Positions 1 through 41,961 of a stretch of 41,961 bases of DNA are shown here, in pieces. The translations under genes and the position numbers were made by a program. Location of the stretch: IMG/VR virus record IMGVR_UViG_2695420685_000011; one strand, written 5' to 3'. The notes below the pieces were generated by a model. That model did not search any database and was not told the DNA's origin. It saw nothing but the letters and a program-made list of their open reading frames with translations. Within the stretch, counting starts at the first letter, position 1. Every line of letters begins with the position of its first letter. The DNA comes from a virus (taxonomy: Duplodnaviria > Heunggongvirae > Uroviricota > Caudoviricetes).

Positions 1-523
<523 letters not shown>

Positions 524-578
524 TCATCCTGACGCCGATAAGATACATGATTTAAAATGATAGGTAAACACTTACTTA

Positions 579-1169
579 CTATTTGTTATAAACAAAACCA
601 ATATCTTTCTTGTGAGGCATATCTGCTGCTGAAAAAGCTGCGATCTTCGCGAGTCGATCACATATTTCATTTTCACGATGCCCGGCGTGACCTTTAACCC
701 ACTTCCAGCGAACATTATGTCGACTTGCGGCCTCATCCAGACGCTTCCACAGATCAACATTCTTTACCGGTTTTTTGTCAGAAGTCATCCATCCATTGCG
801 TTTCCACCATTTCATCCACTGTGTCATGCCGTTTTTCAGATACTGGCTATCAGAGTGCAAAATAACGTTGCATGGATATTTCAAACGCTCCAGCCCGATA
901 AGTGCCCCCATCATCTCCATGCGGTTATTGGTGGTGCTATGAAAACCATCTGAGAACTCGCGTTCCTCACCACGATACTGGAGAACGATACCGTAACCGC
1001 CCTGGCCACCCGGATTTTTAAGGCAAGAGCCATCACTAAAGATTTTCACGGTTTTAAGCTGGGGATTGAACTCTACGACAGGCGTTGTGGGATTGGTGCG
1101 GGGAGAATTTTTGTTTTTGTCTTTTTTGCGAGTTTTTGCTTGCGATCGGGCTGGTGTCTTCGTCGTCAT
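579..1169 (-). CDS. rnhA: ribonuclease H (RNase HI family)
   Basis: Translation has [26 protein letters not shown] and [10 protein letters not shown] motifs typical of RNase HI. Start moved to the ATG at 1169 (MTTKTP...), which has an AGGAG SD; the track ORF starts at 1253. Confidence 0.9.
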
Positions 1170-1750
1170 ATAAACTCCTGAATCAAGCGCCGCGCCGATT
1201 TTTCCTCGCGCGTGCGCACACGCGTGCGTGTTAATAATTATTAAAATAAACAAATTACTTCCCAGAACAGGTTTTTATAAACCTGAACTGAACGAACGAA
1301 GTGAGTGAAGTTCACCTCGAACGAAGTGAGAGGTTGTCTTTTCAGGTAATACTCTCCCAGGGAGGTGAGTATAAAATTCCTCACCAACCTGGTCGTTTCA
1401 TAACCTGAAAAGCTATGGTCTAAGTCTACTGCCAGCTTAGACTTGGGAAGTTATGGATGACAGCACCCCAGAACCGAGATCTTCCCACACTTTATGAAGG
1501 GGAGTACTGGATTCAACCTCTCGAAACACCCCAGACTCGACAATCATAAAGTGACCCTTGTCTCTGCTCACTTTGGTTCCCCCTTCCCCGACACCTATAC
1601 GGCACCGGTTCTACGCTGGTAGTGAGCTTTTTTAAACCTGACGCCAGTGACGCTTACCCCCACCCATCAGGTCGAGCCTCCAGTCTACGACTGGAAACTA
1701 TCAGATCTTAGCACTTACAATTCACTTTATGAACAGTTTGTACTTATCTA

Positions 1751-1981
1751 TCATTGTGATTGATTATTTTCTCGACCATGTAGTTGAACATTCAAGGCAA
1801 ACACCTCATTGATCAACTCACCTAAAAGCTGTTCAACAAGTTCGCGATGCTCGCCAAGATGCAAGCTCTTAATTGCCCACTCGTACAAGTTGAAAGCCTG
1901 CTCACGATCTTTCATCATTTCACGAGCCTGGGCCAGAAAATCGCTCTCTACGAGCGCAACGACATTAGTCGGGTATGACAT
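1751..1981 (-). CDS. hypothetical small protein
   Basis: ORF from track; internal ATG at 1981 (MSYPTN...) preceded by AAGGAAA; no motifs. Confidence 0.4.
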   Translation of the reverse strand: MSYPTNVVALVESDFLAQAREMMKDREQAFNLYEWAIKSLHLGEHRELVEQLLGELINEVFALNVQLHGRENNQSQ

Positions 1982-2167
1982 GTTGGTTTCCTTAAAGTGG
2001 TTCATAAAATCGATTTTAAAGCGTCTGGGAAGGGGGTCTAGTGGATTCTGTAGTGATGTTCAGGTCTGGGAGTCTCTGATACAAAACAGCCTGCTTCCGT
2101 ATATTAATAATTAATATGTAGTTATTTATATATACAGAAGCAGGCTAATTACAGACGCCAGAGCAAA

Positions 2168-2761
2168 CTAAGCAGCCTTCTTTGATGGTCTTTTTTTCCT
2201 GATCACATTCGCAGGATCATACCCTCCCAGACTTTTCATGACGTCCAAAGGGATCTTGCTTATAGAGTGCCCAGCGTCCTGACAAAACCCTCGAAAAACA
2301 ACGAGCATACTGCCACCGGGGTTGATGTTTACTTCTACCTGACCCAAATTGACGTCAGGCTCGACAAACGCAACGCGGCCACCAGACAGAATAATCGTCT
2401 CATTCGCATACTCTGTTGCACGCTCATACCACTTTGTATCGAGGGATTGAGGAATTAGCATCACTGTTGTAACTCCGCGAGCCTGCTCACGTATAGCCGC
2501 ATCAATCCAGGGGGAGATTTTGGAGTAGGGTGGATTGAGGAAGGCAATTGTACCTGGCTGCCCCCATTCAGATTTCAAAGCATCGCGCTCAACGCCTATG
2601 AAAATAGGCAGCTTTGCATTGTCCTTGTTGCAGGCAACGTCAACATCAAATGTCACTCCAAGATAACGTTGAATGGCAGAAAACAGCCAATCAGGTGTTC
2701 TCCAGAGGTCACGAAGAGAGTTGTCGCGCTTTCGCTGTTTGATTTTTTCGGCTGCAATCAT
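2168..2761 (-). CDS. dam: phage-type DNA N6-adenine methyltransferase (Dam-like)
   Basis: WRTP..LF, FDVDVA and NPPYS motifs characteristic of phage N6-adenine methyltransferases. Confidence 0.85.
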   Translation of the reverse strand: MIAAEKIKQRKRDNSLRDLWRTPDWLFSAIQRYLGVTFDVDVACNKDNAKLPIFIGVERDALKSEWGQPGTIAFLNPPYSKISPWIDAAIREQARGVTTVMLIPQSLDTKWYERATEYANETIILSGGRVAFVEPDVNLGQVEVNINPGGSMLVVFRGFCQDAGHSISKIPLDVMKSLGGYDPANVIRKKRPSKKAA

Positions 2762-2825
2762 CTTCTTTCTCGATAGGTAAGTGATTACCTATTTTTGCAT
2801 TTGATTTTATGTATGGCAATCAAAT

Positions 2826-2870
2826 AAAACGCGCCAGAAATGCGAACAAGAAGCTCTCTGGCGCGTTTTT
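2826..2870. terminator. bidirectional rho-independent terminator-like hairpin
   Basis: Stem CGCGCCAGA/TCTGGCGCG flanked by an A-tract and a T-tract. Confidence 0.6.
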
Positions 2871-2943
2871 GTGGTGCTGGGTATGGGTTAGCTTACCCAG
2901 CACTATAAAGCTCTCTATGGGCTTTATTTTCAGTAGGGGAACG

Positions 2944-3753
2944 TCATCCAATAGTGTACTCCGCGACAAACTTCTTAACGATCGGTGATTCTTCGTTCAA
3001 TGTTAGATTTCCACCGTCTCTAACAGCAATTCCTGTAGCTGGAAATACAGCCATCATTTGCCCAGCCTGAGTTGACGCAGTGTTAAGCGGATACGGTTTT
3101 TCTGGATTGCTCATTAAAGCAATCTTAATACTATTACTTGTAGCCTTCTTTTCTGTGAGAAGGTGTCTCATGGAAATTACCGTGTAAACACTAATATCTG
3201 GACCTCCGCTAAACCAATTAAGAAGGTTTAATATCTTATCCTTTGCTTTGACAGGCGCGTTTTCGTAAGCGTCTAAGAAAATATCTTTTTCTAAGCCTGC
3301 TTTATTGAAAAACAAATCATCTTTATCACTTAAAGTAAAACGAGGACCTCTTGCAGTACGAGCTTTTTTATTTGTATTGCTATCATTTGACTGTTGAACT
3401 TTTAATTCATCATTAACCTCAACACACTCTTCAACCTCAATAAACCCCAATTGTTCTGGCTCGTTTTCGGCAGATTCAACACTTTCAGCCTTAATTACGT
3501 TTATAGGCTCATGAGCTAACTCCAACTCATTTAAAGCGGAGCTGAAATCACCTGCTTTTTCTTCATTGAACAGTTCTTCGGCAACATCATCAGAACTCAT
3601 GGCTACGCCAGCATCGAGGCCGAGAAGCAGATCGTCAATATCATCAGTATTTTCAACCTGTGCAGCTTTTTTTACTGGTTCATCAAGTGATTGCAACATG
3701 GCTGTCAGCTCATCCAGATCATCATTTGTCATTACATTTTCAACCGAACTCAT
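2944..3753 (-). CDS. acidic hypothetical protein
   Basis: ORF with strong AAGGAGA SD; highly acidic (D/E-rich) N-terminal half; no catalytic motifs recognised. Confidence 0.6.
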   Translation of the reverse strand: MSSVENVMTNDDLDELTAMLQSLDEPVKKAAQVENTDDIDDLLLGLDAGVAMSSDDVAEELFNEEKAGDFSSALNELELAHEPINVIKAESVESAENEPEQLGFIEVEECVEVNDELKVQQSNDSNTNKKARTARGPRFTLSDKDDLFFNKAGLEKDIFLDAYENAPVKAKDKILNLLNWFSGGPDISVYTVISMRHLLTEKKATSNSIKIALMSNPEKPYPLNTASTQAGQMMAVFPATGIAVRDGGNLTLNEESPIVKKFVAEYTIG

Positions 3754-3870
3754 GTAAGTCTCCTTCTGTTTAGTTGCATTTGCGTTTCGATGGCTACATT
3801 TTGACTAAACCTATCAGGCGGAAAAGTATTAAATACAGGCAGGAAATGATTGAAAGGCGACTGTTCTTTA

Positions 3871-3915
3871 AAAGAAAGCCTGCTTCAAACTCTCTTTAAA
3901 GCAGGCTTTTGTTTT
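3871..3915. terminator. rho-independent terminator-like hairpin
   Basis: Stem GCCTGCTT/AAGCAGGC with flanking A and T runs, downstream of the 3914 gene end. Confidence 0.6.
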
Positions 3916-4471
3916 ACACAATTTCAGAGGGTAATTTAAAAAATCCGTATTTATTACGTGCCTTAAAGAAGCATTGCATCATTAAGTTTGTGTCATATAA
4001 GGCACTATGTGCTTTGGCATGATCGTATATAAAGCCAAGAGAGAAGGCCAATTCTTCAAGGCGAGGACGTTTACCGTCTTCTGTGGCCCACAATCCCGAT
4101 AACATAGTATCTATAACGGGAACGTCTGGCAGTCTTACTCCATACCCTGAAAACTCGTGTCGAATAAATGGTATATCAAACGCTTCGCCGTTATGAGCAA
4201 TCCACGCACTACATGCCCCCATATAAGCGCCAATTTCGCTGGCATGATTTGACAACAAAGGTTCAGCTGCGAGCTGTTCTAATGAAATGCCATGAACGGC
4301 TTGAGCTTTCGGATCTATGTTTCTGCGAGGGTTAAAACGCATCTCCAGACTATCAATATGTCTCTGTGTCTCCAGTTCATAGCGGGTAATTGCGATTTCA
4401 ATAATTTTATGACCAGCAAGGAAATCCAGTCCCGTAGACTCGATATCGATGCCTGCAACAATCGTTGTCAT
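3914..4471 (-). CDS. DnaQ-like DEDDh 3'-5' exonuclease
   Basis: Exo motifs GIDIESTGL, HNGEAFDIPF and HSALYDT; AAGGAG SD. Possible proofreading partner of the DnaE-like polymerase (inference). Confidence 0.8.
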   Translation of the reverse strand: MTTIVAGIDIESTGLDFLAGHKIIEIAITRYELETQRHIDSLEMRFNPRRNIDPKAQAVHGISLEQLAAEPLLSNHASEIGAYMGACSAWIAHNGEAFDIPFIRHEFSGYGVRLPDVPVIDTMLSGLWATEDGKRPRLEELAFSLGFIYDHAKAHSALYDTNLMMQCFFKARNKYGFFKLPSEIV

Positions 4472-4480
4472 CAGAACTCC

Positions 4481-4900
4481 TTACAACTTCTTAGCGCCCT
4501 TAAGTAGTGCGCTACGTACAAATTGAGCCGCTTTTTTCAAAGTTTCTTCACTGGTTTCACAGACAATCGGATCTTTCCACTTACCTGACGCAGTGTTGAG
4601 AATATTGATTTGGTTGCTATCCAGACAAACAGAGATATAAAGCACCGTGCCACCAGCCAGCATCAAATGCATAGGAAACAGAGGCTTTTTACTGTCTTCA
4701 CTGAACTGAGACATGGCGATGTTAATGGCTTCACCTACTTGTGCGCCAACAAGCCCCTGCGCAGTTTCGAATATGGCACGAATAGCCAGGCGAGCCTCTC
4801 GATCGCTCATAAGCGACCGGGAATGTTCGTCCGCTACACGAATCAAAGCCTCTGTTGTTTTCCGATCCAGTTCATCTTCAAGCAACATTTCACTAAACAT
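4481..4900 (-). CDS. hypothetical protein
   Basis: ORF with AAGGATAAAAA leader before the ATG; no recognisable motifs. Confidence 0.6.
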   Translation of the reverse strand: MFSEMLLEDELDRKTTEALIRVADEHSRSLMSDREARLAIRAIFETAQGLVGAQVGEAINIAMSQFSEDSKKPLFPMHLMLAGGTVLYISVCLDSNQINILNTASGKWKDPIVCETSEETLKKAAQFVRSALLKGAKKL

Positions 4901-4961
4901 TTTTTATCCTTAACCCATTTTGAGAGTTTTATTGTCGCAATGTCGAAGAGGCGAACAATTT

Positions 4962-5606
4962 CTAATGAACGGTCACTCGGCCACAGAACCGGTTTTCTAT
5001 CTTTTCTACAGCGTTATCTAGCATTCTCATCACTGATCTGGCTCTTGCTTCAACCGTGCGATATCGGTTGGAAACGACGAAGGTTTGCAGATCCCCCCTT
5101 TGCGGATGCAGGTGAATTTTTGTCAGTTCCCCGCACATCAACGCATCAATACGAGCGACATACAGACGGTCTAATGATGCTCGTTGTGACCGCAAGTAAT
5201 CTCGCTCTGAGAGAGCGACCCCCGGGCGTAGGCCAGCAATGGCGTTAAAGTTTGAAATAGCAGTTTTGTGGCAAAACTTTTCGATATCGAGGGCTAACTC
5301 AATACATCGATCTTCATTGGTATGGCCGACCAAATCCAACGTGTAGGCCATAACATCAGCAGGTGTGCGATCGATAACAAAGCCTTCAACACCACGCGTA
5401 AGTAGCTCTATATGCTTTGCTATTTCCATTTGAATCTGAAGCCGCTCATATAGAGGCATAGACTCACCTACTCGAACACCGAGTCGGCTCATCAAACTTC
5501 CGACACCAGCATCCACGTAAGGGATTCCGTAATGTTTGTCGATATATTTTGCCAGGGTTGTTTTCCCACTGCCCTGAGCACCAGTGATCCCAATCCGGTA
5601 ATCCAT
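4962..5606 (-). CDS. P-loop nucleoside/nucleotide kinase (possible dNMP kinase)
   Basis: N-terminal Walker A IGITGAQGSGKTT; start overlaps the DHFR stop (TAATG); sits in the nucleotide-metabolism operon. Confidence 0.6.
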   Translation of the reverse strand: MDYRIGITGAQGSGKTTLAKYIDKHYGIPYVDAGVGSLMSRLGVRVGESMPLYERLQIQMEIAKHIELLTRGVEGFVIDRTPADVMAYTLDLVGHTNEDRCIELALDIEKFCHKTAISNFNAIAGLRPGVALSERDYLRSQRASLDRLYVARIDALMCGELTKIHLHPQRGDLQTFVVSNRYRTVEARARSVMRMLDNAVEKIENRFCGRVTVH

Positions 5607-6082
5607 TACGACCTTCTGTATACGATCTGCGAAAAGCCAGGCTCTTCCTCGCTGGCTCGTTGGGTAAAAACTGTTTCAACAGGCACAAAGCCTAAATTAC
5701 GCATCATGCTTGCCGGGAAGAATGCATCGGCGTTTGGCACATCAACGCCGATGTGGGAGAGCCAAATCTCTTCAACATGCGGCATGAATAGCGAGTAAAT
5801 TTGTTCCCCGCCAATCACCCACACAGGCTCTGGTAATCGCAACACATCATCCACACCAGCAGGGTAGAATCCATTTGGTACAAAGCCATGAGAGCGCGTC
5901 AAAACGAGGTTATGACGCTCTGGAAGAGGGCGTTTGAGACTTTCCATCGTTTTACGCCCCATAACGACAGTGGCTTTTTTGGTGAGTCTCTTAAATAGCT
6001 TCAGATCGGTAGAACAACGCCAGGGCAGTTCGTTCGCTATGCCGATCTCATAGTTACGGCCAACAGCAGCTATCATCTTCAT
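5606..6082 (-). CDS. folA: dihydrofolate reductase
   Basis: MIAAVGRNYEIG..LPW N-terminus, VVMGRKT and VIGGEQIY motifs typical of DHFR. Confidence 0.9.
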   Translation of the reverse strand: MKMIAAVGRNYEIGIANELPWRCSTDLKLFKRLTKKATVVMGRKTMESLKRPLPERHNLVLTRSHGFVPNGFYPAGVDDVLRLPEPVWVIGGEQIYSLFMPHVEEIWLSHIGVDVPNADAFFPASMMRNLGFVPVETVFTQRASEEEPGFSQIVYRRS

Positions 6083-6492
6083 TTGCTCACCTCATAGATG
6101 ACCGGTCTATGATGAGAGTCAGCTAAAGCGGCACGGAGTCGAGGATCGTGCACCAGCGCAGCGATAAGCAGATCGCCTTTATGCTCCGCTAATGTGCGCT
6201 TAATATGCTTCTCATAACTGGTGCCATTCGGTACGAGATGAAGCCAGTCGTAATCAACGCCAAAATCTTTCAGCCATCGTTTAGTGGGCGCTTCAAGAGT
6301 TTCAGAGCGGCTACTGATAAGCACCACTTCAGCCCCTGAGCGAGCAAAACCACGCAACATACGGCTGGTGGGGAAAATGAGTTCATCACCGGCAATGAGC
6401 TGGCCTGCATCCGCGTCAGATACAGATTTACGATGGCTGGTATTTGCCAGCACACCTTCAATTTCGCATAAGACATACATACCTCTTGCCAT
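6079..6492 (-). CDS. hypothetical protein, HAD-like fold (possible nucleotidase)
   Basis: Motifs resembling HAD II-IV (VVLISSRS, K, GDLLIAALVHD), but motif I reads CEIEG instead of DxDG. Start set to the ATG at 6492, 2 nt after the thyA stop; stop overlaps the folA start (ATGA). Confidence 0.45.
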   Translation of the reverse strand: MARGMYVLCEIEGVLANTSHRKSVSDADAGQLIAGDELIFPTSRMLRGFARSGAEVVLISSRSETLEAPTKRWLKDFGVDYDWLHLVPNGTSYEKHIKRTLAEHKGDLLIAALVHDPRLRAALADSHHRPVIYEVSK

Positions 6493-6493
6493 A

Positions 6494-7624
6494 TCACACC
6501 GCCACTGGAACCTTGATCCACGGTAGAGGGTCATAGCCAAGAATCAGAATATCGTCCCATTTGAAATCATCCAGCTCAGACCATTCATGAGGGAAAATAA
6601 CGACCGGATCTGAATGCTCTGGAGCCTGTCGTTTCATTAGCTCACACACACCTTCCATGTGGTTGTTGTACAAATGCACGTCAAAGCCAAAATGTACAAA
6701 TGCACCGGCCATGTGACCCGTAATCTTCGCGAGAAAATGAGTGAGAATGCCATAGCCAGCAATATTGAATGGCATACCAACAAAAGTGTCTACGCTACGC
6801 TGTACGAGGCAGGAGTTGAGGATGCGTTTGGGGATTCCAAGTTCATCCAGTTCAGTTTCAGTAACACTGCCGTCCATCTCCAGATCGTATAGCATCTTGG
6901 TGTAGATAGACTCATAACCGAGGCGACTGTGTTGAAGACCAATGTCAGTTGCCATCGTTAAACGGGTTTCAAAATCAAGCTCACGACTCCACAAAGAGAA
7001 GACAAAGTGGCAAGGTGGCAGTTTCATATCCTCAAGCTCGCCTACGTTCCATGCGTTAAGCATGATACGACGATCGGTGGGGTTCGTGCGCAGTGTATCG
7101 ACAATACGCTGTAGCTGATCGATTTCACGGGACAGCACTACGCGATCTTCACTGATACCCAGGTATCCCTCGACTTTGTACCCGCGTTCACGGAAAGTAT
7201 CGATCTTGCTCAGATATTCACTATGGCTCACGATGCGGGTATCTTCCCATCGACGCCACTGCTTACCGTAAACCGGCCCCAAATCGCCATTCTCATCGGC
7301 CCATGCATCCCAAATCTTAACGCCGTTATCCTTGAGAAATTGGATGTTGCCCGTGCCTTTCAGATACCACTCAAGTTCGACAAGCAGTGGCTTAAGATTT
7401 ACCGCCTTTCCAGAAATAAGCGGCACAGTCCCACCAGTAAGCATGTAGTAAGAGGGAACGTAGCAGGTGCTTAAAGTACCAGTGCCTGTGCGATCATCAG
7501 CCTGCACGCCGCTTTTAAGCACCGTCTCAATAACTTTTGCATACGATGCGTTTGTTACCTGACCGTTCGTATGCTCACGATTCAAAAGGAGTGACACAAA
7601 AACCTCACAAAGATAAGTAATCAC
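6494..7624 (-). CDS. thyA: thymidylate synthase (ThyA family, with insertions)
   Basis: DRTGTGT, YGKQWR, LPPCH, QRSVD..PFNIAGY and H.YNNH motifs. Start uncertain: the GTG at 7624 lies inside a palindromic motif and an alternative GTG lies near 7597. Confidence 0.9.
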   Translation of the reverse strand: MITYLCEVFVSLLLNREHTNGQVTNASYAKVIETVLKSGVQADDRTGTGTLSTCYVPSYYMLTGGTVPLISGKAVNLKPLLVELEWYLKGTGNIQFLKDNGVKIWDAWADENGDLGPVYGKQWRRWEDTRIVSHSEYLSKIDTFRERGYKVEGYLGISEDRVVLSREIDQLQRIVDTLRTNPTDRRIMLNAWNVGELEDMKLPPCHFVFSLWSRELDFETRLTMATDIGLQHSRLGYESIYTKMLYDLEMDGSVTETELDELGIPKRILNSCLVQRSVDTFVGMPFNIAGYGILTHFLAKITGHMAGAFVHFGFDVHLYNNHMEGVCELMKRQAPEHSDPVVIFPHEWSELDDFKWDDILILGYDPLPWIKVPVAV

Positions 7625-7673
7625 TTATTCATTAAGTGAGTTTACATTTATTGAGGGAACAAGGCCAGATAGA

Positions 7674-7705
7674 TAAAAAAATGGTGGCCATAGGCCACCA
7701 AAAAC
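7674..7705 (-). terminator. rho-independent terminator
   Basis: Stem TGGTGGCC/GGCCACCA; T-run on the minus strand; downstream of the 7769 gene end. Confidence 0.6.
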
Positions 7706-7768
7706 GAATAGTTGTTTCAGAAATTTAACGCGCCAACGCAATATACACAGATAGATAACTACCTACAA

Positions 7769-8638
7769 TTATTTTTTGATCATTCCGTACATTGCTGAGG
7801 CTTTAGCTTGCTCAACAAAGGAGGATAAATCGACATCACTATAGGTTGGAGACTTCAGAATCTTTCCATCGGAAATTCGAAAACCGATCATCTTATCGGT
7901 GCCATCAGCATGGCGAAATCCCAGGTCAGAAGAGTCGTATTTGCAGTTGGCCACAGCATGGCGACGCTCTTCGGCATCTGCAGGCCATAATTTTGTCATG
8001 TTGGACCGATGAATTTCGCCAACCAGCTCGACGACATTGATACCGAGGAAATCAGCCAGTCGATAGGTCATCATGCACGCCACATAGATTTTGTTCATTA
8101 CACGGCGCAGTTCCTGAATCAGCTCAGAATCCTTAACAGTCTTGTTCTCAAGTTTATCTGCCAGCTCTTCGAGCATACATGACGCCTCACGAGCTTCCTG
8201 AAATGGCATTGCCATATCATCGAAAACAGTGTTACCAGGCACAAAAATTGTCTGCATAAAGCGATCAATGCTCTGTTCCTGCGTGTAATAGGTCATGCCG
8301 GTAGAAATACCACCTTTGATGGCGACCATCGTACCAACACCAACGTATAAAAAGTCGGCCATTGCATCCAGCAGTTGCTCAATATCCCCATTCATTGCGG
8401 CTGGAATACCTTCCACTACAGCTTCTTCATGAATCAGGCTTGCACGGAGACGAAGCAGCTCTGGTGTCGGCATAACGCGTCTCGGATGCTGGAAGAGTTC
8501 ATGAAACTGATCGACCATCTTGTAAATACTTTCAGTAGCTACACCATGACCTTCATGCAACTCATATGGTTCTGGCTTAAATCCAATGAGTCGATCGGTG
8601 GCAAGTTTCAGGTGGTCAGTCAGTTTGGTAAAGTTCAT
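7769..8638 (-). CDS. hypothetical protein; possible tandem MazG-like NTP pyrophosphohydrolase
   Basis: Two helical repeats with EE..D..A..L patterns reminiscent of MazG/HisE-type enzymes; weak assignment. Confidence 0.45.
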   Translation of the reverse strand: MNFTKLTDHLKLATDRLIGFKPEPYELHEGHGVATESIYKMVDQFHELFQHPRRVMPTPELLRLRASLIHEEAVVEGIPAAMNGDIEQLLDAMADFLYVGVGTMVAIKGGISTGMTYYTQEQSIDRFMQTIFVPGNTVFDDMAMPFQEAREASCMLEELADKLENKTVKDSELIQELRRVMNKIYVACMMTYRLADFLGINVVELVGEIHRSNMTKLWPADAEERRHAVANCKYDSSDLGFRHADGTDKMIGFRISDGKILKSPTYSDVDLSSFVEQAKASAMYGMIKK

Positions 8639-8715
8639 GCTAGTTTTGTTCCTTCTTAATTCTTGTGATCCATTGTGGCCCAGCGTTGCCAGGCCACATA
8701 ATGCTTTGTATCGGT

Positions 8716-9858
8716 TTACAGGTCAGCAAACTGGCTTAGAGAAGCCTTATCCACGGTAGAATCGATCTGACCTACCAGATATGTGCTTTGCTCTGCCTCT
8801 TGTGGTGCAATTTGCAGTGTGTCGGTTAACAACCACTTGTTCATCCAGACCAGCGGATCGGTGGTAACCTCTGGAAATAAAGCCTTCAGGCCAAGACGAT
8901 TCATAGCCAGATTGGTGCGGTATTTTACATAGGTTTTGAGAATATCCGCGTTTAAACCAATCATCGAACCGTCTTTGAAGAGATAGTCTGCCCAGTTCAT
9001 TTCTTGTTCGGCGACTGATTTCATGGTGTCGTAAATGACGTTTTCTTCATCAGCAGCAATCTCTTTCCACAATAAACCTTCGCGACCGGTACGCATGAAG
9101 CGGAGCATGCGTTCAGTTCCTTCGCAATGCAGAGCTTCATCACGGGCAATAAAGCGCATAATTTTGGTGTTACCCTCAAGCAACTTCCGTTCGCCAAAGG
9201 CAAACGTACATGCAAAACTTACATAGAAACGGATCGCCTCAAGCGCATTAATGGACACCAACGTGCGGAAAAGCTGACGGTGCAAAGGGTATGGCTCCCA
9301 GCCATATTCATTTACGTACAGACGTTCAAACTCCTTCTGACCTAACGACTGGCGCTCGCAGGTCATCCCATAAAGCCTGTCATATTCAGCAGAGATACTG
9401 ATCGCTCGGTTGATGATTTCTTCATCCGTAACAATACCGTCAAAAACAATGCTCGGATCGTCCACCATGCCACGAATAATGTGGGTGTAGCTGCGGCTAT
9501 GGATAGTCTCAGAGAAAGACCATGTTTCAACCCACGTTTCCAGTTCAGGAATAGAGATAAGCGGCAGCAACGTTGCATTTGGGCTACGTCCCTGAACTGA
9601 ATCGAGTAACGTTTGATAACGGAGATTGCTCAGAAAAATGTGACGTTCGTGGTCCCGCAGCTTCGTGTTGAAGTCGATACGATCGCTCGAAATATCAACT
9701 TCTTCCGGCCGCCAGAAGAAAGACAATTGACGTTCAATCAACTTTTCAAAATCACGGTATTTTTGCTGATCGTAACGTGCCACGTTGACAGATTGTCCGA
9801 GGAACATAGGCTCTTTGGTTGCATCATTAGCACCCAAACGGAACGTTGAATATGACAT
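8716..9858 (-). CDS. nrdB: ribonucleotide reductase small subunit (class Ia NrdB-like)
   Basis: FFWRPEEVD and other di-iron/tyrosyl-radical motifs; start set to the ATG at 9858 (MSYSTF...) with AAAGGAAAAACAC leader. Confidence 0.93.
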
Positions 9859-9939
9859 GTGTTTTTCCTTTTGCTTTTTGATGTGTTTAAACAAGTTGTT
9901 ATCTTATTTGTTTAAACAAGGCTTACAAATCAAAGAGAA

Positions 9940-9958
9940 GGTGGGGATATACCCCACC
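9940..9958 (-). terminator. terminator-like hairpin after nrdA
   Basis: GGTGGGGATATACCCCACC hairpin followed on the minus strand by T-rich sequence. Confidence 0.45.
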
Positions 9959-9963
9959 ATATG

Positions 9964-12279
9964 TCAGATTTTGCAGGCTCCGTCGCACTCATCTTCTGGC
10001 TCGACGGCTACAGCTTGCGTAAGTGGATTCTTCGGTTCGTCGTCATCACGCTTTCCTGCCCCATCTCTGGTGTTGTGGTAGTAAAGCGTTTTAACTCCCA
10101 TCTTGTAGGCGAGAAGCAAATCTGACAGTAGCGTCATCATTGGGACTTTATCGCCTTCAAAGCGAGAAGGGTCATAGTTGGTATTGGCTGAAATAGCCTG
10201 GTCAAAGAACTTCTGGATGATCGCCACCTTTGTCAGATAGCCGCGGTTGTCCGGCATATTCCACAGGTATTCATACTGCTCCTTCAGTTTTTCAAACTCA
10301 GGCACGACCATCTTAACGATGCCGTCCTTAGAAGATTTCACCGACACCGGTCCACGAGGCGGTTCGATGCCGTTGGTGGAATTAGTGATCTGGCTGGAAG
10401 TCTCGCATGGCATTTGTGCCGTCAGTGTGGAGTTGCGAAGGCCGTATTTTGCAATACGCTCACGCAGTTCTTCCCACGGCATCTTTAACTCAAAGTTGGT
10501 TTCGCCGCTTTCGTCTAATGAAGAACGGTAATGGTCGATCGGCAACTGACCAATTGCGTATTTGGTCTGCTCAAACCAGTCACACTCACCTTTTGCTTCG
10601 GCAAGTCGGCAGCTGGCGTCAAGAAGGTAATACTGGACAGCTTCGAACGTTTCATGCACCAGTTTATTGCCAGCGGTATCAGAATAACGAACGCCATTCT
10701 TTGCCAGGTAATAAGCAAAGTTGGTTACACCGATTCCCAGGCTACGACGAGCTTTGGCTGGCACTTCGGCTGCCTCCATCGGATAGTCTTGATAATCCAG
10801 TAACGAATCCAGTGCAGCAACGGCATAGAATGCCACCTCTTTAAGAGACTCCAGTGAACGAATGGCTCCGAGGTTAAAAGCGGATAAAGTGCACAGCGCG
10901 ATCTCACCGTTCGGGTCGTCGGCAAATGTCAGTGGACGAGTAGGTAAAGTGATCTCCATACACAGGTTTGACTGGCGGACAGGTGCAAGAGCAGGAATGA
11001 AAGCGCCATGCTCATTAATATGATCGACGTTCGCAATATAAATTCGGCCCGTGGACGCTCGTTCCTGCATCAGAGATGAGAACAGCTCAATGGCAGGTAC
11101 TGACTTCTTGCGAATTGAATCATCGGCTTCGTATTTATGGTACAGCTTTTCAAACAGATCCTGGTCTGTGAAGAAGGCTTCGTACATATCAGGCACATCA
11201 TGCGGGCTGAACAGAGTGATGTTCTCGCTTCTGACGAGTCGACGGTACATCAGACGGTTACTCATGACGCCGTAATCAAGATGGCGAACGCGGTTTTCAT
11301 CGATACCACGGTTATTTTTCACCACCAGCAGACTTTCAACTTCAAGATGCCAAATCGGGTAAAACGCTGTTGCTGCGCCACCACGGACACCACCTTGCGA
11401 GCAAGATTTAACAGCAGTCTGGAAATGCTTCAGGAATGGAATAACTCCGGTATGGGTGGCTTCACCATTGCGGATCTCGCTGCCAAGCGCACGGATACGG
11501 CCAAAACCAATACCAATTCCAGCACGACGTGAAACGTAGTCGATAATTGCGGCTGAAGCTGCACTAATACCTTTCAGACTATCGCCAGACTCAATCAGCA
11601 CACAACTGGAGAACTGACGGGTTGGAGTACGGACGCCGGCCATGATTGGTGTGGGCAGAGACAGTTTGAACGTACTTGTAATGTCATAGAAACCTTTGAC
11701 CATCTCCATACGTGTTTTGCCCGCGCAGTCGTCTTCCCAATTCTGGAACAGACACATGCCAACCAGCATATAGATATGTTGCGGACCTTCGTGAATCTCA
11801 CCAGTAACACGGTTTTGTACGAGATATTTGCTTTGCAGCTGCACCGTAGCCGCATAGCCAAAAAGATCGTCACGTTTAGGCTTAATGTAATTGCCGAGTT
11901 CTTCGATCTCTTCAAACGAATAATGTGTCAGCAAATCCTTGTCATAAACGCCCTTGTTAACGTTCTTGACAATGTGTTGGTAGAAGTTCGGATAGTCGTA
12001 ACGACCGAAGGCATCTTTGCGGATTTTAAAAATGTTCAGGCGGGCAGCCACCTGTGAGTAATTTGGTGCTTCCGGTGAGATCAAATCAGCGGCAGATTTA
12101 ACCAAAGCCTCATGCAACTGGCTGGTGGTCATCCCATCAAAAATGCTGGCCGCAGCTCCCATTGCTACAGCGGATGCGCTTACGCCACGAATGCCTTCTA
12201 CGCCATACATTACGACGCGGTTGTATTTTTCTTCGGATAACGGCTCTGTTTGGCCGTTACGTTTTACGATGCTTATCAT
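9964..12279 (-). CDS. nrdA: ribonucleotide reductase large subunit (class Ia NrdA-like)
   Basis: 771 aa with ATP-cone N-terminus, catalytic-cysteine context and C-terminal CDGACKI tail typical of NrdA. Confidence 0.95.
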   Translation of the reverse strand: MISIVKRNGQTEPLSEEKYNRVVMYGVEGIRGVSASAVAMGAAASIFDGMTTSQLHEALVKSAADLISPEAPNYSQVAARLNIFKIRKDAFGRYDYPNFYQHIVKNVNKGVYDKDLLTHYSFEEIEELGNYIKPKRDDLFGYAATVQLQSKYLVQNRVTGEIHEGPQHIYMLVGMCLFQNWEDDCAGKTRMEMVKGFYDITSTFKLSLPTPIMAGVRTPTRQFSSCVLIESGDSLKGISAASAAIIDYVSRRAGIGIGFGRIRALGSEIRNGEATHTGVIPFLKHFQTAVKSCSQGGVRGGAATAFYPIWHLEVESLLVVKNNRGIDENRVRHLDYGVMSNRLMYRRLVRSENITLFSPHDVPDMYEAFFTDQDLFEKLYHKYEADDSIRKKSVPAIELFSSLMQERASTGRIYIANVDHINEHGAFIPALAPVRQSNLCMEITLPTRPLTFADDPNGEIALCTLSAFNLGAIRSLESLKEVAFYAVAALDSLLDYQDYPMEAAEVPAKARRSLGIGVTNFAYYLAKNGVRYSDTAGNKLVHETFEAVQYYLLDASCRLAEAKGECDWFEQTKYAIGQLPIDHYRSSLDESGETNFELKMPWEELRERIAKYGLRNSTLTAQMPCETSSQITNSTNGIEPPRGPVSVKSSKDGIVKMVVPEFEKLKEQYEYLWNMPDNRGYLTKVAIIQKFFDQAISANTNYDPSRFEGDKVPMMTLLSDLLLAYKMGVKTLYYHNTRDGAGKRDDDEPKNPLTQAVAVEPEDECDGACKI

Positions 12280-12296
12280 GTATCACCAAATAAAGA

Positions 12297-12318
12297 GGGC
12301 CACTAAATATAGTGGCCC
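12297..12318 (-). terminator. hairpin between the resolvase gene and nrdA
   Basis: GGGCCACTAAATATAGTGGCCC followed on the minus strand by TCTTTATTT. Confidence 0.5.
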
Positions 12319-12352
12319 ATGTTAATAGATAAGCACTTACCTATCAATGAAA

Positions 12353-12922
12353 TCAAATGAGAGACTTAAGAACATCGCGCACCTGGCGGAACTGATCTGT
12401 TTGCATACCGGTATGGATGGCAGCCACCGCATCAGCCAAATGTTCGTTTTTGTTCACGAGAACATCCTGTCCAGATTGCTTACGACGCAGCCACGGTGCT
12501 TTAGGGTGTTTTTTCGTAGCCCACTGGATAATCTCTTCTTTCGATGTAGTAAGTTTATTGCCGACAAAATGCTTAATTTCGTTTGGAGTAACCTGGATCA
12601 ATGGCTTATCCACACACGCAAGTACACCGATACAAATACCGTAAGACGTCTGCGAACGAGAGTTTTGGCTCCCAACCGGTAGCTCACAAAAAACCATATT
12701 TGCCTTATCAATGATTGGTTTCGCAACACGCCATATTTCACTGGCGCGGCGCAGATCGTCACTGTTCACACGAACGGTCTTTTTGTTACTCCCCGCTTTA
12801 GTCTCAACAAGAGTAAGGCCGTGAATCTCAAGTTCGTCCGTTTCAAGGTCTAAAGTGCCCACAGCAAGCCCAAAGTTGCTCATAGAGGGATCAACACCAA
12901 CTACGCTGATTTTTTTACTCAT
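12353..12922 (-). CDS. RuvC-like Holliday junction resolvase
   Basis: N-terminal ISVVGVDPSMSNFGLAV, central FCELPVGSQN and C-terminal HLADAVAAIHTG resemble the RuvC fold; AAGGAG SD. Confidence 0.7.
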   Translation of the reverse strand: MSKKISVVGVDPSMSNFGLAVGTLDLETDELEIHGLTLVETKAGSNKKTVRVNSDDLRRASEIWRVAKPIIDKANMVFCELPVGSQNSRSQTSYGICIGVLACVDKPLIQVTPNEIKHFVGNKLTTSKEEIIQWATKKHPKAPWLRRKQSGQDVLVNKNEHLADAVAAIHTGMQTDQFRQVRDVLKSLI

Positions 12923-12931
12923 ATAGTCTCC

Positions 12932-13675
12932 TTACCATGTTCCCCATATAGGGTTTTCCAATAATCTCGCCTCCAACGAATTGGCTACTATTGCCGTTTG
13001 CAACGTTGGTTGGGGATAGTTTGCAAAGTCTGAATACTCATTTACCTGCGTGACACGTTTATCTACAGCATGTTTAACGCCACTTGCTATGAAATGACGC
13101 ATGATGCCCAACAGCCTCCGACTGTCTGCACTATCGTTTGCTAAAACATGAGGGAGCTGAAGTTCGATTTCTACCATTTCTCCATACTTACCAACAAACT
13201 GTAGTTTGTCCGCACTGTACTTTTTATCCCTCCTTTGGATAAGGAAACCAGTAAAAGCATCACCTGGCGATGCCAAACTATCCACCCGCTTATTGGCAAG
13301 TCGAATAAGGTTCGTGAAAGCCATACAGAGATGCGCATCCATTGCCCCAAAGAACCCTTCGCTATTAATGTTAAGATCTTCAGTTTCATGGGATGCAATA
13401 AACCCAGGCCCGACGTTGGGAAGATATCCCCCCTCAACAAAAGGATTAATCAGGATCGGCGCAATACATCCAGGTGGTAGTGATTTCAAACTTTGCATCA
13501 ATGGTGTCTCGGATATTAGACCAAGCAACGGGGCGAATTGTGCTTTGTCAATATTATTGCTGCCCCACAGAATACGTGGAGCCGCACCATTGGAAGTATG
13601 CCCATTGATCAGTTTTATCGACTGCATCACCGCAAACACCTGCAAAAACTGCGAGCGGCTTAATTTAAACGACAT
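12932..13675 (-). CDS. hypothetical protein
   Basis: ORF between the resolvase and SbcC-like genes; start overlaps the SbcC stop; no motifs recognised. Confidence 0.6.
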   Translation of the reverse strand: MSFKLSRSQFLQVFAVMQSIKLINGHTSNGAAPRILWGSNNIDKAQFAPLLGLISETPLMQSLKSLPPGCIAPILINPFVEGGYLPNVGPGFIASHETEDLNINSEGFFGAMDAHLCMAFTNLIRLANKRVDSLASPGDAFTGFLIQRRDKKYSADKLQFVGKYGEMVEIELQLPHVLANDSADSRRLLGIMRHFIASGVKHAVDKRVTQVNEYSDFANYPQPTLQTAIVANSLEARLLENPIWGTW

Positions 13676-15581
13676 AGCTGCGCCCCTCTTTAACTTCCAG
13701 AGTAATAGTTTCGCGGAACCATGACTTCATCTCTTTATGGGAGATAATCAGCACAGTGCCCCGTTCGCGAGCTTTGGACTCCAGAATACCCATGAGGCGT
13801 TCAAGACCGGCTGTATCGAGTGCATCGTCAATTTCGTCGCCGATAAACAAATCGATGTTTTTACTCGCCCGGTTACTGACCAGATCTTGCAATGCCAAAG
13901 AACACGCAATGCGAACCTTCCGCTTCTCACCACCAGAGAGGGTCTGGAACGACTTACTTGAACCTTTCTTCTGCACACTAATGTTGAATTTGTCGCGATA
14001 CTCACCTTTTTTAGTGACATCCATCGTCGACCACTCAGCAGTAATATTCCCGTCAGACAACGTATTGAGATACTCGGCTGTGCGTGTATTCAGGAAAGGC
14101 GTAACAGAGGTCAAAATATGAGAACGCACCCCGGCAGGAGAGTAGACCTGACGAGCTTTTTCCAATAGCAACGTTTGTTCCTGAATAGCCTTCAACTCAT
14201 CTTTTAAGGACTTGAAGGTAGACTTACTGGATACCAGGTTATCTTCGTGTCTGGCGATAAGAGCAATAAACGGATTAATCTCTTTTGATATACGATCGAC
14301 CTCAGTACGAGCACGAGTAACAAGAGACTCAATAGCAACAACCTCCTTCTCACGATGACGCAAAGATGAGAGTTGTTTAGTAAGTTCTTCAATCCGGGCA
14401 ATGATAGCCGTTACATCAGGTGTCGTTTTAACAAGGGCAGACTCAATGCTTAACGCCTTCTCAAGATTCGTTTTGTGTTTAGCCATTGCCTCTGCAAGTG
14501 TCTTCGCCTGACCAATTTCCTGACGTGCTTGTTCAATGAAATTCTCCTTCACCGTTGATAGATCTTCTTCGCAGTAGGCTTTGCCACAAGTAGGGCATGG
14601 TGATCCTACTTTAGTACCAACCTCTTCTGCTTTGGTCTTAAAATTGCGCGCGCGGCTCATTGCATCAGCCTGACTATTTTCTGTAGCTTTGATGCTTGCC
14701 CGAATATCAGTTATCGCACCACGCACTTTGAGCAACTTGGCGTCATGTTCTTCTTTTGAGGCTAACTTTTTGCGCTCACTTTCGATTGCCTTCTCGGTAT
14801 CACGGATCTGTTCGGGAAGAGTGCGGATCTCAAGTTCAACTTCCGTTAACTCAACTTCGGCACTTGCCAGCCCGGCCAGGGCATCGTCATAACGTTTAGA
14901 ACGCTCTTGTTCCCATGATTCAGAGGAGGCTTTCGCGGACTCAATTTCTGACTGTGTTGCCTCAATGGTCGAGATTGTCGACTCCAATTTGGTTTTAACC
15001 ACGTCCATACGTGCGGCAGCTGCGTTAGCTCGTTCACGAGCAATAGCGTAGGCGCGTGTCAGTCTGTCAACGCCAGCGGCTTCTTCTACGATGGTTTTGA
15101 GGTTTTTGTCGGACATTCCAGGTAGATCTGGCATAGCTTCTTGGCTTGCATAGATGGAAGCCATGAAAACCTCTTTAGATGCACCGATCAGACGTTCGAC
15201 GAACTCTTGCGTCAGCGCATCTTTGCCTTTCGTCATATCGCCGTCTTCACCACGAACGATAAGCCGATTTTTGAACTCTTTGTGTTTACGGTGACGAATG
15301 ATCGCATATCTCTTGCCTTCATCCTCGATGGTTACTGCAACACGACAGTTCTTTTCATGGTCGGTAGACAACACATCGTCACCATTCACACCATGAGCTG
15401 TTTCGCCATAAAGACACCACATCAGGCTATTCATTAGCGTTGACTTTCCAGAGCCATTACTTGATGCGGAGCTATCATCACTATTAACACCCTGAATGAG
15501 CACTAAACCACGCTGCTCTAACTCGACCTCCGCGCTGGCGATAGCCATAAAATTCTCAACCTGGAGCTTTAAAAACTTCAT
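13665..15581 (-). CDS. sbcC: SbcC/Rad50-like recombination ATPase
   Basis: Walker A NGSGKST, central coiled coil with CPTCGK zinc hook, signature LSGGEKR and Walker B DEIDD. Confidence 0.9.
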   Translation of the reverse strand: MKFLKLQVENFMAIASAEVELEQRGLVLIQGVNSDDSSASSNGSGKSTLMNSLMWCLYGETAHGVNGDDVLSTDHEKNCRVAVTIEDEGKRYAIIRHRKHKEFKNRLIVRGEDGDMTKGKDALTQEFVERLIGASKEVFMASIYASQEAMPDLPGMSDKNLKTIVEEAAGVDRLTRAYAIARERANAAAARMDVVKTKLESTISTIEATQSEIESAKASSESWEQERSKRYDDALAGLASAEVELTEVELEIRTLPEQIRDTEKAIESERKKLASKEEHDAKLLKVRGAITDIRASIKATENSQADAMSRARNFKTKAEEVGTKVGSPCPTCGKAYCEEDLSTVKENFIEQARQEIGQAKTLAEAMAKHKTNLEKALSIESALVKTTPDVTAIIARIEELTKQLSSLRHREKEVVAIESLVTRARTEVDRISKEINPFIALIARHEDNLVSSKSTFKSLKDELKAIQEQTLLLEKARQVYSPAGVRSHILTSVTPFLNTRTAEYLNTLSDGNITAEWSTMDVTKKGEYRDKFNISVQKKGSSKSFQTLSGGEKRKVRIACSLALQDLVSNRASKNIDLFIGDEIDDALDTAGLERLMGILESKARERGTVLIISHKEMKSWFRETITLEVKEGRSYVV

Positions 15582-15769
15582 ATAACACCTTTGATACCGT
15601 GTGTTAGCTTTTGACCTTCTTTCAATCTGAACTCCGTATGCGCCGGGAAGGATCTGCGCCTCAATATGCCTTTTCTGGTTAACCTTCCAAGATAAAACGC
15701 TACGGGATTTCCTTGTGGCGGGTAGGGCTTGTGAAACATCACCGTCTGGCCTCGTTCAAGTCTTTTCAT
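15578..15769 (-). CDS. hypothetical small protein (uncertain)
   Basis: Short ORF in the GC-richer spacer between the sbcD and sbcC homologs; its stop overlaps the sbcC start (ATGA); no SD. Confidence 0.25.
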   Translation of the reverse strand: MKRLERGQTVMFHKPYPPQGNPVAFYLGRLTRKGILRRRSFPAHTEFRLKEGQKLTHGIKGVI

Positions 15770-15810
15770 CGTGATGGCAAAGTCTCGAAAGCTCCCATAA
15801 CGACTTTGCC

Positions 15811-16896
15811 TCACACAGCCTCCGAACTCTCCGCTTCGGTGAGGATTTCCTGACACAAAATATCCAACTTGCTCAGATCAAATCCGCCGTCAGTATCGTG
15901 GACAATCTTGCAATAAGCGGATACCGACTCTCCCAAGCTATCGATTTTGCTGGTTTCCGTTGTGCTTGCTGTCCCTTCCATCATTGATGACTTACGGATG
16001 AAGTTGCACACGACACCTTTTGCACCCATTGTTTTGAGGATGTTCTGGTACTTAATGCCTTCTTCATCGTTCTCAATTACGGCGCGGAAACGCACGTAGT
16101 TGCCGCGAATTTGGTCATCGGCAACATAATCTTCCAGGTTAATGAATTTAGGCGCACTGGTTTCGTAGTGACTGAAACTGCCGTCCGGGTTTACGATCAT
16201 GTAACCAGCCAGAGATCCAACATCTCCCCAATTTTGATGGGTCAGCGCACCGACACTGATAACTCCAGGAATGACCTCTTTGTGGTTGTGGTAATGCCCA
16301 CTAAGCACGAGACGAAAGCCGATATCCTTTAACTCCTGCGCATCGATACCGACGTCAGGCATTGTTGGAATGGCTTTGTTAATGGATGTATGGATAACAA
16401 CGTCATGATTATCACCTTCTACGATCTTACGTAATGCTTTCAGATCGCTGATAAGCTCTGCATGATTGTTACGCCAGCTAATCAGGTGGACAGTCACATC
16501 ACCAATTTTTATTGAATGTGGGCGCTTGCCACATACGATTACCACGCCGATAGAACTCAGCGATGCTGCTGCGTTGGCGCTATATACTGAATCGTTGGTT
16601 TCAAGATCGTGATTACCGGCCAGCATTACTACTGTCAGATCAAGCTCGTTGATAATCCACTTGTACGTTTCAGTTACGTAATGCAAAACAGAAGGGGACA
16701 CAGTCCCTCGGACGTGAAATGTATCACCGGCAACCAACATGTACTTACAACCGGCCTTCTTCATGGCGATGGCTGCTTCTTTCGTTGCTTCCAACTGTAT
16801 TTCAAGTCTGGAGTTAAGCCCCTCAGCGTTCGTCGTGGAGAACGCATCCCATTTGTGGTAGTGGCAGTCAGAAATGACGCCGTATGGCAAAGTCAT
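15811..16896 (-). CDS. sbcD: SbcD/Mre11-like nuclease
   Basis: Calcineurin-like phosphoesterase motifs (DCHYH, GDTFH, GNHD, HYHNH); conserved AAAGGAAAAACAC leader. Confidence 0.9.
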   Translation of the reverse strand: MTLPYGVISDCHYHKWDAFSTTNAEGLNSRLEIQLEATKEAAIAMKKAGCKYMLVAGDTFHVRGTVSPSVLHYVTETYKWIINELDLTVVMLAGNHDLETNDSVYSANAAASLSSIGVVIVCGKRPHSIKIGDVTVHLISWRNNHAELISDLKALRKIVEGDNHDVVIHTSINKAIPTMPDVGIDAQELKDIGFRLVLSGHYHNHKEVIPGVISVGALTHQNWGDVGSLAGYMIVNPDGSFSHYETSAPKFINLEDYVADDQIRGNYVRFRAVIENDEEGIKYQNILKTMGAKGVVCNFIRKSSMMEGTASTTETSKIDSLGESVSAYCKIVHDTDGGFDLSKLDILCQEILTEAESSEAV

Positions 16897-17150
16897 GTGT
16901 TTTTCCTTTGTGGTTATTTTGATACAAATTTTAAGAGCAATGAGAAGGTAAACAACTATGCATAACGGTATGTTAGGAATGAAACGAGCGACTTAATATA
17001 CAAAATTTATAAGTAAGTATATACCTATTTATTGTGACGCAACTTTGCTTGTCTGTATGACTAAAAATAAGACAGGATCACTGTAGAACGCTATGAGAGC
17101 TATTTTGAGGAGGCGTAGATTCTATCTACGCCAATATGCGATCTGGAGGG

Positions 17151-17795
17151 TTACAGCGCGTCAGTGGGCTTTTTACGCGCTGCGTTTATGCTTATGACGC
17201 CAGCTTTTGGACGTGGGTCAACAAGGTTAAGCTCTTCTTCACTGTGGTATTCGAGGTCGAACTCACGTTTTACATGTCTGATGTAGATTGCGGTGAGCTG
17301 GCTATCTTTGGTCAGGAAGTGTCCGTAGGATTTACGGATCACTTCTTCTACCTTTTCGAGTTTCTCACCACCCATACAGAGATGATTAAACCGGCTGTGT
17401 TTACGCAACATTTCGTCTACTGGACCTGAGTAAATTTTGTCTACTTTCCCAAAACGGATGATTTTCCCTGTGTCTGCGGATACAAGGCAAATCAGCTTGT
17501 CTGGTGATAAACGATCTCGCCACGTCACACCTGAACGGAGTGTGTTGAAGTAGGGGGCATCCAATCCGATGATCGGTTTACGAAATGCGAGCAATGGAAC
17601 GTACCTGATGCAACTGTTTAAATGAAAATTCACACCAGCCTTATCAAGTTTAATTCTGGTTTCGTAGATCGGGCACTTCGCCGCTATACCGCAGATGTCA
17701 CAAAGCAACTTCTGCTTATTCAGGTTGGAATTTGATTCGATAGTGTAGGAGCCGTCTTCAAGACGACGAACCCAGCGCGGGCGTTTTAGATCCAT
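17151..17795 (-). CDS. hypothetical protein (Cys-containing)
   Basis: ORF from track; CDICG..KCP cysteine pair near the N-terminus; function unknown. Confidence 0.55.
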   Translation of the reverse strand: MDLKRPRWVRRLEDGSYTIESNSNLNKQKLLCDICGIAAKCPIYETRIKLDKAGVNFHLNSCIRYVPLLAFRKPIIGLDAPYFNTLRSGVTWRDRLSPDKLICLVSADTGKIIRFGKVDKIYSGPVDEMLRKHSRFNHLCMGGEKLEKVEEVIRKSYGHFLTKDSQLTAIYIRHVKREFDLEYHSEEELNLVDPRPKAGVISINAARKKPTDAL

Positions 17796-17881
17796 ATGTC
17801 ATTTTTCTGTGATTGTTAGCCGAGGCAACGATAACCCACTAGGTGCGCCGAAGGTAGTAAATGCCTGTTTTAATTATTCAC

Positions 17882-17890
17882 ATATCCACA
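17882..17890. promoter_or_regulatory. DnaA-box-like sequence ATATCCACA
   Basis: 8 of 9 match to TTATCCACA, directly upstream of the GATC cluster and iterons. Confidence 0.4.
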
Positions 17891-17895
17891 GGATA

Positions 17896-17954
17896 GATCC
17901 TAATAAAGAGATCCATAGATAGATCCTTGTATAGATCAAATAAGATCCCCGATC
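17896..17954. other. origin-associated cluster of six GATC sites
   Basis: GATC at 17896, 17910, 17922, 17934, 17944 and 17951 within AGATCC-type short repeats. Confidence 0.6.
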
Positions 17955-17994
17955 GCTGTAAGCCGCGCCACGACTGGTCTGAAGCCATGTTCAT

Positions 17995-18096
17995 GTATGC
18001 TGCCAGCGGTAATTGATAGTCTGTCAACGGTTCGCCGTATGCTGCCAACTGTTTTTGGTATGCTGCCAGCGGCAAATCAAGTATGCTGTCAGCGGT
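17995..18096 (+). repeat. iteron array upstream of rep (4 copies)
   Basis: 16-bp direct repeats at 17995, 18037 (degenerate), 18058 and 18081; consensus RTATGCTRYSAGCGGT. Confidence 0.8.
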
Positions 18097-18116
18097 TGAA
18101 TGACAAAGGTGTCCAC

Positions 18117-19211
18117 ATGTCCACAAAAAATAAAAAAGGTAAAAATAACAAAGAAGTAGAAGATAATCTCGACAACTTTGAAGAAGGTTCCCTTGAATTG
18201 TACACAGGGGAACTTGTCCCTAATAGCAACAATACAGTCCAACCAATTGCGTTGATGCGGCTGGGGTTGTTCGTGCCCACGCTCAAGGGGACAAAATACA
18301 GCAAGCGTAACAAGCCAAATGAGATCGATGCTTCAAAGGAGCTTGTTCAGCTCGAAGTAGCCCGTTCTGAAGGCTATTCCGATATCAAGATAACCGGTCC
18401 TCGTCTCGACATGGATCATGATTTCAAAACGTGGGTGGGCGTTGTGCGTTCGCTGGCAGAATACGGCGAACCTAACGGTCGTGTCGAGTTAAGCATCACG
18501 AAATTTGCGAAGTTTTGTGGCTATCCATCGTCACAGATCCGCAAAACACTCCGCGACCGGCTTACAAACAGTCTTTTGAAGATCATGCGTACAACTCTGT
18601 CTTTCCAGAGAACGTATGAAGAAAAGAACGTCGACGGCTCTAACAAGATCTCGCTTCTGATGGTGCACCTCATCAATAGCGTGGACTACAACGAGCAGAA
18701 AGATACGGTGGTGTTCTATGCAGAACCGAAGCTGGCCGAACTATATCGCTTTGACCATAAGGTTCTTTTGCAGTTAAAGGTTATCAATAAGCTACCACGC
18801 AAAGAAACAGCACAGGCTCTGTACACCTTCATCGAAAGTCTTCCAACCAAGCCTGCGCCGGTATCGCTTGCTCGATTGCGTGCGCGACTCAATTTGAGTA
18901 GCAGGAATGTCAGCTCGCAGAATCAGACTATACGTAACGGCTTAAAAGCTCTCCAAGATTTGGGCTATCTCGAATACAGCGAGATTAAGCGTGGGCGGTC
19001 GATCTATATCCAGATTCACAGCCGCAATCCAAAACTCAAAGTCGCACCGCCAAAACCTGAAGACATCGAACCCAAAAAACCAGATGAGAAAGCTGGGGAA
19101 ATTGATGCCAAACAGAACATTATCAACAAGATAACCGAACTTTCGCAGAATTTGACGCCTGAAAATATCAAGATGATTGAGATCCTTTCCAATAGTCTCA
19201 AACTGCTTTGA
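18117..19211 (+). CDS. repA: iteron-binding replication initiator (RepA-like)
   Basis: Flanked on both sides by direct-repeat iterons; N-terminal NSNNTVQP..ALMRLG stretch matches my recollection of P1/RepFIB RepA. Start set to the ATG at 18117 with AAAGGTG SD; the track ORF start at 17997 lies inside the iterons. Confidence 0.7.
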   Translation: MSTKNKKGKNNKEVEDNLDNFEEGSLELYTGELVPNSNNTVQPIALMRLGLFVPTLKGTKYSKRNKPNEIDASKELVQLEVARSEGYSDIKITGPRLDMDHDFKTWVGVVRSLAEYGEPNGRVELSITKFAKFCGYPSSQIRKTLRDRLTNSLLKIMRTTLSFQRTYEEKNVDGSNKISLLMVHLINSVDYNEQKDTVVFYAEPKLAELYRFDHKVLLQLKVINKLPRKETAQALYTFIESLPTKPAPVSLARLRARLNLSSRNVSSQNQTIRNGLKALQDLGYLEYSEIKRGRSIYIQIHSRNPKLKVAPPKPEDIEPKKPDEKAGEIDAKQNIINKITELSQNLTPENIKMIEILSNSLKLL

Positions 19212-19328
19212 TATGCTGTCAGCGGTGAAATGTATGCTATCAGCGGCTATTTTTCTGAAAAGTATGCTGTGAACGGTTAAAGATATGCTACCAGCGGTAT
19301 AGTGAGATGAACGTATGCTGTGAGCGGT
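19211..19328 (+). repeat. iteron array downstream of rep (5 copies)
   Basis: 16-bp repeats at 19211, 19232, 19262, 19283 and 19313, spaced 21 or 30 bp apart. Confidence 0.8.
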
Positions 19329-19488
19329 AAATCATCTATCACCACTCAATGCTCTGTCATACCTCCCCAGTGGTTACTAACCTCGAAGAGTGCATTCCAT
19401 ATAGGTTTGCGCTCACTAACATTCTATTGCTATTGCGCTGATTGCTTGTAGTGAAAGGCATTTATTGCCTGCTACTCCCTGATAGAAC

Positions 19489-19743
19489 GTATGCTGTCAG
19501 CGGTGTTTTATTGAGGAATTTTTGTTTGGATATGCTATCAGCGGTAATTAATGGCATATGTCAGACATTCGTATGCTGCCAGCGGTAATTTTGTTCTGGT
19601 TATACCCATACCGGTACACATTATTCATGCAATGTCTTAAGTATGCTGCCAGCGGTAAAAAATCGAGTAAAGTATGCTGTGAGCGGTGAGATAGACTCTC
19701 GATATGCTATCAGCGGTAGTTGATTGTGTATGCTGTCAGCGGT
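19489..19743 (+). repeat. second downstream iteron array (7 copies)
   Basis: 16-bp repeats at 19489, 19530, 19571, 19641, 19672, 19702 and 19728, all in the same orientation. Confidence 0.8.
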
Positions 19744-19790
19744 GACGACTATGAAATATGACTGCGGAACGTGCCGCAGTCAGTTTGCAT

Positions 19791-20003
19791 TTAGTGTATT
19801 TTCTTTAACAGACCCCAAAGTGTTCCGGCTTTTGTAGTCAGTTTTCCTGTTTCTGGATCGTACATACGCCATTCACGCCGCTGGTGGACGATATACCCAT
19901 CTTCACGTTCCAGACGCTCAAGAATGCCAGGTTGCTTGAAACCCTTAGCACGCCAGTAGCCGCTTGTTTTCTCGATTTCCAGACCTGCCAGTGTTAATGC
20001 CAT
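19791..20003 (-). CDS. hypothetical protein
   Basis: ORF with GGAGG SD; start overlaps the stop of the upstream gene (TAATG). Confidence 0.5.
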   Translation of the reverse strand: MALTLAGLEIEKTSGYWRAKGFKQPGILERLEREDGYIVHQRREWRMYDPETGKLTTKAGTLWGLLKKIH

Positions 20004-20338
20004 TATCCAACCTCCTTGCAGTCATCGAAAAGGTAGCTTTGCTGAGAAGCGTGAACGCCATAGAAGCCCTTGTATTTGTTGTATACGAAGTGGTCTTCTC
20101 CGACGCCGGTTAATTTGCCATTACGGTTTGTGAGATATGGGGATGACAATACTCGATCGTCACGCACAACATAGAACTGGTCGCCGCTGTCTACGACCAT
20201 CGCTCCATATGGTGCTTTTATGACGTCGGTAAGAGCGCCATTCTTAACGTCGGCTACAGACATTTCACACTGATAAACAGTGGTGTCGGCCACAACGATC
20301 GAAGAAAGGAACAACAGCGCGAATGGGATGGCCTTCAT
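20003..20338 (-). CDS. secreted hypothetical protein
   Basis: N-terminal hydrophobic signal-peptide-like segment MKAIPFALLFLSSIVVA; AGAGGTGG SD. Confidence 0.6.
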   Translation of the reverse strand: MKAIPFALLFLSSIVVADTTVYQCEMSVADVKNGALTDVIKAPYGAMVVDSGDQFYVVRDDRVLSSPYLTNRNGKLTGVGEDHFVYNKYKGFYGVHASQQSYLFDDCKEVG

Positions 20339-20514
20339 GCTGCCACCTCTTTGATTACATCAAATGCTGAATTAAATACGAGCACGATAGCCAAAGCGTT
20401 TATGACTACGTCGTTCACCGGGGAAAAGACTTTACGAATGACACCAGTGAAAATGCAGTCGATGACAAAAGCTATTGACACGATGAGTAACAAGTATTCA
20501 ATAAAAATCTTCAT
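20335..20514 (-). CDS. small membrane protein (59 aa; not in ORF track)
   Basis: My own translation: MKIFIEYLLLIVSIAFVIDCIFTG..., hydrophobic; stop overlaps the start of the next gene (ATGA); no clear SD. Confidence 0.35.
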   Translation of the reverse strand: MKIFIEYLLLIVSIAFVIDCIFTGVIRKVFSPVNDVVINALAIVLVFNSAFDVIKEVAA

Positions 20515-20553
20515 GATAGGTAGATACTAACTTATATAAATTTTACTGTAAAC

Positions 20554-20829
20554 TCACTCAAAAGTGCTGATGCTTAAAATACGCTCAAGATGTGCGGCAT
20601 CTTCATCACTGATTTGTTGAGTCTCTTCTACGTACCAACAGTTGCCGTTATGCCAACAAACACCATCATCATCAACCATCACTGAATCAGCGTCATGACC
20701 TGTATATTCAACGAGAATACGCTGGATCAGTGCGTCAGTTTCTTCGTCGTTAAGGCCATCGGCTTTGACCATAAAAAGCGGAAACACGTCATAGACAGTG
20801 CTGGTAACGATTCGAACTAAAACTCTCAT
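20554..20829 (-). CDS. hypothetical protein
   Basis: ORF preceded by the conserved AAAGGAAAAACAC-ATG leader. Confidence 0.6.
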   Translation of the reverse strand: MRVLVRIVTSTVYDVFPLFMVKADGLNDEETDALIQRILVEYTGHDADSVMVDDDGVCWHNGNCWYVEETQQISDEDAAHLERILSISTFE

Positions 20830-20884
20830 GTGTTTTTCCTTTTGTGGTTAATGTTTACTTATTTTGTTAGTTATGAATAGGCGA

Positions 20885-21310
20885 TCAATCATCTTGTTTA
20901 GGGAAAAACTGTTCAATAACTCTGTCAACGGCTGTGTCTATATGGAGTAGATGCCACACAACCATATCTTTGCTCCCCATGCCTTGTGTGAATATCACGT
21001 CATACTTACGCCATGCGCAGTGGAACCAATATGCTGAGTCATCAATTGGTAAATCCTCTCCCGCCTCTTTGAAGTATTTCAGCAGCATTGCTTGCTCTGC
21101 CGTTGGCGTTGGACCTATTTCCTGAGCGTACATACGGATAAATCGCTGCCAGTCTGTCTCGTCGGTGGTCGGATCTGGTGGATTCATTTCGGCGATAGCG
21201 TTTCGTAGCTGATGCGCCCAATCAGGTTCAGGAAAGCCTTTTGATACTTCATCATCAATAACATCCAGAGCCGCGTTTGCGGCATCGTAGAGTTTCTTAA
21301 TAGCTGTCAT
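20885..21310 (-). CDS. hypothetical protein
   Basis: ORF from track; acidic; no motifs. Confidence 0.55.
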   Translation of the reverse strand: MTAIKKLYDAANAALDVIDDEVSKGFPEPDWAHQLRNAIAEMNPPDPTTDETDWQRFIRMYAQEIGPTPTAEQAMLLKYFKEAGEDLPIDDSAYWFHCAWRKYDVIFTQGMGSKDMVVWHLLHIDTAVDRVIEQFFPKQDD

Positions 21311-21360
21311 ATTTTCTTAACCCTTTAAACAAATTGTTTTCTTAATAAGATAATTGCGAT

Positions 21361-21386
21361 AAAAAAGGCGTCCAACTGGACGCCTG
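21361..21386 (-). terminator. rho-independent terminator after the SPFH gene
   Basis: Stem AGGCGTCCA/TGGACGCCT with T6 on the minus strand. Confidence 0.65.
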
Positions 21387-21401
21387 AACTTTTAAGGGGA
21401 G

Positions 21402-22232
21402 TTATTTCACTGTAATGAAAGGAGTGTTAGCCCCTTGAGTCATGTACTGCGGTAACTGGCCATTCCATTTATTGATGGCTTCCAGCTCCATAACGTTCGG
21501 GTTTTGACGCAGAGCTTCACCGCGCAGACGAATGGCGTCGGCTTCTGCTTGCGCACGAGCACGGATAGCATCAGCTTCACCATTAGCCTGTTCACGTAGC
21601 ATATTCGCCTCAGCTTTACGCTGTTCAACTTCCTGCTGACGTTGCAGAGTACGCTGGTTAGCCGTTACTTTGGCGTTGATAGATTCAATGACGGTTTTTG
21701 GGTAATCAGGCTTTCCAACCCATGACAGGCTCAGTACCTCAATACCAACCGGAGACATCTCTTTCTGAATATCTTTCAGTGCGTTGTCCAGCAATTGCGC
21801 CTTACCACCGTCGATAAATGAGTCAGTGGTCATACGGCTGGCCAAACGGTTTAGAGAGTCGGCAATTTTCTGACGCAGATCTGATTCGGTGATATCGTCT
21901 ACGCCTTTGCGATAGGTCTGGAACACCGTCGTTACCTTGTCACGATTAACCAGATACGCAACGCCAATTTTGTGACCAATAGCAGTACCGTCACTCATCT
22001 GGAATGTGAACGGCTCGTCGTAGGTCTTCATTTGTTTGAAGGTCGGGAATACGTAAAGTTCGGTGTTAAGACCTGTCCATTGGCGACCAACGCCAACCAC
22101 TTCACCGATCCCTTTGTCTTCACCTAATTTGTTTACTTTGATGCCAACGTATCCAGGCTCCACGCGATCACAGCCAGTAAGACCCATTGTGCAAATAGCC
22201 GCCAGAGCAACTGCAAGTAAACCTTTCTTCAT
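21402..22232 (-). CDS. SPFH/band-7 (prohibitin/flotillin-like) lipoprotein
   Basis: Lipobox LTGC after a signal sequence, then a band-7-like core and a C-terminal A/E/R-rich coiled coil. Confidence 0.75.
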   Translation of the reverse strand: MKKGLLAVALAAICTMGLTGCDRVEPGYVGIKVNKLGEDKGIGEVVGVGRQWTGLNTELYVFPTFKQMKTYDEPFTFQMSDGTAIGHKIGVAYLVNRDKVTTVFQTYRKGVDDITESDLRQKIADSLNRLASRMTTDSFIDGGKAQLLDNALKDIQKEMSPVGIEVLSLSWVGKPDYPKTVIESINAKVTANQRTLQRQQEVEQRKAEANMLREQANGEADAIRARAQAEADAIRLRGEALRQNPNVMELEAINKWNGQLPQYMTQGANTPFITVK

Positions 22233-22235
22233 TAC

Positions 22236-22436
22236 TTATTTCCCCTTTGCTTTGATTAATGAGTTGATAAACTTACGACCAGCAATAAGACCGATTACAG
22301 GAGCACCAAAACCAACGATAACTCCAAACATGACGGCTAAATCACTCTTGGTAGAAATCAGCGACGGAACCAGTAAACCGTAGATGAGAGCCACTGAAAG
22401 GCCTGTGGCTACTGCCAATAGATAGATTTTGATCAT
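22236..22436 (-). CDS. small two-TM membrane protein (possible NfeD-like partner of the SPFH protein)
   Basis: 66 aa with two hydrophobic helices; stop 3 nt before the SPFH gene start; conserved leader upstream. Confidence 0.55.
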   Translation of the reverse strand: MIKIYLLAVATGLSVALIYGLLVPSLISTKSDLAVMFGVIVGFGAPVIGLIAGRKFINSLIKAKGK

Positions 22437-22465
22437 GTGTTTTCCTATGTGGTTGTTATGCGAAA

Positions 22466-22494
22466 ATAATAAGTAAGTACTTATATATTTTCAA
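22466..22494 (-). promoter_or_regulatory. sigma70-like promoter (TTGAAA-N17-TATTAT on minus strand)
   Basis: -35 at 22489-22494 and -10 at 22466-22471 read on the minus strand, about 30 nt upstream of the 22436 start; palindromic motif lies in the spacer. Confidence 0.45.
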
Positions 22495-22498
22495 GAGA

Positions 22499-22523
22499 TA
22501 AAAAAGGCGTCCTGTGGACGCCT
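22499..22523 (-). terminator. rho-independent terminator after the recombinase gene
   Basis: Stem AGGCGTCC/GGACGCCT with T-run on the minus strand. Confidence 0.65.
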
Positions 22524-22528
22524 TGTGT

Positions 22529-23602
22529 TTACTCTTCTACTGACTCGGTGGGGTTGTCTTTTGCTCTTCGGTCGTCGATTGCCTGCAAAGCCGCAATGAT
22601 TTCAGCCAGTGGCTTCTCCCGATACATCTCGACGATCTGCGATTTGGTGTATTTCTTGTCACCAATTTCAACTCGCCCGCTGGCGTTCTTTGGCAGGTAT
22701 CCTTCTTCCAGCATGTACTCGACGAGCGATTCGATAACGTCGAGGCCACGAGTAGGATCGAAGTAGAATTTCCAGGTGCATTTGCCATACGGTGGTGCAA
22801 CTTTGTTTTTGATGCATTCTGCGCCTACGTCTTGGCCGATCTTCTCTTTACCATCCTTCATCACCGATGCACCAAGACGGATACGTACAGAAGCGTAGAA
22901 CTTCGGTGAATCTCCACCTGGCGACGTAGTAGGGTCGCCAAACATTACACCGATTTTTGTGCGAACCTGATTCAAGAAGATGATGCAGGCGTTGTATTTG
23001 CGTGCCCACAAAGCCAGAGTAGGGAAGTTCGCACTTGTCGCACGAGCCAGTGCCGTATTGTCGTTCATGTTTAGCTGATCTTTGTCTTTGGCAGTGCCTT
23101 CAGCCATCTTTTCGAACTTCTCGGCTTTGGAGTTCGGAACCATAGACGCAAGTGAGTCAGCCACGATACAGATAGGTGCTGATTCAGGGATAAGCTCTTC
23201 ATCACGTACCAATTTAAGTATTGTGCCGATCAACTCTACAGAGTCTTCGAAGGTGTCAGGCTGCTTGTATACCCACTGACCGTCATCCTCATCTGCGTTC
23301 AGGCCATTGGCTACAGCCAGGCCAACGTCAAAACTGTTTTCATGATCGAGGAATACCGCCAGACCATCTTGTTTTTGAGCGGAGATCATCGCTGCTGTTG
23401 CAAGGAACGTTTTCCCTGCACTTGGAGGACCGAATACTTCGACGATACGACCACATGGGAAGCCGCCATCGTAACGACCAGAAATAGCTTTGTTTAACGG
23501 TGGAAAGCCTGTATCAATCCAATGAGTTACTTTCTGAATTTCGTCGTTGCTACCGATTTTCTTTTTCAGAGCAAGTGCCAGTGCGGATTTTCCTTTTGCC
23601 AT
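22529..23602 (-). CDS. RecA-like recombinase (RecA/UvsX/Sak4 superfamily)
   Basis: Walker A GPPSAGKT, RecA-like core and Walker B-like IVADSLASM; AAAGGAGC SD. Confidence 0.85.
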   Translation of the reverse strand: MAKGKSALALALKKKIGSNDEIQKVTHWIDTGFPPLNKAISGRYDGGFPCGRIVEVFGPPSAGKTFLATAAMISAQKQDGLAVFLDHENSFDVGLAVANGLNADEDDGQWVYKQPDTFEDSVELIGTILKLVRDEELIPESAPICIVADSLASMVPNSKAEKFEKMAEGTAKDKDQLNMNDNTALARATSANFPTLALWARKYNACIIFLNQVRTKIGVMFGDPTTSPGGDSPKFYASVRIRLGASVMKDGKEKIGQDVGAECIKNKVAPPYGKCTWKFYFDPTRGLDVIESLVEYMLEEGYLPKNASGRVEIGDKKYTKSQIVEMYREKPLAEIIAALQAIDDRRAKDNPTESVEE

Positions 23603-23604
23603 GA

Positions 23605-23871
23605 TCAGGCTCCTTTTGTTTCGTTGATTCGTTTTAAAGCGGCGGATTCATCGAATACAATCGCATCGTGGTTAAGGAGTCTGGATACACGAGCGAGGAT
23701 TTTTACGACCTGCTCGCTGACTAATCCAAACTCGCGATCTGTCGCTTTCATTCCGGCAGCGCCTAGAATTGACGGCAGTGCGATGACAGCGTACTCACCG
23801 TGATAAAAGACAATCTCTTTTGCCAGTTGGGCAGGGGTGGTTGTAGCGCCATTGATAATCGATTTAAGCAT
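23605..23871 (-). CDS. hypothetical protein
   Basis: ORF whose ATG overlaps the FEN stop (TAATG); no motifs. Confidence 0.5.
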   Translation of the reverse strand: MLKSIINGATTTPAQLAKEIVFYHGEYAVIALPSILGAAGMKATDREFGLVSEQVVKILARVSRLLNHDAIVFDESAALKRINETKGA

Positions 23872-24815
23872 TAGCAATACCTTTCGAATGGAAGAACAAA
23901 CACTTCAAGGTCTTCAAGGAACGAACGGAAATTCAGCTCGTAGCACAGTTGCTCGAATGCTTTCACGTCACGATTGCCTTTGATTGTTTCGATTTCGGTA
24001 GGCGGAAACTTCGTCTCAATCAGGTTCATTAGCGTGATGTTTCTCTTGAACGCTTCGAGCATTCGACAGCCTGTTTTCTCGTTGAAGGCATTCTTCGCTA
24101 GTTTGTTGAAGGCGGTCTTATGACGCCCTTTATTAACCACGATTGAGCCGTCGTTGATGCCGCGTACCATCGTTGCGACACTTCCCCATTCATGCAGCAG
24201 CTCTTTCGCACCGCCAGCACCAATGCCACCAACACCGCTAATGTTGTCCGAGTTATCGCCTTGTAATGCTTTTGCTTCCAAAAATGCGCGAGGCGTGGCG
24301 AATCCTGTCAGCTCCGCAAATTGCTCAAAATTAACCTGCTTGTTTTTGGCGTCTTCACGCAGGCTTACCCAGCTTACGTTTTCGCGAACTAACTGAAGCC
24401 AGTCGCTATCGCCTGTTAACAGATAGATGTGTTCAACGGTTGGCTGCGGTGCCATGCGGGATACCAGCAGCCCGGCCAGATCATCCGCTTCTGCATCTTT
24501 TGCAATGATTTGGTTAATACCAAGCGCGGTCATCATTTTGAGGATGTATGGCTTCTGGATAGCAAAGCCTTCCTTCATCTTTTTCATATCAGGATCGTCG
24601 TCGCGATTTGCTTTGTAGTCCGGGTAAAAGTCGCGACGCTTGTCACTAAATCCATCCCAAAGAATCATAGGTCGGGCATGGAGGATGGAGGCATAACGAC
24701 GGACGTTCTTAACAAAGCCGAAAGCAGCCTGTACTTCCATTTCGCCGTTGTGCAATTTGTCAGATTGTTGGTGGTAATAACCCAGGCTATTGCCATCTAC
24801 GAAGAGATAATTCAC
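23871..24815 (-). CDS. 5'-3' flap endonuclease/exonuclease (FEN, Pol I N-terminal-domain type)
   Basis: LFVDGNSL, DYKANRDDDPD and GDSD..QL motifs plus helix-hairpin-helix GIGGIG. Start set to the GTG at 24815 with GGAAGGA SD because a terminator hairpin lies at 24836-24859 inside the longer track ORF. Confidence 0.85.
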   Translation of the reverse strand: MNYLFVDGNSLGYYHQQSDKLHNGEMEVQAAFGFVKNVRRYASILHARPMILWDGFSDKRRDFYPDYKANRDDDPDMKKMKEGFAIQKPYILKMMTALGINQIIAKDAEADDLAGLLVSRMAPQPTVEHIYLLTGDSDWLQLVRENVSWVSLREDAKNKQVNFEQFAELTGFATPRAFLEAKALQGDNSDNISGVGGIGAGGAKELLHEWGSVATMVRGINDGSIVVNKGRHKTAFNKLAKNAFNEKTGCRMLEAFKRNITLMNLIETKFPPTEIETIKGNRDVKAFEQLCYELNFRSFLEDLEVFVLPFERYC

Positions 24816-24830
24816 CGGTACATTCCTTCC

Positions 24831-24860
24831 AAAAAGTAAGGCGTCCGTAGACGCCTTACT
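24831..24860 (-). terminator. rho-independent terminator after the SSB gene
   Basis: Stem GTAAGGCGTC/GACGCCTTAC with T-run on the minus strand. Confidence 0.6.
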
Positions 24861-24875
24861 GGTCACGTAATGGGA

Positions 24876-25904
24876 TTACAGAGAGTCCAGCTCTCTCAGT
24901 AGGTCATCCAGACCTTCATCTTCCGTCGCAGATGCGGTTGCTACAGATGTCGCTGCGACTGCTTCAGACTCTTTGACTGATACGGCAACGGCAGCGGAAC
25001 TTGCCTCTGGTTTAAATTCAGTTTCAACGGCACGGAGGATTTCTTCATCAACCAGACTGGTTGGTTCAGAAGCCGGTGTGTGCGCGGTTGCTACAGCCGT
25101 CGCTCCTTCTGTATGACCAGTGACAGAGCCAAATCCAGGTAGTGCCGCAGCCGATGTTTTCGCGGTTGAGGAAATTGCTGGTGCAGATGCTGCGGCAGTT
25201 GGTGCAGCGATGCCAATCAGACGACCCATAGTGCGAACTGTCGACAGAAGACGAGTTTCATCAGCCTGATTTGCGTATGCGATCAGATCATGCTGGGTGT
25301 TCCAGAATTTATCTTCGATATCGCCTTTGTAGACTTTACGCTTAGGCGAGACGTCATATTTGGTATCGCGACCAGAGCCAGTACGTTTAATCAGGAATGC
25401 GTAGCCTTCCTCTTTGCTCAGTGGATTGCCGATATCATCAGCGATGTCTTCGGTGATTGCTTTGCAGATATCATCGAATACAGTAGACGGCAGCTCGATT
25501 AACTGGCATTTCTCAGCATCTGCGAAATCCTCACGAGCAGAAAGAATGCCGTTGACCAGGTAGCGAGGAGTGGCACGCATTTGACCGATGCGTTCTTCCA
25601 TTGCTTTGTTACCCTTGTGACTAGCGCGACCTTCCATCACCATTTCGCATAGCTGACAAGCGCGACCGTGAGTATGTTGCTCACAAATATAAGCGTTGGT
25701 TGCTTCTTTACCTTCCTCGTTCTGATACTTAACGTAGTGCATACCGAAAGTCTGGAAGAACTTACCGTTTGGGTCGTCTTTATTCGGGAAGATGCGGATA
25801 TAGTTGACGCCGTCTTTTAAACGAGTCAGATCAACGTTGTTGCCACGTTTGGCGGCAATGTCTTCACGAGTTTTGTTAAGCAAATCAAGTAATGTCTTAG
25901 ACAT
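24876..25904 (-). CDS. single-stranded DNA-binding protein, T4 gp32-like
   Basis: N-terminal basic region, His/Cys zinc-binding cluster (HTHGRACQLC), Ala/Ser/Thr-rich linker and acidic C-terminal tail DDLLRELDSL. Confidence 0.75.
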   Translation of the reverse strand: MSKTLLDLLNKTREDIAAKRGNNVDLTRLKDGVNYIRIFPNKDDPNGKFFQTFGMHYVKYQNEEGKEATNAYICEQHTHGRACQLCEMVMEGRASHKGNKAMEERIGQMRATPRYLVNGILSAREDFADAEKCQLIELPSTVFDDICKAITEDIADDIGNPLSKEEGYAFLIKRTGSGRDTKYDVSPKRKVYKGDIEDKFWNTQHDLIAYANQADETRLLSTVRTMGRLIGIAAPTAAASAPAISSTAKTSAAALPGFGSVTGHTEGATAVATAHTPASEPTSLVDEEILRAVETEFKPEASSAAVAVSVKESEAVAATSVATASATEDEGLDDLLRELDSL

Positions 25905-26021
25905 GTGTTTCTCCTTGTTGTGATTTGGCCGATGGCGCTATGCGCGTTGGGCTTTCGTTCATTCGTGGCTCTTTCGAGCTGTTAAATGATAGATCAGTAC
26001 TTACTTATTATCTATCAAAAA

Positions 26022-26453
26022 TCAACGGGGAGTAATAAAGCGTTCAGAGCCTAATCGCTCTAATTCAACGATAGCCATCTTCGACGCCTGAACGATCATG
26101 TCTCGGCGATGCGAAAAGGCGGCGACAGCATGTTTGTATATGTCTGCGATGTGCCGTGCTTCATCCAACTTCTGCCGTTTAGACAGATACTGTGGGTTTG
26201 TTTTAACCTTAGCGTCTAGTACAGATTCGTTAAACTTAATGCCGTTCATACTCAAGTTTTTACGCTCTGTGTCGTATAGCTTTGCTTCAACAGCTTCAAG
26301 GTTAAGTTTTGCCTCTGCGACACTTCTTTCTGCATGGGCGAGCTTTGAACCATACTCCATCAACAGGCGAGGTTGTTTACGCCAGACGTCTTCCAGATTG
26401 TCTCTGTCAAACTCGAGATCAGACATTATTTTCTCGTAAATATCGGTGTTCAT
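26022..26453 (-). CDS. hypothetical coiled-coil protein (possibly UvsY-like recombination mediator; speculative)
   Basis: 143-aa helical protein next to the SSB and recombinase genes; size and context only. Confidence 0.4.
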   Translation of the reverse strand: MNTDIYEKIMSDLEFDRDNLEDVWRKQPRLLMEYGSKLAHAERSVAEAKLNLEAVEAKLYDTERKNLSMNGIKFNESVLDAKVKTNPQYLSKRQKLDEARHIADIYKHAVAAFSHRRDMIVQASKMAIVELERLGSERFITPR

Positions 26454-26596
26454 ATTGATATGCTCAAACTTACTTTCGTGTATCTGATTATATCAAACAA
26501 ATAGAGCTTTACTGTCATGATTGGCGGTAGACAGTATCGGCGCTAAGGTGCAGAATCAGGAGGCACACCGAGCAAAGCAAATTGAGAATAAAACCA

Positions 26597-27580
26597 ATGG
26601 ATAAGGCTAACAAACAAGTCAAAGCAACAAAGTCAGTGCCGACTAAAAAAACAGCCCTCCCCCCAAAAGCTAAGTCTGTAAAGCCAGCGGCAGAAAAGAA
26701 TAAAACTGAAGGTATGACATATCCGAAAACCAGTGCGGATGGACACGCTGGAGAGTACTTGTTTGCCTATTGGATTTCTCGTTATTTCAGATGGCCTTGT
26801 CGATTGCTAGATATTGATATGGGATTGGATGCTCAGGTTGAAATATATGAAAATAATCTTTCGACAGGTTTTTTTATCGGCGTTCAGATAAAAACCACCT
26901 CACGCAAAATGAAGAGAAGGTTAAGCGTACAAATACCTTATAAAAATATAACCTATTGGGGAAGTTGTGATTTTCCTGTGGTAATTGTTTTGATATGCCT
27001 ACACGATGATAATGAATTAGACGAACCTGCTATTTATTGGAAGCATTTAGATAAAAAAACAATTTCTAAAATAAAGGATAAAGCATTAAGAAGTGACTCT
27101 GGATGTGCTCCTGTAACTTTCAATAAGGATGATTATCTGTCTGAATGGGCAGACAAACAAAAGTGGGTCGACATGTGGCTTACAGAAGAAGATAAAGAGA
27201 TAATTGAGCTTGCAAAGCGAGTAAACAAGACGTTGCTAGAGATAGGTGTTCCTCTTGATAAATTCGGAGACGAGTATGACCGCAGCACCTACCTGTGTAG
27301 CCCTGAGCGGGTAGTACCAGACTTGAACTCTATGATGAATGAATATGAAAAAATAAATAACCATATACGTGTAAAGCGTCGATTAGTAGAATTCGATCCT
27401 GTAGTGTCGATTTGTTCACAAAATTATGAAAAGTATCTACCTAAAATCCTTGAATATTTTGAAGATGTGGTCGCACGTAGTGTCGGTTCATACTCGATTG
27501 CAGAACATTTCGAACCATACAGTGATCGTAATCATATTCTGAATCGAATAATTATAGAGAAAGCCCCTAATTCAAGATAG
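26597..27580 (+). CDS. nuclease-fold protein with lysine-rich N-terminal tail (DUF4365-like; unverified)
   Basis: K/P/A-rich tail, then GHAGEYLFAYW..DIDMGLD..VEIY..GVQIKT resembling restriction-endonuclease-like D..E.K signatures; AT-rich; opposite strand to neighbours; terminator downstream. Confidence 0.6.
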   Translation: MDKANKQVKATKSVPTKKTALPPKAKSVKPAAEKNKTEGMTYPKTSADGHAGEYLFAYWISRYFRWPCRLLDIDMGLDAQVEIYENNLSTGFFIGVQIKTTSRKMKRRLSVQIPYKNITYWGSCDFPVVIVLICLHDDNELDEPAIYWKHLDKKTISKIKDKALRSDSGCAPVTFNKDDYLSEWADKQKWVDMWLTEEDKEIIELAKRVNKTLLEIGVPLDKFGDEYDRSTYLCSPERVVPDLNSMMNEYEKINNHIRVKRRLVEFDPVVSICSQNYEKYLPKILEYFEDVVARSVGSYSIAEHFEPYSDRNHILNRIIIEKAPNSR

Positions 27581-27586
27581 TCAAAT

Positions 27587-27615
27587 GAAAAGCTCGTCAA
27601 TTGACGAGCTTTTCA
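27587..27615. terminator. bidirectional terminator between the plus-strand insert gene and dnaE
   Basis: Perfect 10-bp stem AGCTCGTCAA/TTGACGAGCT flanked by A and T runs. Confidence 0.65.
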
Positions 27616-27753
27616 TTAGGCGACTTTCTTACCAAAAATATTGGATAGCGTGACTCTGGTCTGGCGCTTCAGCCTGTACTGTCTCACATCGCCAATCTTG
27701 TTTACTTCCATAAACTCTTTGCTCTTTGGCCACCTTCATGGTGTTCGCTTTGT

Positions 27754-30700
27754 TCATTTGCTAATAGTCTCCGCTACCTCTGCAAGAATTGCTTCCAGCT
27801 TTTCGCCTTCCTCTGGGCGAAAGTACAAAATATTCGGGTTAAATCCGTAGAAAACAGTCACATCCAGCTCCGGCAGATACTCTTTGCGTCCAACCAGGTC
27901 GGATGGTTTGCTCTTGTTGTTGAAGAGCGATGTCGCCCGGCTGCCACACGTCAGCACATAGGTTGGACGCACCAGATTGATCTCTTCACGCATAAAGTCG
28001 GTGAACTGGCCGATCTCGTCTTTGGTGTAGTCTTTTTCTTTGTCTTTAACCTTCTTGCAAACGCCTGTGACATAGAGATCGCCCATGCGTAAATCTCCAG
28101 CCGTCAATAGCTTGGCCTTAAAATCGTCGTATCCGTTCTCCATAAAGTAACCGGTTCGAGCATCATTGCCGTTCGCATTGTCCAGAATGATCATGATTTT
28201 CGGCTTAATACCAATGCTGGGGCGGATTAGTTCATCACCTAAGCCCATTTCAGCCGCCATCCGTGTCATGAGCACGTTAATCTCAGCCGAACGTTTGGGG
28301 TTCATCTCAAACGGACGTGAGGCTTTAACTGCGTCTATGACAAGGTTTCCCATCAATTCAGCCTGGTCGCGTAGGCGCTCTGGATCAGTTGCTGGCAGAC
28401 TACCTGGCTCGATGGATGCAAACGCCCCTACTTTTTGCAGCGATTCGCGCACTCGACTATTACAGGCACGTTTCTCGACAGCTTCTTCGAATTGCGCCAG
28501 TGACTCGAATTTGCCGCCAACTTTTTCTCGCGCTCTCATGATGGCTTGGCAGCCATTCTCAGAACACCCCTTCACAGCAGAGAAGGGCGCATACAGCACC
28601 TGGCTGCCATCTTCAAGCGTGCGGATCTCGATTCGGTTGGATGACACGTTAACGTCTGGTGGCAATACGCGAATACCATAGGTCAGCGCATCTTTAACCA
28701 GCCCCTGGTGTTTATCTTCGCCAAGAATAGTGAGAGCAGCAGCGAAAAACTCTGCGGGATAATGAGTTTTCAACCACATAGATTGATAACTGATCAAGGA
28801 GTAAGCAACAGAGTGTGATTTGTTGAACTGGTAGGCACCATTTTTTTCGAATGCGGTCCAGATCTCCTTCGCTTTCATCTCTGATAGCCCTGGGTGTGAC
28901 GCTGTCACGCGTACTGCGTTTATAGGTAGTTTTGCGCCGTGTTCAAGCGCCTCTTCGACAGTTTTCAGTGTTCCGTCTTCGCATTTAAAATGTTCCGCAC
29001 GGTGAATGCGCTGTGTAGTGCCATCTTCCAGCTCAACGTCTATCCAGCCAGCTTGAGCCTGAACGATGAACTTCTCACCCATGCTCTTCATTTTCTCCAT
29101 GTCTTTTTTGCCGATCGCTTTACGAACGCCGTCAGCTTCAGCCATTGTGAAGCCCGCAAGCAATCGAGTCGCGTTCATCGTCTGTTCCTGATAAAGAATC
29201 ACGCCATTTGTTTCTGCGGTAAGTTCATCAAGAACGGGGTGTAATGATTCCGGCGTCATAAAGCCTTTGGCGACAGAAACATAATCATCCAACATGCCTG
29301 ACTGAATTGGCCCCGGCCGGAAGAGCGCAGTCGTAGCAACGACCGTTTTAAAGCTCATTGGCTCAATTCCACCACCTAAATCTTTAAGCAGCTTGCGCAT
29401 TGGGCCTGATTCAAGCTGGAAAACACCTTGAGTGTACCCAGCAGCAAAACCATCCAGCACCTTGCGATCTTCAAGAGAAATGGCATCAAGATTGATATCC
29501 TCACCTGTGTTCTCTTTAATGTAGCGTTTTGCACTATCGAGCAAATCGAGAGTCGCCAGGCCAAGTACGTCCAGCTTAATTAGGCCCATAGCCTCGCAGT
29601 AACGCTTGTCAAATGCGATACAACGCGCGTCACCACGTCGTTCAACCGGTGTTCGTTCTGTCAGAGGAACACCTGCTACGATCATCCCTGCCGCATGTCT
29701 ACCATAGCCACGCATAAGGCTTTGTAACTTGCAGGCTGCATTGAATGCATCAGGATATTTTGTCGCGTATTTGTCGAGGCTTACCAGTTGTTCGCGCAGC
29801 TCTTCCAATGGAAGGCTATCATCCTCGACGTTCTTCAGTTCTTTTGATACCGCCATATCTGCGGACTCCACACCATAAATACGAGCGGTGTCACGTAGTG
29901 CAGAGGCCGCGCCCAGGTAGGTGAAGTTCGGAATGCCTGCAACGTAATCTTCGCCGTAGCGTTCATTCAGATACTCGATCACCTCATGGCGACGTGCCTG
30001 GCTGAAGTCCAAGTCCGCATCTGGCAAGTCGAGACGCTCAGGGTTGATGAAACGTTCAAACAGAAGACCGTGACGGATAGGGTCGACGTTGGTTATGCCT
30101 ATGCACCATGCCACCAAAGAGCCAGCGGAGGAACCACGACCAGGCCCGACAGGAATGCCAGTTTCACGGCTGTGATTCATCAGATCGCGTACCATCAGGA
30201 AGTAACCACAAAATCCCAGGCGAGTAAGCGTGTCCATTTCGTACTTAAGTCGCTCAACATAAACCCTGTTCTCAGAAGCCGGTGGTGTGTAGCCAAACTC
30301 TTTTGTGGTAAGACGTTTACGCAGCCCAGCAACGGCCAGTTTCATCAGCGTTGCAGGCTCGTCGTCTGCCATCTTTGGCAGTGCTGGTGGCAATTCATGC
30401 CAGCGCCATGTGCAGGCATCGATAATGGTATCCTGCGTTGTTGAGGCCATTGCAGCTGTTACCGGCACATCCATGCGAACGGAGAAGGCTTTCAGCGCCT
30501 CAAGGAGATGGCGGCGACCATTGACGGCGTTATCTCGCTGGTGGGGGATACGCAGACGATGCGGCTGGTCGATTTTGATGTTGTTCGTAACCATGTGCGC
30601 AATGTCTTTAATGTCTGCATCGTCGATCGATTCGTAATAAGCGGGATAGAACGCTACTGGCTCTATTTTCAGTGCGCTGGCGACTTTCATCGCCCGGACG

Positions 30701-31272
30701 TTAATCTGGTCGTAGAATGGGGTAGGGTGCGGATAAACCACACTATAGAAGTTGTCTTTTCCACCCGCTGTAATCAGTGAGCTTATGATTTTTGCAAAAT
30801 CGTTGCGTTGGAACACGCTACCGATGTCGGCAGTGAGCAGGATGATGTTGCCTTTGGCATATGTAGAAACCAACTGTTCGAGCGAGAGACGCGGTACAAA
30901 GTAGAACTGTTCTCGTGTGTTGGCCGCCGTCATTAGTTCGCAGATGTCTCGATATCCCTGCTCATTTTTAATTAGAGCGGTAAAGGAGTAGTTCCGCCCA
31001 CGCTCTAATGATTCCATACATCCCATAGACTCTTTAGCAAGTTTAGCCCGGTGCTCGTATGTGGGATCATCAACAATGTTTAGTTTCACACCACAAATAA
31101 CCGCCATGTCGTCACCAGCGGCACGTTGTAGTGGAATAACACTCGCAATATTCATGCTATCTGCCGAAATTACAGCGGTGTAGCCAGCTTCTCTGGCAAT
31201 CTTCACCGCGTTTTCTGCTTTTAGAGCCGACTCCCCAAGAGAGAAGTCAGTTCGAACCATCAGAGCCTTCAT
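27754..31272 (-). CDS. dnaE: DNA polymerase III alpha subunit (DnaE-like, with N-terminal PHP domain)
   Basis: 1172 aa; PHP-domain N-terminus and collinear DnaE-like core; AAAGGTAAAAACAC leader. Confidence 0.92.
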   Translation of the reverse strand: MKALMVRTDFSLGESALKAENAVKIAREAGYTAVISADSMNIASVIPLQRAAGDDMAVICGVKLNIVDDPTYEHRAKLAKESMGCMESLERGRNYSFTALIKNEQGYRDICELMTAANTREQFYFVPRLSLEQLVSTYAKGNIILLTADIGSVFQRNDFAKIISSLITAGGKDNFYSVVYPHPTPFYDQINVRAMKVASALKIEPVAFYPAYYESIDDADIKDIAHMVTNNIKIDQPHRLRIPHQRDNAVNGRRHLLEALKAFSVRMDVPVTAAMASTTQDTIIDACTWRWHELPPALPKMADDEPATLMKLAVAGLRKRLTTKEFGYTPPASENRVYVERLKYEMDTLTRLGFCGYFLMVRDLMNHSRETGIPVGPGRGSSAGSLVAWCIGITNVDPIRHGLLFERFINPERLDLPDADLDFSQARRHEVIEYLNERYGEDYVAGIPNFTYLGAASALRDTARIYGVESADMAVSKELKNVEDDSLPLEELREQLVSLDKYATKYPDAFNAACKLQSLMRGYGRHAAGMIVAGVPLTERTPVERRGDARCIAFDKRYCEAMGLIKLDVLGLATLDLLDSAKRYIKENTGEDINLDAISLEDRKVLDGFAAGYTQGVFQLESGPMRKLLKDLGGGIEPMSFKTVVATTALFRPGPIQSGMLDDYVSVAKGFMTPESLHPVLDELTAETNGVILYQEQTMNATRLLAGFTMAEADGVRKAIGKKDMEKMKSMGEKFIVQAQAGWIDVELEDGTTQRIHRAEHFKCEDGTLKTVEEALEHGAKLPINAVRVTASHPGLSEMKAKEIWTAFEKNGAYQFNKSHSVAYSLISYQSMWLKTHYPAEFFAAALTILGEDKHQGLVKDALTYGIRVLPPDVNVSSNRIEIRTLEDGSQVLYAPFSAVKGCSENGCQAIMRAREKVGGKFESLAQFEEAVEKRACNSRVRESLQKVGAFASIEPGSLPATDPERLRDQAELMGNLVIDAVKASRPFEMNPKRSAEINVLMTRMAAEMGLGDELIRPSIGIKPKIMIILDNANGNDARTGYFMENGYDDFKAKLLTAGDLRMGDLYVTGVCKKVKDKEKDYTKDEIGQFTDFMREEINLVRPTYVLTCGSRATSLFNNKSKPSDLVGRKEYLPELDVTVFYGFNPNILYFRPEEGEKLEAILAEVAETISK

Positions 31273-31452
31273 GTGTTTTTACCTTTCTGGTTTTTTTGAT
31301 TTTGTCATTGGGGAAGCCTACGAACTTCCCATACATCGAAATCGCAACTTCTTTTGCTGATTGGTGACAATCGGGCTTGTCTGGACACACCAGGCAAGCC
31401 TTGCCAGTTTCAGAAGCAGCGATAAGAGAGCCGAAACATCCTTTACGCACGA

Positions 31453-32688
31453 TTAACCAAATATTTTTTGAACAACTTCACGTGCCGCTTGCGCAGAAGC
31501 TGAAGGGAGTTTGTTAATGAAAGAACGCTCAATACCTGTCACAAAGTCGCCTCGCATCATTCCAATCTTGGCCGACAACAAAAGTTCACGAGGGCCAATC
31601 GGCTGACTGATCAGGTGTTCTTCGTATCCATCGCGAACGATACCGGCAAACTTAACCATCTTTTCAGCGTATTCATCCACGATGCCAGCATTTATCAACA
31701 TGCTGATCTCTGCCTCTTTGCTCATGTATTTCACATTCGAAACGATGCCAAAACGCGAAAAGTTAGCGGCGTTCTGGATGTTTGTACCCTGGTACAAGCC
31801 GGTTTCATCACCAGATCCGTTCGTGTTGCCAGTGCCAATGAAAGCAAACCGTTCATGCGGAGTAATGCGACGCCATTCTGGAGTCGCCTCTTTGATGACC
31901 AACGCTTCACCTTCCAGCACTGGCTGATACACGCCAAGAATCTGTGGAAACGCAAAGTCGTATTCATCCGCGAGGTAAACCCAGCCATGCTTCATTGCGA
32001 GCGCAAGCAAGCCAGGCTCGAAATACGTAGAGCCATCACGCGCCAGAATTTGTCCCGTAACATGAGCCTCTTCCATTGATGCTGTATGTTGGGCACGGAT
32101 TAACGGACGATTGAGCAAAGCACATAGTTGTGTAGGCAATGAAGATTTGCCTGTTCCTGCATGACCCCACAAATAGCCTGGTATGCCAAGTTCAAGCATC
32201 ATGAAAATGTCTTTGATCAGTTCGAAGTCGCCATATACGTATCCCTTCTTCACTTCTGGAACGAACTCTGGAAACGGCGTATTGACGTTGACGCTAACCA
32301 TGAGCGGCGTCCCACGTTTTGTTCCGAGTTCTTTCACCGTTACATTTAGCAGTTCGTGAGCTGCGACCAGATCTGTCTTGTACTCAACTGTGCCTGTATA
32401 GCCTGGGCTATTGGTCACGCCAGATGATTTGGCCATTTCGCTTTTTTGCTCGGCACGTTTAGCTTGAATTGCATCAAGTGCCTTTTTCGATAGCGTTGGC
32501 TCATCTGGAAACTGCGTTGTGTACATTTTCAGTACGGTGTCAGGATCGGCATCTTTTACTGACTCAGGAATGCCCTCGCAATTACCATTGGCTACATGGG
32601 ACTTAAAATAGTGAAATGATTTTCCGCACCACTTGCAAACAAGGTAATCAGAAGGATTTTTTTCATTTTGCAGTGCAGTAGTAGTCAT
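31453..32688 (-). CDS. cobS: MoxR-type AAA+ ATPase, CobS-like
   Basis: Walker A GHAGTGKSS and Walker B VYLADEYD; N-terminal CxxC; paired with the downstream vWA protein. Confidence 0.8.
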   Translation of the reverse strand: MTTTALQNEKNPSDYLVCKWCGKSFHYFKSHVANGNCEGIPESVKDADPDTVLKMYTTQFPDEPTLSKKALDAIQAKRAEQKSEMAKSSGVTNSPGYTGTVEYKTDLVAAHELLNVTVKELGTKRGTPLMVSVNVNTPFPEFVPEVKKGYVYGDFELIKDIFMMLELGIPGYLWGHAGTGKSSLPTQLCALLNRPLIRAQHTASMEEAHVTGQILARDGSTYFEPGLLALAMKHGWVYLADEYDFAFPQILGVYQPVLEGEALVIKEATPEWRRITPHERFAFIGTGNTNGSGDETGLYQGTNIQNAANFSRFGIVSNVKYMSKEAEISMLINAGIVDEYAEKMVKFAGIVRDGYEEHLISQPIGPRELLLSAKIGMMRGDFVTGIERSFINKLPSASAQAAREVVQKIFG

Positions 32689-32783
32689 GCGTTTTTCCTT
32701 TGTTTTCTAATGAGCTTTCAACTTCTTATATAAATATACCATCAAATATCGTAAGTGATTACTTATCATTAAGGCTATTCTAA

Positions 32784-34892
32784 TCACTTCAAAATGATAC
32801 GAGATAGTTCAGTAACTACAGATGAACCAAGACTATCAACGCTCGTTACTAGGGCATGGTTTGCGTAAAATCTCTCCGGTGCGTCAGTCATGATGCCAAT
32901 TGCCATCAAATCAATGTCAGTCTGCGTTTCAATTTGCTTCGCAACCGAACGCAAATGAGCGTCAAAACCTCTCCCAACAGCCCACGGCGCGCCATCGCTT
33001 AGAACAAGCATGATCTTCTTGTCCTCCATGCGACCAGAAAATAACGATGCAAGGCTGGCTATGCTTTCACCATCCACGTTATTAAGAAGTGGGAATGTGT
33101 AGCCTACGCACCCCATACGTGAGCGAACTTCGCGAGAATTTGCCTTTTCATTCCAATTTTTGATGATAGGTAGCATTAAAGATTCAAAGCGAGAGAACTC
33201 ATACTTGATTGCCTTAAGCTCTCCTGCTGCCATATGACTACCAAATGTTGTGAAGCCGGTGATAATGTTGGGAACATTTATTCGATCAAGCGCATCGGCG
33301 ATGGTATATGCACTTGCAAGAGCCAGTTTAATCGTTTCGCCGCTCATTGAACCTGATAAATCAATCACTTGTTGAACACAGGCGTTAACGGCCTTAGATT
33401 CTTCTTTTTTACGAAACACGCGATCATCATTCATTGCTAATCTGTAGATACTAGAACCATGAATGCGCCCCCGACGCTGGCCCGGTATAAACTGAACTCT
33501 GTTTCTGCTTGCAATTGCACGCTCCAGGTCTTTTGCCAGCGTCGACGAAACACCTGACGAAAGATGCTTTTCAATATATTTGTCGAAGAGTTGGTTGCCT
33601 TCAGGAACGATGCGATAACGGCTGATTGGATATCCACCTAAATCAATATCGGAGAATGTTTTAATAAGCCGTTTGATATGGGCTTCTGCCTGATCAATCG
33701 AACCGATGAAGTCGTATGAGCGATTGTATGGCCTGTATTCGCTTTTCGAGCTTTCTGTTAACTCGCTTTTAATCGTTTCGGATAGTGCATCTTCTGTCAT
33801 GCCTCCGACTTCATCTTCCATGCTATCAAGCTCCTCTAAAGCCTCTTCCAGACTCATTTTGGACGGAGTGGGAATGTCTGAAGAGCCGTCTTCTGCCGTT
33901 TTTCTTTTTTCGTGATCCGAGGTAGTTGCTTCTGTCGTCGCGCTATTGGAAGTATCAGAATCTAATACCTCTTTATCATTTTTTGTATCATCGAATATTG
34001 TTTCTGATGATTCAGAATTATCTGAATCATCACTATCGTTATCATCATGTATGTACTTACCGTGTGACCCATCATCTATAGATATGTGGTTATCTAGCAT
34101 CTCATGTGTCTTGTGATCTTCATTGTCTTCATTACTTTCTCCAGAGGAATCCGCTTGGTCAGCGTCTGAAGGATCGGGAGTTTTTCCCGGAGCTGACTCC
34201 TTACCTTTGCTTTCACTTTCTGTGTCTTTGAGGATCTTAGCTATGGTCGCAGCCACCTTTAAACAATCCTCGGTGCAAGACATGTTACGCACGGCCACAT
34301 CGATACCATGTTCTTTTAATAATGAAATTGGTTTCTCAATGACAGGCCAGTATTCATCCATGAAATCTACGAACGGTGCTTGGCCATCCCAGGCTCTTAC
34401 AACCGGACAGAGAAAGAAGTTTAGAAAAAGCGCGCGCTGATCTTTGCCACAATAAGTAATAGCCTCTGAAGCCTTTGGTTTAAAGACTTTTTCGATTATC
34501 AGGCGCTGAGTTGCCATCAGATTACGTCTTGTTCCGTTAAAGACCTGCCCCATTTTTCGCTCGATGAACACGTCTTCTAAGGCATTCCATAGTGACCAGG
34601 AAGGGACGTGTCCTTTTTCTCTCATTTTGTTGGACACATGAATATCGGTAAACAAAATGTGAGCAACTTCATGATCTAGAAATCCGCGTACTGCATTCAT
34701 CAATGCCGGTGTTGCGTTATCTGGGATTGATGGGATGTTTACGAGAATTGGCTCTCCATCATCGTTATAGCGTACATAAGCGTCGTCCCCTCGTTCTGCA
34801 ACAGGGATGTTTTTACCTGAAAGGAGAGCGACTACTCGTTTTACACTGTCACGGAAGTCCTGAACCTCTTTGATGGAACGTTTTTTGGACAT
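32784..34892 (-). CDS. cobT: vWA-domain protein, CobT-like, with long acidic linker
   Basis: C-terminal von Willebrand A domain with MIDAS motif DLSGSMSG; central D/E/S-rich low-complexity region. Confidence 0.8.
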   Translation of the reverse strand: MSKKRSIKEVQDFRDSVKRVVALLSGKNIPVAERGDDAYVRYNDDGEPILVNIPSIPDNATPALMNAVRGFLDHEVAHILFTDIHVSNKMREKGHVPSWSLWNALEDVFIERKMGQVFNGTRRNLMATQRLIIEKVFKPKASEAITYCGKDQRALFLNFFLCPVVRAWDGQAPFVDFMDEYWPVIEKPISLLKEHGIDVAVRNMSCTEDCLKVAATIAKILKDTESESKGKESAPGKTPDPSDADQADSSGESNEDNEDHKTHEMLDNHISIDDGSHGKYIHDDNDSDDSDNSESSETIFDDTKNDKEVLDSDTSNSATTEATTSDHEKRKTAEDGSSDIPTPSKMSLEEALEELDSMEDEVGGMTEDALSETIKSELTESSKSEYRPYNRSYDFIGSIDQAEAHIKRLIKTFSDIDLGGYPISRYRIVPEGNQLFDKYIEKHLSSGVSSTLAKDLERAIASRNRVQFIPGQRRGRIHGSSIYRLAMNDDRVFRKKEESKAVNACVQQVIDLSGSMSGETIKLALASAYTIADALDRINVPNIITGFTTFGSHMAAGELKAIKYEFSRFESLMLPIIKNWNEKANSREVRSRMGCVGYTFPLLNNVDGESIASLASLFSGRMEDKKIMLVLSDGAPWAVGRGFDAHLRSVAKQIETQTDIDLMAIGIMTDAPERFYANHALVTSVDSLGSSVVTELSRIILK

Positions 34893-34990
34893 GGCTAATC
34901 CTTTGTTATGAAAACAAATTATTTACTAGTGTGTTTAATGTAGCACTGCGCGAACAGGGAACTAAGCCATTCGCGCAGGTAGAAGAGGGA

Positions 34991-35203
34991 TTAACAGGTT
35001 CTGACGGCTAAAGACCCGGAGCCGGTATTGATAAGCGTGAAGCGTTTGTTGTTAAGTTCGAATATAAAGCCAGTTGTGTCATTCACACCAACCTCAATCT
35101 GCTCATTCGGTAGCTCGGTGAGGATGTCAGCTACACACTCATCAGCTAATTTTTGTACGTGTCCGATCTCAAGAGCTATTAGGCTGGAAATAGTGGTGTT
35201 CAT
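34991..35203 (-). CDS. hypothetical small protein
   Basis: ORF from track, 70 aa, no motifs. Confidence 0.4.
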   Translation of the reverse strand: MNTTISSLIALEIGHVQKLADECVADILTELPNEQIEVGVNDTTGFIFELNNKRFTLINTGSGSLAVRTC

Positions 35204-35454
35204 TCAATCAATCCATTCTTACTTATACTATTGTAAGGAATACTACTAAAATTTATATCAATACTGAATACATCCATATTAGATGCAAGTTAATTTTCTT
35301 ACCTATTTGGGGCTAGTTTTTCACCATGCATTGGTCTTCGTCCGGTCTTTAAAGTGCCTGCCGAAAAAAATGATAATAGCTTTACAACCCTAACCTTTGA
35401 TGTAATATCGGTAAGCACTTACCAGAGAGAATTGAACGCGCAAAGGTTGTAACA

Positions 35455-35841
35455 ATGTCTGACAACAAGATTGAATTTATAGAAAGTCGCTACGCTGCTT
35501 TTATCGCAGGGTTGATTGAATCCTCACCTATGAGCCAGGCCCAGATAGCCAAAACAATTGGGTATAAAAACGCCAACAACCTTTCTTTAATTAAAAGCGG
35601 CAAAATTCCTTTGCCTATCGATAAGGTTCGTCCGCTGGCGCTGGCACTGGGTATTGAGCCAAGTCGTCTTATGATGATGGTGCTGGAAGAACGCCAACCC
35701 GAACTCGCAGCATTTTTATTCAAAGAAGGCACTGCTCCTCTTAACGAGGACGAAAAACAGGTTCTTGCTGCATATAACGAGCGATTCGGTAAAGAGAAAG
35801 GCGCATCACAAAAGGTTGTTGAGGCCATAAAGTCTCTATGA
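35455..35841 (+). CDS. XRE-family helix-turn-helix DNA-binding protein
   Basis: HTH SQAQIAKTIGYKNANNLSLIKSGK; AAAGG SD; 3' end overlaps the convergent recombinase gene. Confidence 0.7.
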   Translation: MSDNKIEFIESRYAAFIAGLIESSPMSQAQIAKTIGYKNANNLSLIKSGKIPLPIDKVRPLALALGIEPSRLMMMVLEERQPELAAFLFKEGTAPLNEDEKQVLAAYNERFGKEKGASQKVVEAIKSL

Positions 35842-36939
35842 AAAATTTACACGAATAAGCTCTGTCGATAGACGATCTCCCTTGAATTTGTGGTCAATTT
35901 CGTCTAAATCCGGTTGCTCTACGATTGATGCGATGTACGTCGAGAAACTTTCTAAGGCGTCTCGCATCTCGTCCATATAATCGTGCCGGTCGTAGACCCG
36001 ATCTATCCCCTCAAGACTGTGGTTCATGATTTTACGTGATACCTCCTGGCTTATGCCTAATGCTGGGAAGTAACTACGCGCAGTACGACGCAAATCTCGT
36101 GGTGTAAATGGCTCAAGCTCCATCAGTTCTGGTCGTTCCAGGATACGGCGTAATGCCTGGGCTATTGCCACTTTAGACATCGGAAGATCTTTCCCGATTT
36201 TTTTATTCGAAGGCACAAGCCACTGGCTGCCTTTACCATATTCGAATAACTCTTCAATGCATGTGCGCATTAATGTGCTTAAAGGCAGAGAATGCTCACG
36301 GGCTGATTTGTTTCTCTTGCCTTGATTCCAAACCCCACGCTGGAGGTTGAACTCACTTTTTTTAGCCCGCAGTACTTCGTCAGGTCGTCTTGCGGATACA
36401 AGACATAGCCTGGCCGCCCATTTTGTACCAGCACACACATTGAAGTAGTCCCATATATTCCAGAACACCCATACCTCTGCGTCGGTTAGCTTCCGCTCGC
36501 GAGGTGTGGGCTTTGCGCCACCGGCAACTTTGTTAAGTGACATATCGTTTAACGGTGACACGTCGATCATCCCCTGGAAGGCGCACCAGCTGAGGAACTG
36601 CTTCATCAGAGAGAAAACGCGGCGACCCATAACAATTTTGCCATCCAGTATTAGTGGGTTGACCAGTTGGTTCACCATGAACCTATTAATATCACTTACT
36701 TTTACATCGGCAATGTGCGGCAAAACATGTATCAAAATACAATGAACAGCGATCTCTGGCCGACGTCTTGTTATCAGCAGAGATAAGCGAGTGAATAACA
36801 TGAATGCGTCCGAGAATCTCATGTCATTGCTGACCTGGGAGATCATAACGGCCTGCATTTGAGATGCTCTTTCGAGATACTCAATCGCCTCTTTTGAGGT
36901 GTTCTCCGCAGCGCGTGCTCTGTCAAAGCTATTTTTCAT
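35836..36939 (-). CDS. int: tyrosine-type site-specific recombinase (phage integrase family)
   Basis: C-terminal catalytic region DLRRTARS..NHSLEGIDRVYDRHDY (R...H..R...H...Y pattern). Confidence 0.85.
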   Translation of the reverse strand: MKNSFDRARAAENTSKEAIEYLERASQMQAVMISQVSNDMRFSDAFMLFTRLSLLITRRRPEIAVHCILIHVLPHIADVKVSDINRFMVNQLVNPLILDGKIVMGRRVFSLMKQFLSWCAFQGMIDVSPLNDMSLNKVAGGAKPTPRERKLTDAEVWVFWNIWDYFNVCAGTKWAARLCLVSARRPDEVLRAKKSEFNLQRGVWNQGKRNKSAREHSLPLSTLMRTCIEELFEYGKGSQWLVPSNKKIGKDLPMSKVAIAQALRRILERPELMELEPFTPRDLRRTARSYFPALGISQEVSRKIMNHSLEGIDRVYDRHDYMDEMRDALESFSTYIASIVEQPDLDEIDHKFKGDRLSTELIRVNFS

Positions 36940-37034
36940 ATGACAATCACCGAGTTACGCCGATGCACTGTATAAGTAAACAGTATATTAGGCATAGATT
37001 CTTATAGGATCAAGAGTAAAAGTAACTCATTTTC

Positions 37035-37067
37035 AGTAATGATTCCATACATAGTAGGTATGGAATC
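37035..37067. other. lox-like palindromic site (13-bp inverted arms, 7-bp spacer)
   Basis: AATGATTCCATAC-ATAGTAG-GTATGGAATCATT, perfect inverted arms, 96 bp upstream of the recombinase start. Confidence 0.5.
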
Positions 37068-37149
37068 ATTTAGACGTTGTTTTTTGAATTTTAAGGGAAA
37101 CAGGAGTGAGTTTGGTGGGAATAAAAACGGCTCCTGTGAGCCGTTTAAA

Positions 37150-37395
37150 TCAGAGGGTGCTGACGTATGCAGCCAGTTCTGTGTATCCGCCAATCGGTTG
37201 GCCATCGATCAGTACCTGGGGGATAGTCTCTACCGGTTTACCAACAATTTCACTAAGTTTTTCCTTGTCGATACCGGCAGTGGTGATGTCGATGTACTCA
37301 TAATCACCGTAGCCATGTCCCTTTAGTTGCTTCGCCAGCTCGACCGCACGTTTGCAGTATGAGCAGTTATCTCGTCCGTAGATAGTGATCGTCAT
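37150..37395 (-). CDS. glutaredoxin (NrdC/NrdH-like redoxin)
   Basis: MTITIYGRDNCSYCK active-site CxxC and glutaredoxin-like C-terminus; start set to the ATG at 37395 with GAGGT SD. Confidence 0.8.
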   Translation of the reverse strand: MTITIYGRDNCSYCKRAVELAKQLKGHGYGDYEYIDITTAGIDKEKLSEIVGKPVETIPQVLIDGQPIGGYTELAAYVSTL

Positions 37396-37569
37396 TGTTA
37401 CCTCATAGAATTGATATGCAACTTTACTTACAAAGAAGATAGGTATGTGCATACTTATCATTGCAGTCTGCATTATAAAGCTATTAAAGCCTCGATCAAT
37501 CTATTAATTAAGGCATTGTTTGGTTAACATTACCCTAATATTTTATAGTTAGTAGAGTGAAATACATAC

Positions 37570-38832
37570 ATGCCTTTTTTAATTTTCATTATTATACTAC
37601 TGCTCACCGTGATTTTTTGGGATTGGGTTGTTTTAAATGGTCAAATTGTTGGAACATTGGCTACAGCATTTGCTTTTATAGCAACAGCATGGAATGCCTA
37701 CGAAGCGAGAAAAAGTGCAAAAGCAGCTTTTTCAGCCCTTCAATTAACAACAGAATCATTGTTCGAAATGCGAAAGAGTGCATTTAAACAATGGTTTGAT
37801 TCCTTATTAAATCAACATGATGAGCTATGTCTTCTTGCAAAACAAATTATCGATAAACGCAAAGTTAATTTAAACAGCGATGAGTTACATAGACTATATT
37901 ACCCATTGGTAAAACAGCATGAGGTAATACAGTATGTGAAGCATATTATTAATATTTTTGAGTATGTGGATAGTTCATTTTATATTGATGGGGAATGTCT
38001 AAAGGAAAAAAGAGCGTATGTGTCACAATTAATTTTCAAAATCCCACCTCAGATGAAGTTGATCATTGCTATCTTTGGATTAAAAATCGATTATTGTGAA
38101 CATATTAATTCGGGAAAACTGTGTTGTTTATTGAATAAATATGATTTTTTCAATGATGAAATATTTTTTGATGATGCTTATTCAGATATGCCTTATCTGG
38201 ATGCATTCATAAACCTTAGATTCAACAAAATATTCAAATCTCGAATGATAAATTATTTTGATAATATCATTAAAAGTTATTATGTTCCATCGGACGTTAA
38301 AAGGGACTGGATGTTTCGAAACCCAAAGCTCGTGCCGTCGGTTCTTATGAATTATAAAACTCCTTGTTCTCCTATAATTAATGATTACTTTGAGAAGTTG
38401 CCTTTACATGTAAGAAACTACTTTGAGGAACTACTTAAAACCGCGAATGATAGAGTTACTCATTTTGACGTTTACATCCCACGCCTTATTGGTTGTTCAA
38501 TCGTGCAACATTACGAAGATGTGCCTTCCGAAAAAAACAGGTTAAATGACAGGAATGATGTAATAGCTATGGCTGAAGATTACATCGAGAAAAGAAAATA
38601 TAATCAACTGGATTACATACTTGAAGATATATACTTCAAGAGTGACGAAGATATAATCCCTGGCCACCATTTGATTGTGGCATTTGATGACTATGAATTT
38701 AAATTATCACTCATTAAGATAAATGAGAATAAAGATAGCGATAATCTTTTAAATCGAATTTATACTGAATCCAGTAGCATGGTTAAAGAATATAAGCGCG
38801 AAATATTAAAACTGGGCGACTATGTAAAGTAA
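37570..38832 (+). CDS. membrane-anchored hypothetical protein
   Basis: 420 aa; two N-terminal hydrophobic helices; very AT-rich and N/K/Y/F/I-rich; plus strand; terminator directly downstream. Confidence 0.6.
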   Translation: MPFLIFIIILLLTVIFWDWVVLNGQIVGTLATAFAFIATAWNAYEARKSAKAAFSALQLTTESLFEMRKSAFKQWFDSLLNQHDELCLLAKQIIDKRKVNLNSDELHRLYYPLVKQHEVIQYVKHIINIFEYVDSSFYIDGECLKEKRAYVSQLIFKIPPQMKLIIAIFGLKIDYCEHINSGKLCCLLNKYDFFNDEIFFDDAYSDMPYLDAFINLRFNKIFKSRMINYFDNIIKSYYVPSDVKRDWMFRNPKLVPSVLMNYKTPCSPIINDYFEKLPLHVRNYFEELLKTANDRVTHFDVYIPRLIGCSIVQHYEDVPSEKNRLNDRNDVIAMAEDYIEKRKYNQLDYILEDIYFKSDEDIIPGHHLIVAFDDYEFKLSLIKINENKDSDNLLNRIYTESSSMVKEYKREILKLGDYVK

Positions 38833-38844
38833 ATTGCACTGTTC

Positions 38845-38878
38845 AACAAAAAAGGGGCCGAAGCCCCTTTGAATTTTG
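38845..38878 (+). terminator. rho-independent terminator after the 420-aa gene
   Basis: Stem GGGGCC/GGCCCC region (AAAGGGGCCGAAGCCCCTTT) followed by a T-run. Confidence 0.7.
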
Positions 38879-38944
38879 CGCTGAAAAAAGTGTTGCTAGG
38901 ATGTTAGCAAGCTATGGTTAAGAACGTCTGCCGTAATTATCTAT

Positions 38945-39022
38945 CACAGCGTTGAGCGGTCTGGTTTATGTTAGCGGAGTCTTAATCGAGTTGATTAAAA
39001 GGCCAAACCGCTCAACGCTGTG
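38945..39022 (-). other. long hairpin (16-bp perfect stem) at the 3' end of the tRNA cluster
   Basis: CACAGCGTTGAGCGGT at 38945-38960 pairs with ACCGCTCAACGCTGTG at 39007-39022; possible processing or termination structure. Confidence 0.5.
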
Positions 39023-39024
39023 TC

Positions 39025-39111
39025 TGGCGGAGAGTAATGGAATCGAACCATCATCGTTTGCACAATGGGACGGTTTTCAAGACCGCTTGAGCACCATGCT
39101 CCCTACTCTCC
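39025..39111 (-). tRNA. tRNA-Ser (anticodon UGA), long variable arm
   Basis: Manual fold: acceptor GGAGAGT/ACTCTCC, anticodon loop CTTGAAA, T-loop GGTTCGATTCC, CCA end. Confidence 0.8.
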
Positions 39112-39431
39112 AGCTATTGTGATGGTCGGTGCTGAACTCCGACACAGGGTTGTAGCAAGCCCCGCAAAGCGCGCACTACTGTAGTTGCGGCACATCAGCC
39201 TGTGCATTCATCACAATGGTAAGATCACTACCTTTCGACCAGTCATTGTGCACATGAACGACGATTAACCGTAATGATATTATCGTTGTGTTGTGAAGCC
39301 AGATGCTTATCTTCTGGTTGCTTCAAAGAGCTGCACTTCCTCACAACGGTAAGAGCACTGGTCTGACTCTATCGATTTACGGCCTTGTGGGTCAGTATCG
39401 CCGATTCGCCCAATGCTCTTACCTGTTGTGT

Positions 39432-39507
39432 TGGTGCCGGTTAACGGACTTGAACCGCTGGCCATTCGCTTACAAAACGACTGCTCTACCAACTGAGCTA
39501 AACCGGC
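39432..39507 (-). tRNA. tRNA-Thr (anticodon UGU, tentative)
   Basis: Manual fold: acceptor GCCGGTT/AACCGGC, D-arm GCTCAGTTGGTAGAGC, anticodon loop TTTGTAA, T-loop TTCAAGT, CCA end; one mismatch in the anticodon stem. Confidence 0.65.
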
Positions 39508-39511
39508 AATT

Positions 39512-39598
39512 TGGTGGGGAGTGATGGAGTCGAACCACCCGAGTCGCCATGACAGTAGATTTACAGTCTACACCGCTACCTCTACGGACTAACTCCCC
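39512..39598 (-). tRNA. tRNA-Tyr (anticodon GUA), long variable arm
   Basis: Manual fold: acceptor GGGGAGT/ACTCCCC, anticodon stem-loop GTAGA-CTGTAAA-TCTAC, T-loop GGTTCGACTCC, CCA end. Confidence 0.8.
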
Positions 39599-39603
39599 TA
39601 AAT

Positions 39604-39678
39604 TGGCGATGGTGGGTGGATTCGAACCACCGACCAGTTGGTTAACAGCCAACTGCTCTACCGCTGAGCTACACCATC
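39604..39678 (-). tRNA. tRNA-Asn (anticodon GUU)
   Basis: Manual fold: acceptor GATGGTG/CACCATC, anticodon stem-loop GTTGG-CTGTTAA-CCAAC, T-loop GGTTCGAATCC, CCA end. Confidence 0.85.
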
Positions 39679-40456
39679 AATTCAGCACTGCCAGTATTTA
39701 TTACTCAACAGTGCCAATCGCGACGGTTTAGTTTCTGCCAGGAAACGCACCGCTACTTGCACTTTTCGTTAGTGCCAGACGCTTTCGACTTCGCTCAATA
39801 GTAGAAGGCAAAATCTTTAAGTAGATGATGTTTCTGAGGACAGCACCTACTTTGTAATTTATACAATGTGATGTATGGAATCATTTGTTGTGAAAACAGG
39901 CACCAATGGCAACAGTGGTTAAACCTACACAACAATCCCGTCTTCACAACGTTGAGGCCACTACTCCGATTGAATGTTTGCCCAACATGTTACATATCAA
40001 CGCTCGCCGGTATCTCTGTGAATAGAACCTTAGAATTGATAAAAATGTAATGGCCTCAACGTTGTGTGCTGGCTAACCATACCAGCCGGGCTACGTCGCC
40101 GCTTTTTAACCCAGTATAAACGACATAATTGAACAAAATGACGTAACAGGATGGGCGGTCAGTGGCTAAGAATCCGGGAGTCATATGGAGTTGAAAATAT
40201 ACCAACCGCCCATTCTGTTACTTCATCGGAGGGAACATGAATGTTCCCTCCTGCGTTCTGCAATCACACTCGCTCAGTGTGTCCCATTTCGGTAACGAGG
40301 CTGGAAACTGACCTCGCTGGTGTTTGGCTTATTAGGCTACTGCCAGATAGACTTCTTCGTTTGCACTTGTATTTAAGTTCAAACAGTCGCGTCTCAACGA
40401 AAACAAAGTCATCTTATACACAAAAGATAAGTAAGTAAATACTTATCATTGTATTT

Positions 40457-40747
40457 TTATTCGGTTGTGACTTTTTTGATCAAGGCCACTCTACGACTAG
40501 GTGTTCTTGTGATGGTGGCAGTGAATCGTTTCGCCTGGATAGTAATGGTTTCGTTCTCCTTAAGTTGCCCGTAGCGAGTTTCCACCAGGGTGCCAAGACG
40601 CCACAGACCATCATCGATACGTTTATGACTAGCAAATTTAATCAGCAACAGTTTTACGACTAACTGACCTACGTAAAAGGCGAATGCGACTCCGGCCGCT
40701 AAGAAATAGGTGGCCAACCACCATTCCCAAGAAGTTAGCTTGCTCAT
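40457..40747 (-). CDS. membrane-anchored hypothetical protein
   Basis: N-terminal TM helix WWLATYFLAAGVAFAFYVG; AAAGGTGAAAAA leader; start overlaps the upstream small ORF stop. Confidence 0.6.
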   Translation of the reverse strand: MSKLTSWEWWLATYFLAAGVAFAFYVGQLVVKLLLIKFASHKRIDDGLWRLGTLVETRYGQLKENETITIQAKRFTATITRTPSRRVALIKKVTTE

Positions 40748-40896
40748 TTTTTCACCTTTGTTTCATGAACTACCCGATACACGCGCTTTCCTATGCACAG
40801 TGTTTTGGTTTTAAGTTCCTGCTTAATCAAATCACGACAGATGCCGAAGCCGATAAGGAAGCCACCCATAAAAGCTAATGAGATGTATGGAATCAT
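40744..40896 (-). CDS. small membrane protein (50 aa; not in ORF track)
   Basis: My own translation: MIPYISLAFMGGFLIGFGICRDL...; AGGAG SD 8 nt upstream; start overlaps the upstream stop (TAATG) and stop overlaps the downstream start (ATGA). Confidence 0.4.
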   Translation of the reverse strand: MIPYISLAFMGGFLIGFGICRDLIKQELKTKTLCIGKRVYRVVHETKVKK

Positions 40897-41108
40897 TATA
40901 ACACTCCTGATTCTACTAATTGCTGTAGCAATACTTTCCCTTTATCAGTTAACTGGTAGTTGGCCGAACACTTCGTTTCAGAAACGTTTGCAACCAACCC
41001 TAACCGCTCTAACTTAGCCCGCGTTTTAGGCTTCCAGTACTCAGGGAACTCTGACCACTTACTGATTTCATGAAGTGTTTCCTTCTCCCGTTTACTTAAT
41101 ACGATCAT
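40896..41108 (-). CDS. hypothetical protein
   Basis: ORF with GAAGGAGAT SD; 70 aa. Confidence 0.55.
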   Translation of the reverse strand: MIVLSKREKETLHEISKWSEFPEYWKPKTRAKLERLGLVANVSETKCSANYQLTDKGKVLLQQLVESGVL

Positions 41109-41267
41109 CCTTAATCTCCTTCACGGTGTTGGTTATTTCTACAATGCGATAAATACGACCGCGTCTTTCTATAACACCGCTTTTAATGTAGTCATTGATG
41201 CAACTGGACATCACCACAATACCGATGAAAAAACCAACTGCTAAAAATGCAATCATCCAGCCGAGCA

Positions 41268-41271
<4 letters not shown>
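41092..41271 (-). CDS. small membrane protein (59 aa; not in ORF track)
   Basis: My own translation: MMLGWMIAFLAVGFFIGIVVMSSC...; start overlaps the ligase-like ORF stop (ATGA). Confidence 0.35.
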
Positions 41272-41958
<687 letters not shown>

Positions 41959-41961
41959 TAG

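Follow-up and report, generated by a model that had tools for sequence, protein, structure and literature searches.

A 20-bp palindrome, with the perfectly symmetric consensus ATAGGTAAGT followed by ACTTACCTAT, is present in 12 copies (nine strong, one moderate and two weak) in the window, by which is meant the whole stretch of 41,961 nucleotides that was analysed. The window belongs to an SSU5-group phage-plasmid with 98% identity to the E. coli phage Cyrano, and on balance the palindromes are probably operators for the element's own Cro/CI-type repressor, with the HTH protein encoded at 35455-35841 as the putative binder. That the copies form a dispersed operator set, as the sequence-only reading had proposed, is the interpretation best supported in silico, by half-sites that vary independently, by a stronger constraint on sites than on flanks, and by predicted core promoters that face the genes in variable registers. 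The further suggestion that this XRE-type protein is a candidate binder gains support from its Cro/CI fold, its co-occurrence with the element, a variant copy of the palindrome at its own promoter, and its expression in a lysogen.

Distribution and conservation of the palindrome

All 12 places at which the sequence-only reading had put a palindrome carry the motif, no more than 1-2 nt from where it was first placed, and the neighbouring genes (dam, thymidylate synthase, nrdA, sbcD, the recombinase region, SSB, cobS and glutaredoxin) had been named correctly, all on the minus strand. The copies are given below with scores from a matrix built from phage SSU5 sites only, where the SSU5 sites are about 76% diverged.

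560..579: ATAGGTAAACACTTACTTAC, 25.8 bits; reaches 1 nt into the stop codon of an RNase H-like gene, with the next minus-strand gene (start 430) 129 nt downstream; 18/20 bases the same as SSU5 79904
2773..2792: ATAGGTAAGTGATTACCTAT, 27.2 bits; 11 nt upstream of the ATG of a dam-like methyltransferase gene (2761, minus strand)
7613..7632: ATAAGTAATCACTTATTCAT, 17.7 bits; followed after 15 nt by the thymidylate synthase start (7597, minus strand); its orthologs are SSU5 72511 and Cyrano 72595
12325..12344: ATAGATAAGCACTTACCTAT, 27.8 bits; 8 nt after a RuvC-like stop and 45 nt before the nrdA ATG (12279); 19/20 bases conserved with SSU5
17009..17028: ATAAGTAAGTATATACCTAT, 26.5 bits; 112 nt upstream of an sbcD-like start (16896); 18/20 bases conserved with SSU5 in the site, 34/81 in the flanks
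20516..20535: ATAGGTAGATACTAACTTAT, 21.6 bits; the ATG of a small membrane-protein gene (20514) lies 1 nt downstream; 20/20 bases the same as SSU5 58074
22469..22488: ATAAGTAAGTACTTATATAT, 25.8 bits; downstream of the recombinase gene; 20/20 conserved with SSU5
25989..26008: ATAGATCAGTACTTACTTAT, 25.4 bits; 84 nt upstream of a gp32-like SSB gene (25904); 19/20 conserved with SSU5
32747..32766: degenerate copy, in minus-strand reading ATAAGTAATCACTTACGATA, scoring under 10 bits with the SSU5 matrix; cobS (32688) begins 58 nt downstream; 19/20 bases conserved with the syntenic SSU5 copy 45124
35407..35426, plus strand: variant copy ATCGGTAAGCACTTACCAGA, 12.5-13.6 bits; 48-29 nt before the ATG of the HTH gene, over its predicted promoter start region
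37439..37458: ATAGGTATGTGCATACTTAT, 24.6 bits; 43 nt upstream of a glutaredoxin gene (37395, minus strand)
40427..40446: ATAAGTAAGTAAATACTTAT, 25.5 bits; 10 nt past a gene stop codon, followed by a non-coding stretch and the tRNA cluster; 20/20 bases the same as SSU5 41773

These sites exist, are not random and are confined to non-coding DNA. Non-coding DNA makes up 14.8% of the window and holds 12 of the 12 copies, the single nucleotide of stop codon under copy 560 being the only overlap, while in Cyrano 20 of 21 copies lie within the non-coding 13% of the genome. An abundance no greater than chance is not what was found: exact searches for ATAGGTAAGYRCTTACCTAT with at most three mismatches gave seven matches in the window against 0.00 expected over 100 shuffles, and with the SSU5-only matrix the nine strong copies (560, 2773, 12325, 17009, 20516, 22469, 25989, 37439 and 40427; 21.6-27.8 bits) all exceeded the best of 200 Markov-random windows, which reached 19.5 bits. 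Further degenerate candidates are present at 1732-1751 and 2114-2133 (12-14 bits), the first of which is the counterpart of a 20-bit site in SSU5.

Orthologous copies in the window and SSU5 share 92% identity in the sites and 67% in the flanks, which argues for purifying selection on the sites. Related genomes carry about 20-30 copies each, and clade-specific variants occupy syntenic gaps in Klebsiella (ATAAGTAAGTATTTACTTAT), Aeromonas (ATCAGTAAGTGTTTACTGAT) and Acinetobacter (ATTAGTAAGCGCTTACTAAT, about 31 copies) relatives. In related genomes the motif precedes packaging, head, tail and lysis genes in addition to those for DNA metabolism, and an accessory region at 85-105 kb has no motif sites.

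Half-sites and predicted promoters

Between the half-sites 286 complementary pairs were counted, where independent variation predicts 286.7 (P=0.59); the half-sites thus vary independently, which points to a site read as DNA by a protein rather than as an RNA hairpin. Sigma-70-like promoter cores predicted by computer overlap the sites, the best overlapping score being 8.0 in the gene sense as compared with 6.6 antisense (P=9e-4) and 5.3 with shuffled flanks (P=2e-10). At 2819-2791, a promoter-like TTGCCA-17-AAAAAT with a TG extension ends at the edge of the palindrome at 2773..2792. A TTGATA-17-TAACAT match (12347-12319) spans copy 12325 and is followed by a hairpin with a T-run (12318-12297), and TAGATA-17-TATCAT (26014-25986) likewise spans copy 25989..26008. 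Around 22469..22488 the minus-strand order is recombinase stop, terminator hairpin (22524-22504), TTGAAA, palindrome and gene ATG (22436), with the palindrome forming the spacer of a TTGAAA-17-TATTAT match (10/12) at 22494-22466, while copy 37439 is closely preceded by a TTGATC-16-TATAAT match (10/12) at 37499-37472.

Measured from the palindrome, the position of the best -10 element varies (+18, -3, +21, +25 and +11-13), and operators that overlap core promoters in this way fit better than an activator box of fixed geometry. The -35 element is weak or missing at most sites, where the region is merely A/T-rich, so that many of the predicted promoters look poor for unaided sigma-70 and activation fits as well as repression. 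The predicted promoters are probably real, and binding at them would probably repress.

A role for activation would have a model in P1, where late promoters depend on Lpa and carry a 9-bp inverted repeat near -22, with 11 Lpa-dependent late promoters described (PMC10695390). The P1 late -22 boxes (AAGTGACTT and similar) resemble the core AAGTACTT, and the two systems have in common a short inverted repeat with AAGT/ACTT half-sites, lying shortly upstream of the -10 or over it, without a good -35. The palindrome could accordingly mark a class of -35-less, phage-specific promoters switched on by an Lpa-like activator early in the lytic cycle, which would suit the A/T-rich -35 regions, the -10-like TATCAT built in at positions 18-23, the presence of the motif before genes for the virion, lysis and DNA metabolism alike, and a site-free accessory region that could be the early region. 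On the other side, the repeat is 20 bp here as opposed to 9 bp in P1, its spacing to the -10 is variable, with at least four promoter registers where a polymerase-contacting activator would be expected to need fixed spacing, and the flanks are as symmetric as the core. In addition, the sole protein whose own promoter carries the motif is active in the lysogen at the level of expression, while the site-linked operons that were read are silent there, and the best tblastn match to Lpa (E=0.29) lies in a gene absent from SSU5. An activator box is therefore unlikely, and the phage-specific promoter element of fixed design that had been offered as an alternative is disfavoured by the variable -10 registers. 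Assignment of these sites to the P1-type late promoters themselves is not supported, as an Lpa homolog was not found and the distance from inverted repeat to -10 is not fixed.

The HTH protein and other candidate binders

Features in and around the HTH gene region are as follows.

35381..35408, plus strand: predicted sigma-70 promoter of the HTH gene, TTTACA-16-TAATAT, with hexamers conserved between clades
35455..35841, plus strand: XRE/Cro-CI-type HTH protein of 128 aa, ortholog of CYRAN_45, proposed palindrome-binding repressor
35836..36939, minus strand: tyrosine recombinase/integrase (Pfam Phage_integrase), in convergent orientation to the HTH gene, whose end it overlaps
39678-39025, minus strand: tRNA cluster
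40899-41108: CYRAN_37 ortholog, a small candidate winged-helix-like protein (from reading the sequence)

The HTH protein is, in our assessment, the best candidate binder. It matches phrog_8 (E=1.3e-11) and Pfam HTH_19 (E=7.8e-4, below the family cut-off), and its AlphaFold model, with pLDDT of 87-90 (10-residue block means) over residues 11-80, superposes on C.AhdI, 434 Cro and P22 c2 with an rmsd of 1.5-1.9 A over about 62 residues and a TM score (target) of 0.78-0.81; the model shows a five-helix Cro/CI-type HTH domain. The C-terminal half is helical and an S24 peptidase domain was not found in it, so a route of RecA-mediated self-cleavage is not evident.

Co-occurrence of the HTH gene with the element is about 1:1 over about 1000 plasmids, as seen from counts of plasmids with HTH homologs and with the portal gene in Klebsiella (348/341), Escherichia (230/204), Acinetobacter (154/145), Enterobacter (92/91), Yersinia (63/62) and Salmonella (49/49). 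The Aeromonas homolog matches family members at E=8e-9 to 7e-12. The HTH gene and integrase form a conserved pair, annotated as neighbours in nearly all of the 30 plasmid matches listed. Conservation of the TTTACA-16-TAATAT promoter, with a variant palindrome 46-56 nt ahead of the ATG, extends over 73 viral-contig loci (31 distinct sequences), the same arrangement is found in pKpn, pHCM2 and pFra plasmids, and in Acinetobacter and Aeromonas a motif copy is likewise located upstream of the HTH gene. Of all copies, the one at the HTH gene fits the family matrix least well. In RNA-seq of LF82, a Cyrano lysogen, CYRAN_45 stands at about 96, while the site-linked genes covered by the comparison, CYRAN_5, 47, 48 and 69, stand at about 7-13, i.e. 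background (PMC9928086 S1 table).

In the proposed mechanism, a dimer or higher oligomer of the HTH protein would recognise the 20-bp palindrome, and almost all lytic transcription units would have one such operator on their core promoter. The units gated in this way would comprise nucleotide metabolism, recombination, replication and tRNA genes in the window and, elsewhere in related genomes, packaging, head, tail and lysis genes as well. While the element is maintained as a plasmid (the lysogenic state), the repressor would sit on its sites and block RNA polymerase, and the weaker variant copy over the HTH promoter start, as an autoregulatory operator, would provide negative autoregulation. 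If the repressor were lost or inactivated, all units would be freed together. Against the repressor reading, it may be observed that a single repressor gating early-type and virion genes gives no account of temporal control.

Phage SSU5 is the one relative examined in which the HTH gene and integrase are both missing. It was isolated as a phage, which fits the loss of a lysogeny repressor, and it is used as a lytic biocontrol agent. About 22 intact sites are kept in SSU5 without the HTH gene, which, if this protein is the binder, needs either a recent gene loss or a second function or binder.

Other conserved DNA-binding candidates, which also speak against the repressor reading, are an FljA-family protein, two ParB-like proteins and the small candidate winged-helix-like proteins CYRAN_37 and CYRAN_123, both picked out by reading the sequences. 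SSU5 retains the genes for such candidates together with its sites, and the palindromes might serve the FljA-family CYRAN_114, a KorB-type ParB-like protein, or CYRAN_37 or CYRAN_123. CYRAN_114 matches PF03614 (E=1e-80), occurs in essentially every enterobacterial member and runs in the opposite direction to the lytic genes, but the FljA-like gene was not detected in motif-bearing Acinetobacter and Aeromonas plasmids, a motif copy was not found upstream of it, its product falls to 36% identity in a Klebsiella clade with an unchanged motif, and its expression in the lysogen is near background (18 versus 96 for CYRAN_45). The ParB-like genes adjoin one palindrome copy, and conservation of these genes and of CYRAN_121-123 reaches as far as Aeromonas and Acinetobacter, with a palindrome at the head of that operon. 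Taken together, a binder from among these proteins is improbable, though it would suit SSU5.

Relation to known systems

A host protein was also considered, in that the palindromes could mimic SlmA-binding sequences (SBS) and recruit SlmA, the nucleoid-occlusion protein, for control of cell division or as a host-supplied repressor. The consensus core GTAAGTACTTAC conforms to the SBS rule as published, GTGAGTACTCAC, in which G, T, A and G are required at positions 1, 2, 4 and 5 with a purine at 3 and a pyrimidine at 6 (PMC3020112), and the 20-bp SBS consensus GTAAGTGAGCGCTCACTTAC (PMC4423959) agrees with the motif at 14/20 positions, xTRRGT units in a tandem architecture with a 4-bp offset being common to both. 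An SBS over a promoter represses, and a V. cholerae promoter is SlmA-regulated (PMC5519180). However, tested as the 12-bp core GTRAGY-RCTYAC, the rule holds for only 1 of the 12 window copies and for 1-3 per related genome, and the G preferred at core position 3 of E. coli SBS is found in 0/43 left halves, its mirror C occurring once in the right half. Real SBS score 13.9, 7.3 and -3.1 bits with the motif matrix versus 20-28 for phage sites. Chromosomal SBS of E. coli are mostly intragenic and avoid promoters, as opposed to the palindromes here, which are all intergenic and whose outer bases vary by clade along with a phage protein, and SlmA sites are therefore very unlikely. That the transcribed palindrome works as an RNA hairpin (processing site, terminator, stabiliser or translational operator) is scarcely credible, since, although copies lie between co-directional operon genes, often a few nt past a stop or 1-15 nt before a start codon, and GC-rich hairpins come after several, the stem would comprise just 8-10 AU-rich pairs, no compensatory changes are seen, A-C mismatches are as common as G-U pairs and across clades it is sequence rather than pairing that is conserved, so that the processing hairpin once suggested is rejected.

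Returning to the repressor reading, the resemblance to P1 C1 that had been drawn at the outset stands in functional terms only. In P1, the role of the C1 repressor has been described (PMC10695390) and its dispersed operators are annotated in AF234172; lytic genes of a phage-plasmid are silenced there through many genome-scattered copies of one operator, as is putatively the case here, with copies that overlap promoters of separate units (predicted promoters in the present element) and some located at the gene of the repressor itself (P1 annotation). In P1 the operator has 17 bp and is asymmetric, as opposed to a 20-bp palindrome here, and late-gene control is left to the activator Lpa, whereas in relatives of the present element packaging, head, tail and lysis genes have the site in front of them as well. 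Membership of the C1 family by homology was ruled out, as neither a C1 homolog (tblastn E>=0.66) nor a 17-bp operator of the ATTGCTCTAATAAATTT type (0 matches at <=3 mismatches) was found.

The five-helix HTH fold is shared with Cro/CI (XRE) repressors such as P22 c2 and 434 cI/Cro and with the controller C proteins of R-M systems. A further parallel with the Cro/CI repressors is the predicted use of a palindromic operator, with a copy for autoregulation at the promoter of the repressor gene; the site is two-fold symmetric, its half-sites vary independently, and a copy is found at the HTH gene's own promoter. While classical phages have two or three clustered operators in one switch region, 20-30 single sites are spread here over about 100 kb. 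In this the element would be like the KorA/KorB global regulon of the IncP plasmid RK2, in which a dozen or more palindromic operators spread over the plasmid co-ordinate many operons, although through different proteins (a ParB-family protein and a small HTH protein).

An earlier description of the motif was not found in the literature. If the palindrome is a repressor operator, these sites would provide the first regulatory map for the SSU5-type elements, the largest known group of phage-plasmids.

The palindrome family and the elements that carry it

The 20-bp imperfect palindrome that the sequence-only reading had proposed as a dispersed operator set is real: the motif is present at every coordinate reported in the window, and alignment of the copies (starting at 560, 2773, 7613, 12325, 17009, 20516, 22469, 25989, 32747, 35407, 37439 and 40427) resolves into a perfect 20-bp palindrome, ATAGGTAAGT/ACTTACCTAT. 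Its intergenic location was also borne out, as the non-coding DNA, 14.8% of the window, holds 12 of the 12 copies, and its frequency is well above chance, as seven copies with three or fewer mismatches were found compared with none in 100 shuffles. When the scoring matrix was derived from the copies of Salmonella phage SSU5 alone, to avoid circularity, nine copies scored 21.6-27.8 bits, while the top of 200 random windows reached 19.5. With this matrix, copy 7613 scored 17.7 bits, variant copy 35407 scored 12.5, and copy 32747 scored below 10, yet the latter is identical at 19 of 20 bases to the syntenic SSU5 copy. Two further degenerate candidate copies start at 1732 and 2114.

By megablast, the window belongs to the SSU5 group of phage-plasmids. 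Most of it aligns to Escherichia phage Cyrano (pLF82) at 98% identity; for SSU5 the identity is about 76%. Nearly all of the window genes are encoded on the minus strand and correspond to Cyrano genes 36-83, which include DNA ligase, tRNAs, glutaredoxin, integrase, an HTH protein, cobT/cobS and DNA polymerase III alpha, followed by UvsY, a gp32-like SSB, exonuclease, a RecA-like recombinase, a Rep initiator, SbcCD and RuvC, as well as NrdAB, MazG, thymidylate synthase, DHFR, a dam-like methylase and RNase H. Searched on its own, the portal gene retrieved 966 plasmid records, among them the S. Typhi plasmid pHCM2, Y. pestis pFra/pMT1 and the pKpn plasmids of Klebsiella. Other features of the window are as follows.

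1-121: part of an IS100 (IS21-family) transposase; unrelated phage records also hold IS100 copies that match it at 100% identity; SSU5-type sequence runs from about 122 on
17997-19211 (+): Rep3-type replication initiator, just 49% identical to RepA of Cyrano and SSU5; the 1.8 kb around it does not align, and the replicon appears to have been swapped inside an otherwise 98% identical backbone
22529-23602: RecA-like gene of 357 aa; that of Cyrano (55065-57404, 779 aa) is longer by about 1.26 kb of extra DNA (Cyrano 55256-56520), which is absent from the window gene and looks like an intein or intron-type insertion
26582-27580 (+): DUF4365 protein of 332 aa, in a variable cargo slot between the UvsY and DNA polymerase genes that holds a HicAB toxin-antitoxin pair in Cyrano
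37570-38832 (+): ORF of 420 aa that matches no Pfam family and is missing from Cyrano and SSU5; it diverges from the glutaredoxin gene, and the gap shared by the two holds a palindrome copy
39025-39678 (-): tRNA cluster (Ser-TGA, Thr-TGT, Tyr-GTA, Asn-GTT), annotated in Cyrano as Asn, Thr and Ser only

In complete genomes scored with the same matrix, there are 21 strong copies in Cyrano and 22 in SSU5, some of which stand ahead of the portal, scaffold, capsid-decoration, tail, tail-fibre and holin genes. The Cyrano copies occupy 20 of its approximately 78 intergenic gaps, and 20 of the 21 lie within the 13% of the genome that is non-coding; the accessory region at 85-105 kb has none. Across ten orthologous copies in the window and SSU5, the sites are 92% identical, compared with 67% for the 40-nt flanks. 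Distant relatives, whose portal proteins are 52-72% identical, carry clade-specific versions of the motif in the same syntenic gaps (helicase|ParB, terminase|portal and around the capsid gene), namely ATAAGTAAGTATTTACTTAT in Klebsiella, ATCAGTAAGTGTTTACTGAT in Aeromonas caviae and ATTAGTAAGCGCTTACTAAT in Acinetobacter baumannii, where the whole plasmid has about 31 copies. No paper containing the core sequence, and none describing operators or regulation in the SSU5 group or the lysis-lysogeny control of SSU5-type elements, was found in the literature searched.

A DNA site on predicted promoters

An RNA processing hairpin had been put forward as an alternative role for the palindrome. For a motif that works as an RNA hairpin, a change in either arm should be matched by a compensating change in the opposite one; among 40 distinct copies, complementary pairs numbered 286, compared with 286.7 expected under independent arms (P=0.59), and A-C mismatches between the arms were as common as G-U pairs. 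On this absence of covariation, an RNA hairpin or processing site was rejected, and the conserved half sequences are instead the signature of a symmetric protein that would read double-stranded DNA.

In the sense of the downstream gene, the last three bases of the palindrome and the next three form TATCAT, a good -10 hexamer, while the symmetry of the flanks nearly equals that of the core and the -35 position shows A/T richness only. A single fixed sigma-70 register with the -10 at positions 18-23 was rejected, as its -35 score was no better than that of the mirror orientation. When any register that lets a core promoter overlap the palindrome was allowed, the best sigma-70-like match scored 8.0 in the sense orientation, compared with 6.6 in antisense (P=9e-4) and 5.3 with shuffled flanks (P=2e-10), and the predicted -10 lay mainly at +18, -3, +21 or +25 relative to the palindrome. 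Three of the predicted promoters in the window are as follows.

22494-22466: TTGAAA-17-TATTAT, directly after a terminator, with the palindrome as its spacer
12347-12319: TTGATA-17-TAACAT, ahead of nrdA
Ahead of dam: TTGCCA-17-AAAAAT, ending at the palindrome edge

The palindrome thus appears to sit on predicted core promoters at no single fixed distance. Such variable spacing would be tolerated by an occluding repressor, and would not be expected of an activator that touches the polymerase.

Two further elements were seen beside some of the palindromes. Immediately after several of them stands a GC-rich hairpin with a T-run, at 12318-12297 (-) in the window and, of the same type, at 5466-5492, 15550-15575 and 22470-22490 in Cyrano. 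The overlapping promoter is predicted to start transcription within the 5' arm of the hairpin, so that read-through would terminate and promoter-started transcripts would not. Short conserved TGTAAGAAT or TATAAGAT elements, which look like an extended -10, are found 7-9 nt downstream of some palindromes (Cyrano 34750-34765 and 84640-84655; copies 40427 and 32747 of the window) and are kept in SSU5.

Candidate binders of the palindrome

The best-supported reading of these data is the one first proposed, in which the palindromes would be dispersed operators of a repressor, with the HTH protein as the candidate binder. This 128-aa protein (35455-35841, +) is the ortholog of CYRAN_45 of Cyrano; its Pfam HTH_19 match is sub-threshold, while its match to a PHROG regulator is clear. 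A structure model built on 20 homologs is confident over residues 11-80 and fits C.AhdI, 434 Cro and P22 c2 at 1.5-1.9 A; it shows an HTH domain of the Cro/CI type and a C-terminal half that is helical.

Evidence from distribution is consistent with this role. By tblastn, the HTH gene is present in 995 plasmid records, and its counts by genus follow those of the portal gene (HTH/portal: Klebsiella 348/341, Escherichia 230/204, Acinetobacter 154/145, Enterobacter 92/91, Yersinia 63/62, Salmonella 49/49). Among the matches listed it is almost always annotated beside an integrase, and a homolog is also found in an Aeromonas plasmid. A scan of viral contigs with the protein returned close SSU5-type relatives only and did not widen the family. 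The phage isolate SSU5 has kept the sites and lost the whole HTH-integrase block, which could be held against the HTH protein as binder; given the 995 plasmid records and the Aeromonas homolog, SSU5 is the exception and does not show that this protein could not be the binder.

The HTH gene itself carries a site. Its predicted promoter, TTTACA-16-TAATAT, is directly followed by the variant palindrome ATC(G/A)GTAAG(C/T)ACTTACCAGA, a layout that recurs 46-56 nt ahead of the ATG in 31 distinct sequences from 73 related viral contigs. The same arrangement is seen in pKpn, pHCM2 and pFra, and a motif copy also lies upstream of the HTH homologs of Acinetobacter and Aeromonas. In the pHCM2/pFra clade, a second half-site-like element, ATAGATAAGTCTTTAC, lies 85-66 nt before the HTH ATG and overlaps the -35; it may be a second autoregulatory operator. 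The recognition helix reads N-x-N-x-L-S-L-I-K in enterics, and its S-x-I core, kept in all clades, parallels the invariant AGTAA of the site. In published RNA-seq of the LF82 lysogen, CYRAN_45 was read at about 96 normalised units and was flagged by the authors as a putative master repressor, while the site-linked genes examined stood at about 7-13, for example 7.4 for MCP, 6.7 for cobS and 7.6 for nrdA (PMC9928086). With CYRAN_45 expressed and these site-linked genes silent, the HTH protein, if it is the binder, would be a repressor.

It is very improbable that the palindromes double as mimics of the sites bound by SlmA, the host nucleoid-occlusion protein, even though the consensus core GTAAGTACTTAC satisfies the SlmA rule established by experiment (PMC3020112) and the 20-bp SlmA-binding sequence (SBS) consensus agrees at 14 of 20 positions, with the same overlapping xTRRGT repeat (PMC4423959). 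The 12-mer rule is obeyed by one window copy only, the G preferred at core position 3 of the SBS never occurs at the left-half position (0 of 43 copies), the motif matrix gives real SBS 13.9, 7.3 and -3.1 bits, and chromosomal SBS avoid promoters. Host SlmA was rejected as the reader of the sites, as individual copies and real SBS fail to cross-match. Were the mimicry true, about 20 copies per element, multiplied in lytic replication, could recruit or titrate SlmA, and the state of the element would be coupled to host cell division or SlmA used as a co-repressor.

CYRAN_114 (Cyrano 100780-101301, -) is a full-length FljA-family protein (the family of the repressor of phase-1 flagellin; PF03614, E=1e-80). 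It occurs in all enteric members, being kept in about 835 enterobacterial plasmids of the SSU5 group, and was rejected as it is confined to Enterobacterales, no homolog being detected in Acinetobacter and Aeromonas. It diverges to 36% identity where the motif is unchanged, its own gene is without the motif, and it is near background in the LF82 lysogen. The remaining candidates, conserved everywhere, are the proteins of ParB type and two small ones that may be winged-helix-like, judging by their sequences. A phage sigma factor was dismissed, as one occurs in an Acinetobacter relative (sigma-70-family gene, plasmid CP116441 3078-3743, between a cobS-like ATPase and dnaE) and no homolog in the window, Cyrano or SSU5. 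A late promoter of the type activated by phage P1 Lpa was rejected too: the palindromes resemble the P1 -22 boxes, but no homolog of Lpa was found and the spacing is not fixed.

The likeness to the P1 repressor C1 suggested earlier holds in part. The sites would work like the C1 operator network, but no C1 homolog was found, the candidate repressor here being of the Cro/CI type, and P1 carries no comparable motif. Unlike in P1, the same proposed operator also lies ahead of virion and lysis genes in relatives of the window element.

Implications for SSU5-type elements

SSU5-type elements are the largest phage-plasmid group and are clinically widespread. With a defined operator, a candidate repressor and approximately 20-30 promoters predicted to be under control per genome, their lysis-lysogeny switch would become directly testable. 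The operator set would help to predict which members of the group are inducible, to explain the expression of cargo genes adjoining the sites, and to engineer derepressed or locked variants. Conserved from Enterobacterales to Aeromonas and Acinetobacter, the site and the protein offer a natural series for the study of repressor-operator co-evolution.

Follow-up and report, generated by a model that had tools for sequence, protein, structure and literature searches.

A probable P1- and RepFIB-like iteron replicon on a phage-plasmid of the SSU5 supercommunity

The replicon of P1 (IncY) is annotated, in order, with a DnaA site, Dam sites, five incC repeats with the repA promoter lying within them, and repA, with incA located at the repA stop codon. 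The nine control iterons of P1 comprise three direct and six inverted copies, and the parA-parB-parS locus adjoins incA downstream. Classical RepFIB replicons, such as those of IncF plasmids and Klebsiella IncFIB plasmids, share with the locus described below a DnaA box and five to six GATC sites upstream of rep, but have different iterons and reside on conjugative or mobilisable plasmids without phage genes.

The SSU5 supercommunity is typed as IncFIB and its members are regarded as phage-plasmids (PMC7969092, PMC11652158), of which the SSU5-like Cyrano has a copy number of ~5.5 per cell and produces virions (PMC9928086). The pSLy3 group of this supercommunity contains the p09EL50/pECOH89 type, called IncFIB(H89-PhagePlasmid) by PlasmidFinder. 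The RepA of pECOH89 is 100% identical to that of p09EL50 and 48% identical to that of pLF82 (PMC3999498). The published announcements of elements of this type do not describe the iterons or the anatomy of the origin, and no relevant report was found in the literature on autonomous replication of the replicon, on binding of Rep to the iterons, on incompatibility or on the iterons themselves.

The window analysed here is a stretch of 41,961 nucleotides from a Caudoviricetes virus (IMG/VR record IMGVR_UViG_2695420685_000011). With a probability of about 0.9, positions 17874-19782 represent the plasmid-prophage replicon of an SSU5-supercommunity phage-plasmid ('pSLy3'/p09EL50/pECOH89 type), homologous to both P1 oriR-repA-incA and RepFIB. 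The assignment is based on homology of both Rep and the origin DNA, on iterons that are conserved and co-vary with Rep, on the purifying selection to which Rep is subject and on a strictly extrachromosomal state. The replicon belongs to a known ~110-kb E. coli phage-plasmid family related to Salmonella phage SSU5. A sequence-only reading had proposed a P1/RepFIB-like replicon on a phage-plasmid and, as the family and its IncFIB-type RepA had already been catalogued, the result mainly confirms that the raw sequence was read correctly; the phage-plasmid conclusion itself was known (PMC3999498, PMC7969092, PMC11652158). The additions are modest and consist of a map that places the origin, base by base, against P1 oriR, the variation in the control iterons and a conserved ACTAAC module. 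Two annotation errors were also found, an over-extended Rep start in RefSeq and the labelling of iterons as attL/attR in pJN2-26.

The origin and the beginning of rep contain the following features:

17874 to 17890, plus strand: two tandem DnaA boxes, TTATTCACA and ATATCCACA, with an overlap of 1 bp, marking the left edge of the origin
17892 to 17954, plus strand: AT-rich region with six GATC sites in (T)AGATCC heptamer-like repeats, recognised by cluster density and alignment with P1
17951 to 17994, plus strand: GC-rich spacer (GATCGCTGTAAGCCGCGCCACGACTGG..., 57% GC) leading from the GATC region to the iterons
17995 to 18096, plus strand: five origin iterons (incC equivalent) starting at 17995, 18016 (degenerate), 18037, 18058 and 18081, spaced 21/21/21/23 bp
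18055 to 18084, plus strand: candidate rep promoter, inferred only, TTGGTA, 18 nt, AAGTAT, within iterons 3-5
18105 to 18109, plus strand: ribosome-binding site of rep, AAAGG, read from the sequence
18109 to 18125, plus strand: two weak DnaA-box-like repeats, GTGTCCACA and ATGTCCACA, over the rep start codon, read from the sequence
18117 to 19211, plus strand: rep, encoding a 364-aa iteron-binding initiator of the P1 RepA/RepFIB family, identified by Pfam, PHROG and homology

The DnaA boxes, GATC heptamers, GC-rich spacer, five iterons, rep gene and control array running from the stop codon stand in the same order as in P1. The first DnaA box (17874-17882) has no mismatch to TTWTNCACA and the second (17882-17890) has one, and in the alignment the pair coincides with the DnaA-binding site annotated in P1 oriR (K02380, 729-746). 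Only the second had been reported beforehand; it is real, but its tandem partner was missed. The six GATC sites, which had been placed at 17896-17954, form the densest cluster of the window (P ~6e-4 for random placement of its 188 GATC sites), lie in a region of 34% GC and match the annotated Dam sites of P1 oriR base for base in the alignment. The cluster is presumed to be a Dam-methylated, SeqA-sensitive unwinding region. The spacer that follows is nearly identical to its P1 counterpart, GATCGTTGCAGGCCGCGCCACGTCTGG.

Taken as a whole, the left half of the origin, from the DnaA boxes through the GATC region to the spacer, has 74% nucleotide identity with P1 oriR against no more than 56% for shuffled controls, whereas the iteron half, at 55%, is at the level of chance (shuffled controls up to 54.5%). 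Such a pattern is expected if the sites for host factors are shared and the Rep-iteron specificity has diverged. The P1 iteron ATGTGTGCTGGAGGGAA is not found here and the two iteron sequences are unrelated, so a different specificity and incompatibility group are expected. The weak repeats over the rep start codon also have positional counterparts, with GTATCCACA (one mismatch) at their place in a Klebsiella relative and CTATCCACA between incC and repA in P1.

The iteron motif TATGCTRYSAGCGGT has 16 matches at two or fewer mismatches, all on the plus strand, where 0.41 would be expected by chance, and none of 100 shuffled sequences reached this number. The consensus at the locus is GTATGCTGTCAGCGGT. 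Four origin iterons had been recognised at first, and all four stand, but the true number is five, as a degenerate copy with three mismatches (TAGTCTGTCAACGGT, 18016-18031) restores the regular spacing and brings the total at the locus to 17. Klebsiella and Cronobacter relatives have a clean iteron at the position of this copy. The block of five and its spacing, which in the incC region of P1 is 21/21/21/22, are invariant across five genera. The repeats on either side of rep have been annotated differently in Klebsiella phage pJN2-26, whose record labels 20-bp direct repeats flanking the gene attR and attL, as though they were the ends of an integrated element. The pJN2-26 20-mers are, however, two of the 13 iteron copies in that phage, rep has no integrase next to it and no copy of the element lies in a chromosome, which leaves attachment sites as an explanation of the repeats hardly credible; the label looks like an artefact of an automatic prophage tool.

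The rep open reading frame was confirmed with the length that had been given for it. The protein matches Pfam PF01051 (Rep3_N, WH1) with 37.5 bits against a cut-off of 22.4 (E = 3.9e-9) and PHROG 775 with E = 4.6e-133. It is homologous to both groups of initiators with which comparison had been suggested, having 43.5% identity to P1 RepA over 76% of the protein (tblastn, E = 2e-64) and ~50% identity to classical IncFIB initiators, which occur in thousands of plasmids and are the closest Rep proteins outside the phage-plasmids. Both the classical IncFIB Rep and SSU5 RepA are closer to it than P1 RepA. A match of the N-terminal NSNNTVQP..ALMRLG stretch to P1 RepA had been suggested and is correct, as the stretch is invariant in both proteins; within the alignment of Rep proteins it extends to NSNNTVQPxALMRLGxFVP, and further conserved blocks are visible. 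In comparison with P1 RepA, the protein has ~30 extra N-terminal and ~55 extra C-terminal residues, the latter forming an extension at ~310-364. An NCBIfam search with Rep gave no match. As for a two-domain WH1-WH2 fold like that of RepE, pi or pPS10 RepA, no relative of solved structure was found in the PDB by phmmer or with a five-sequence profile, and an AF2 model from single-sequence input was unusable (pLDDT 39).

RefSeq has a product of 404 aa whose start, the ATG at 17997, falls within iteron 1. The start of the 364-aa product is preferable because it aligns with the starts of P1 and SSU5 RepA, has its AAAGG 7 nt upstream and is annotated in this way in the PhiR41_1 and E. albertii records; the RefSeq start is over-extended. 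The weak TTGGTA-18-AAGTAT site lies no more than 2-3 bp off the columns that align with the annotated -35 and -10 hexamers of P1 repA, which are also separated by an 18-nt spacer. A scan for consensus promoters detected no plus-strand rep promoter within the iterons, so that the argument for autoregulation is one of positional homology. Inside rep there is an inverted copy, 19 nt long, of spacer plus iteron (18029-18047 and 18454-18472, 18/19 complementary), which was rejected as a conserved feature; complementarity falls to 12/19 in Klebsiella, 10/19 in Cronobacter and 8/19 in Salmonella, while the peptide LAEYGEP is kept.

Downstream of rep the locus continues with a second array of the same iterons, an incA-type control region that is interrupted by a different conserved element:

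19211 to 19328, plus strand: control-iteron block 1 (incA-like), five direct iterons spaced 21/30/21/30 bp, from motif matches
19365 to 19420, plus strand: conserved non-coding module (CCCCAGTGGTTACTAACC...GGTTTGCGCTCACTAAC) in which two YYACTAAC motifs lie at a distance of exactly 39 bp, recognised by conservation in relatives
19489 to 19743, plus strand: control-iteron block 2, seven direct iterons spaced 41/41/70/31/30/26 bp, from motif matches

The twelve downstream iterons of uniform orientation that had been described are thus all present, as five and seven. The first starts on the last base of the rep stop codon, as does incA in P1. The description of the iterons as helically phased applies to the origin block (resultant R = 0.89) and to the first downstream block (R = 0.79) but not to the second (R = 0.14). 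Likewise, the comparison of the overall layout with that of P1 is supported in gene order and homology, with differences in the control iterons and in par. All control iterons are direct, both here and in the relatives, where they number 8-13, with no inverted iteron among 66 loci, and the looping geometry may therefore differ from that of P1 incA. Moreover, par is not adjacent to rep but ~30 kb away in the complete relatives.

The array at 19211-19743 might instead be a partition centromere, or another protein-binding array with no part in Rep-based copy control. It is long, lies outside the minimal origin, houses a conserved module that is not an iteron and has a second block out of helical phase, all of which would suit such a role. 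Its repeats nevertheless share their 15-16-mer with the origin iterons, they start, like those of P1 incA, right at the stop codon of rep, and their sequence changes together with that of the origin iterons between lineages. Centromeres normally adjoin their own par genes, and the ParA locus of the complete relatives is distant. Either alternative is very improbable, and a control array of the incA type is the preferred reading.

It is in block 2 that the iteron number of this array varies among relatives. Within the near-identical group formed by the p09EL50/pECOH89 type and PhiR41_1 there are 9, 12 or 13 control iterons. PhiR41_1 has nine, as an 87-bp deletion whose two endpoints fall within iterons has removed three from block 2; an additional block 2 copy in plasmid p4_0.2 brings the number there to 13. 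The natural variation of 8-13 predicts differences in copy number.

Refutation of the replicon had been tied to the repeats being absent or different in close relatives. Instead, iteron sequence, orientation and origin spacing are kept in the E. coli, E. albertii, Klebsiella, Salmonella and Cronobacter relatives, where the spacers diverge. The iteron sequence follows the Rep lineage, being the same where Rep is 85-93% identical and unrelated in SSU5 and P1. SSU5, pHCM2 and Cyrano (pLF82) have the same synteny, made up of SbcCD-like genes, a 214-aa ORF, the origin, rep, small ORFs and a RecA-like gene, and their RepA, which is 47.9% identical to Rep here, also has the C-terminal extension. In contrast, their iterons (TAWCCACTGTAGAGAG) are unrelated, their control iterons are of mixed orientation and upstream of repA there are two copies of the DnaA/GATC/iteron origin module.

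The ACTAAC module of ~60 bp was found in all 66 related replicons from viral contigs. It is also present in the SSU5, pHCM2 and Cyrano group on the opposite strand, and is inverted in 23/23 SSU5-type replicons. As a general RepFIB feature it was rejected, since neither P1 nor any of three classical IncFIB plasmids has it; it is specific to the lineage and the one mildly novel item of the locus. Two possible functions were also discarded. RNAalifold on both strands gave a weak, imperfect hairpin with one compensatory pair, and Rfam gave nothing for 17750-19850 other than a chance mir-2 match (E = 1). A small ORF across the module is interrupted by stops in several relatives and lacks a shared start codon, and variability shows no bias by codon phase (13/20, 11/20 and 11/21). 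A promoter-like site on the minus strand of the control region (19360-19331) was likewise rejected, as it is not conserved in relatives.

It is possible, though doubtful, that the two AGTGGTYACTAAC-like copies 39 bp apart form a second, SSU5-lineage-specific cis-regulatory class, bound by Rep or by a phage-encoded factor and modulating copy control. The module could be a partial-iteron site for Rep, as CAGTGGTTA resembles the 3' half of the iteron, CAGCGGTAA, and the end of the SSU5-type iteron. The Dam-dependent iteron origin of Vibrio cholerae chromosome 2 has such a second regulatory class, with inhibitory 39-mers in addition to the 12-mers of RctB (PMC6090056). This is an analogy only, as RctB is an unrelated initiator and the binding of Rep to the ACTAAC module is hypothetical. 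If true, the module could tie copy control to the lysis-lysogeny state, loosely like the RctB 39-mers.

The locus is 99–100% identical at the nucleotide level in ~120 E. coli and Shigella plasmids of the p09EL50/pECOH89 type, and three phage records are also near-identical. Identity is 99.0% for p09EL50 (NC_018651), 100% for pRM13322 and 98.6% for PhiR41_1, which was deposited as a phage with MG1655 as its host. These elements have the same replicon with the same flanking genes, and differ by micro-variation only, in iteron number and a few iteron point differences. The replicon occurs in 120 of 5,426 complete E. coli genomes, at 185 places that are all on plasmid records with none in a chromosome. 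It probably maintains a phage-plasmid family that ~2% of complete E. coli genomes carry, with O104:H4 and Shigella isolates among the hosts, and since some members carry blaCTX-M-15, its copy-number control and incompatibility bear on the spread of resistance by phage-plasmids.

No virion or par genes lie in the 42-kb window, which corresponds to coordinates 1-15.5 kb and 86.5-108 kb of PhiR41_1 only. The phage-plasmid status therefore rests on the near-identical complete relatives, among which PhiR41_1 carries the tail genes L, K, I, J and Stf together with ParA, all outside the part that is represented here. The search for parAB and virion genes that had been recommended accordingly succeeds in the complete relatives and not in the window itself. 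With the extrachromosomal state in E. coli, this makes the phage-plasmid reading essentially right. Unlike the myovirus P1, the complete element has the virion type of a siphovirus, with lambda-like tail genes (PMC11652158). Virion production by the element itself is suggested indirectly, by the deposition of PhiR41_1 as a phage and by the virions of Cyrano. Derivatives of 62-76 kb with the same replicon have lost the virion module; the 62-kb derivatives of E. albertii have lost it entirely and have kept rep, the iterons and ParA.

The element also has DnaE, primase and helicase-like genes of its own, a point against the main reading. Such an unusually complete replisome set would allow the Rep/iteron module to be an inactive relic, with the phage-type genes maintaining the element from another origin, and as far as could be found the literature holds no experiment on the origin. 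Against this, Rep has a dN/dS of 0.02-0.03 across genera with synonymous sites saturated and is under strong purifying selection, the five origin iterons, DnaA boxes and GATC cluster are conserved where the spacers have diverged, and the reduced 62-kb derivatives retain the module. The homologous P1 and RepFIB modules are proven replicons (K02380 annotation for P1). A relic is most unlikely, and the module is better regarded as a working replicon.

By analogy with P1 and other iteron plasmids (PMC6090056), from which all steps of the mechanism are drawn, the replicon would support autonomous replication dependent on Rep, DnaA, Dam, DnaK and DnaJ, under control by titration and handcuffing. Rep monomers would bind the five 21-bp-phased origin iterons and host DnaA the tandem boxes at the left edge, whereupon the two proteins would open the adjacent AT-rich GATC-heptamer region and allow the host helicase and replisome to be loaded. 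Re-initiation would be gated by the Dam methylation state of the GATC region, probably as read by SeqA. Iteron-bound Rep probably represses its own promoter, and the 12 downstream iterons are predicted to titrate Rep and to pair with the origin iterons ('handcuffing'), keeping copy number low. The number of control iterons, 8-13 among the relatives, may tune the set point.

On the 3' side of the control array are small convergent ORFs and a RecA-like gene. Two further features complete the locus and its surroundings:

19759 to 19782, no strand assigned: GC-rich hairpin TGACTGCGGAACGTGCCGCAGTCA, an inverted repeat
2168 to 2761, minus strand: gene for a Dam-family N6-adenine methyltransferase (Pfam Dam PF05869, E = 1.5e-37)

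The hairpin is probably a bidirectional terminator between the replicon and the convergent gene at 19791-20003. The Dam-family methyltransferase may be an accessory factor acting on the GATC-rich origin, a link that is inferred, and the genes listed for pECOH89 likewise include a dam gene (PMC3999498).

The replicon at 17874-19782 is already known and belongs to an established phage-plasmid family, with RefSeq entries up to 100% identical. The sequence-only reading had described it as a P1- and RepFIB-like iteron replicon, an observation that is confirmed and an interpretation that is supported, with the DnaA box, the six GATC sites, the rep ORF and every listed iteron lying where that reading had placed them. 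The four origin iterons that it counted are present, but a fifth, degenerate copy lies among them, at a position where Klebsiella and Cronobacter relatives carry a clean iteron. The twelve downstream iterons, described as sharing one orientation, do so. The features are:

17874-17882, second DnaA box, TTATTCACA, abutting the ATATCCACA box
17882-17890, DnaA box, ATATCCACA
17896-17954, six GATC sites
17995, 18037, 18058 and 18081, + strand, clean origin iterons 5' of the ORF, matching the TATGCTRYSAGCGGT pattern
18016-18031, degenerate fifth origin iteron, completing a 21/21/21/23-bp spacing series
18117-19211, rep ORF, 364 aa
19211-19328, + strand, first five of the 12 control iterons 3' of the ORF
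19365-19420, ACTAAC module of about 60 bp, CCCCAGTGGTTACTAACC...GGTTTGCGCTCACTAAC, between the control blocks, non-coding
19489-19743, + strand, remaining seven control iterons

The pattern TATGCTRYSAGCGGT has 16 matches at two or fewer mismatches, exclusively on the + strand, against an expected 0.41, and none of 100 shuffles reaches 16. Nowhere else in the 42-kb window are GATC sites as tightly packed (P ~6e-4 if its 188 GATC sites were placed at random), and the GATC-heptamer region of the origin has a GC content of 34%. Helical phasing, which had been proposed for the iterons, reaches significance among those of the origin (R = 0.89) and of control block 1 (R = 0.79); control block 2 shows no significant phasing (R = 0.14). 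A 19-nt inverted copy of the spacer and iteron 3 (18029-18047 / 18454-18472, 18/19 complementary), with its second arm within the rep coding sequence, is statistically unusual in the window sequence and is not conserved in the Klebsiella, Cronobacter and Salmonella relatives. A 214-aa ORF (17151-17795, - strand; PHROG 2105, no Pfam match) lies directly beside the origin, as it does in all the relatives compared, those from Klebsiella, Salmonella and Cronobacter and SSU5 among them.

The proposed P1-like order of origin iterons, rep and control iterons is borne out by alignment of GenBank K02380 (P1) to the window and three relatives. K02380 is annotated with, in this order, a DnaA-binding site, four Dam sites, five incC repeats, repA and, from the stop codon, incA, with the repA -35/-10 hexamers inside the incC repeats. 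The match to P1 is nearly base for base across the tandem DnaA boxes, (T)AGATCC heptamers and GC-rich spacer (aligned as GATCG.TG.A.GCCGCGCCACG.CTGG). The left half of the origin is 74% identical to P1 oriR (shuffled controls, at most 56%), whereas identity over the iteron half is no better than chance (55%), so that the part read by host factors is conserved and the Rep-iteron recognition pair has diverged. A consensus promoter scan found no rep promoter; a weak TTGGTA-18-AAGTAT lies 2-3 bp or less from the columns aligned to the annotated P1 repA hexamers. In three classical IncFIB plasmids, too, the region 5' of rep has a DnaA box and then a cluster of 5-6 GATC sites, and the layout is thus general to the family.

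The origin iteron spacing is 21/21/21/22 bp in P1 compared with 21/21/21/23 bp here. Whilst P1 incA contains three direct and six inverted iterons, and the SSU5 control array is of mixed orientation, the window array is entirely direct, which is therefore a feature of its lineage. The four differences from P1, namely control-iteron orientation and number, par location, Rep extensions and an extra module, are variations within a well-understood kind. SSU5 (JQ965645.1) carries its origin module of DnaA box, GATC cluster and iterons in two tandem copies upstream of repA (5280-5499 and 5655-5911), about 375 bp apart, unlike the single module of the window's lineage.

The Rep protein contains a Rep_3 WH1 domain (Pfam PF01051, E = 3.9e-9) and matches PHROG 775 (E = 4.6e-133). 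The anticipated similarity to known initiators was found by tblastn with P1 and P7 RepA (43.5% identity across 76% of the length, E = 2e-64) and with SSU5 and Cyrano RepA (47.9%), and extends to the classical IncFIB Rep of thousands of plasmids (~50%). The N-terminal stretch noted as P1-like, NSNNTVQPxALMRLGxFVP, is invariant between Rep and P1 RepA. Compared with P1 RepA (286 aa), Rep here is longer by about 30 N-terminal and 55 C-terminal residues, the C-terminal tail being shared with SSU5 RepA. The rep dN/dS is 0.02-0.03 against Salmonella and Cronobacter orthologues, with synonymous sites near saturation, indicating that the gene is functional. No solved structure was detectable by sequence search, and a single-sequence AlphaFold model was unusable (pLDDT 39). 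The RefSeq/PGAP version, WP_024180339.1 (NZ_CP050499.1), has 404 aa (17997-19211) and takes as its start an ATG within origin iteron 1, so that its first 40 codons would be iteron-encoded; judged from sequence, this annotation probably begins too far upstream. The start at 18117 (364 aa), preceded by AAAGG 7 nt upstream, aligns with the P1 and SSU5 starts and has been adopted by other depositors.

Relatives from E. coli, E. albertii, Klebsiella, Salmonella and Cronobacter, with Rep 85-100% identical, retain an unchanged iteron consensus and the five-iteron origin spacing, and the repeats had been expected to persist in this way. In each of them the control array begins at the rep stop codon and runs in direct orientation throughout, and 66 related loci from viral contigs contain no inverted iteron. 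Control iterons number 12 in the window, E. albertii and Cronobacter, 13 in plasmid p4_0.2, 11 in Salmonella, 9 in phage PhiR41_1 and 8 in Klebsiella phage pJN2-26, the reduction in PhiR41_1 being an 87-bp deletion with both ends within iterons. The iterons of SSU5 (Rep 48% identical) and P1 (43.5%) are unrelated to those of the window. The iteron sequence hence co-varies with Rep, as would be expected of a cognate binding site. The attR/attL labels flanking rep in pJN2-26 (MZ779062.1; 2753-2772 and 4023-4042) are two of its 13 iterons and almost certainly an automatic prophage-tool artefact.

The homology, conservation, iteron-Rep co-variation, purifying selection and extrachromosomal state come from this analysis, and the mechanism is drawn from established knowledge of P1 and iteron-plasmid biology (general concepts, PMC6090056). 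By this analogy, Rep monomers, probably released from dimers via DnaK/DnaJ, would bind the five phased iterons and DnaA the tandem boxes, the GATC-heptamer region would melt, and its methylation state would limit re-initiation. Iteron-bound Rep probably represses its own promoter, and the downstream iterons would titrate Rep and handcuff the origin, giving a low copy number. A Dam-family N6-adenine methyltransferase gene is present at 2168-2761 (- strand; Pfam Dam E = 1.5e-37), and the predicted enzyme might maintain methylation of the origin without help from the host.

The 2-kb replicon region is 99-100% identical in about 120 plasmids of E. coli, Shigella and E. albertii, mostly of ~108-114 kb and including p09EL50 of E. 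coli O104:H4, and 98.6-99.3% identical to three phage records, among them PhiR41_1 (deposited host MG1655). It occurs in 120 of 5,426 complete E. coli genomes, every time in a plasmid record. pECOH89 was described in 2014 as a phage-like plasmid homologous to p09EL50, pLF82, pHCM2 and SSU5, and its RepA shows 100% identity with p09EL50 RepA and 48% with pLF82 RepA (PMC3999498), the same relationships as measured here. Most SSU5-supercommunity phage-plasmids were typed as IncFIB by Pfeifer et al. (PMC7969092), the 110-kb Escherichia/Shigella 'pSLy3' group is entered in a 2024 review (PMC11652158) as siphophage phage-plasmids of the IncFIB type, and 'IncFIB(H89-PhagePlasmid)' is a routine PlasmidFinder call, given in 25 papers. 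Cyrano, which is SSU5-like, makes virions and is kept at a copy number of ~5.5 per cell (PMC9928086). The literature search found no description of the iterons or origin anatomy of this replicon.

The virion and par genes sought in the complete element are found in PhiR41_1, which encodes lambda-like tail proteins L, K, I, J and Stf and, among other products, primase, DnaE, ribonucleotide reductase and a small ParA, with the ORF of a partner lying downstream of the ParA gene. In PhiR41_1 coordinates the window covers 1-15.5 kb and 86.5-108 kb, and so holds replication, recombination and nucleotide-metabolism genes without virion or par genes; the genes flanking the replicon are the same as in SSU5. 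E. albertii p3RM15116 (CP043239.1, 62,266 bp) and five sibling records, from several wild-bird isolates, are reduced derivatives that have lost the block of nucleotide-metabolism genes and all of the virion block (PhiR41_1 41-73 kb), gained hdeAB, and kept rep, the origin iterons, 12 control iterons, the ParA locus, the DnaE region and toxin-antitoxin genes. Such a series of natural deletions is in keeping with a plasmid maintenance that is independent of the virion genes.

Window 37071-41961 has no counterpart in PhiR41_1 and includes four tRNA genes (39025-39678, - strand; Ser-TGA, Thr-TGT, Tyr-GTA and Asn-GTT by ARAGORN, three confirmed by Rfam). A 1.3-kb segment with a DUF4365 gene (26454-27761) is also absent from PhiR41_1. 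The RecA-like gene spans 1,074 nt in the window (22529-23602) versus 2,340 nt in PhiR41_1 (98798-101137), where the 1.27-kb insertion may be an intein or homing element.

The one remaining thread is the ACTAAC module, in which two YYACTAAC motifs are spaced by exactly 39 bp. It is found with identical spacing in 65 of 66 related replicons from viral contigs; in Klebsiella forms it follows the last iteron and both copies read AGTGGTTACTAAC. It is also present, on the opposite strand, in 23/23 SSU5-type replicons, whose iterons and spacers are otherwise not alignable with the window's lineage. It is absent from P1 and three classical IncFIB plasmids, and does not recur elsewhere in the fetched loci of these elements. 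A reading as an ORF was ruled out, and there is essentially no RNA covariation. The CAGTGGTTA within it is similar to the 3' half of the iteron, CAGCGGTAA, and identical to the SSU5-type iteron end on the same strand, a likeness between sequences of two independent lineages that may serve as a lead rather than as evidence. The module is probably a protein-binding site.

Follow-up and report, generated by a model that had tools for sequence, protein, structure and literature searches.

The DNA analysed here, referred to as the window, is a stretch of 41,961 nucleotides. It matches an SSU5/pMT1-type phage-plasmid, Escherichia phage CMS-2020a, at about 99% identity. This bears out the mobile-element setting given in a preliminary description of the stretch. 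Two genes on its minus strand are the subject of this work, a small partner gene at 22236..22436 coding for 66 amino acids and, 3 nt behind its stop codon on the same strand, a gene at 21402..22232 coding for an SPFH/band-7 lipoprotein of 276 amino acids. The open reading frame listing places both exactly where the preliminary description had put them, and the 66 amino acid protein with two transmembrane segments and the lipoprotein with the lipobox LTGC were found as it had reported them. Homologue searches yielded matches down to E 1e-175 for the lipoprotein and to E 6e-30 for the small protein, so that the two genes are not chance reading frames. In a Klebsiella phage-plasmid without the pair, homology to the window picks up again at 22503, and compared with this element the two-gene unit is a presence/absence cassette.

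The terminators proposed earlier on both sides of the pair were recovered as intrinsic terminator-like hairpins followed by six T residues. The upstream one (22524..22504, minus strand), supported by a scan and by conservation, reads AAGGCGTCC-ACA-GGACGCCTT and then TTTTTT with a stem of 9 bp; it ends the upstream recA-like gene, and with it the unit is bounded on the upstream side. The downstream one (21385..21366, minus strand), found by the scan, reads AGGCGTCC-AGTT-GGACGCCT and then TTTTTT with a stem of 8 bp; it ends the unit, and a pattern search matched it at 21363-21384 with a chance expectation of 0. The plus strand string GATAAAAAAGGCGTCC is common to both. Between the upstream hairpin and the small gene the scan revealed a sigma-70-type promoter-like site on the minus strand (22494..22466), composed of TTGAAA (22494-22489), a spacer of 17 nt and TATTAT (22471-22466), with 10 of 12 consensus positions matched. 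Direct reading of the sequence showed a candidate operator inside the spacer, the perfect 10-bp palindrome TAAGTACTTA at 22474-22483. The ribosome-binding site of the small gene, AGGAAA, is located at 22441-22446 of the same strand. As region-wide counts were not above shuffle expectation (4 terminators with 2.2 expected, 2 promoters with 3.1 expected), these signals are not argued from counts and are argued from conservation. The -35 and -10 elements and the ribosome-binding site are retained in relatives with only about 80% identity. In the Yersinia pestis, Kluyvera and Cyrano copies the -35 element is invariant and the -10 element is TATTAT or TATCAT, and the stem of the upstream terminator has undergone a compensatory change in relatives, from GGCGTCC/GGACGCC to GGCGCCC/GGGCGCC.

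The 276 amino acid protein opens with MKKGLLAVALAAICTMGLTG-C21. Its N-terminus, MKK-GLLAVALAAICTMG-LTG-C21, has the basic n-region, the h-region and the lipobox of a bacterial lipoprotein, judged by the pattern [LVI][ASTVI][GAS]C with the cysteine some 15-35 residues from the start. Cysteine 21 is invariant in an alignment of 63 sequences reaching down to 30% identity, and a lipobox was found in most of 150 representatives. The codon of this cysteine occupies 22172-22170, and it is followed by aspartate 22 at position +2 and arginine 23 at position +3. All close enterobacterial copies share C-D-R-V-E-P-G; in the wider family the residue at +2 is mostly serine or threonine, aspartate occurring in 16 out of 111 sequences. 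In Enterobacteriaceae an aspartate at +2 after the lipidated cysteine is the criterion for Lol avoidance. Because of this aspartate, the lipoprotein probably stays at the periplasmic face of the inner membrane, as far as its sequence tells. The residue at +3 modulates retention, and the arginine in this position leaves room for sorting to the outer membrane.

The preliminary description had assigned to the lipoprotein an SPFH/band-7 core with a coiled-coil tail, and had named the absence of a band-7 fold as the result which would speak against it. The fold was found. The Pfam family Band_7 (PF01145) matched residues 23-209 over profile positions 2-176 of 176 (E 2.6e-30, 106.2 bits against a cutoff of 23.6), and the AlphaFold model (pLDDT 90.8) consists of an SPFH1 beta region (residues 21-95), an SPFH2 domain (97-176), a long helix of 65 residues (179-243) corresponding to the coiled-coil tail, a short helix (245-255) and a tail with the motif W256-x-G258-x-x-P261. 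Cysteine 21, glycine 49 and tryptophan 256 are the invariant residues of the 63-sequence alignment, and the W-x-G-x-x-P tail, which is conserved, is compatible with a cap segment. A Foldseek search against the PDB gave HflK as the best match (7vhq_E, 3.6e-14), then HflC, PHB1/2 and erlin1/2 (the PHB and erlin matches at about 1e-13). Stomatin, flotillin and QmcA ranked behind these (QmcA at rank 36, E 7.4e-8), and each of the 65 PDB chains with E <= 1e-3 was an SPFH protein or vault. In a sequence search of the PDB only HflK/HflC matched. NCBIfam likewise gave only weak matches, all of them to hflC (TIGR01932, 30.2 bits with 134.4 required) or hflK (TIGR01933, 18.7 bits with 159.4 required); with scores so far under the cutoffs, assignment as an HflK/HflC or flotillin equivalog was rejected. 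The designation as serine protease, an old label on the copies in phiP27, P88 and Stx phages, was discarded as well, since nothing apart from Band_7 and a weak Flot tail matched.

The small protein has hydrophobic stretches at residues 4-24 and 33-53, approximately, and a C-terminal tail with a net charge of +5. Its AlphaFold model (pLDDT 85.7) is a hairpin of two helices, residues 2-27 and 32-65, joined by a turn, and the N-in/C-in topology predicted for it places this short turn in the periplasm. The turn carries the conserved motif Y-G-L-L-V-P-x-L-I-S-x-x-S, and proline 24, serine 28 and glycine 38 are invariant across split and fused relatives. No Pfam family matched the small protein. In particular neither it nor 13 of its relatives matched NfeD (PF01957), even at E <= 10. 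The earlier designation as NfeD-like had to be given up, as the C-terminal OB-fold by which NfeD is defined is missing from this all-helical model of 66 residues, and homology to NfeD was rejected on these grounds. The likeness is positional only, in that a membrane protein is encoded just upstream of an SPFH gene.

A homologous hairpin of 62-72 amino acids is encoded directly upstream of the SPFH gene in 80 of 80 viral loci, and also in phiP27 and P88. A scan of genomes with a 14-sequence alignment found it in the same position in 67 of 80 loci, from Gammaproteobacteria, Betaproteobacteria, Leptospira, Bacteroidota, Actinobacteriota and others. In the remaining 13 genome loci and in some virulent phages (DL54, M7) it is absent or unrecognisable, so the SPFH protein can function without its small partner. 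In addition, the small-protein profile matched the N-termini of 13-14 distantly related SPFH proteins of 330-390 amino acids with E values from 3e-10 to 4e-3, whereas 900 decoys scored 0.056 at best; the Dyella copy is a fusion, with 344 amino acids, and in one protein the small domain is found at the C-terminal end. The 66 amino acid protein is thus a genuine, dedicated partner of the SPFH protein. In the fusions the second transmembrane segment is followed by a basic linker, and the former signal peptide persists as a third hydrophobic segment leading into the SPFH domain, an arrangement which implies a periplasmic SPFH domain anchored in the inner membrane. These membrane-anchored fusions of other taxa independently support an inner-membrane location of the lipoprotein.

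Conservation in related elements, a check proposed together with the preliminary description, turned out to be extensive. The pair is carried by SSU5-like, P1-like, lambdoid and P2-like elements, by plasmids of the Y. pestis pMT1 type and by strictly virulent phages, and it is present in 737 of 5,426 complete E. coli genomes, about one in seven. The carriers include free-living bacteria as well as virulent phages whose hosts are soil and plant bacteria. Lambdoid and P2-like prophages have it in the early region beside int/xis or cox, and in N4-like, FelixO1-like and Bruynoghevirus phages it is surrounded by early genes and genes of DNA metabolism. In none of the phages examined do lysis genes adjoin it, and those for holin, endolysin and spanin in Cyrano are at a distance of about 30 kb. 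In Dyella and Leptospira it occupies ordinary, stable chromosomal sites of the housekeeping type. In P1-like plasmids it resides in the accessory hotspot trnT-trnI; Plp/Upl of P1 were considered as the same pair and rejected, Plp having 125 amino acids and being encoded on the opposite strand, with no match of the partner profile in the P1 region. Superinfection exclusion, lysis timing and plasmid-state membrane remodelling had been suggested as roles in the preliminary description. The occurrence in virulent phages and at ordinary chromosomal sites weighs against a plasmid-specific role.

The genes are common and already annotated in phages. The lipoprotein belongs to PHROG 200, 'lipoprotein' (E 3e-108), and the small protein to PHROG 1130, 'membrane protein' (E 2e-25), the window genes being direct members of the two families, structurally no different from them, with 75-99% nucleotide identity to several member phages. 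Known members include L05 of phiP27, gp12/gp11 of P88, CYRAN_57/56 of Cyrano, gp48 of phi1026b and an 'HflC/HflK family inner membrane lipoprotein' of BcepF1. In the sources searched, the entries of PHROG 200 and 1130 are labelled 'lipoprotein', 'putative serine protease' or 'stomatin-like', with no function given and the pairing not noted. The searchable literature yielded annotations and speculation on the phage SPFH lipoprotein family and no experiment, and several genome papers give the protein no clear role.

Transcription could be followed for the copy in Cyrano, which is 95% identical, by re-analysis of published LF82/Cyrano RNA-seq data in two replicates (PMC9928086, S1 table), expressed as log2(fpkm+5). 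CYRAN_56/57 gave 2.3/2.3 and 4.3/3.0 in LB, and 7.6/7.7 and 7.25/7.42 after 6 h in macrophages, while the flanking RecA and CYRAN_58 remained at about 4 (PMC9928086). In this strain, LF82, which is not the host of the window, the pair was thus up about 30-fold in macrophages in two replicates with its neighbours at background. It is not among the genes expressed by the lysogen in LB (the LB morons). Transcription of this copy appears to be autonomous and condition-dependent. Other scattered Cyrano genes rise in macrophages, too.

On balance the probable explanation is that the unit is a self-contained accessory operon for a lipid-anchored SPFH scaffold with a hairpin partner on the inner membrane, facing the periplasm. 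This reading builds on what was directly observed, namely gene structure, fold, lipobox conservation, linkage and fusion of the partner, distribution, and the condition-dependent transcription of the Cyrano copy. The order of parts would be promoter, small gene, SPFH gene and terminator. Cleavage by signal peptidase II would leave the lipoprotein anchored by a lipid at cysteine 21, and its body would be a subunit of the HflK/C or prohibitin type, in which SPFH1 and SPFH2 are followed by a long wall helix and a cap tail. Judged by all the relatives of solved structure, such subunits may assemble to a ring or cage fencing off a patch of membrane. The 66 amino acid hairpin would most likely supply, in a 1:1 ratio, the transmembrane 'palisade' which is missing from a lipid-anchored subunit, and would not be a client. 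The module would be of old bacterial origin, residing on chromosomes and often as a fusion in other phyla, and many temperate and virulent phages would have captured it. The pay-off is the weakest step: the inner membrane might be organised or protected, or an inner-membrane client sequestered, under stress or infection.

Several known systems resemble this arrangement. HflK/HflC have the same order of SPFH1, SPFH2, long helix and C-terminal cap segment and reside on the periplasmic side, as is predicted here. They are, however, tandem paralogous subunits with an N-terminal transmembrane helix, whereas here a single SPFH gene with a lipoprotein signal is accompanied by a separate partner with two transmembrane segments. 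SPFH-NfeD operons (QmcA-YbbJ, YqiK-YqiJ, PH1511-PH1510) have, as here, a small membrane gene just upstream, sometimes fused to the SPFH gene, and the operon logic agrees with that described for SPFH1, SPFH2 and SPFH5. Yet the partner in SPFH-NfeD operons has the NfeD OB-fold and the SPFH domain is cytoplasmic, in contrast to the missing OB-fold and the predicted periplasmic SPFH domain of the present pair. Prohibitins (PHB1/2) and erlin1/2, which are among the top-ranked folds, form rings facing away from the cytoplasm which compartmentalise the membrane and gate access to proteolysis machinery. These proteins differ in being eukaryotic heteromeric pairs anchored by transmembrane helices, with 15-18% identity to the lipoprotein.

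The nearness to HflK and HflC, which gave the best structural matches and the only sequence match in the PDB, raises the question of mimicry: a phage SPFH ring might capture or compete for host FtsH and alter how fast regulators of phage or host are turned over, in the way HflKC acts on lambda CII, thereby biasing lysis-lysogeny or membrane-protein quality control. The restriction of the weak NCBIfam matches to hflC/hflK, the predicted topology, which equals that of HflK/C as periplasmic on the inner membrane, the place beside int/xis or cox in lambdoid and P2-like prophages and similar speculation by other authors are in line with this idea. It is nevertheless considered unlikely, as identity to HflK is about 18%, the models score 19-30 bits with cutoffs of 134-159, the single SPFH gene has no K/C counterpart and its product would be anchored by a lipid and not by an N-terminal transmembrane helix, there is no ftsH near the chromosomal copies, and the family occurs in obligately virulent phages, which take no lysogeny decision. 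Superinfection exclusion or anti-phage defence, with the periplasmic ring and its membrane partner stopping DNA entry or another envelope step, would suit temperate and virulent phages alike given the early-region or autonomous location, and would agree with the predicted envelope location of the products and with a variable cassette found in the accessory hotspot of P1-like plasmids. Neither protein matched any defence family in PADLOC-DB v2 at E <= 0.1, and a known anti-phage defence system was rejected on this result; moreover, the LF82 lysogen keeps the pair essentially silent in LB, a state in which exclusion genes are normally expressed, the settings in Dyella and Leptospira are stable and of the housekeeping type, and the literature search gave no link. 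Exclusion has therefore to be regarded as a doubtful explanation, of about the same standing as FtsH mimicry.

Products located at the inner membrane and in the periplasm, as predicted, would also be at the site of holins and spanins, and the pair might delay or tune their action at the inner membrane. That the pair never adjoins lysis genes in the elements examined, those of Cyrano being so distant, that its neighbours in N4-like, FelixO1-like and Bruynoghevirus phages are early and DNA-metabolism genes, and that its lytic neighbours are silent in macrophages, where the pair is induced, makes such control of lysis the most improbable of the functions considered. Hardly more probable is a host-interaction factor, a virulence gene of lysogenic conversion. 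In that case the lipoprotein would arrive in the outer membrane or in vesicles and affect the animal host, for instance by stimulating TLR2. In Pasteurella multocida a prophage-borne SPFH protein termed 'HflK/C-like', and likened to the present one by its description only, was reported to occur in outer-membrane vesicles, to activate TLR1/2 and to aid virulence, and induction of the Cyrano copy in macrophages and the presence of the pair on Y. pestis pMT1-type plasmids fit in with this. The aspartate at +2 and the membrane-spanning fusions, however, speak for the inner membrane, the occurrence in free-living bacteria and in virulent phages that infect soil and plant bacteria fits a host-directed role poorly, and TLR2 is activated by any triacylated lipoprotein.

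A more far-reaching version of the periplasm-facing scaffold can be put forward as a speculation with a low chance of being correct. The SPFH ring and its hairpin would be a phage-deployed counterpart of HflKC which cages a host machine, FtsH or a DNA-entry or transport complex, at the periplasmic face of the inner membrane; phages would in this way reset membrane proteolysis or bar competitors, and induction in macrophages would mean more tolerance to envelope stress in pathogens including Y. pestis and AIEC. SPFH scaffolds of Gram-negative bacteria are well studied in structure and poorly understood in function. The present family occurs in hundreds of phages, temperate as well as virulent, on plasmids of the Y. 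pestis pMT1 type and in about one seventh of complete E. coli genomes, and with its dedicated non-NfeD hairpin partner and the induction of a near-identical copy in macrophages it offers a tractable two-gene system for the role of a periplasm-facing SPFH ring. Should the function prove to be mundane, annotation would still gain: the lipoprotein gene does not code for a serine protease, the small gene does not code for an NfeD protein, and missing small genes can be restored. The small gene is unannotated in phiP27, and from some other records it is absent.

The preliminary description had read the gene at window 22232..21402 on the minus strand as a lipoprotein with an SPFH/band-7 core and the lipobox LTGC, and both assignments proved to hold. 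The 276 amino acids protein matches Pfam Band_7 along the whole profile (E 2.6e-30) as well as the 'lipoprotein' family PHROG 200 (E 3e-108), and its N-terminus, MKK-GLLAVALAAICTMG-LTG-C21, is predicted to be a textbook lipoprotein signal. Cys21 is among only three residues which are invariant in an alignment of 63 sequences reaching down to 30% identity. An AlphaFold model built on this alignment was confident (pLDDT 90.8) and yielded, from the N- to the C-terminus, a beta-rich SPFH1 and an alpha/beta SPFH2 subdomain, a helix of 65 residues (179-243), a short helix, and a tail with a conserved W-x-G-x-x-P motif. Its top Foldseek matches in the PDB were HflK, HflC, prohibitin 1/2, and erlin 1/2 (E about 1e-13 to 1e-14), followed by stomatin, flotillin, and the cytoplasm-facing QmcA. 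By sequence only, HflK was the single relative detected (E 0.007), and the scores with the NCBIfam hflK and hflC models fell far under the cutoffs. From the profile match, the model, the ranking of folds, and these scores it follows that the protein is a genuine SPFH member, one of those facing away from the cytoplasm, and not an orthologue of HflK or HflC. The residue after the lipidated cysteine is aspartate in all enterobacterial copies, which is an inner-membrane retention signal under the lipoprotein-sorting rules of E. coli; retention in the inner membrane is therefore expected, with some doubt arising from the arginine at position +3.

The small gene preceding it (22436..22236, minus strand, stop codon TAA) encodes 66 amino acids with two hydrophobic stretches and a C-terminal tail of charge +5, for which a helix from residue 2 to 27, a four-residue turn, and a second helix from 32 to 65 were predicted (pLDDT 85.7). 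It had been called NfeD-like, a label which had to be abandoned. Neither NfeD nor any other Pfam family was matched by the protein and 13 relatives, even at E <= 10. The defining feature of NfeD is a C-terminal OB-fold, and as the protein has no space for it, the resemblance is one of position only. Three hairpin residues, P24, S28, and G38, never vary, whether the hairpin is split from the SPFH protein or fused to it.

All 80 viral contigs retrieved, and likewise phiP27 and P88, have a hairpin homologue of 62-72 amino acids with the motif Y-G-L-L-V-P-x-L-I-S-x-x-S encoded immediately before the SPFH gene, and the same arrangement was found at 67 of 80 loci in a one-genome-per-species collection, including Enterobacterales, Xenorhabdus, Sutterella, Dyella and other Rhodanobacteraceae, Leptospira, Bacteroidota, an actinobacterial MAG, and others. 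In a set of 150 distant SPFH family representatives, 13-14 (330-390 amino acids long) begin with the hairpin as a fused N-terminal part (small-protein profile E 3e-10 to 4e-3; the best-scoring of 900 decoys gave 0.056), and one has it at the C-terminus. Linkage and fusions together mark the small protein as a real, dedicated partner of the SPFH protein. Past the hairpin, the fusions have a basic linker and then a hydrophobic segment, their third, equivalent to the lipoprotein signal peptide, which implies a periplasmic SPFH domain anchored in the inner membrane; the fusions also imply a 1:1 ratio. To our knowledge all solved SPFH relatives form a ring or cage with the SPFH domains on the membrane and the long helices as the wall. 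By analogy, the lipoprotein would oligomerise with itself into a ring seated on the periplasmic side of the inner membrane, and the hairpin, one per SPFH subunit, would add a transmembrane palisade beyond the reach of the lipid anchor alone. In phiP27 the 62-aa homologue (L002 3304-3492, minus strand), which shares 4 nt with the start of L05, is unannotated in the reference record.

The SPFH frame starts 3 nt past the TAA of the small gene. Both are in one reading frame with solely this TAA and one codon, GTA, between them (22229-22245), and a single stop-codon change would restore the fused architecture known from other phyla. In a 78%-identity class of copies (L049-L083; also L166 6775-7020, from the P1-like plasmid of E. 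coli ETEC1716) a run of six or seven A towards the 3' end of the small gene shifts C-terminus and stop among near-identical copies, and in most of them the small frame stays open past the start of the SPFH gene, out of frame with it. At two loci from Shigella flexneri and E. coli chromosomes (L088 about 5210-6000, and L089) the genes are uncoupled by an element of ~790 bp with IS1-type terminal repeats.

On the minus strand, a terminator-like hairpin (22524..22504, 9-bp GC-rich stem and T-run) follows the upstream recA-like gene, which ends at 22529; then come a promoter-like site TTGAAA-17-TATTAT (22494..22466) and a ribosome-binding site AGGAAA. A second terminator-like hairpin (21385..21366, 8-bp stem and T-run) follows the SPFH gene. 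Such sites were no more frequent in the region of the pair than in shuffled sequence, so their weight is taken from conservation: -35, -10, and ribosome-binding site are retained in the copies of Y. pestis, Kluyvera, and the phage-plasmid Cyrano of E. coli LF82 (80-95% identical overall), and the stem of the upstream hairpin shows a compensatory T-A to C-G change. The promoter spacer contains a perfect 10-bp palindrome, TAAGTACTTA (22474-22483), kept in Y. pestis and Kluyvera and with one mismatch in Cyrano, which may be a repressor operator accounting for silence in LB. The 16-nt string GATAAAAAAGGCGTCC recurs in both terminators (21356-21386 and 22494-22524), whose stems are the same and whose loops alone differ; this repeat may mark the route by which the cassette is gained or lost.

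Expression of the Cyrano pair, CYRAN_56/57, can be read from a re-analysis of LF82 RNA-seq data (PMC9928086, S1 table, log2(fpkm+5)), where it is not among the 13 Cyrano 'morons' expressed in LB. Values for CYRAN_56 and CYRAN_57 were 2.32 / 2.32 and 4.30 / 3.02 in LB (stationary) and 3.1-5.0 and about 5 in DMEM. After 6 h in THP-1 macrophages they rose to 7.61 / 7.70 and 7.25 / 7.42, in two replicates of a strain other than that of the window and along with further scattered Cyrano genes. The flanking RecA gene (4.06/4.05) and CYRAN_58 (4.20/3.94) stayed at background, in agreement with the promoter and terminators of the pair. The pattern speaks for expression by the lysogen under particular conditions and not as a component of the lytic programme. 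Small genes downstream of the cassette (20003-20514) include those for a secreted 111-aa protein and a 59-aa membrane protein and a 'Cra'-like gene; their orthologues CYRAN_60-62 reached 8.3-9.0 in macrophages, an induction above that of the SPFH pair (PMC9928086).

The window, which shares ~99% identity with Escherichia phage CMS-2020a and 95% with Cyrano, is a phage-plasmid of the SSU5/pMT1 type. The same pair adjoins the recombinase gene in Y. pestis pG8786. In a Klebsiella relative 274 nt replace window 20902-22503 (a DUF7238 gene and the pair), with homology picking up exactly at the recA terminator, which makes the pair an accessory cassette. Of 5,426 complete E. coli genomes, 737 contain homologues, on chromosomes and on plasmids in roughly equal parts; in lambdoid prophages they lie beside int/xis, and one P2-like phage carries them too. 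P1-like plasmids such as that of ETEC1716 have the pair in the ban operon region, at the site between trnT and trnI that plp, upl, and tciABC occupy in P1 itself; the site is an accessory-gene hotspot. By tblastn the SPFH protein was found in 373 phage records, including virulent N4-like, FelixO1-like, Bruynoghevirus, and phiCbK-like phages and also Lak and crAss-like phages. In Dyella and Leptospira the module stands between ordinary chromosomal genes outside prophages. Repeated capture by phages of what was a membrane module of cells is the simplest history.

An FtsH-directed mimic of HflKC, an earlier speculation by other authors, is improbable, given that virulent phages have the family too and that orthology to HflK/HflC is lacking. 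Superinfection exclusion, proposed in the preliminary description, is also unlikely, since PADLOC gave no match for the pair and the orthologous pair is silent in LB. Gene context makes control of lysis extremely unlikely: in all four phages examined the SPFH gene lies in early or DNA-metabolism regions, and in none of the four beside lysis genes. A lipoprotein directed at the host, a role reported for an SPFH protein of a Pasteurella prophage, is very hard to reconcile with the inner membrane as predicted location or with the breadth of ecologies in which the module occurs.

Both genes are common and already carry annotations, 'SPFH domain-containing protein' and 'membrane protein'. SPFH proteins of phages have drawn comment several times in the literature, none with an assigned function. 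We regard the pair as a variant on a known theme, the SPFH-plus-partner operon. New here are the exclusion of NfeD for the small partner, the dedicated hairpin with its Rosetta-stone fusions and implied topology, the boundaries of the cassette, and the stress or macrophage induction drawn from published data.

The neighbouring recA-like gene (22529-23602) measures ~2,340 nt in Cyrano and several plasmids, where it is annotated as intein-containing or as a LAGLIDADG homing endonuclease (L001 9231-11570). With 1,074 nt versus about 2,340 nt, the window appears to carry the intein-free allele.

Follow-up and report, generated by a model that had tools for sequence, protein, structure and literature searches.

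In a genome fragment of a Caudoviricetes virus, the gene of the tyrosine recombinase Int is preceded by a perfect inverted repeat. This raises the question of whether the repeat is the site on which Int acts and, if so, what such a pair would be needed for. The DNA analyzed here, referred to as the window, is a stretch of 41,961 nucleotides (IMG/VR record IMGVR_UViG_2695420685_000011). Its region 35800–38900 is 98–99% identical to ~110-kb E. coli plasmids and to Escherichia phage Cyrano. These relatives are phage-plasmids of the SSU5/pHCM2/pMT1 type (PMC9928086), and the window is a phage-plasmid of this type as well. A literature search for the integrase of SSU5, pHCM2, or pMT1 found no functional study. 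The features of the locus and the local gene order are compiled in Table 1.

Table 1. Features of the locus, in order along the window
Feature	Position	Strand	Remarks
dnaE	27754–31272	-	
Half-site A, GATGTATGGAATCAT	31008–31022	-	In dnaE, codons ~84–89, encoding G-C-M-E-S-L
cobS-like and cobT genes, then 70-aa gene			Between dnaE and HTH gene
HTH gene, 128 aa	35455–35841	+	
Tyrosine recombinase gene int, 367 aa	35836–36939	-	From the ORF list
LexA (SOS) box, CACTGTATAAGTAAACAGTA	36966–36985		Between candidate -10 and int start codon; abuts the -10
Putative int promoter	36985–37014	-	-35 TTGATC 37014–37009, 17-nt spacer, -10 TAATAT 36990–36985; identified by eye
Core site (palindrome)	37038–37070		Arm AATGATTCCATAC 37038–37050, spacer ATAGTAG 37051–37057, arm GTATGGAATCATT 37058–37070
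Outward flank with T-run, TAGACGTTGTTTTTTGAATTTTAA	37071–37094	+	Loosely conserved
Terminator hairpin	37125–37147		GC-rich; between palindrome and grxA
grxA (glutaredoxin)		-	Right of the terminator hairpin
420-aa ORF	37570–38832	+	No Pfam match
Four tRNA genes	39025–39678	-	tRNA-Asn among them
Small genes and DNA ligase gene		-	Right of the tRNA genes
Half-site C, GATGTATGGAATCAT	39870–39884	+	Non-coding, right of tRNA-Asn
50-aa ORF	40744–40896	-	ATG overlapped by the 21-mer 40877–40897
Half-site D, GATGTATGGAATCAT	40882–40896	+	Overlaps 70-aa gene stop/50-aa gene start (TAATG)

An Rfam search of the whole window yields tRNAs only. The GC/AT skew of a complete relative is dominated by gene strand and does not help to decide whether replication starts or ends at the palindrome. 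Another perfect palindrome, of 34 bp and without spacer (27584–27617; AATGAAAAGCTCGTCAA directly followed by TTGACGAGCTTTTCATT), separates dnaE, at its 3′ end, from an ORF that converges on it, and is probably a bidirectional terminator. In addition, a LAGLIDADG homing-endonuclease/intein domain is found in the cobS-like AAA gene of a Xenorhabdus relative (L113, 14481–16802) and in an E. coli relative (NZ_CP117002.1, 4413–6752), where the position of the gene corresponds to the 357-aa ORF region of the window. Both domains lie within conserved genes.

The 33-bp palindrome and its partner gene

The site consists of two perfect 13-bp arms around a 7-bp spacer and lies 98 nt from the int ATG. A preliminary description of the window had recognized this architecture and the location upstream of the recombinase gene; its coordinates (37035–37067) have to be shifted by 3 nt rightward, and the distance of 96 bp has to be replaced by the measured 98 bp. 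The exact 13-mer GTATGGAATCATT is present in five copies in the window (31007-, 37038-, 37058+, 39873+, and 40885+) and in none of 100 dinucleotide-preserving shuffles of it. A complete 108-kb relative also carries exactly five copies, all inside 10 kb, and neither this relative nor the window contains copies with one or two mismatches. The palindrome alone is only moderately unusual since one in 30 Markov simulations of the window also produces a perfect arm of at least 13; its significance comes from recurrence and conservation. The recurrence of the arm as 21-mers had been noticed before, correctly at 40877–40897—where the copy indeed overlaps the start codon of a small minus-strand gene, the 50-aa ORF—and off by one at 39866–39886 (actual position 39865–39885). 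These had been given as two more copies, flanking the tRNA region. Two revisions are needed: a fifth 13-mer copy at 31007–31019 in dnaE, in opposite orientation, had been overlooked, and the tRNA genes are not flanked by the 21-mers because both of these stand to their right. It is the palindrome and the copy at 39873 that bracket the glutaredoxin/ORF420/tRNA cargo region.

With arms in the range of 11–14 bp, a spacer in the range of 6–8 bp, fixed length, and free sequence, the palindrome has the architecture of the simple lox/FRT/dif-type core sites. XerCD/dif-like sites such as cer and psi feature different 11-bp arms for XerC and XerD around a 6–8-bp spacer and are served by the host Xer proteins. 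Compared with the dif/cer consensus, the palindrome does not belong to this group: Its arms are identical and change with the int clade of the plasmid itself. To our knowledge, sites of Fur, DnaA, Tus/Ter, IHF, and XerD account neither for the GTATGG core, which is invariant, nor for the way the arms co-vary with int. An intrinsic terminator was considered and rejected—the stem is AT-rich, the T-run begins 9 nt past the stem, and a terminator scan finds none at the palindrome, the real grx terminator being the GC-rich hairpin further right. Another palindrome, of 12-4-12 geometry and located in cobT (34005–34032), also contains the ATGATTC of the arm, but it codes for an acidic repeat, and a relationship is improbable. 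Full-text literature searches for either arm sequence returned no relevant paper.

Across relatives, the palindrome goes hand in hand with int. When IMG/VR was searched for two arms separated by 7 nt, 101 loci emerged, with the palindrome 45–101 bp upstream of int wherever int is visible. Upon widening the gap to 0–20 nt, the same 101 matches were obtained; hence, the spacer length is fixed at 7. In a pooled set integrating IMG/VR, metagenomes (searched with a degenerate pattern that matches either arm type), GTDB genomes, and protein-led look-ups, 222 palindromes adjoin an int homologue, 41–156 bp upstream of it. These comprise 161 sites of the TT type, 59 of the CG type, and two with a single-arm difference. 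TT-type arms (TGATTCCATAC) occur only with int of 55–100% identity (n = 161) and CG-type arms (TGACTCCAGAC) only with int of 41–53% identity (n = 59). Among the 14 loci without int, 13 are cut at the locus edge and one is a non-palindromic chance match; a palindrome far from any recombinase, as would argue against such a partnership, was sought in relatives and not found.

The same layout is featured by Klebsiella, Kluyvera, Buttiauxella, and the Yersinia pestis plasmid pMT1. Homologues of int at 44–52% identity were traced to their contigs, which are Xenorhabdus and Providencia phage-plasmids, a 106-kb Erwinia plasmid without phage genes, a 507-kb Pantoea replicon, a 722-kb Rahnella replicon, and Photorhabdus Rep3 plasmids of 34 and 47 kb. 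Every one of these loci carries a 12–13-bp/7-bp/12–13-bp palindrome 18–110 bp upstream of int. The arms read (A/G)TGACTCCAGAC and differ from the window arm by two substitutions, which are mirrored in both arms. A homologue of the HTH gene stands beside int in phage-plasmids and in the Photorhabdus plasmids and is absent from the Erwinia, Pantoea, and Rahnella modules. Since the linkage persists without the HTH gene and off phages, the constant partner of the palindrome is int rather than the HTH gene or the phage replication genes.

The spacer varies in sequence while the arms are unchanged: 16 variants occur in TT-type and 5 in CG-type sites (for example, CTACTAT, CTATTAA, TTGGTAG, TTGTAAG, and TTATATA). 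Reverse complements such as CTATTAA/TTAATAG are found in both orientations relative to int inside one clade. Such drift and flipping is what one expects of a site whose only partners are identical copies of itself, and not of an attP that has to match a fixed attB. The earlier proposal of a lox/dif-type core site for the adjacent recombinase is borne out, at the level of comparative sequence analysis, by the constant linkage, the co-variation of arms and int clade, and the invariant 7-bp spacer. The palindrome is almost certainly the lox-like target of Int itself.

Int, its control region, and the proposed role

Int matches the Pfam families Phage_integrase and Phage_int_M (PF00589 and PF22022) and features the marks of the tyrosine recombinase superfamily, namely the R-K-H/R-R-H/W-Y set of catalytic residues in a C-terminal domain and a core-binding domain ahead of it. 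Residues R185, K211, R284, H307, and Y316 are invariant or nearly so (alignment A1, 26 sequences), and position 281 is Arg in the Int family and His in the outgroups. The retention of the catalytic set over 41–100% identity indicates that catalysis is under selection. The N-terminal Arm-DNA-binding domain (PF13356) is absent from Int and present in the nearest outgroups (P0114–P0120). An AlphaFold2 model of Int has a pLDDT of 84; as judged by Foldseek, its best PDB folds are lambda Int bound to its core site, followed by Tn1549 Int, XerA/XerH, and IntI, with 1z1b, 6en2, 5jk0, and 2a3v among the matches. Cre entries rank 36th and lower (E ≥ 0.014), at an E-value of about 4e-7 for lambda Int, and a PDB sequence search with Int finds no chain at E ≤ 0.01. 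Int looks like a lambda/P4-type integrase that lost its arm-binding domain. By sequence and by fold it stands outside the Cre family (close homologues such as Cre, Dre, VCre, and Vika), although the site on which it would work is lox-like.

The candidate int promoter scores 8/12, under the threshold of the promoter scan. In the clade with at least 80% int identity, 92 of 97 loci feature a CTGT-N8-ACAG motif with variable interior at a distance of 53–55 nt from the palindrome; the LexA box is mostly missing in the ~60% clade, and none is apparent by eye upstream of int in the 44–52% clade. Because the box is conserved at the candidate promoter, int is probably SOS-inducible. The palindrome lies ~23 bp upstream of the weak candidate -35 in the clade of the window and 18–46 bp from the int start codon in other clades, where it abuts or overlaps the promoter region. 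Since the site is just upstream of the int promoter, bound Int probably represses its own gene. On the far side of int, the HTH gene converges on it with 3′ ends overlapping by 6 nt (35836–35841), and a transcript of the HTH gene would run antisense through int. The HTH/int pair is conserved, at 38–65% identity, in phage-plasmids of several genera and in the small Photorhabdus Rep3 plasmids.

The position of the palindrome also fits an alternative in which it serves purely as a transcriptional operator, bound by Int or by the 128-aa HTH protein, and is not a place of recombination. Lysogens of the relative Cyrano express the HTH gene (Table 1 of PMC9928086), and the dispersed half-sites described below resemble regulator sites. 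We consider this alternative unlikely. Full conservation of the catalytic set argues against it, and the HTH protein was rejected as the binder of the palindrome: No copy of the motif is present at the HTH promoter, and the gene is absent from several modules in which the palindrome persists. In addition, the centers of the two half-sites of the palindrome are 20 bp apart, a spacing typical of recombinase cores rather than of small HTH dimers.

The occurrence of the module bears on the question of integration. Of 5,426 complete E. coli genomes, 248 contain the region, at 294 places that are all on plasmids; chromosomal copies number 0 among these 5,426 genomes. A tblastn search of PLSDB places int on 934 plasmids, usually in single copy, which include 74 Pantoea, 63 Yersinia, and 12 Rahnella plasmids. 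For the int homologue P0007, for which an 897-kb contig was sought as an integration test, the contigs returned were of ~106 kb and 12 kb. The palindrome is intact beside int in every locus and never split. The absence of chromosomal copies from these E. coli genomes and the presence of the module on non-phage plasmids agree with the earlier suggestion that the recombinase acts in the plasmid state rather than in integration.

It is very improbable, then, that the palindrome is the core of an attP and Int a true integrase into the host chromosome, for example, at a tRNA gene, even though Int is annotated as an integrase, has the lambda and Tn1549 integrases as best folds, is encoded near tRNA genes, and is under SOS control like many excision functions. 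All 294 places in the complete E. coli genomes are off the chromosome, no locus shows a palindrome separated from int or broken up, and the spacer differs from lineage to lineage and flips, although an attP would need it to match attB. The arm-binding N-domain is missing, and the motif is unlike the tRNA genes of the element. Lambda/P4-type phage integrases use a 7-bp overlap region and provide the closest fold and profile matches to Int. They differ from the present system by an N-terminal arm-binding domain (PF13356 in the nearest outgroups) and by arm-type sites, neither of which is found here, and the palindrome in turn is a perfect dyad with no chromosomal integration seen in the E. coli genomes; judged also by the integrated copies between attL and attR that mark the class, the pair falls outside the lambda-type integrases with attP.

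We therefore favor, with a probability of about two in three, a reading in which the palindrome and Int form a plasmid multimer-resolution pair of the Cre/loxP or ResD/rfsF kind, probably autoregulatory and with a LexA-controlled promoter. It builds on linkage, co-variation, the geometry of the site, the catalytic residues, and the plasmid-only occurrence, from which we infer binding, strand exchange, resolution, and autoregulation. One Int monomer would occupy each 13-bp arm. In a dimer of the phage-plasmid, two identical sites in direct repeat would synapse, and Int would exchange strands over the 7-bp AT-rich overlap so that monomers are restored—as by Cre/loxP of P1 and ResD/rfsF of F. Int may also help to circularize incoming phage DNA, and the LexA box would tie its production to the SOS response. 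Several points stand against resolution: No natural recombination product, such as a resolved dimer or a hybrid site, was observed; the modeled fold of Int is nearer to the lambda and Tn1549 integrases than to Cre; SOS control is not obviously expected of a housekeeping resolvase; resolution by itself leaves the conserved half-sites without an explanation; and the cargo, which varies from the edge of the site onward, could be a sign of some other activity.

Cre/loxP serves dimer resolution and cyclization in the phage-plasmid P1 (PMC7969092). Like this system, the locus features a single tyrosine recombinase gene by a simple site with two 13-bp inverted arms and a short asymmetric spacer. Cre/loxP needs no accessory arm sites. 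Differences are the spacer of 7 bp compared with 8 bp in loxP, the lack of detectable sequence similarity between Cre and Int together with a weak fold match (E about 0.01–0.1), the LexA box at int, and the conserved isolated half-sites elsewhere in the genome. ResD of the F plasmid is a plasmid tyrosine recombinase that acts at rfsF beside its own gene, reportedly both as resolvase and as repressor of its own transcription; the likeness to Int, drawn from this general description of ResD/rfsF, lies in the recombinase gene beside its site.

A further class to be weighed comprises conjugative relaxases that resemble tyrosine recombinases (MobK/MpsA/TcpM type), in which case the palindrome would be part of an oriT. 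These are short catalytic-domain proteins that nick a complex oriT, with mobilization by a helper type IV secretion system. Elements of Klebsiella and Salmonella encode such relaxases directly downstream of the oriT, and MobK features its catalytic tyrosine at residue 179 and an oriT of 186 bp with imperfect repeats (PMC8152469). Single-strand nicking could also give isolated half-sites a role. Compared by description, Int differs in size and domain structure, with 367 aa and a core-binding domain, and its site is a perfect 13-7-13 dyad. In addition, 900 of the 934 PLSDB carriers are typed non-mobilizable, though this typing would miss tyrosine-recombinase-like relaxases. A relaxase would suit the two-domain protein and the perfect dyad poorly, and this reading has a low probability.

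Variable cargo and isolated half-sites

Many relatives diverge from the window at 37070–37094, as judged by the ends of alignments (query positions 371–395) and by the comparison with Cyrano. The stretch from the palindrome to half-site C (37071–39865) is a plasticity zone of 1.2–6.7 kb in relatives, with separate variable slots just past the palindrome, after grx, and among the tRNA genes; the 420-aa ORF of the window is swapped for other genes. The gene inserted beside the palindrome in Cyrano, CYRAN_43, reportedly has an expression level in lysogens that exceeds background 723-fold (PMC9928086). Immediately beside half-site C, at ~39887–39960 in minus-strand reading, a long-range inverted repeat is found (GTTGTGAAGACGGG, ~45 nt, CCTGTTTTCACAAC). 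It is present in Klebsiella, Buttiauxella, and others with pairing-preserving changes, the covariation being weak with five sequences. The region 39680–40456 has no annotated gene and no Rfam match, and the inverted-repeat stretch may be a structured RNA or an origin-like element.

A LexA-controlled int that faces a hypervariable region, from which relatives diverge exactly at the edge of the site, recalls integrons; SOS-induced Int would insert foreign DNA beside the palindrome and thereby generate the variable cargo. The LexA box at the int promoter is a feature in common with integron integrases and attI. Int does not belong to these as judged by the absence of an IntI model match (NCBIfam, Pfam), a mid-ranking IntI fold that is weaker than the match to lambda Int, and the lack of repeats bounding the cargo. 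Such capture is quite unlikely since the cargo segments are not delimited by repeats of attC-like or half-site type, the spacer of the palindrome is not matched by those of the half-sites, and the cargo differs at several other junctions as well (after grx and around the tRNA genes).

The three isolated copies of the arm have a longer 15-bp core in common, GATGTATGGAATCAT. Counting a near-copy in int, this core occupies the same four relative positions throughout the TT-type clade: Half-site A is located ~6.0–6.3 kb left of the palindrome, half-site C 1.2–6.7 kb right of it at a position conserved across genera, and half-site D ~1.0 kb beyond C. Outside E. coli, most genera carry the near-copy GATGTATGGAATCAAG at the codons for D-V-W-N-Q-G, among them Klebsiella, Kluyvera, and Yersinia with related clades. 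It corresponds to 36321–36336 (-) of the window, ~716 nt left of the palindrome and in left-arm orientation, and is decayed to GGGGTTTGGAATCAAG in the E. coli clade. Conservation of the residues W-N-Q-G may account for part of the match. In total, 76 half-sites occur in 481 kb around TT-type palindromes compared with none in 535 kb around CG-type palindromes.

Half-site A is invariant in all clades with TT-type arms and encodes G/R-C-M-E-S-L, with neighboring codons and residues varying between genera. In Providencia and Xenorhabdus, which both lack the site, this loop of DnaE has the sequence ETQLPV or EELLPI. Since the flanking residues vary and the loop differs where the site is absent, half-site A is conserved as DNA. 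The conservation of half-site C is not protein-coding either because the overlapping ORF in Kluyvera would be merely MIPYIQ*. A degenerate second arm beside the half-sites was sought at spacers of 5–9 bp and not found, the mean of 2.2–4.0 of 13 matches being at chance level. The adjoining 7 nt (A-T-N-N-G-A-T) differ between the sites and from the spacer of the palindrome, and because of this mismatch productive recombination between a half-site and the palindrome is unlikely. The half-sites are elements under selection at the DNA level, occur in one clade only, and are unlikely to be recombination partners.

The left half-sites have the orientation of the left arm and the right ones that of the right arm, so that each of them faces away from the palindrome. 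For four inherited sites, such polarity has a chance probability of ~1 in 8 and is no more than suggestive. A conserved 12-bp arm with a partly conserved 7-bp segment resembles the sfx sites of Rci of plasmid R64, which feature one conserved arm, a partly conserved 7 bp, and no conserved second arm. Unlike in that system, no inversions or deletions between sites are seen in >200 loci, the 7-bp segments differ between the sites of one genome, and one site lies in an essential-looking gene.

The type phage SSU5 of Salmonella (L244, JQ965645, 9906–10160) is without int, HTH gene, grx, and palindrome, its tRNA-Asn being directly followed by cobT. It keeps half-sites A and D exactly and half-site C with one mismatch, as observed in a single genome in which the deletion is possibly recent. 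With 12–13 nt identical to the arms, Int is the obvious candidate for binding the half-sites, and most likely these are binding sites of Int monomers with an additional role. A more specific proposal, which we put forward as speculation at rather low odds, is a second, non-recombinational layer of Int action restricted to the SSU5-type clade: SOS-induced monomers would bind the 15-bp sites in the replication module and serve as polar roadblocks to, or regulators of, transcription or replication forks in the surroundings of the resolution site, or as an architectural scaffold.

Implications for phage-plasmids

The pair of recombinase and site is previously undescribed but conventional in kind. 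Phage-plasmids of the SSU5/pHCM2/pMT1 type are common in clinical Escherichia, Klebsiella, Salmonella, and Yersinia, and their maintenance is poorly understood; a defined 33-bp target gives the "integrase" of such a phage-plasmid a testable maintenance function. The pairing with this target also explains why an integrase-like gene is kept by elements that are never found integrated. The two natural specificities, with TGATTCCATAC and TGACTCCAGAC arms, could be used as orthogonal genome-engineering tools alongside Cre/lox. The conserved half-sites of the one clade are the more interesting part. The half-site in dnaE, kept as DNA while the protein loop varies, clearly illustrates how a coding sequence can conceal a regulatory or architectural element—and if the proposed second layer of Int action is true, it would couple DNA damage to the control of the element's own replication genes.

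Follow-up and report, generated by a model that had tools for sequence, protein, structure and literature searches.

What is a solitary, very AT-rich gene doing on the plus strand of a phage-plasmid region whose neighbouring genes lie on the minus strand? The question was raised by an open reading frame (ORF) situated between grxA and a cluster of four tRNA genes in the window, the whole stretch of 41,961 nucleotides analysed here, and the host element of this ORF is an SSU5-supergroup phage-plasmid. The ORF starts with ATG and encodes 420 AA plus a stop (Table 1), and its product is identical to WP_052923433.1, a 'hypothetical protein' of the E. coli plasmid pG749_2 (100% tblastn match). The original prediction had described a plus-strand, AT-rich gene for a 420-AA protein amid minus-strand neighbours, and ORF, strand and GC content were all borne out. 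No stretch of the window has a lower GC content than the gene: at 0.321 (GC3 0.297) it falls about 4 s.d. short of the window mean, which is 0.454 (s.d. 0.033, 1263-bp windows). The composition of its product is headed by Leu (10.5%), Ile (10.2%), Lys (8.3%), Asp (7.9%), Phe (6.7%), Tyr (6.4%) and Asn (6.2%). A second AT-rich plus-strand gene on the same element matches a defence model.

Table 1 Features of the grxA–tRNA slot and its surroundings, with positions in the window.
Feature	Position	Strand	Basis
Integrase	35836-36939	-	
GrxA-family glutaredoxin gene, backbone, left flank	37150..37395	-	Pfam PF00462; RefSeq annotation of identical plasmid
Variable allelic cassette (regulatory region and ORF) between conserved backbone	37408..38846	.	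blastn junctions
18-bp palindrome TARGTA-N6-TACYTA, in cassette, 45 nt upstream of grxA start	37440..37457	.	motif count
Promoter-like site TTGATC, 16 nt, TATAAT (10/12 matches), towards grxA, supplied by cassette	37472..37499	-	promoter scan
Candidate sigma-70 promoter TTGGTT, 18 nt, TATAGT; -10 ends 20 nt ahead of ATG	37520..37549	+	relaxed own scan
AbiC/AbiP-like (putAbiC superfamily) gene, 420 AA plus stop	37570..38832	+	ORF; tblastn; phrog_18168; hhalign; dN/dS
Predicted N-terminal transmembrane hairpin: TM1 ~3-22, 3-residue loop, Ala-rich TM2 ~26-44	37576..37701	+	hydropathy; AF2; kept across family
Most conserved motif, TM2 end and juxtamembrane helix, residues 32-56, TAFAFIATAWNAYEARKSAKAAFSA	37663..37737	+	14-sequence alignment
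Helical core equivalent to Pfam putAbiC domain, ~residues 105-190	37882..38139	+	PF16872 matches of homologues over equivalent segment
Fast-evolving C-terminal helical domain, residues 201-420, candidate specificity/sensor domain	38170..38829	+	identity; omega; pLDDT
GC-rich hairpin AAAGGGGC-TTCG-GCCCCTTT	38851..38870	.	scan; conservation without gene
tRNA-Ser(TGA), Thr(TGT), Tyr(GTA), Asn(GTT) cluster, backbone, right flank	39025..39678	-	ARAGORN; Rfam

The variable slot between grxA and the tRNA genes

Blastn comparison with phage Cyrano, CMS-2020a and loci carrying other alleles placed the left junction of the cassette at 37384-37430, mostly at 37407, with homology back at 38844-38849 (about 38847). 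The AT-rich gene is missing from the slot in Cyrano and CMS-2020a. Elsewhere, at least five lineages of alleles, 30-55% identical to one another, occupy the SSU5-type slot on backbones 97-100% identical, with common junctions; alleles of just 31-53% identity are found on backbones as close as 99-100%. A search for direct repeats or att-like sites flanking the cassette returned only short, chance-level repeats, none of which points to site-specific insertion. The insertion envisaged by the original prediction therefore stands in part: the slot is variable and empty in two relatives, but in the others it is filled with diverged alleles of the same family and lacks flanking direct repeats. The further idea of a landing zone for acquired DNA beside the tRNA genes and the recombinase gives way to allelic exchange, as these comparisons show diverged alleles of one family swapped by recombination in the conserved flanks. 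With its junctions mapped, the grxA–tRNA slot stands as a specific hotspot of defence type in SSU5-supergroup elements.

A standard promoter scan found no plus-strand promoter upstream of the gene. The candidate sigma-70 promoter obtained in the relaxed scan has 8/12 matches and is kept in the E. albertii allele, which speaks weakly for its use. The palindrome ahead of grxA is element-wide: 0.00 exact copies would be expected in the window, where 5 are present. Every phage-plasmid allele retains it, with copies seen in L003, L004, L007 and L008, and it probably serves the phage-plasmid as an operator or promoter element. The hairpin downstream of the gene had been taken for its own terminator. 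It lies outside the cassette and is conserved in relatives without the gene; by its score it is an intrinsic terminator for the minus-strand tRNA operon (GGGGCUUCGGCCCC, then U6), and it belongs to the backbone; for the plus-strand gene, a bidirectional, shared stop is possible at best. An Rfam scan of 37000-40600 detected tRNAs only.

In PLSDB the gene was found in 139 records, compared with about 790 that carry the backbone integrase, and among complete E. coli genomes in 40 of 5426, always plasmid-borne. Tblastn against 50,697 phage records gave no match, which is uninformative because only 9 of them have this backbone. A pattern scan of genome contigs yielded just 2 loci. Across related elements the gene proved accessory and hyper-diverged, bearing no housekeeping annotation though its synteny holds across genera. 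This synteny, together with a location in a replication-associated region near the genes for ligase, primase and Pol III alpha as well as grxA and phoH, would suit a membrane-anchored accessory factor for the phage-plasmid's own life cycle, such as a replication or partition tether or a determinant of lysis timing, having no role in defence. We consider such a factor quite improbable, given that most backbones do without the gene, including those of viable phages such as Cyrano, that its direction of transcription is the reverse of that of the surrounding module, that its alleles differ to the extent given above while the integrase is 82-100% identical, and that the family also occurs outside phage-plasmids, in defence hotspots.

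The gene is a real one under purifying selection, with dN/dS of 0.2-0.3, also across saturated synonymous divergence, and an intact ORF in at least 95 plasmids. Both observations weigh against a toxin-like cargo or one for addiction, and against an acquired gene that is silenced and serves no present role, readings that we regard together as highly improbable. Very low GC is a usual trait of xenogeneic DNA, the gene has a weak promoter, and the cargo near it in relatives includes toxin-antitoxin and immunity genes, all of which would fit such cargo; but no antitoxin-like partner is adjacent, and low GC is common to all alleles and hence a family trait, not the mark of a recent arrival. Silencing of AT-rich genes is frequent in enterobacteria, and this, alongside the weak promoter, also counts against a reading of the gene as a defence factor.

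Kinship with the AbiC/AbiP family

Direct comparison of the window protein with profile libraries was largely silent. No match to PF16872 (putAbiC; gathering score 22 bits) or any other Pfam family was obtained at E ≤ 1, no PADLOC match at E ≤ 10, including the AbiC (PDLC02343) and AbiP (PDLC02351) models, and no NCBIfam match; in PHROGs only phrog_18168, a family of unknown function, matched end to end (E 2.5e-214). Diverged alleles from the same slot match PF16872 over the same segment at 15-20 bits, and a Pantoea relative reaches 45 bits. An hhalign comparison of the window clade with the PF16872-positive set gave a probability of 99.91% (E 2e-34, 326 columns), and a search with the window-clade profile retrieved PF16872-annotated proteins at E values of 5e-35 to 4e-20. 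An exhaustive family-profile search yielded 281 representatives. PF16872 was detected in 75 of the 102 family representatives scanned, the PADLOC AbiC model in eight (best 7e-8) and the AbiP model in six. The link to the PADLOC AbiC and AbiP models is transitive only, as it is these representatives and not the window protein that match, and the tie to the characterised lactococcal proteins runs through the PADLOC and Pfam models; a large protein search with the 102-sequence profile, capped in its number of candidates, did not extend to lactococcal proteins. From these profile comparisons it is clear that the window protein is a highly diverged, formerly unannotated remote homologue of the AbiC/AbiP (putAbiC) family, a link that is new to phrog_18168 as far as the searched libraries show.

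The original prediction had read the architecture as that of an abortive-infection or superinfection-exclusion protein. Searching for remote homology to Abi families by profile methods uncovered the AbiC/AbiP kinship, and the Abi side of that reading gained support from this homology, from shared architecture and from relatives in defence hotspots.

Three other identities were considered and rejected. P2 Fun(Z) (NP_046777.1) is not a homologue (hhalign probability 0.15%, E 0.39). Holins are small membrane proteins, usually with 1-4 transmembrane helices, and are sited in the lysis cassette; no holin family matched the window protein in Pfam or PHROGs, and its 420 AA, 370-AA soluble domain and replication-side accessory region do not fit a holin or lysis protein. 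Likewise, no Abi_C or HEPN Pfam match was found in it, and the Abi_C domain of the SadR/AbiJ HEPN RNases, with the HEPN R-phi-X(3-5)-H motif, is a different family of similar name (PMC13590631). In the searched literature, published phenotypes were those of lactococcal AbiC and AbiP only, none was found reported for any enterobacterial putAbiC protein, and neither 'putAbiC' nor 'PF16872' could be traced there.

A predicted membrane anchor joined to a fast-evolving domain

Two N-terminal transmembrane helices followed by a large soluble domain had been proposed, and the evidence agrees. Hydropathy is high over TM1 (KD19 up to 2.83) and weaker over TM2 (1.73), and beyond residue 60 no value exceeds 1.32, so that no later hydrophobic segment is seen. 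The AF2 model is all-alpha (pLDDT 80.9), with helices at residues 2-22 and 24-44 and low pLDDT in the hairpin, and the transmembrane assignment combines hydropathy with these helices. Of the 140 family representatives with 250 AA or more, 131 have an N-terminal transmembrane segment. In the 14-sequence alignment, where identities fall to 19%, the invariant columns T32, A35, A38, W41, A43, E45, A46, S49, A52 and A56 all lie in the motif that spans the end of TM2 and the juxtamembrane helix, and R47, K48 and K51 would, by the positive-inside rule, place the C-terminal domain in the cytoplasm.

At 11 near-invariant columns of the family (F72, L80, H83, Y122, L130, Y150, R155, I158, L188, F193 and F194) the window protein has nine identical residues, among them the Y122, Y150, I158, L188, F193 and F194 of the putAbiC-equivalent core, one conservative change (L to F, 130) and one loss (R to I, 155). 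The near-invariant family Arg at column 155 is replaced by Ile or Ser in the window clade, which also departs from the consensus at several other polar residues, so that the activity could have changed. The core is the most constrained part of the protein (omega 0.12-0.23). The C-terminal domain, modelled with pLDDT mostly >85, is the least constrained and fastest-evolving (omega 0.37-0.50 among close alleles): compared with the Klebsiella and Enterobacter alleles, identity is 20-25% over residues 201-420 and 42-46% over residues 1-200.

AbiC and AbiP fall in the AbiC/P group of a 2026 FEMS review. AbiC (L. lactis, Prf, plasmid pTN20) resembles the window protein in having two transmembrane helices and a soluble helical domain (PMC13064643). 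Unlike AbiC and the PF16872 proteins, the window protein lies beyond the reach of the Pfam and PADLOC HMMs and is without the core Arg, and it comes from phage-plasmids of Enterobacteriaceae, not lactococcal plasmids. The lactococcal AbiC phenotype is a reduced production of major capsid protein with DNA replication unaffected. AbiP of L. lactis shares the superfamily, by virtue of the representatives that match its model, as well as a membrane anchor and a helical cytoplasmic domain; it differs in having one transmembrane helix and a shorter soluble part. Experiments showed sequence-independent RNA/ssDNA binding by AbiP and a block in the switch-off of early transcripts; AbiP is triggered by a phage structural protein, and both AbiC and AbiP act after DNA entry (PMC13064643). 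The structural-protein trigger would fit the fast-evolving C-terminal half of the window protein.

A probable role in anti-phage defence

The genomic contexts of relatives bear on what the protein may act against. In P2-like prophages, the intermediate relatives P0012, P0013 and P0014 have the tail-fibre genes on one side and the sheath gene on the other, a location known as the Z/fun defence hotspot (PMC9519451; PMC13586616). This lysogenic-conversion slot likewise receives alternative single-gene anti-phage cargo; it differs in that unrelated systems alternate there, in place of the alleles of one family seen in the SSU5 slot, and Fun(Z) itself is non-homologous. P0016 sits in a toxin/defence island with RelA_SpoT, HEPN-RES, SMEK_N and CdiI genes, and other homologues occur on F-like and other plasmids, in islands and in P2-like prophages. 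The gene stands without a partner at every locus examined, no co-oriented partner being found in the window or in relatives.

An allele-specific determinant of superinfection exclusion or inter-element competition, directed mainly at related SSU5-type phage-plasmids or other plasmids, would turn the allelic series into exclusion types. Deeply diverged alleles at one slot on near-identical backbones are what immunity and exclusion loci display, the protein is membrane-anchored, and the element-wide palindrome in the regulatory region suggests wiring into the element's own circuitry. However, the family is also carried by mobile elements of unrelated kinds (P2-like prophages, islands, F-like and other plasmids), which argues for a target not confined to SSU5-type elements, and the large cytoplasmic domain and AbiC/AbiP homology seem unlike Sie proteins, which are small and block injection. 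On balance we judge such a determinant unlikely.

We propose instead that the gene, a moron of the SSU5-supergroup phage-plasmid, probably specifies an anti-phage factor from the AbiC/AbiP (putAbiC) family that acts as a single, membrane-anchored protein, and that its most likely role would be to guard the host cell and the plasmid from competing phages. Its own promoter would drive transcription for as long as the element is maintained as a plasmid prophage, and the large C-terminal domain would face the cytoplasm. When a competing phage infects the cell, the fast-evolving C-terminal half may recognise one of its components, whereupon the N-terminal module of transmembrane hairpin, juxtamembrane helix and putAbiC core would stop phage development. 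This might proceed through binding of nucleic acid (RNA) that disrupts the early-to-late switch and the synthesis of late proteins, in line with the reports on AbiP and AbiC, or through perturbation of the membrane via the Ala-rich TM2. The infection would thereby be aborted, sparing the clonal population and the plasmid.

More speculatively, and with a rather low chance of being correct, the grxA–tRNA slot could be a polymorphic immunity-type locus in which an ancient membrane-effector scaffold (the invariant TM2/juxtamembrane motif and the putAbiC core) is fused to rapidly diversifying C-terminal sensors. Each allele would sense a different phage structural protein, and the Arg lost in the window clade would be the sign of an effector chemistry that has changed, say from RNA binding to membrane permeabilisation. 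If this were true, an allele swap would re-programme which competitors the phage-plasmid excludes.

Some 30 years after their description, AbiC and AbiP still lack a mechanism (PMC13064643). With a diverged homologue on phage-plasmids of E. coli, questions on AbiC/AbiP could be addressed in a genetically tractable host, and the allele lineages, at least five on near-isogenic backbones, form a natural series for mapping C-terminal specificity against the membrane-proximal effector motif. AbiC is absent from the list of a DefenseFinder-based survey of SSU5-group phage-plasmids; together with a clade unseen by the Pfam, PADLOC and NCBIfam models, this suggests that these elements, which are common in the clinic, probably carry more defence genes than have been counted.

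An AT-rich, membrane-anchored gene product on a phage-plasmid

The window constitutes one part of an SSU5-supergroup phage-plasmid of ~110 kb (PLSDB rep_cluster_488). Its 35.4-40.2 kb region matches E. coli plasmids such as pG749_2 at 97-99% identity, and the flanks of this region share 96-99% identity with phage Cyrano. The backbone is arranged in the order of an HTH regulator (+), an integrase (-), grxA (-), a tRNA-Ser/Thr/Tyr/Asn cluster (-), small genes and a DNA ligase, and the genes for a Rep3-type initiator and a DNA polymerase III alpha subunit are consistent with the replication half of such an element. The DUF4365 gene product also matches the PADLOC Argonaute-associated REase N-terminal model PDLC02398 (E 1.7e-10) and, judging from its domain matches, represents a second defence-like moron of the same phage-plasmid.

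Features of the window considered in this analysis
Feature	Position	Strand	Remarks
Rep3-type plasmid initiator	17997-19211	+	
Second AT-rich gene	26582-27580	+	332 aa; local GC 0.37-0.40; DUF4365 (PF14280, E 9.6e-16)
DNA polymerase III alpha subunit	27754-31272	-	
Candidate promoter of AbiC-like gene	37520-37549	+	TTGGTT-18-TATAGT; tentative
AbiC-like gene	37570-38832	+	420 aa
Intrinsic terminator of tRNA operon	38851-38870	minus-strand transcript	GGGGCUUCGGCCCC then U6; canonical
Palindrome, exact copies	561-578, 2774-2791, 17010-17027, 37440-37457, 40428-40445		
Palindrome, near-copies	12326, 34079		copy at 34079 within coding region

The AbiC-like ORF has a GC content of 0.321, the lowest of any 1.26-kb stretch of the window (mean 0.454, sd 0.033). 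Hydropathy analysis located TM1 at residues 3-22 and a weaker, Ala-rich TM2 at residues 26-44, with no later hydrophobic segment, confirming the original prediction of an AT-rich plus-strand gene whose product carries two N-terminal transmembrane helices. By the positive-inside rule, R47, K48 and K51, which immediately follow TM2, point to a cytoplasmic C-terminal domain. The end of TM2 and the juxtamembrane helix are the most conserved element of the protein, with T32, A35, A38, W41, A43, E45, A46, S49, A52, A56, L64, E66 and F72 invariant down to 19% overall identity, which exceeds the needs of a passive anchor. Second in conservation is a helical core (residues ~105-190) equivalent to the Pfam domain; H83, Y122, L130, Y150, R(155), I158, L188, F193 and F194 are near-invariant family-wide, and the window clade departs at only two of these positions (Phe for L130; Ile in the Arg 155 column, Ser in the 53% allele). 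Residues 201-420 form a variable half, with 20-25% identity to the Klebsiella and Enterobacter alleles versus 42-46% for residues 1-200. The Klebsiella, Enterobacter and Pantoea ananatis homologues seem to have been truncated by 12 codons in their RefSeq annotation (L007 5001-5036, L008 5001-5036 and L006 6001-6036, respectively), and the upstream in-frame ATG adds 'MPVLLILILGTV', by which the family MPxL N-terminus and TM1 are regained.

Homology to the putAbiC superfamily

The window protein, annotated as hypothetical in RefSeq, gave no match in Pfam, PADLOC or NCBIfam, and its sole family match was phrog_18168 (E 2.5e-214), a PHROG of unknown function. A tblastn search found relatives in 139 plasmid records, one of which is a Pantoea protein annotated as 'putative phage abortive infection protein' that scores 45 bits against PF16872 (putAbiC; gathering threshold 22); three further diverged relatives give sub-threshold PF16872 matches over the same segment. 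When the window protein and its nearest relatives were combined into a profile, a search of 5.8 billion sequences recovered PF16872-bearing proteins with E values of 5e-35 to 4e-20, and scanning 1.84 billion representatives exhaustively by HMM returned 281 family members. Among 102 scanned representatives, 75 contain PF16872, eight match the PADLOC AbiC model and six that of AbiP. The cleanest evidence came from hhalign: the window clade alone (four sequences, none with a Pfam match), compared with a profile built from five PF16872-positive proteins, aligned over 326 columns (residues 1-340) with a probability of 99.91% (E 2e-34). Since the distant matches in the exhaustive search align over profile positions ~60-210, past the TM hairpin, the signal is not a hydrophobic bias. 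These profile-profile and profile-search matches therefore establish homology to the putAbiC superfamily, with the window protein itself remaining below the curated HMM thresholds for family membership.

An exchangeable cassette under purifying selection

The backbone integrase is present at ≥80% identity in ~790 PLSDB records and the AbiC-like gene in 139, 119 of which are non-mobilizable plasmids; the window allele occurs in 40 of 5426 complete E. coli genomes, plasmid-borne every time. Elements from Klebsiella, Enterobacter, Salmonella and Citrobacter carry homologues in this slot too, in each case on the plus strand, with grxA or phoH on the upstream side and, in plus coordinates, the tRNA cluster just downstream. 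At least five slot lineages exist (pairwise identity 30-55%), and alleles only 53% (L032), 38% (L039) and 31% (L048) identical reside on backbones whose integrase, grxA and ligase are 99-100% identical to the window. The allele junctions coincide, homology stopping at ~37407 and restarting at ~38847 within flanks of 95-99% identity. The slot is a discrete allelic cassette that is swapped when its conserved flanks recombine. It is not an insertion directed by the tRNAs or the integrase, contrary to the proposed landing zone beside the tRNA cluster and recombinase, and a search for repeats around it found none. GC is 0.31-0.385 across all slot alleles, so that AT-richness is a family trait rather than a mark of recent arrival. 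Nei-Gojobori dN/dS values of 0.20-0.32 (0.12-0.23 for the core and 0.37-0.50 for the C-terminal half among close alleles) demonstrate purifying selection.

In phage Cyrano (L001, OV696614) and E. coli LF82 plasmid NC_011917.1, the slot holds a Phage_gp49_66 gene (PF13876) instead. Both are 108,379 bp long with 100% identical integrases, and are probably one element deposited once as phage and once as plasmid. Several E. albertii plasmids (L003; rep_cluster_488) of only ~62-64 kb keep the same backbone region and an 86% allele, and may have arisen from the 110-kb phage-plasmid by deletion, leaving them defective.

The hairpin originally assigned as the gene's own terminator lies outside the variable segment, is conserved in relatives without the gene and belongs to the tRNA operon. 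Directly 3' of tRNA-Ser, the minus-strand transcript forms a 20-bp stem (38945-39022, 95% complementary), with the terminator hairpin next; the 196-nt trailer has a folding energy of -69 kcal/mol (z = -6.7), and the structure may serve the tRNA operon in processing or stability. An 18-bp palindrome, TARGTA-N6-TACYTA (minus-strand consensus about TAGGTAAnnACTTACCTA), has five exact copies versus 0.00 expected in shuffles, all intergenic and just upstream of minus-strand genes, and probably serves the phage-plasmid as an operator or promoter element; all phage-plasmid alleles retain the copy within the cassette. The initiation region TAGAGTGA(A/G)(A/T)ACATACATG is near-identical between the window (37546-37572) and a 31%-identical allele of an F-like plasmid (L019 5977-6003), which suggests that the gene carries its 5' leader along when it moves between very different elements.

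Defence hotspots and proposed function

Outside phage-plasmids, P2-like prophages harbour three intermediate relatives (P0012, P0013 and P0014), each flanked by tail-fibre genes on one side (for P0012 and P0013, the tail-fibre assembly gene) and by the tail sheath gene on the other. This site is the fun(Z) position of P2, a recognised defence hotspot (PMC9519451; PMC13586616). Another relative resides in an island with RelA_SpoT, HEPN-RES, SMEK_N and CdiI genes, while others are surrounded by IS elements on plasmids of F-like or other types, or neighbour RES-domain genes on Pantoea plasmids; at every such locus the putAbiC-type gene stands alone. The Citrobacter P2-like prophage with a putAbiC gene at Z/fun also carries a CAP12-PCTIR_TIR gene (L010 2653-3477, -), by its domains a second defence-type cargo, which has tail gene S on one side and baseplate gene V on the other, corresponding to the P2 orf30 position.

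This occurrence as stand-alone cargo in the defence hotspots of unrelated mobile elements, together with a slot gene that is accessory and hyper-diverged yet selectively maintained, is the main point against three alternatives: that the alleles mediate allele-specific superinfection exclusion or inter-element competition, which appears unlikely, that the gene serves the phage-plasmid's own life cycle, which is somewhat less likely still, or that it is a toxin or silenced cargo, which seems very improbable. The putAbiC homology, the architecture and the hotspots of its relatives support the abortive-infection side of the original prediction (abortive infection or superinfection exclusion), and we regard a defence role as reasonably probable, with the detailed mechanism well below it.

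AbiC leaves DNA replication unaffected and partly suppresses synthesis of the major capsid protein. AbiP, which depends on both its TM anchor and a domain that binds RNA/ssDNA irrespective of sequence, blocks the switch-off of early transcripts and reduces middle and late ones, being non-toxic until triggered by a phage major tail protein (PMC13064643). In the proposed mode of action, the window gene would be active while the element resides as a plasmid prophage, perhaps transcribed from the candidate promoter; the variable C-terminal half of its product would sense a phage component, and the conserved membrane-proximal module would execute the block by nucleic-acid binding or via the membrane. 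The window gene is homologous to AbiC and AbiP and probably works like them; its clade is diverged and missed by curated models. A DefenseFinder-based survey of 1227 SSU5-group contigs listed AbiH, PrrC, PD-T4-3, PD-T7-5, RM and others, and no AbiC (bioRxiv 2025.09.12.675607). While an Abi-type moron on a phage-plasmid will not surprise specialists, the finding opens AbiC/AbiP chemistry to study in E. coli, provides a natural allelic series for mapping specificity and indicates that the putAbiC family models need extension.

Follow-up and report, generated by a model that had tools for sequence, protein, structure and literature searches.

The window that we analysed, 41,961 nucleotides in all, derives from an SSU5/pHCM2-like phage-plasmid of E. 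coli, with Escherichia phages CMS-2020a and Cyrano as its top matches. ARAGORN places four tRNA genes on its minus strand: tRNA-Asn (39604-39678), tRNA-Tyr (39512-39598), tRNA-Thr(UGU) (39432-39507) and tRNA-Ser(UGA) (39025-39111). Around them the DNA is non-coding for about 1.6 kb, and an intrinsic terminator at 38851-38870 on the same strand closes the minus-strand RNA operon. Since no sigma-70-like promoter was found in 38700-40800, the tRNAs are probably transcribed by read-through from upstream minus-strand genes. The initial annotation gave the correct coordinates for the tRNA-Ser and tRNA-Thr genes and missed their strand; because all four genes read on the minus strand, the relevant RNA from the DNA between them is the reverse complement of the strand that it described. 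We consider the likeliest reading of this Ser-Thr spacer (39112-39431) to be a non-coding part of one long minus-strand transcript that also carries tRNA-Asn, Tyr, Thr and Ser. The early remark that the spacer has no credible open reading frame held up: the longest frame in the spacer spans at most 73 aa, the frames overlap tRNA genes, and none is conserved.

Two observations concern the tRNA genes themselves. The tRNA-Ser(UGA) gene at 39025-39111 fails the general Rfam tRNA model, its best match being tRNA-Sec at 44.8 bits (below the 47-bit threshold), and the record of phage D6 remarks that tRNAscan-SE gives no amino acid for the counterpart there. The tRNA-Tyr gene of the window is intact, and P1, D6 and Cyrano lack one.

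Read on the tRNA strand, the spacer is built of two tandem modules, in each of which a long hairpin of about 20 bp leads into a multi-helix domain with GUUGUG/CACAAC as its closing stem. In the Rfam and Infernal comparison proposed at the outset, only three tRNAs in the whole window pass the Rfam 15 gathering threshold and no family matches the spacer; at E<=10 the spacer yields two snoRNA chance matches only, and none to the tRNA clan. Likewise, ARAGORN calls no tRNA within 39112-39431 at its default, 90% or 80% thresholds, and relaxing it to 70% gives noise on both strands. The fold of the whole spacer goes moderately beyond that of shuffled sequences (z = -2.3, tRNA strand), and the strong evidence for structure in this RNA is comparative, not thermodynamic. 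The CACAAY hexamer is not enriched across the window (46 occurrences against 54 expected); 12 of the 46 lie inside 39061-40066, and the window RNA has seven within about 1 kb, the tandem CACAACACAAC among them.

The first hairpin, Unit 1 (39342-39430, minus strand), lies directly 3' of tRNA-Thr, whose 3' CCA abuts its 5' end. Its 5' arm ACACAACAGGUAAGAGCAUUGG and 3' arm CCAGUGCUCUUACCGUUGUG form a stem of about 20 bp with one bulged A, longer than the 16 bp or so first proposed, around an interior of about 48 nt that differs among phages. The existence of this hairpin is well supported by its folding energy of -38 kcal/mol, against -19.9 +/- 3.2 for shuffled sequences (z = -5.6; 0 of 200 shuffles equal it). 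Across 21 distinct homologues, 95.2% of the cells in 20 pairs are canonical, with up to five pair types per position, compared with 36-60% in slid controls. Variants of the stem such as GAGCA/UGCUC, GGGUA/UACCC, GAGAGCA/UGUUCUC, AGCGCAC/GUGCGCU and GGGAGUUCCCCU/AGGGGAACUUCC are all still paired, and the alignment holds about 36 G.U cells, which makes the pairing specific to the tRNA strand. Covariation analysis is impossible for the variable interiors of this unit and of Unit 4 (below), which are either unrelated or more than 90% identical. The copy of the hairpin in P1 (L001 1838-1915, minus strand) encloses a T-arm-like GGGUUCGAAUCCC and is reported by ARAGORN as a weak tRNA-Tyr at the 80% threshold. 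We also considered a boxA reading of UGCUCUUA in the 3' arm and treat it as a weak lead only: the 8-mer occurs 9 times in the window against 6.8 expected and is buried in the 20-bp helix.

Overlapping the 3' end of Unit 1 is a compact domain (39290-39347, minus strand) that the initial annotation overlooked, together with the strand and the GUUGUG common to hairpin and domain. We define it by a covariance model (R1), by covariation and by RNAalifold as a three-way-junction RNA core. A 9-bp helix, P1 (39347-39339 with 39298-39290), closes a junction that runs through AAGUGCA (39338-39332), the hairpin P2 (39331-39320), a dinucleotide AA (39319-39318) and the hairpin P3 (39317-39299), in which CCAG and CUGG flank AAGAUAAGCAU. 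The consensus of the family has the same order: the 5' strand of the 9-bp P1, AAKUGCA, P2 of 3-4 bp with a loop CNNNGA, AA, P3 as CCAG[AAGAUMAGCNN]CUGG, and the 3' strand of P1. Its P3 loop sequence is AAGAUAAGC and its junction region GAAKUGCAG. The only R1 match of the window covers 39285-39351 of the minus strand (83.7 bits, E = 2e-22); each related locus has one full-scoring copy.

The helices of the core are kept by compensatory change, and the junction and the P3 loop AAGAUMAGC are nearly invariant. A MAFFT alignment of 28 distinct sequences, made independently of the model, has 92.5% of cells paired and nine pairs changed on both sides, with a covariation score of 0.370 against 0.139 for shuffled alignments (0 of 500, kinship ignored) and at most 0.087 for slid ones. 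A larger alignment of 43 distinct sequences, which was fitted to R1 and hence leans toward the model, gives 95.3% of cells paired, double changes in 9 of 16 pairs (91 double-change cells) and a score of 0.394 against 0.142 shuffled (0 of 500, kinship ignored) and at most 0.104 slid. RNAalifold, run unguided, returned the same three helices P1, P2 and P3. The family was seeded by scanning viral contigs for the exact 16-mer CAACCAGAAGATAAGC, which led to about 100 true loci, so part of the invariance reflects sampling; a looser genome scan in which the P3 loop was left free still found AAGAU[A/C]AGC there, with true matches in Enterobacterales only, plus two likely contaminants. An Rfam scan of the junction at six other loci (L001, L006, L017, L019, L045, L071) gave no family, and the core sequence was not found in the literature searched. 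The core therefore belongs to an uncatalogued family of three-way-junction RNAs of enterobacterial phages that is absent from Rfam 15. What we took to be likenesses of the P3 loop to the tRNA-Ile anticodon loop, RNase P RNA and the PP7 operator are matches of 6-9 nt only and were treated as chance. Covariation in related genomes, the check originally suggested for this region, has thus come out in favour of small structured RNAs: Unit 1 and the three-way junction both keep their pairs through compensatory changes in unrelated phages.

Unit 1 and the core have one strand in common. The hexamer GUUGUG at 39347-39342 forms both the last six bases of Unit 1 and the outer half of P1, and the upstream CACAAC pairs with it in 21 of 21 Unit 1 sequences, whereas the two outermost pairs of P1 fail in 10-11 of the 43 core sequences. 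The two helices must therefore either abut on the shared strand or compete for it. The GUUGUG strand can pair with CACAAC on either side of it, which is more suggestive of a switch than of an RNA that is simply excised.

The second module begins after a linker, ACAACGAUAAUAUCAUUACGGUUAAUCGUCGUUCAUGUG (39251-39289, minus strand), which opens with the second copy of the tandem CACAACACAAC and contains a weak hairpin. The linker is about 78% identical to a stretch of Phapecoctavirus tRNA clusters, and its region (39208-39300) folds no better than shuffled sequence (z = -0.4). Next comes Unit 3 (39212-39250, minus strand; CACAAUG...CAUUGUG), a shortened version of the Unit 1 hairpin with a 3' arm, AGUGAUCUUACCAUUGUG, homologous to that of Unit 1. 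A related unit had been noted at 39213-39251, and it is indeed part of a real direct repeat, 39207-39229 being 87% identical to 39337-39359. By sequence, Unit 3 is a decayed copy of the Unit 1 hairpin, retaining its 3' half, placed ahead of Unit 4. At the same position P1 has a full-length hairpin, ACAACGUUGAGAACACUGG...CCAGUGUUCUCAACAUUGUG.

Unit 4 (39116-39217, minus strand) is the second closed domain. Its closing stem, AUUGUGAUG / CAUCACAAU, encloses a 5' hairpin GCAC-AGGCUGAU-GUGC (39205-39190), a variable middle, and a 3' hairpin GUCGG-AGUUCAGCA-CCGAC (39143-39125) that abuts the closing stem. The 5' end of tRNA-Ser lies 4 nt past it. About 600 P1-like and SSU5-like plasmids contain Unit 4 with at least 90% identity; taken alone, its fold is not significant (z = -1.4). 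The four interior variants that we found all keep the closing stem, a 5' hairpin GCRC-AGGCUGAU-GYGC, and a 3' hairpin set directly against that stem. Over 18 end pairs, 97.9% of cells are paired and four pairs have changed on both sides, evidence that is modest given the few variants. The helix order of Unit 4 is tRNA-like, and no tRNA model matches it. The fourth variant (L074, ~11209-11319) lies in a lambdoid contig that also carries a three-way junction in its N leader, so the Unit 4 family is not confined to tRNA operons. Phapecoctavirus DE16 follows the same grammar after its tRNA-Thr, with a hairpin, then GUUGUGAAG, another interior and UUCACAAC, then a second hairpin.

Other features of the surrounding non-coding region deserve mention. 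The three best long-range hairpins of the 42-kb window (38945-39022, 39945-40066 and 40138-40226) all fall in the 1.6-kb tRNA region, with arms of 20-22 nt that are at least 91% complementary and loops of 38-82 nt; two of them start CACAGCGTTGAG / CACAACGTTGAG, resembling the full-length Unit 3 stem of P1. The roughly 770 nt upstream of tRNA-Asn (39680-40456) are devoid of any credible ORF. Their promoter-distal part of ~390 nt (40054-40446) has 84% identity with SSU5, and the 'C-type natriuretic protein' that one record places there would seem to be one more spurious ORF over RNA. A perfect 11+11 palindrome, GGAGGGAACAT/ATGTTCCCTCC, occupies 40228-40251.

The spacer is a mosaic whose sub-segments match separate groups of phages. 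Numbered along the transcript, bases 1-146 match 9NA-like siphoviruses (PJ16, Sasha), where the sequence lies in the capsid-neck intergenic region with no tRNA; bases 73-146 match P1, P7, D6 and SJ46; bases 135-224 match Phapecoctavirus tRNA clusters; and bases 203-316 match P1-like and SSU5-like plasmids. Positions 39112-39260 (149 bases compared) are identical to plasmid NC_023916.1, and the order of tRNA-Thr followed by a hairpin recurs in P1 and Phapecoctavirus DE16. In the close relative Cyrano the spacer is absent, as is tRNA-Tyr, and tRNA-Ser stands 8 nt from tRNA-Thr. Together with a CRISPRi study of P1 in which trnT, plp and upl score as non-essential (PMC10695390), this makes the three-way-junction module dispensable as well as portable.

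The junction is carried by 598 of 5426 complete E. coli genomes (about 11%), in P1-, D6- and SSU5-like phage-plasmids, at 608 plasmid and 16 chromosomal sites, nearly all of them without annotation. It occurs in P1/D6/SSU5-like tRNA operons; in 9NA-like phages it lies in a capsid-neck intergenic region; other copies are in leaders that follow cI-like repressors; and P22-like and lambdoid phages have it between nutL and N (Pfam N_peptide). Where the core is found in tRNA operons, 9NA-like phages or leaders that lack N, a hairpin of about 20 bp stands ahead of it, with an interior that is unrelated from one phage to another. In two contigs (L058, L089), a hairpin and a three-way junction head a small cassette with a 123-135-aa ORF, set between portal and terminase genes in the opposite direction.

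Many prophage-like contigs have the core after a promoter and a boxA, with 33-39 nt between its last CUGG and the start of a small basic ORF. Pfam assigns this ORF to antiterminator N, and NCBIfam gave nothing for it; named carriers include the Salmonella phages SPN9CC and g341c. These N-leader copies have the three-segment layout CCAAAG / CUUUGG / CCAAAG, as in the modules of the window, and their fixed spacing of 33-39 nt to the N start codon fits a role in cis. A long closing helix, CUUUGG.../...CCAAAG, lies between nutL and the N ribosome-binding site in L017, L029, L060 and other contigs, as well as in lambda and 933W. Lambda, 933W and P22 have the same flanks (CCAAAG..CUUUGG and a GU-rich stem ... 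ACCAAAG and a Shine-Dalgarno sequence) around unrelated interiors, and an R1 scan of lambda and 933W gave no match. The same slot holds P22B, a 96-nt RNA of P22 that ends ...ACCAAAGCCAUUUCA, 16 nt before gene 24, and reaches 642 RPM in infected cells (PMC13397905). The interior of P22B differs from the three-way junction, and its phage is not that of the window. Contig L060, however, has a P22-type gene 24 leader with the junction in place of the P22B interior. Taken together, P22B and L060 imply that this slot can yield a stable small RNA and that its content is exchangeable.

How might the spacer RNAs work? The likeliest reading, to which we give about even weight, is that they would be accessory small RNAs cut from the tRNA transcript and acting in trans. 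RNase P and RNase E would cut at the flanking tRNAs, the part of RNase P following from general tRNA processing; because the 5' end of tRNA-Ser comes 4 nt after Unit 4, RNase P cleavage there would define the 3' end of the spacer RNA. RNase III would cut within the 20-bp helices, freeing the domains as stable, tRNA-sized RNAs. Helices with 20-22 nt arms, the putative processing handles, are clustered within the window in the tRNA region only. Once released, the RNAs may use the invariant single-stranded surface of the junction to act in trans on some conserved component of the host, for which a protein is a better candidate than another RNA; the element has no terminator and no obvious Hfq module. 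By analogy, P22B suggests that a stable RNA can be expressed from such a slot, with the qualification that it has another interior and comes from another phage.

We also put forward, tentatively, a broader possibility. The hairpin of about 20 bp and the GU-rich closing stem could constitute a portable RNA scaffold, equivalent to the RNase III device of the lambda N leader, into which interchangeable cargos are placed as accessory genes. The three-way junction would be one such cargo, perhaps regulating a conserved host factor or serving as a decoy for it (an anti-defence or RNA-metabolism target, for example), or else acting as a new aptamer that senses a ligand.

The main alternative, somewhat doubtful in our judgement and still to be taken seriously, is that the element acts in cis as a leader or processing device. 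The three-way junction would then be an aptamer-like sensor or a co-transcriptional folding device, in which P1 and the upstream hairpin compete for GUUGUG (or CUUUGG); the outcome would determine either how well the downstream sequence is translated, as in the lambda N leader, or how neighbouring tRNAs are processed. Both alternative helices are conserved, with CACAAC/GUUGUG of Unit 1 intact in every homologue and the outer P1 pairs failing in about a quarter; the N-leader copies keep all three segments and their constant distance to the N start codon; and the junction usually stands close to the start of a transcription unit or ahead of an ORF. Its conserved junction nucleotides are typical of aptamers. 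Judged as a riboswitch, the RNA has the conserved multi-helix junction and the alternative pairing, but no ligand or expression platform can be named. Moreover, nothing translatable lies downstream in the window, P1 or D6, where RNA hairpins come next, or tRNA-Ser (4 nt away in L014-type contigs), and in 9NA-like phages the junction is followed by more RNA and then a terminator.

We regard it as unlikely that the conservation arises at the level of DNA, with the CACAAC...GTTGTG inverted repeats being the ends of recombination cassettes or mobile elements of MITE or attC type. The mosaic spread of the spacer, its presence or absence between near-identical relatives and the exchange of interiors exactly at conserved stems would all be expected of mobile DNA, and, like attC cores, the repeats have AAC / GTT at their ends. 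However, many of the pairs are G.U and would turn into A.C mismatches if the opposite strand were read, the orientation is always that of the flanking tRNAs or N gene, and the internal helices P2 and P1, to which a model of terminal repeats gives no part, covary as well. The sequences also deviate from the attC consensus RYYYAAC/GTTRRRY, and no transposase or integron integrase was seen near the handful of loci that we read through their ORFs and record annotations, a reading that was not a targeted search.

Decay of tRNA genes, the second explanation offered in the initial annotation, would make the units pseudogenes of a once larger array, which we now consider very improbable. The units are tRNA-sized and lie inside a tRNA array, and traces of tRNA ancestry can be pointed to in the helix order of Unit 4 (39116-39217), with an acceptor-like stem, 2 nt, a 4-bp hairpin of 8-nt loop and, right against the 3' strand, a terminal hairpin, and in the GGGUUCGAAUCCC T-arm of the homologous P1 hairpin with its weak tRNA-Tyr call. 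Yet compensatory pairing and near-invariant loops across unrelated phages are the opposite of decay, and the junction core is also found where tRNAs are absent. With neither a spacer call by ARAGORN at 80% or above nor an Rfam tRNA match at E<=10, this reading is largely refuted.

That the plus strand encodes proteins, as the P1 reference record has it by placing Upl and Plp ('putative lipoprotein') over the homologous stretch, an assignment copied in some P1-like records, is scarcely credible, since the Plp-like pieces in the window fall in three frames with both ORFs broken by stops, plp is antisense to tRNA-Thr, nearly all of 619 E. coli records have no PGAP annotation here, and the pattern of conservation is that of RNA helices. 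In P1 itself (L001, 1376-1945), upl and plp run antisense over the conserved RNA modules and tRNA-Thr, and their frames are not kept in the window; on function, the literature searched for the two genes gave only listings of non-essentiality and differential expression. The analysis suggests that these reference annotations are artefacts over RNA genes. It also adds a well-supported structured RNA family, missing from Rfam 15, that reaches about one in nine complete E. coli genomes through P1-like and SSU5-like phage-plasmids.

Several phage RNAs invite comparison with those of the spacer. The parallel drawn at the outset was with T4, and it holds for position: rnaC and rnaD (species 1 and 2) are likewise non-tRNA, tRNA-sized RNAs read from the tRNA strand of a phage tRNA cluster, just as the junction of the window is found on the minus strand between tRNA-Thr and tRNA-Ser. 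It does not extend to homology. R1, run with filters off over T4 69500-74500, gave no match on rnaC or rnaD (the best, 13 bits, was elsewhere in the region), and the absence of sequence or structure similarity refers to the junction model only; in addition, the canonical T-arm of rnaC has no counterpart in the window units. The C4 RNA of P1 and P7 and the CI RNA of P4 are cut from the leader of an early operon and consist of a terminal closing stem with two hairpins, and C4 acts on complementary sites in its own transcript. The C4 model RF01695 (cmscan, E-value mode) found no match in the window or in L001, L006, L017, L019, L045 and L071. A C4-like cis-antisense mechanism was set aside on the finding that complements within +/-1.5 kb of 87 distinct loci are not enriched, with 5 for the P3 loop against 3.6 expected and 3 for the junction against 3.6.

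The put RNA of HK022 likewise belongs to lambdoid early leaders and acts in cis, but it consists of two tandem stem-loops rather than a closed junction; with no R1 match in the immunity region (HK022 22000-31000, best 7.9 bits), we rejected identity with put. AgvB, which traps the host sRNA GcvB through CACAACA, is an enterobacterial prophage anti-sRNA, as is AsxR (PMC4104026). It is 51-60 nt long and lies downstream of PR', with its own start site and a Rho-independent terminator (PMC4104026). In the window RNA, by contrast, most CACAAC is paired to GUUGUG and no terminator adjoins the element, the only one nearby on the minus strand being that at 38851-38870; the N-leader members have no CACAAC at all. 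This difference in architecture led us to discard an anti-sRNA of the AgvB/AsxR type. On these comparisons, made with the junction model for T4 and put, the window RNAs are not homologous to T4 rnaC/rnaD, C4, put or AgvB.

A further comparison is with the lambda N leader, whose slot in P22-like and lambdoid relatives holds the three-way junction between homologous flanks (CUUUGG and a GU-rich strand ... its complement, ACCAAAG and a Shine-Dalgarno sequence). The GU-rich 5' strand of the lambda hairpin is, we presume, the element called boxC in the older literature, and the lambda structure is cleaved by RNase III. The window copy differs in lying in a tRNA operon with no N gene and in having CACAAC/GUUGUG stems instead, and its helices of 20-22 bp are of a length compatible with RNase III cleavage, which is known for lambda only. 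The lambda leader is highly structured and RNase III modulates translation of N, as far as the citing account relates it (Wilson et al., 2002, cited in PMC5725501). Our analysis connects three subjects so far treated apart: the odd stable RNAs of phage tRNA clusters, a puzzle ever since T4; the structured lambda N leader; and P22B. All of them may be interchangeable RNA cargos in one processing scaffold, an idea for which P1 and the P22-like phages offer tractable systems.
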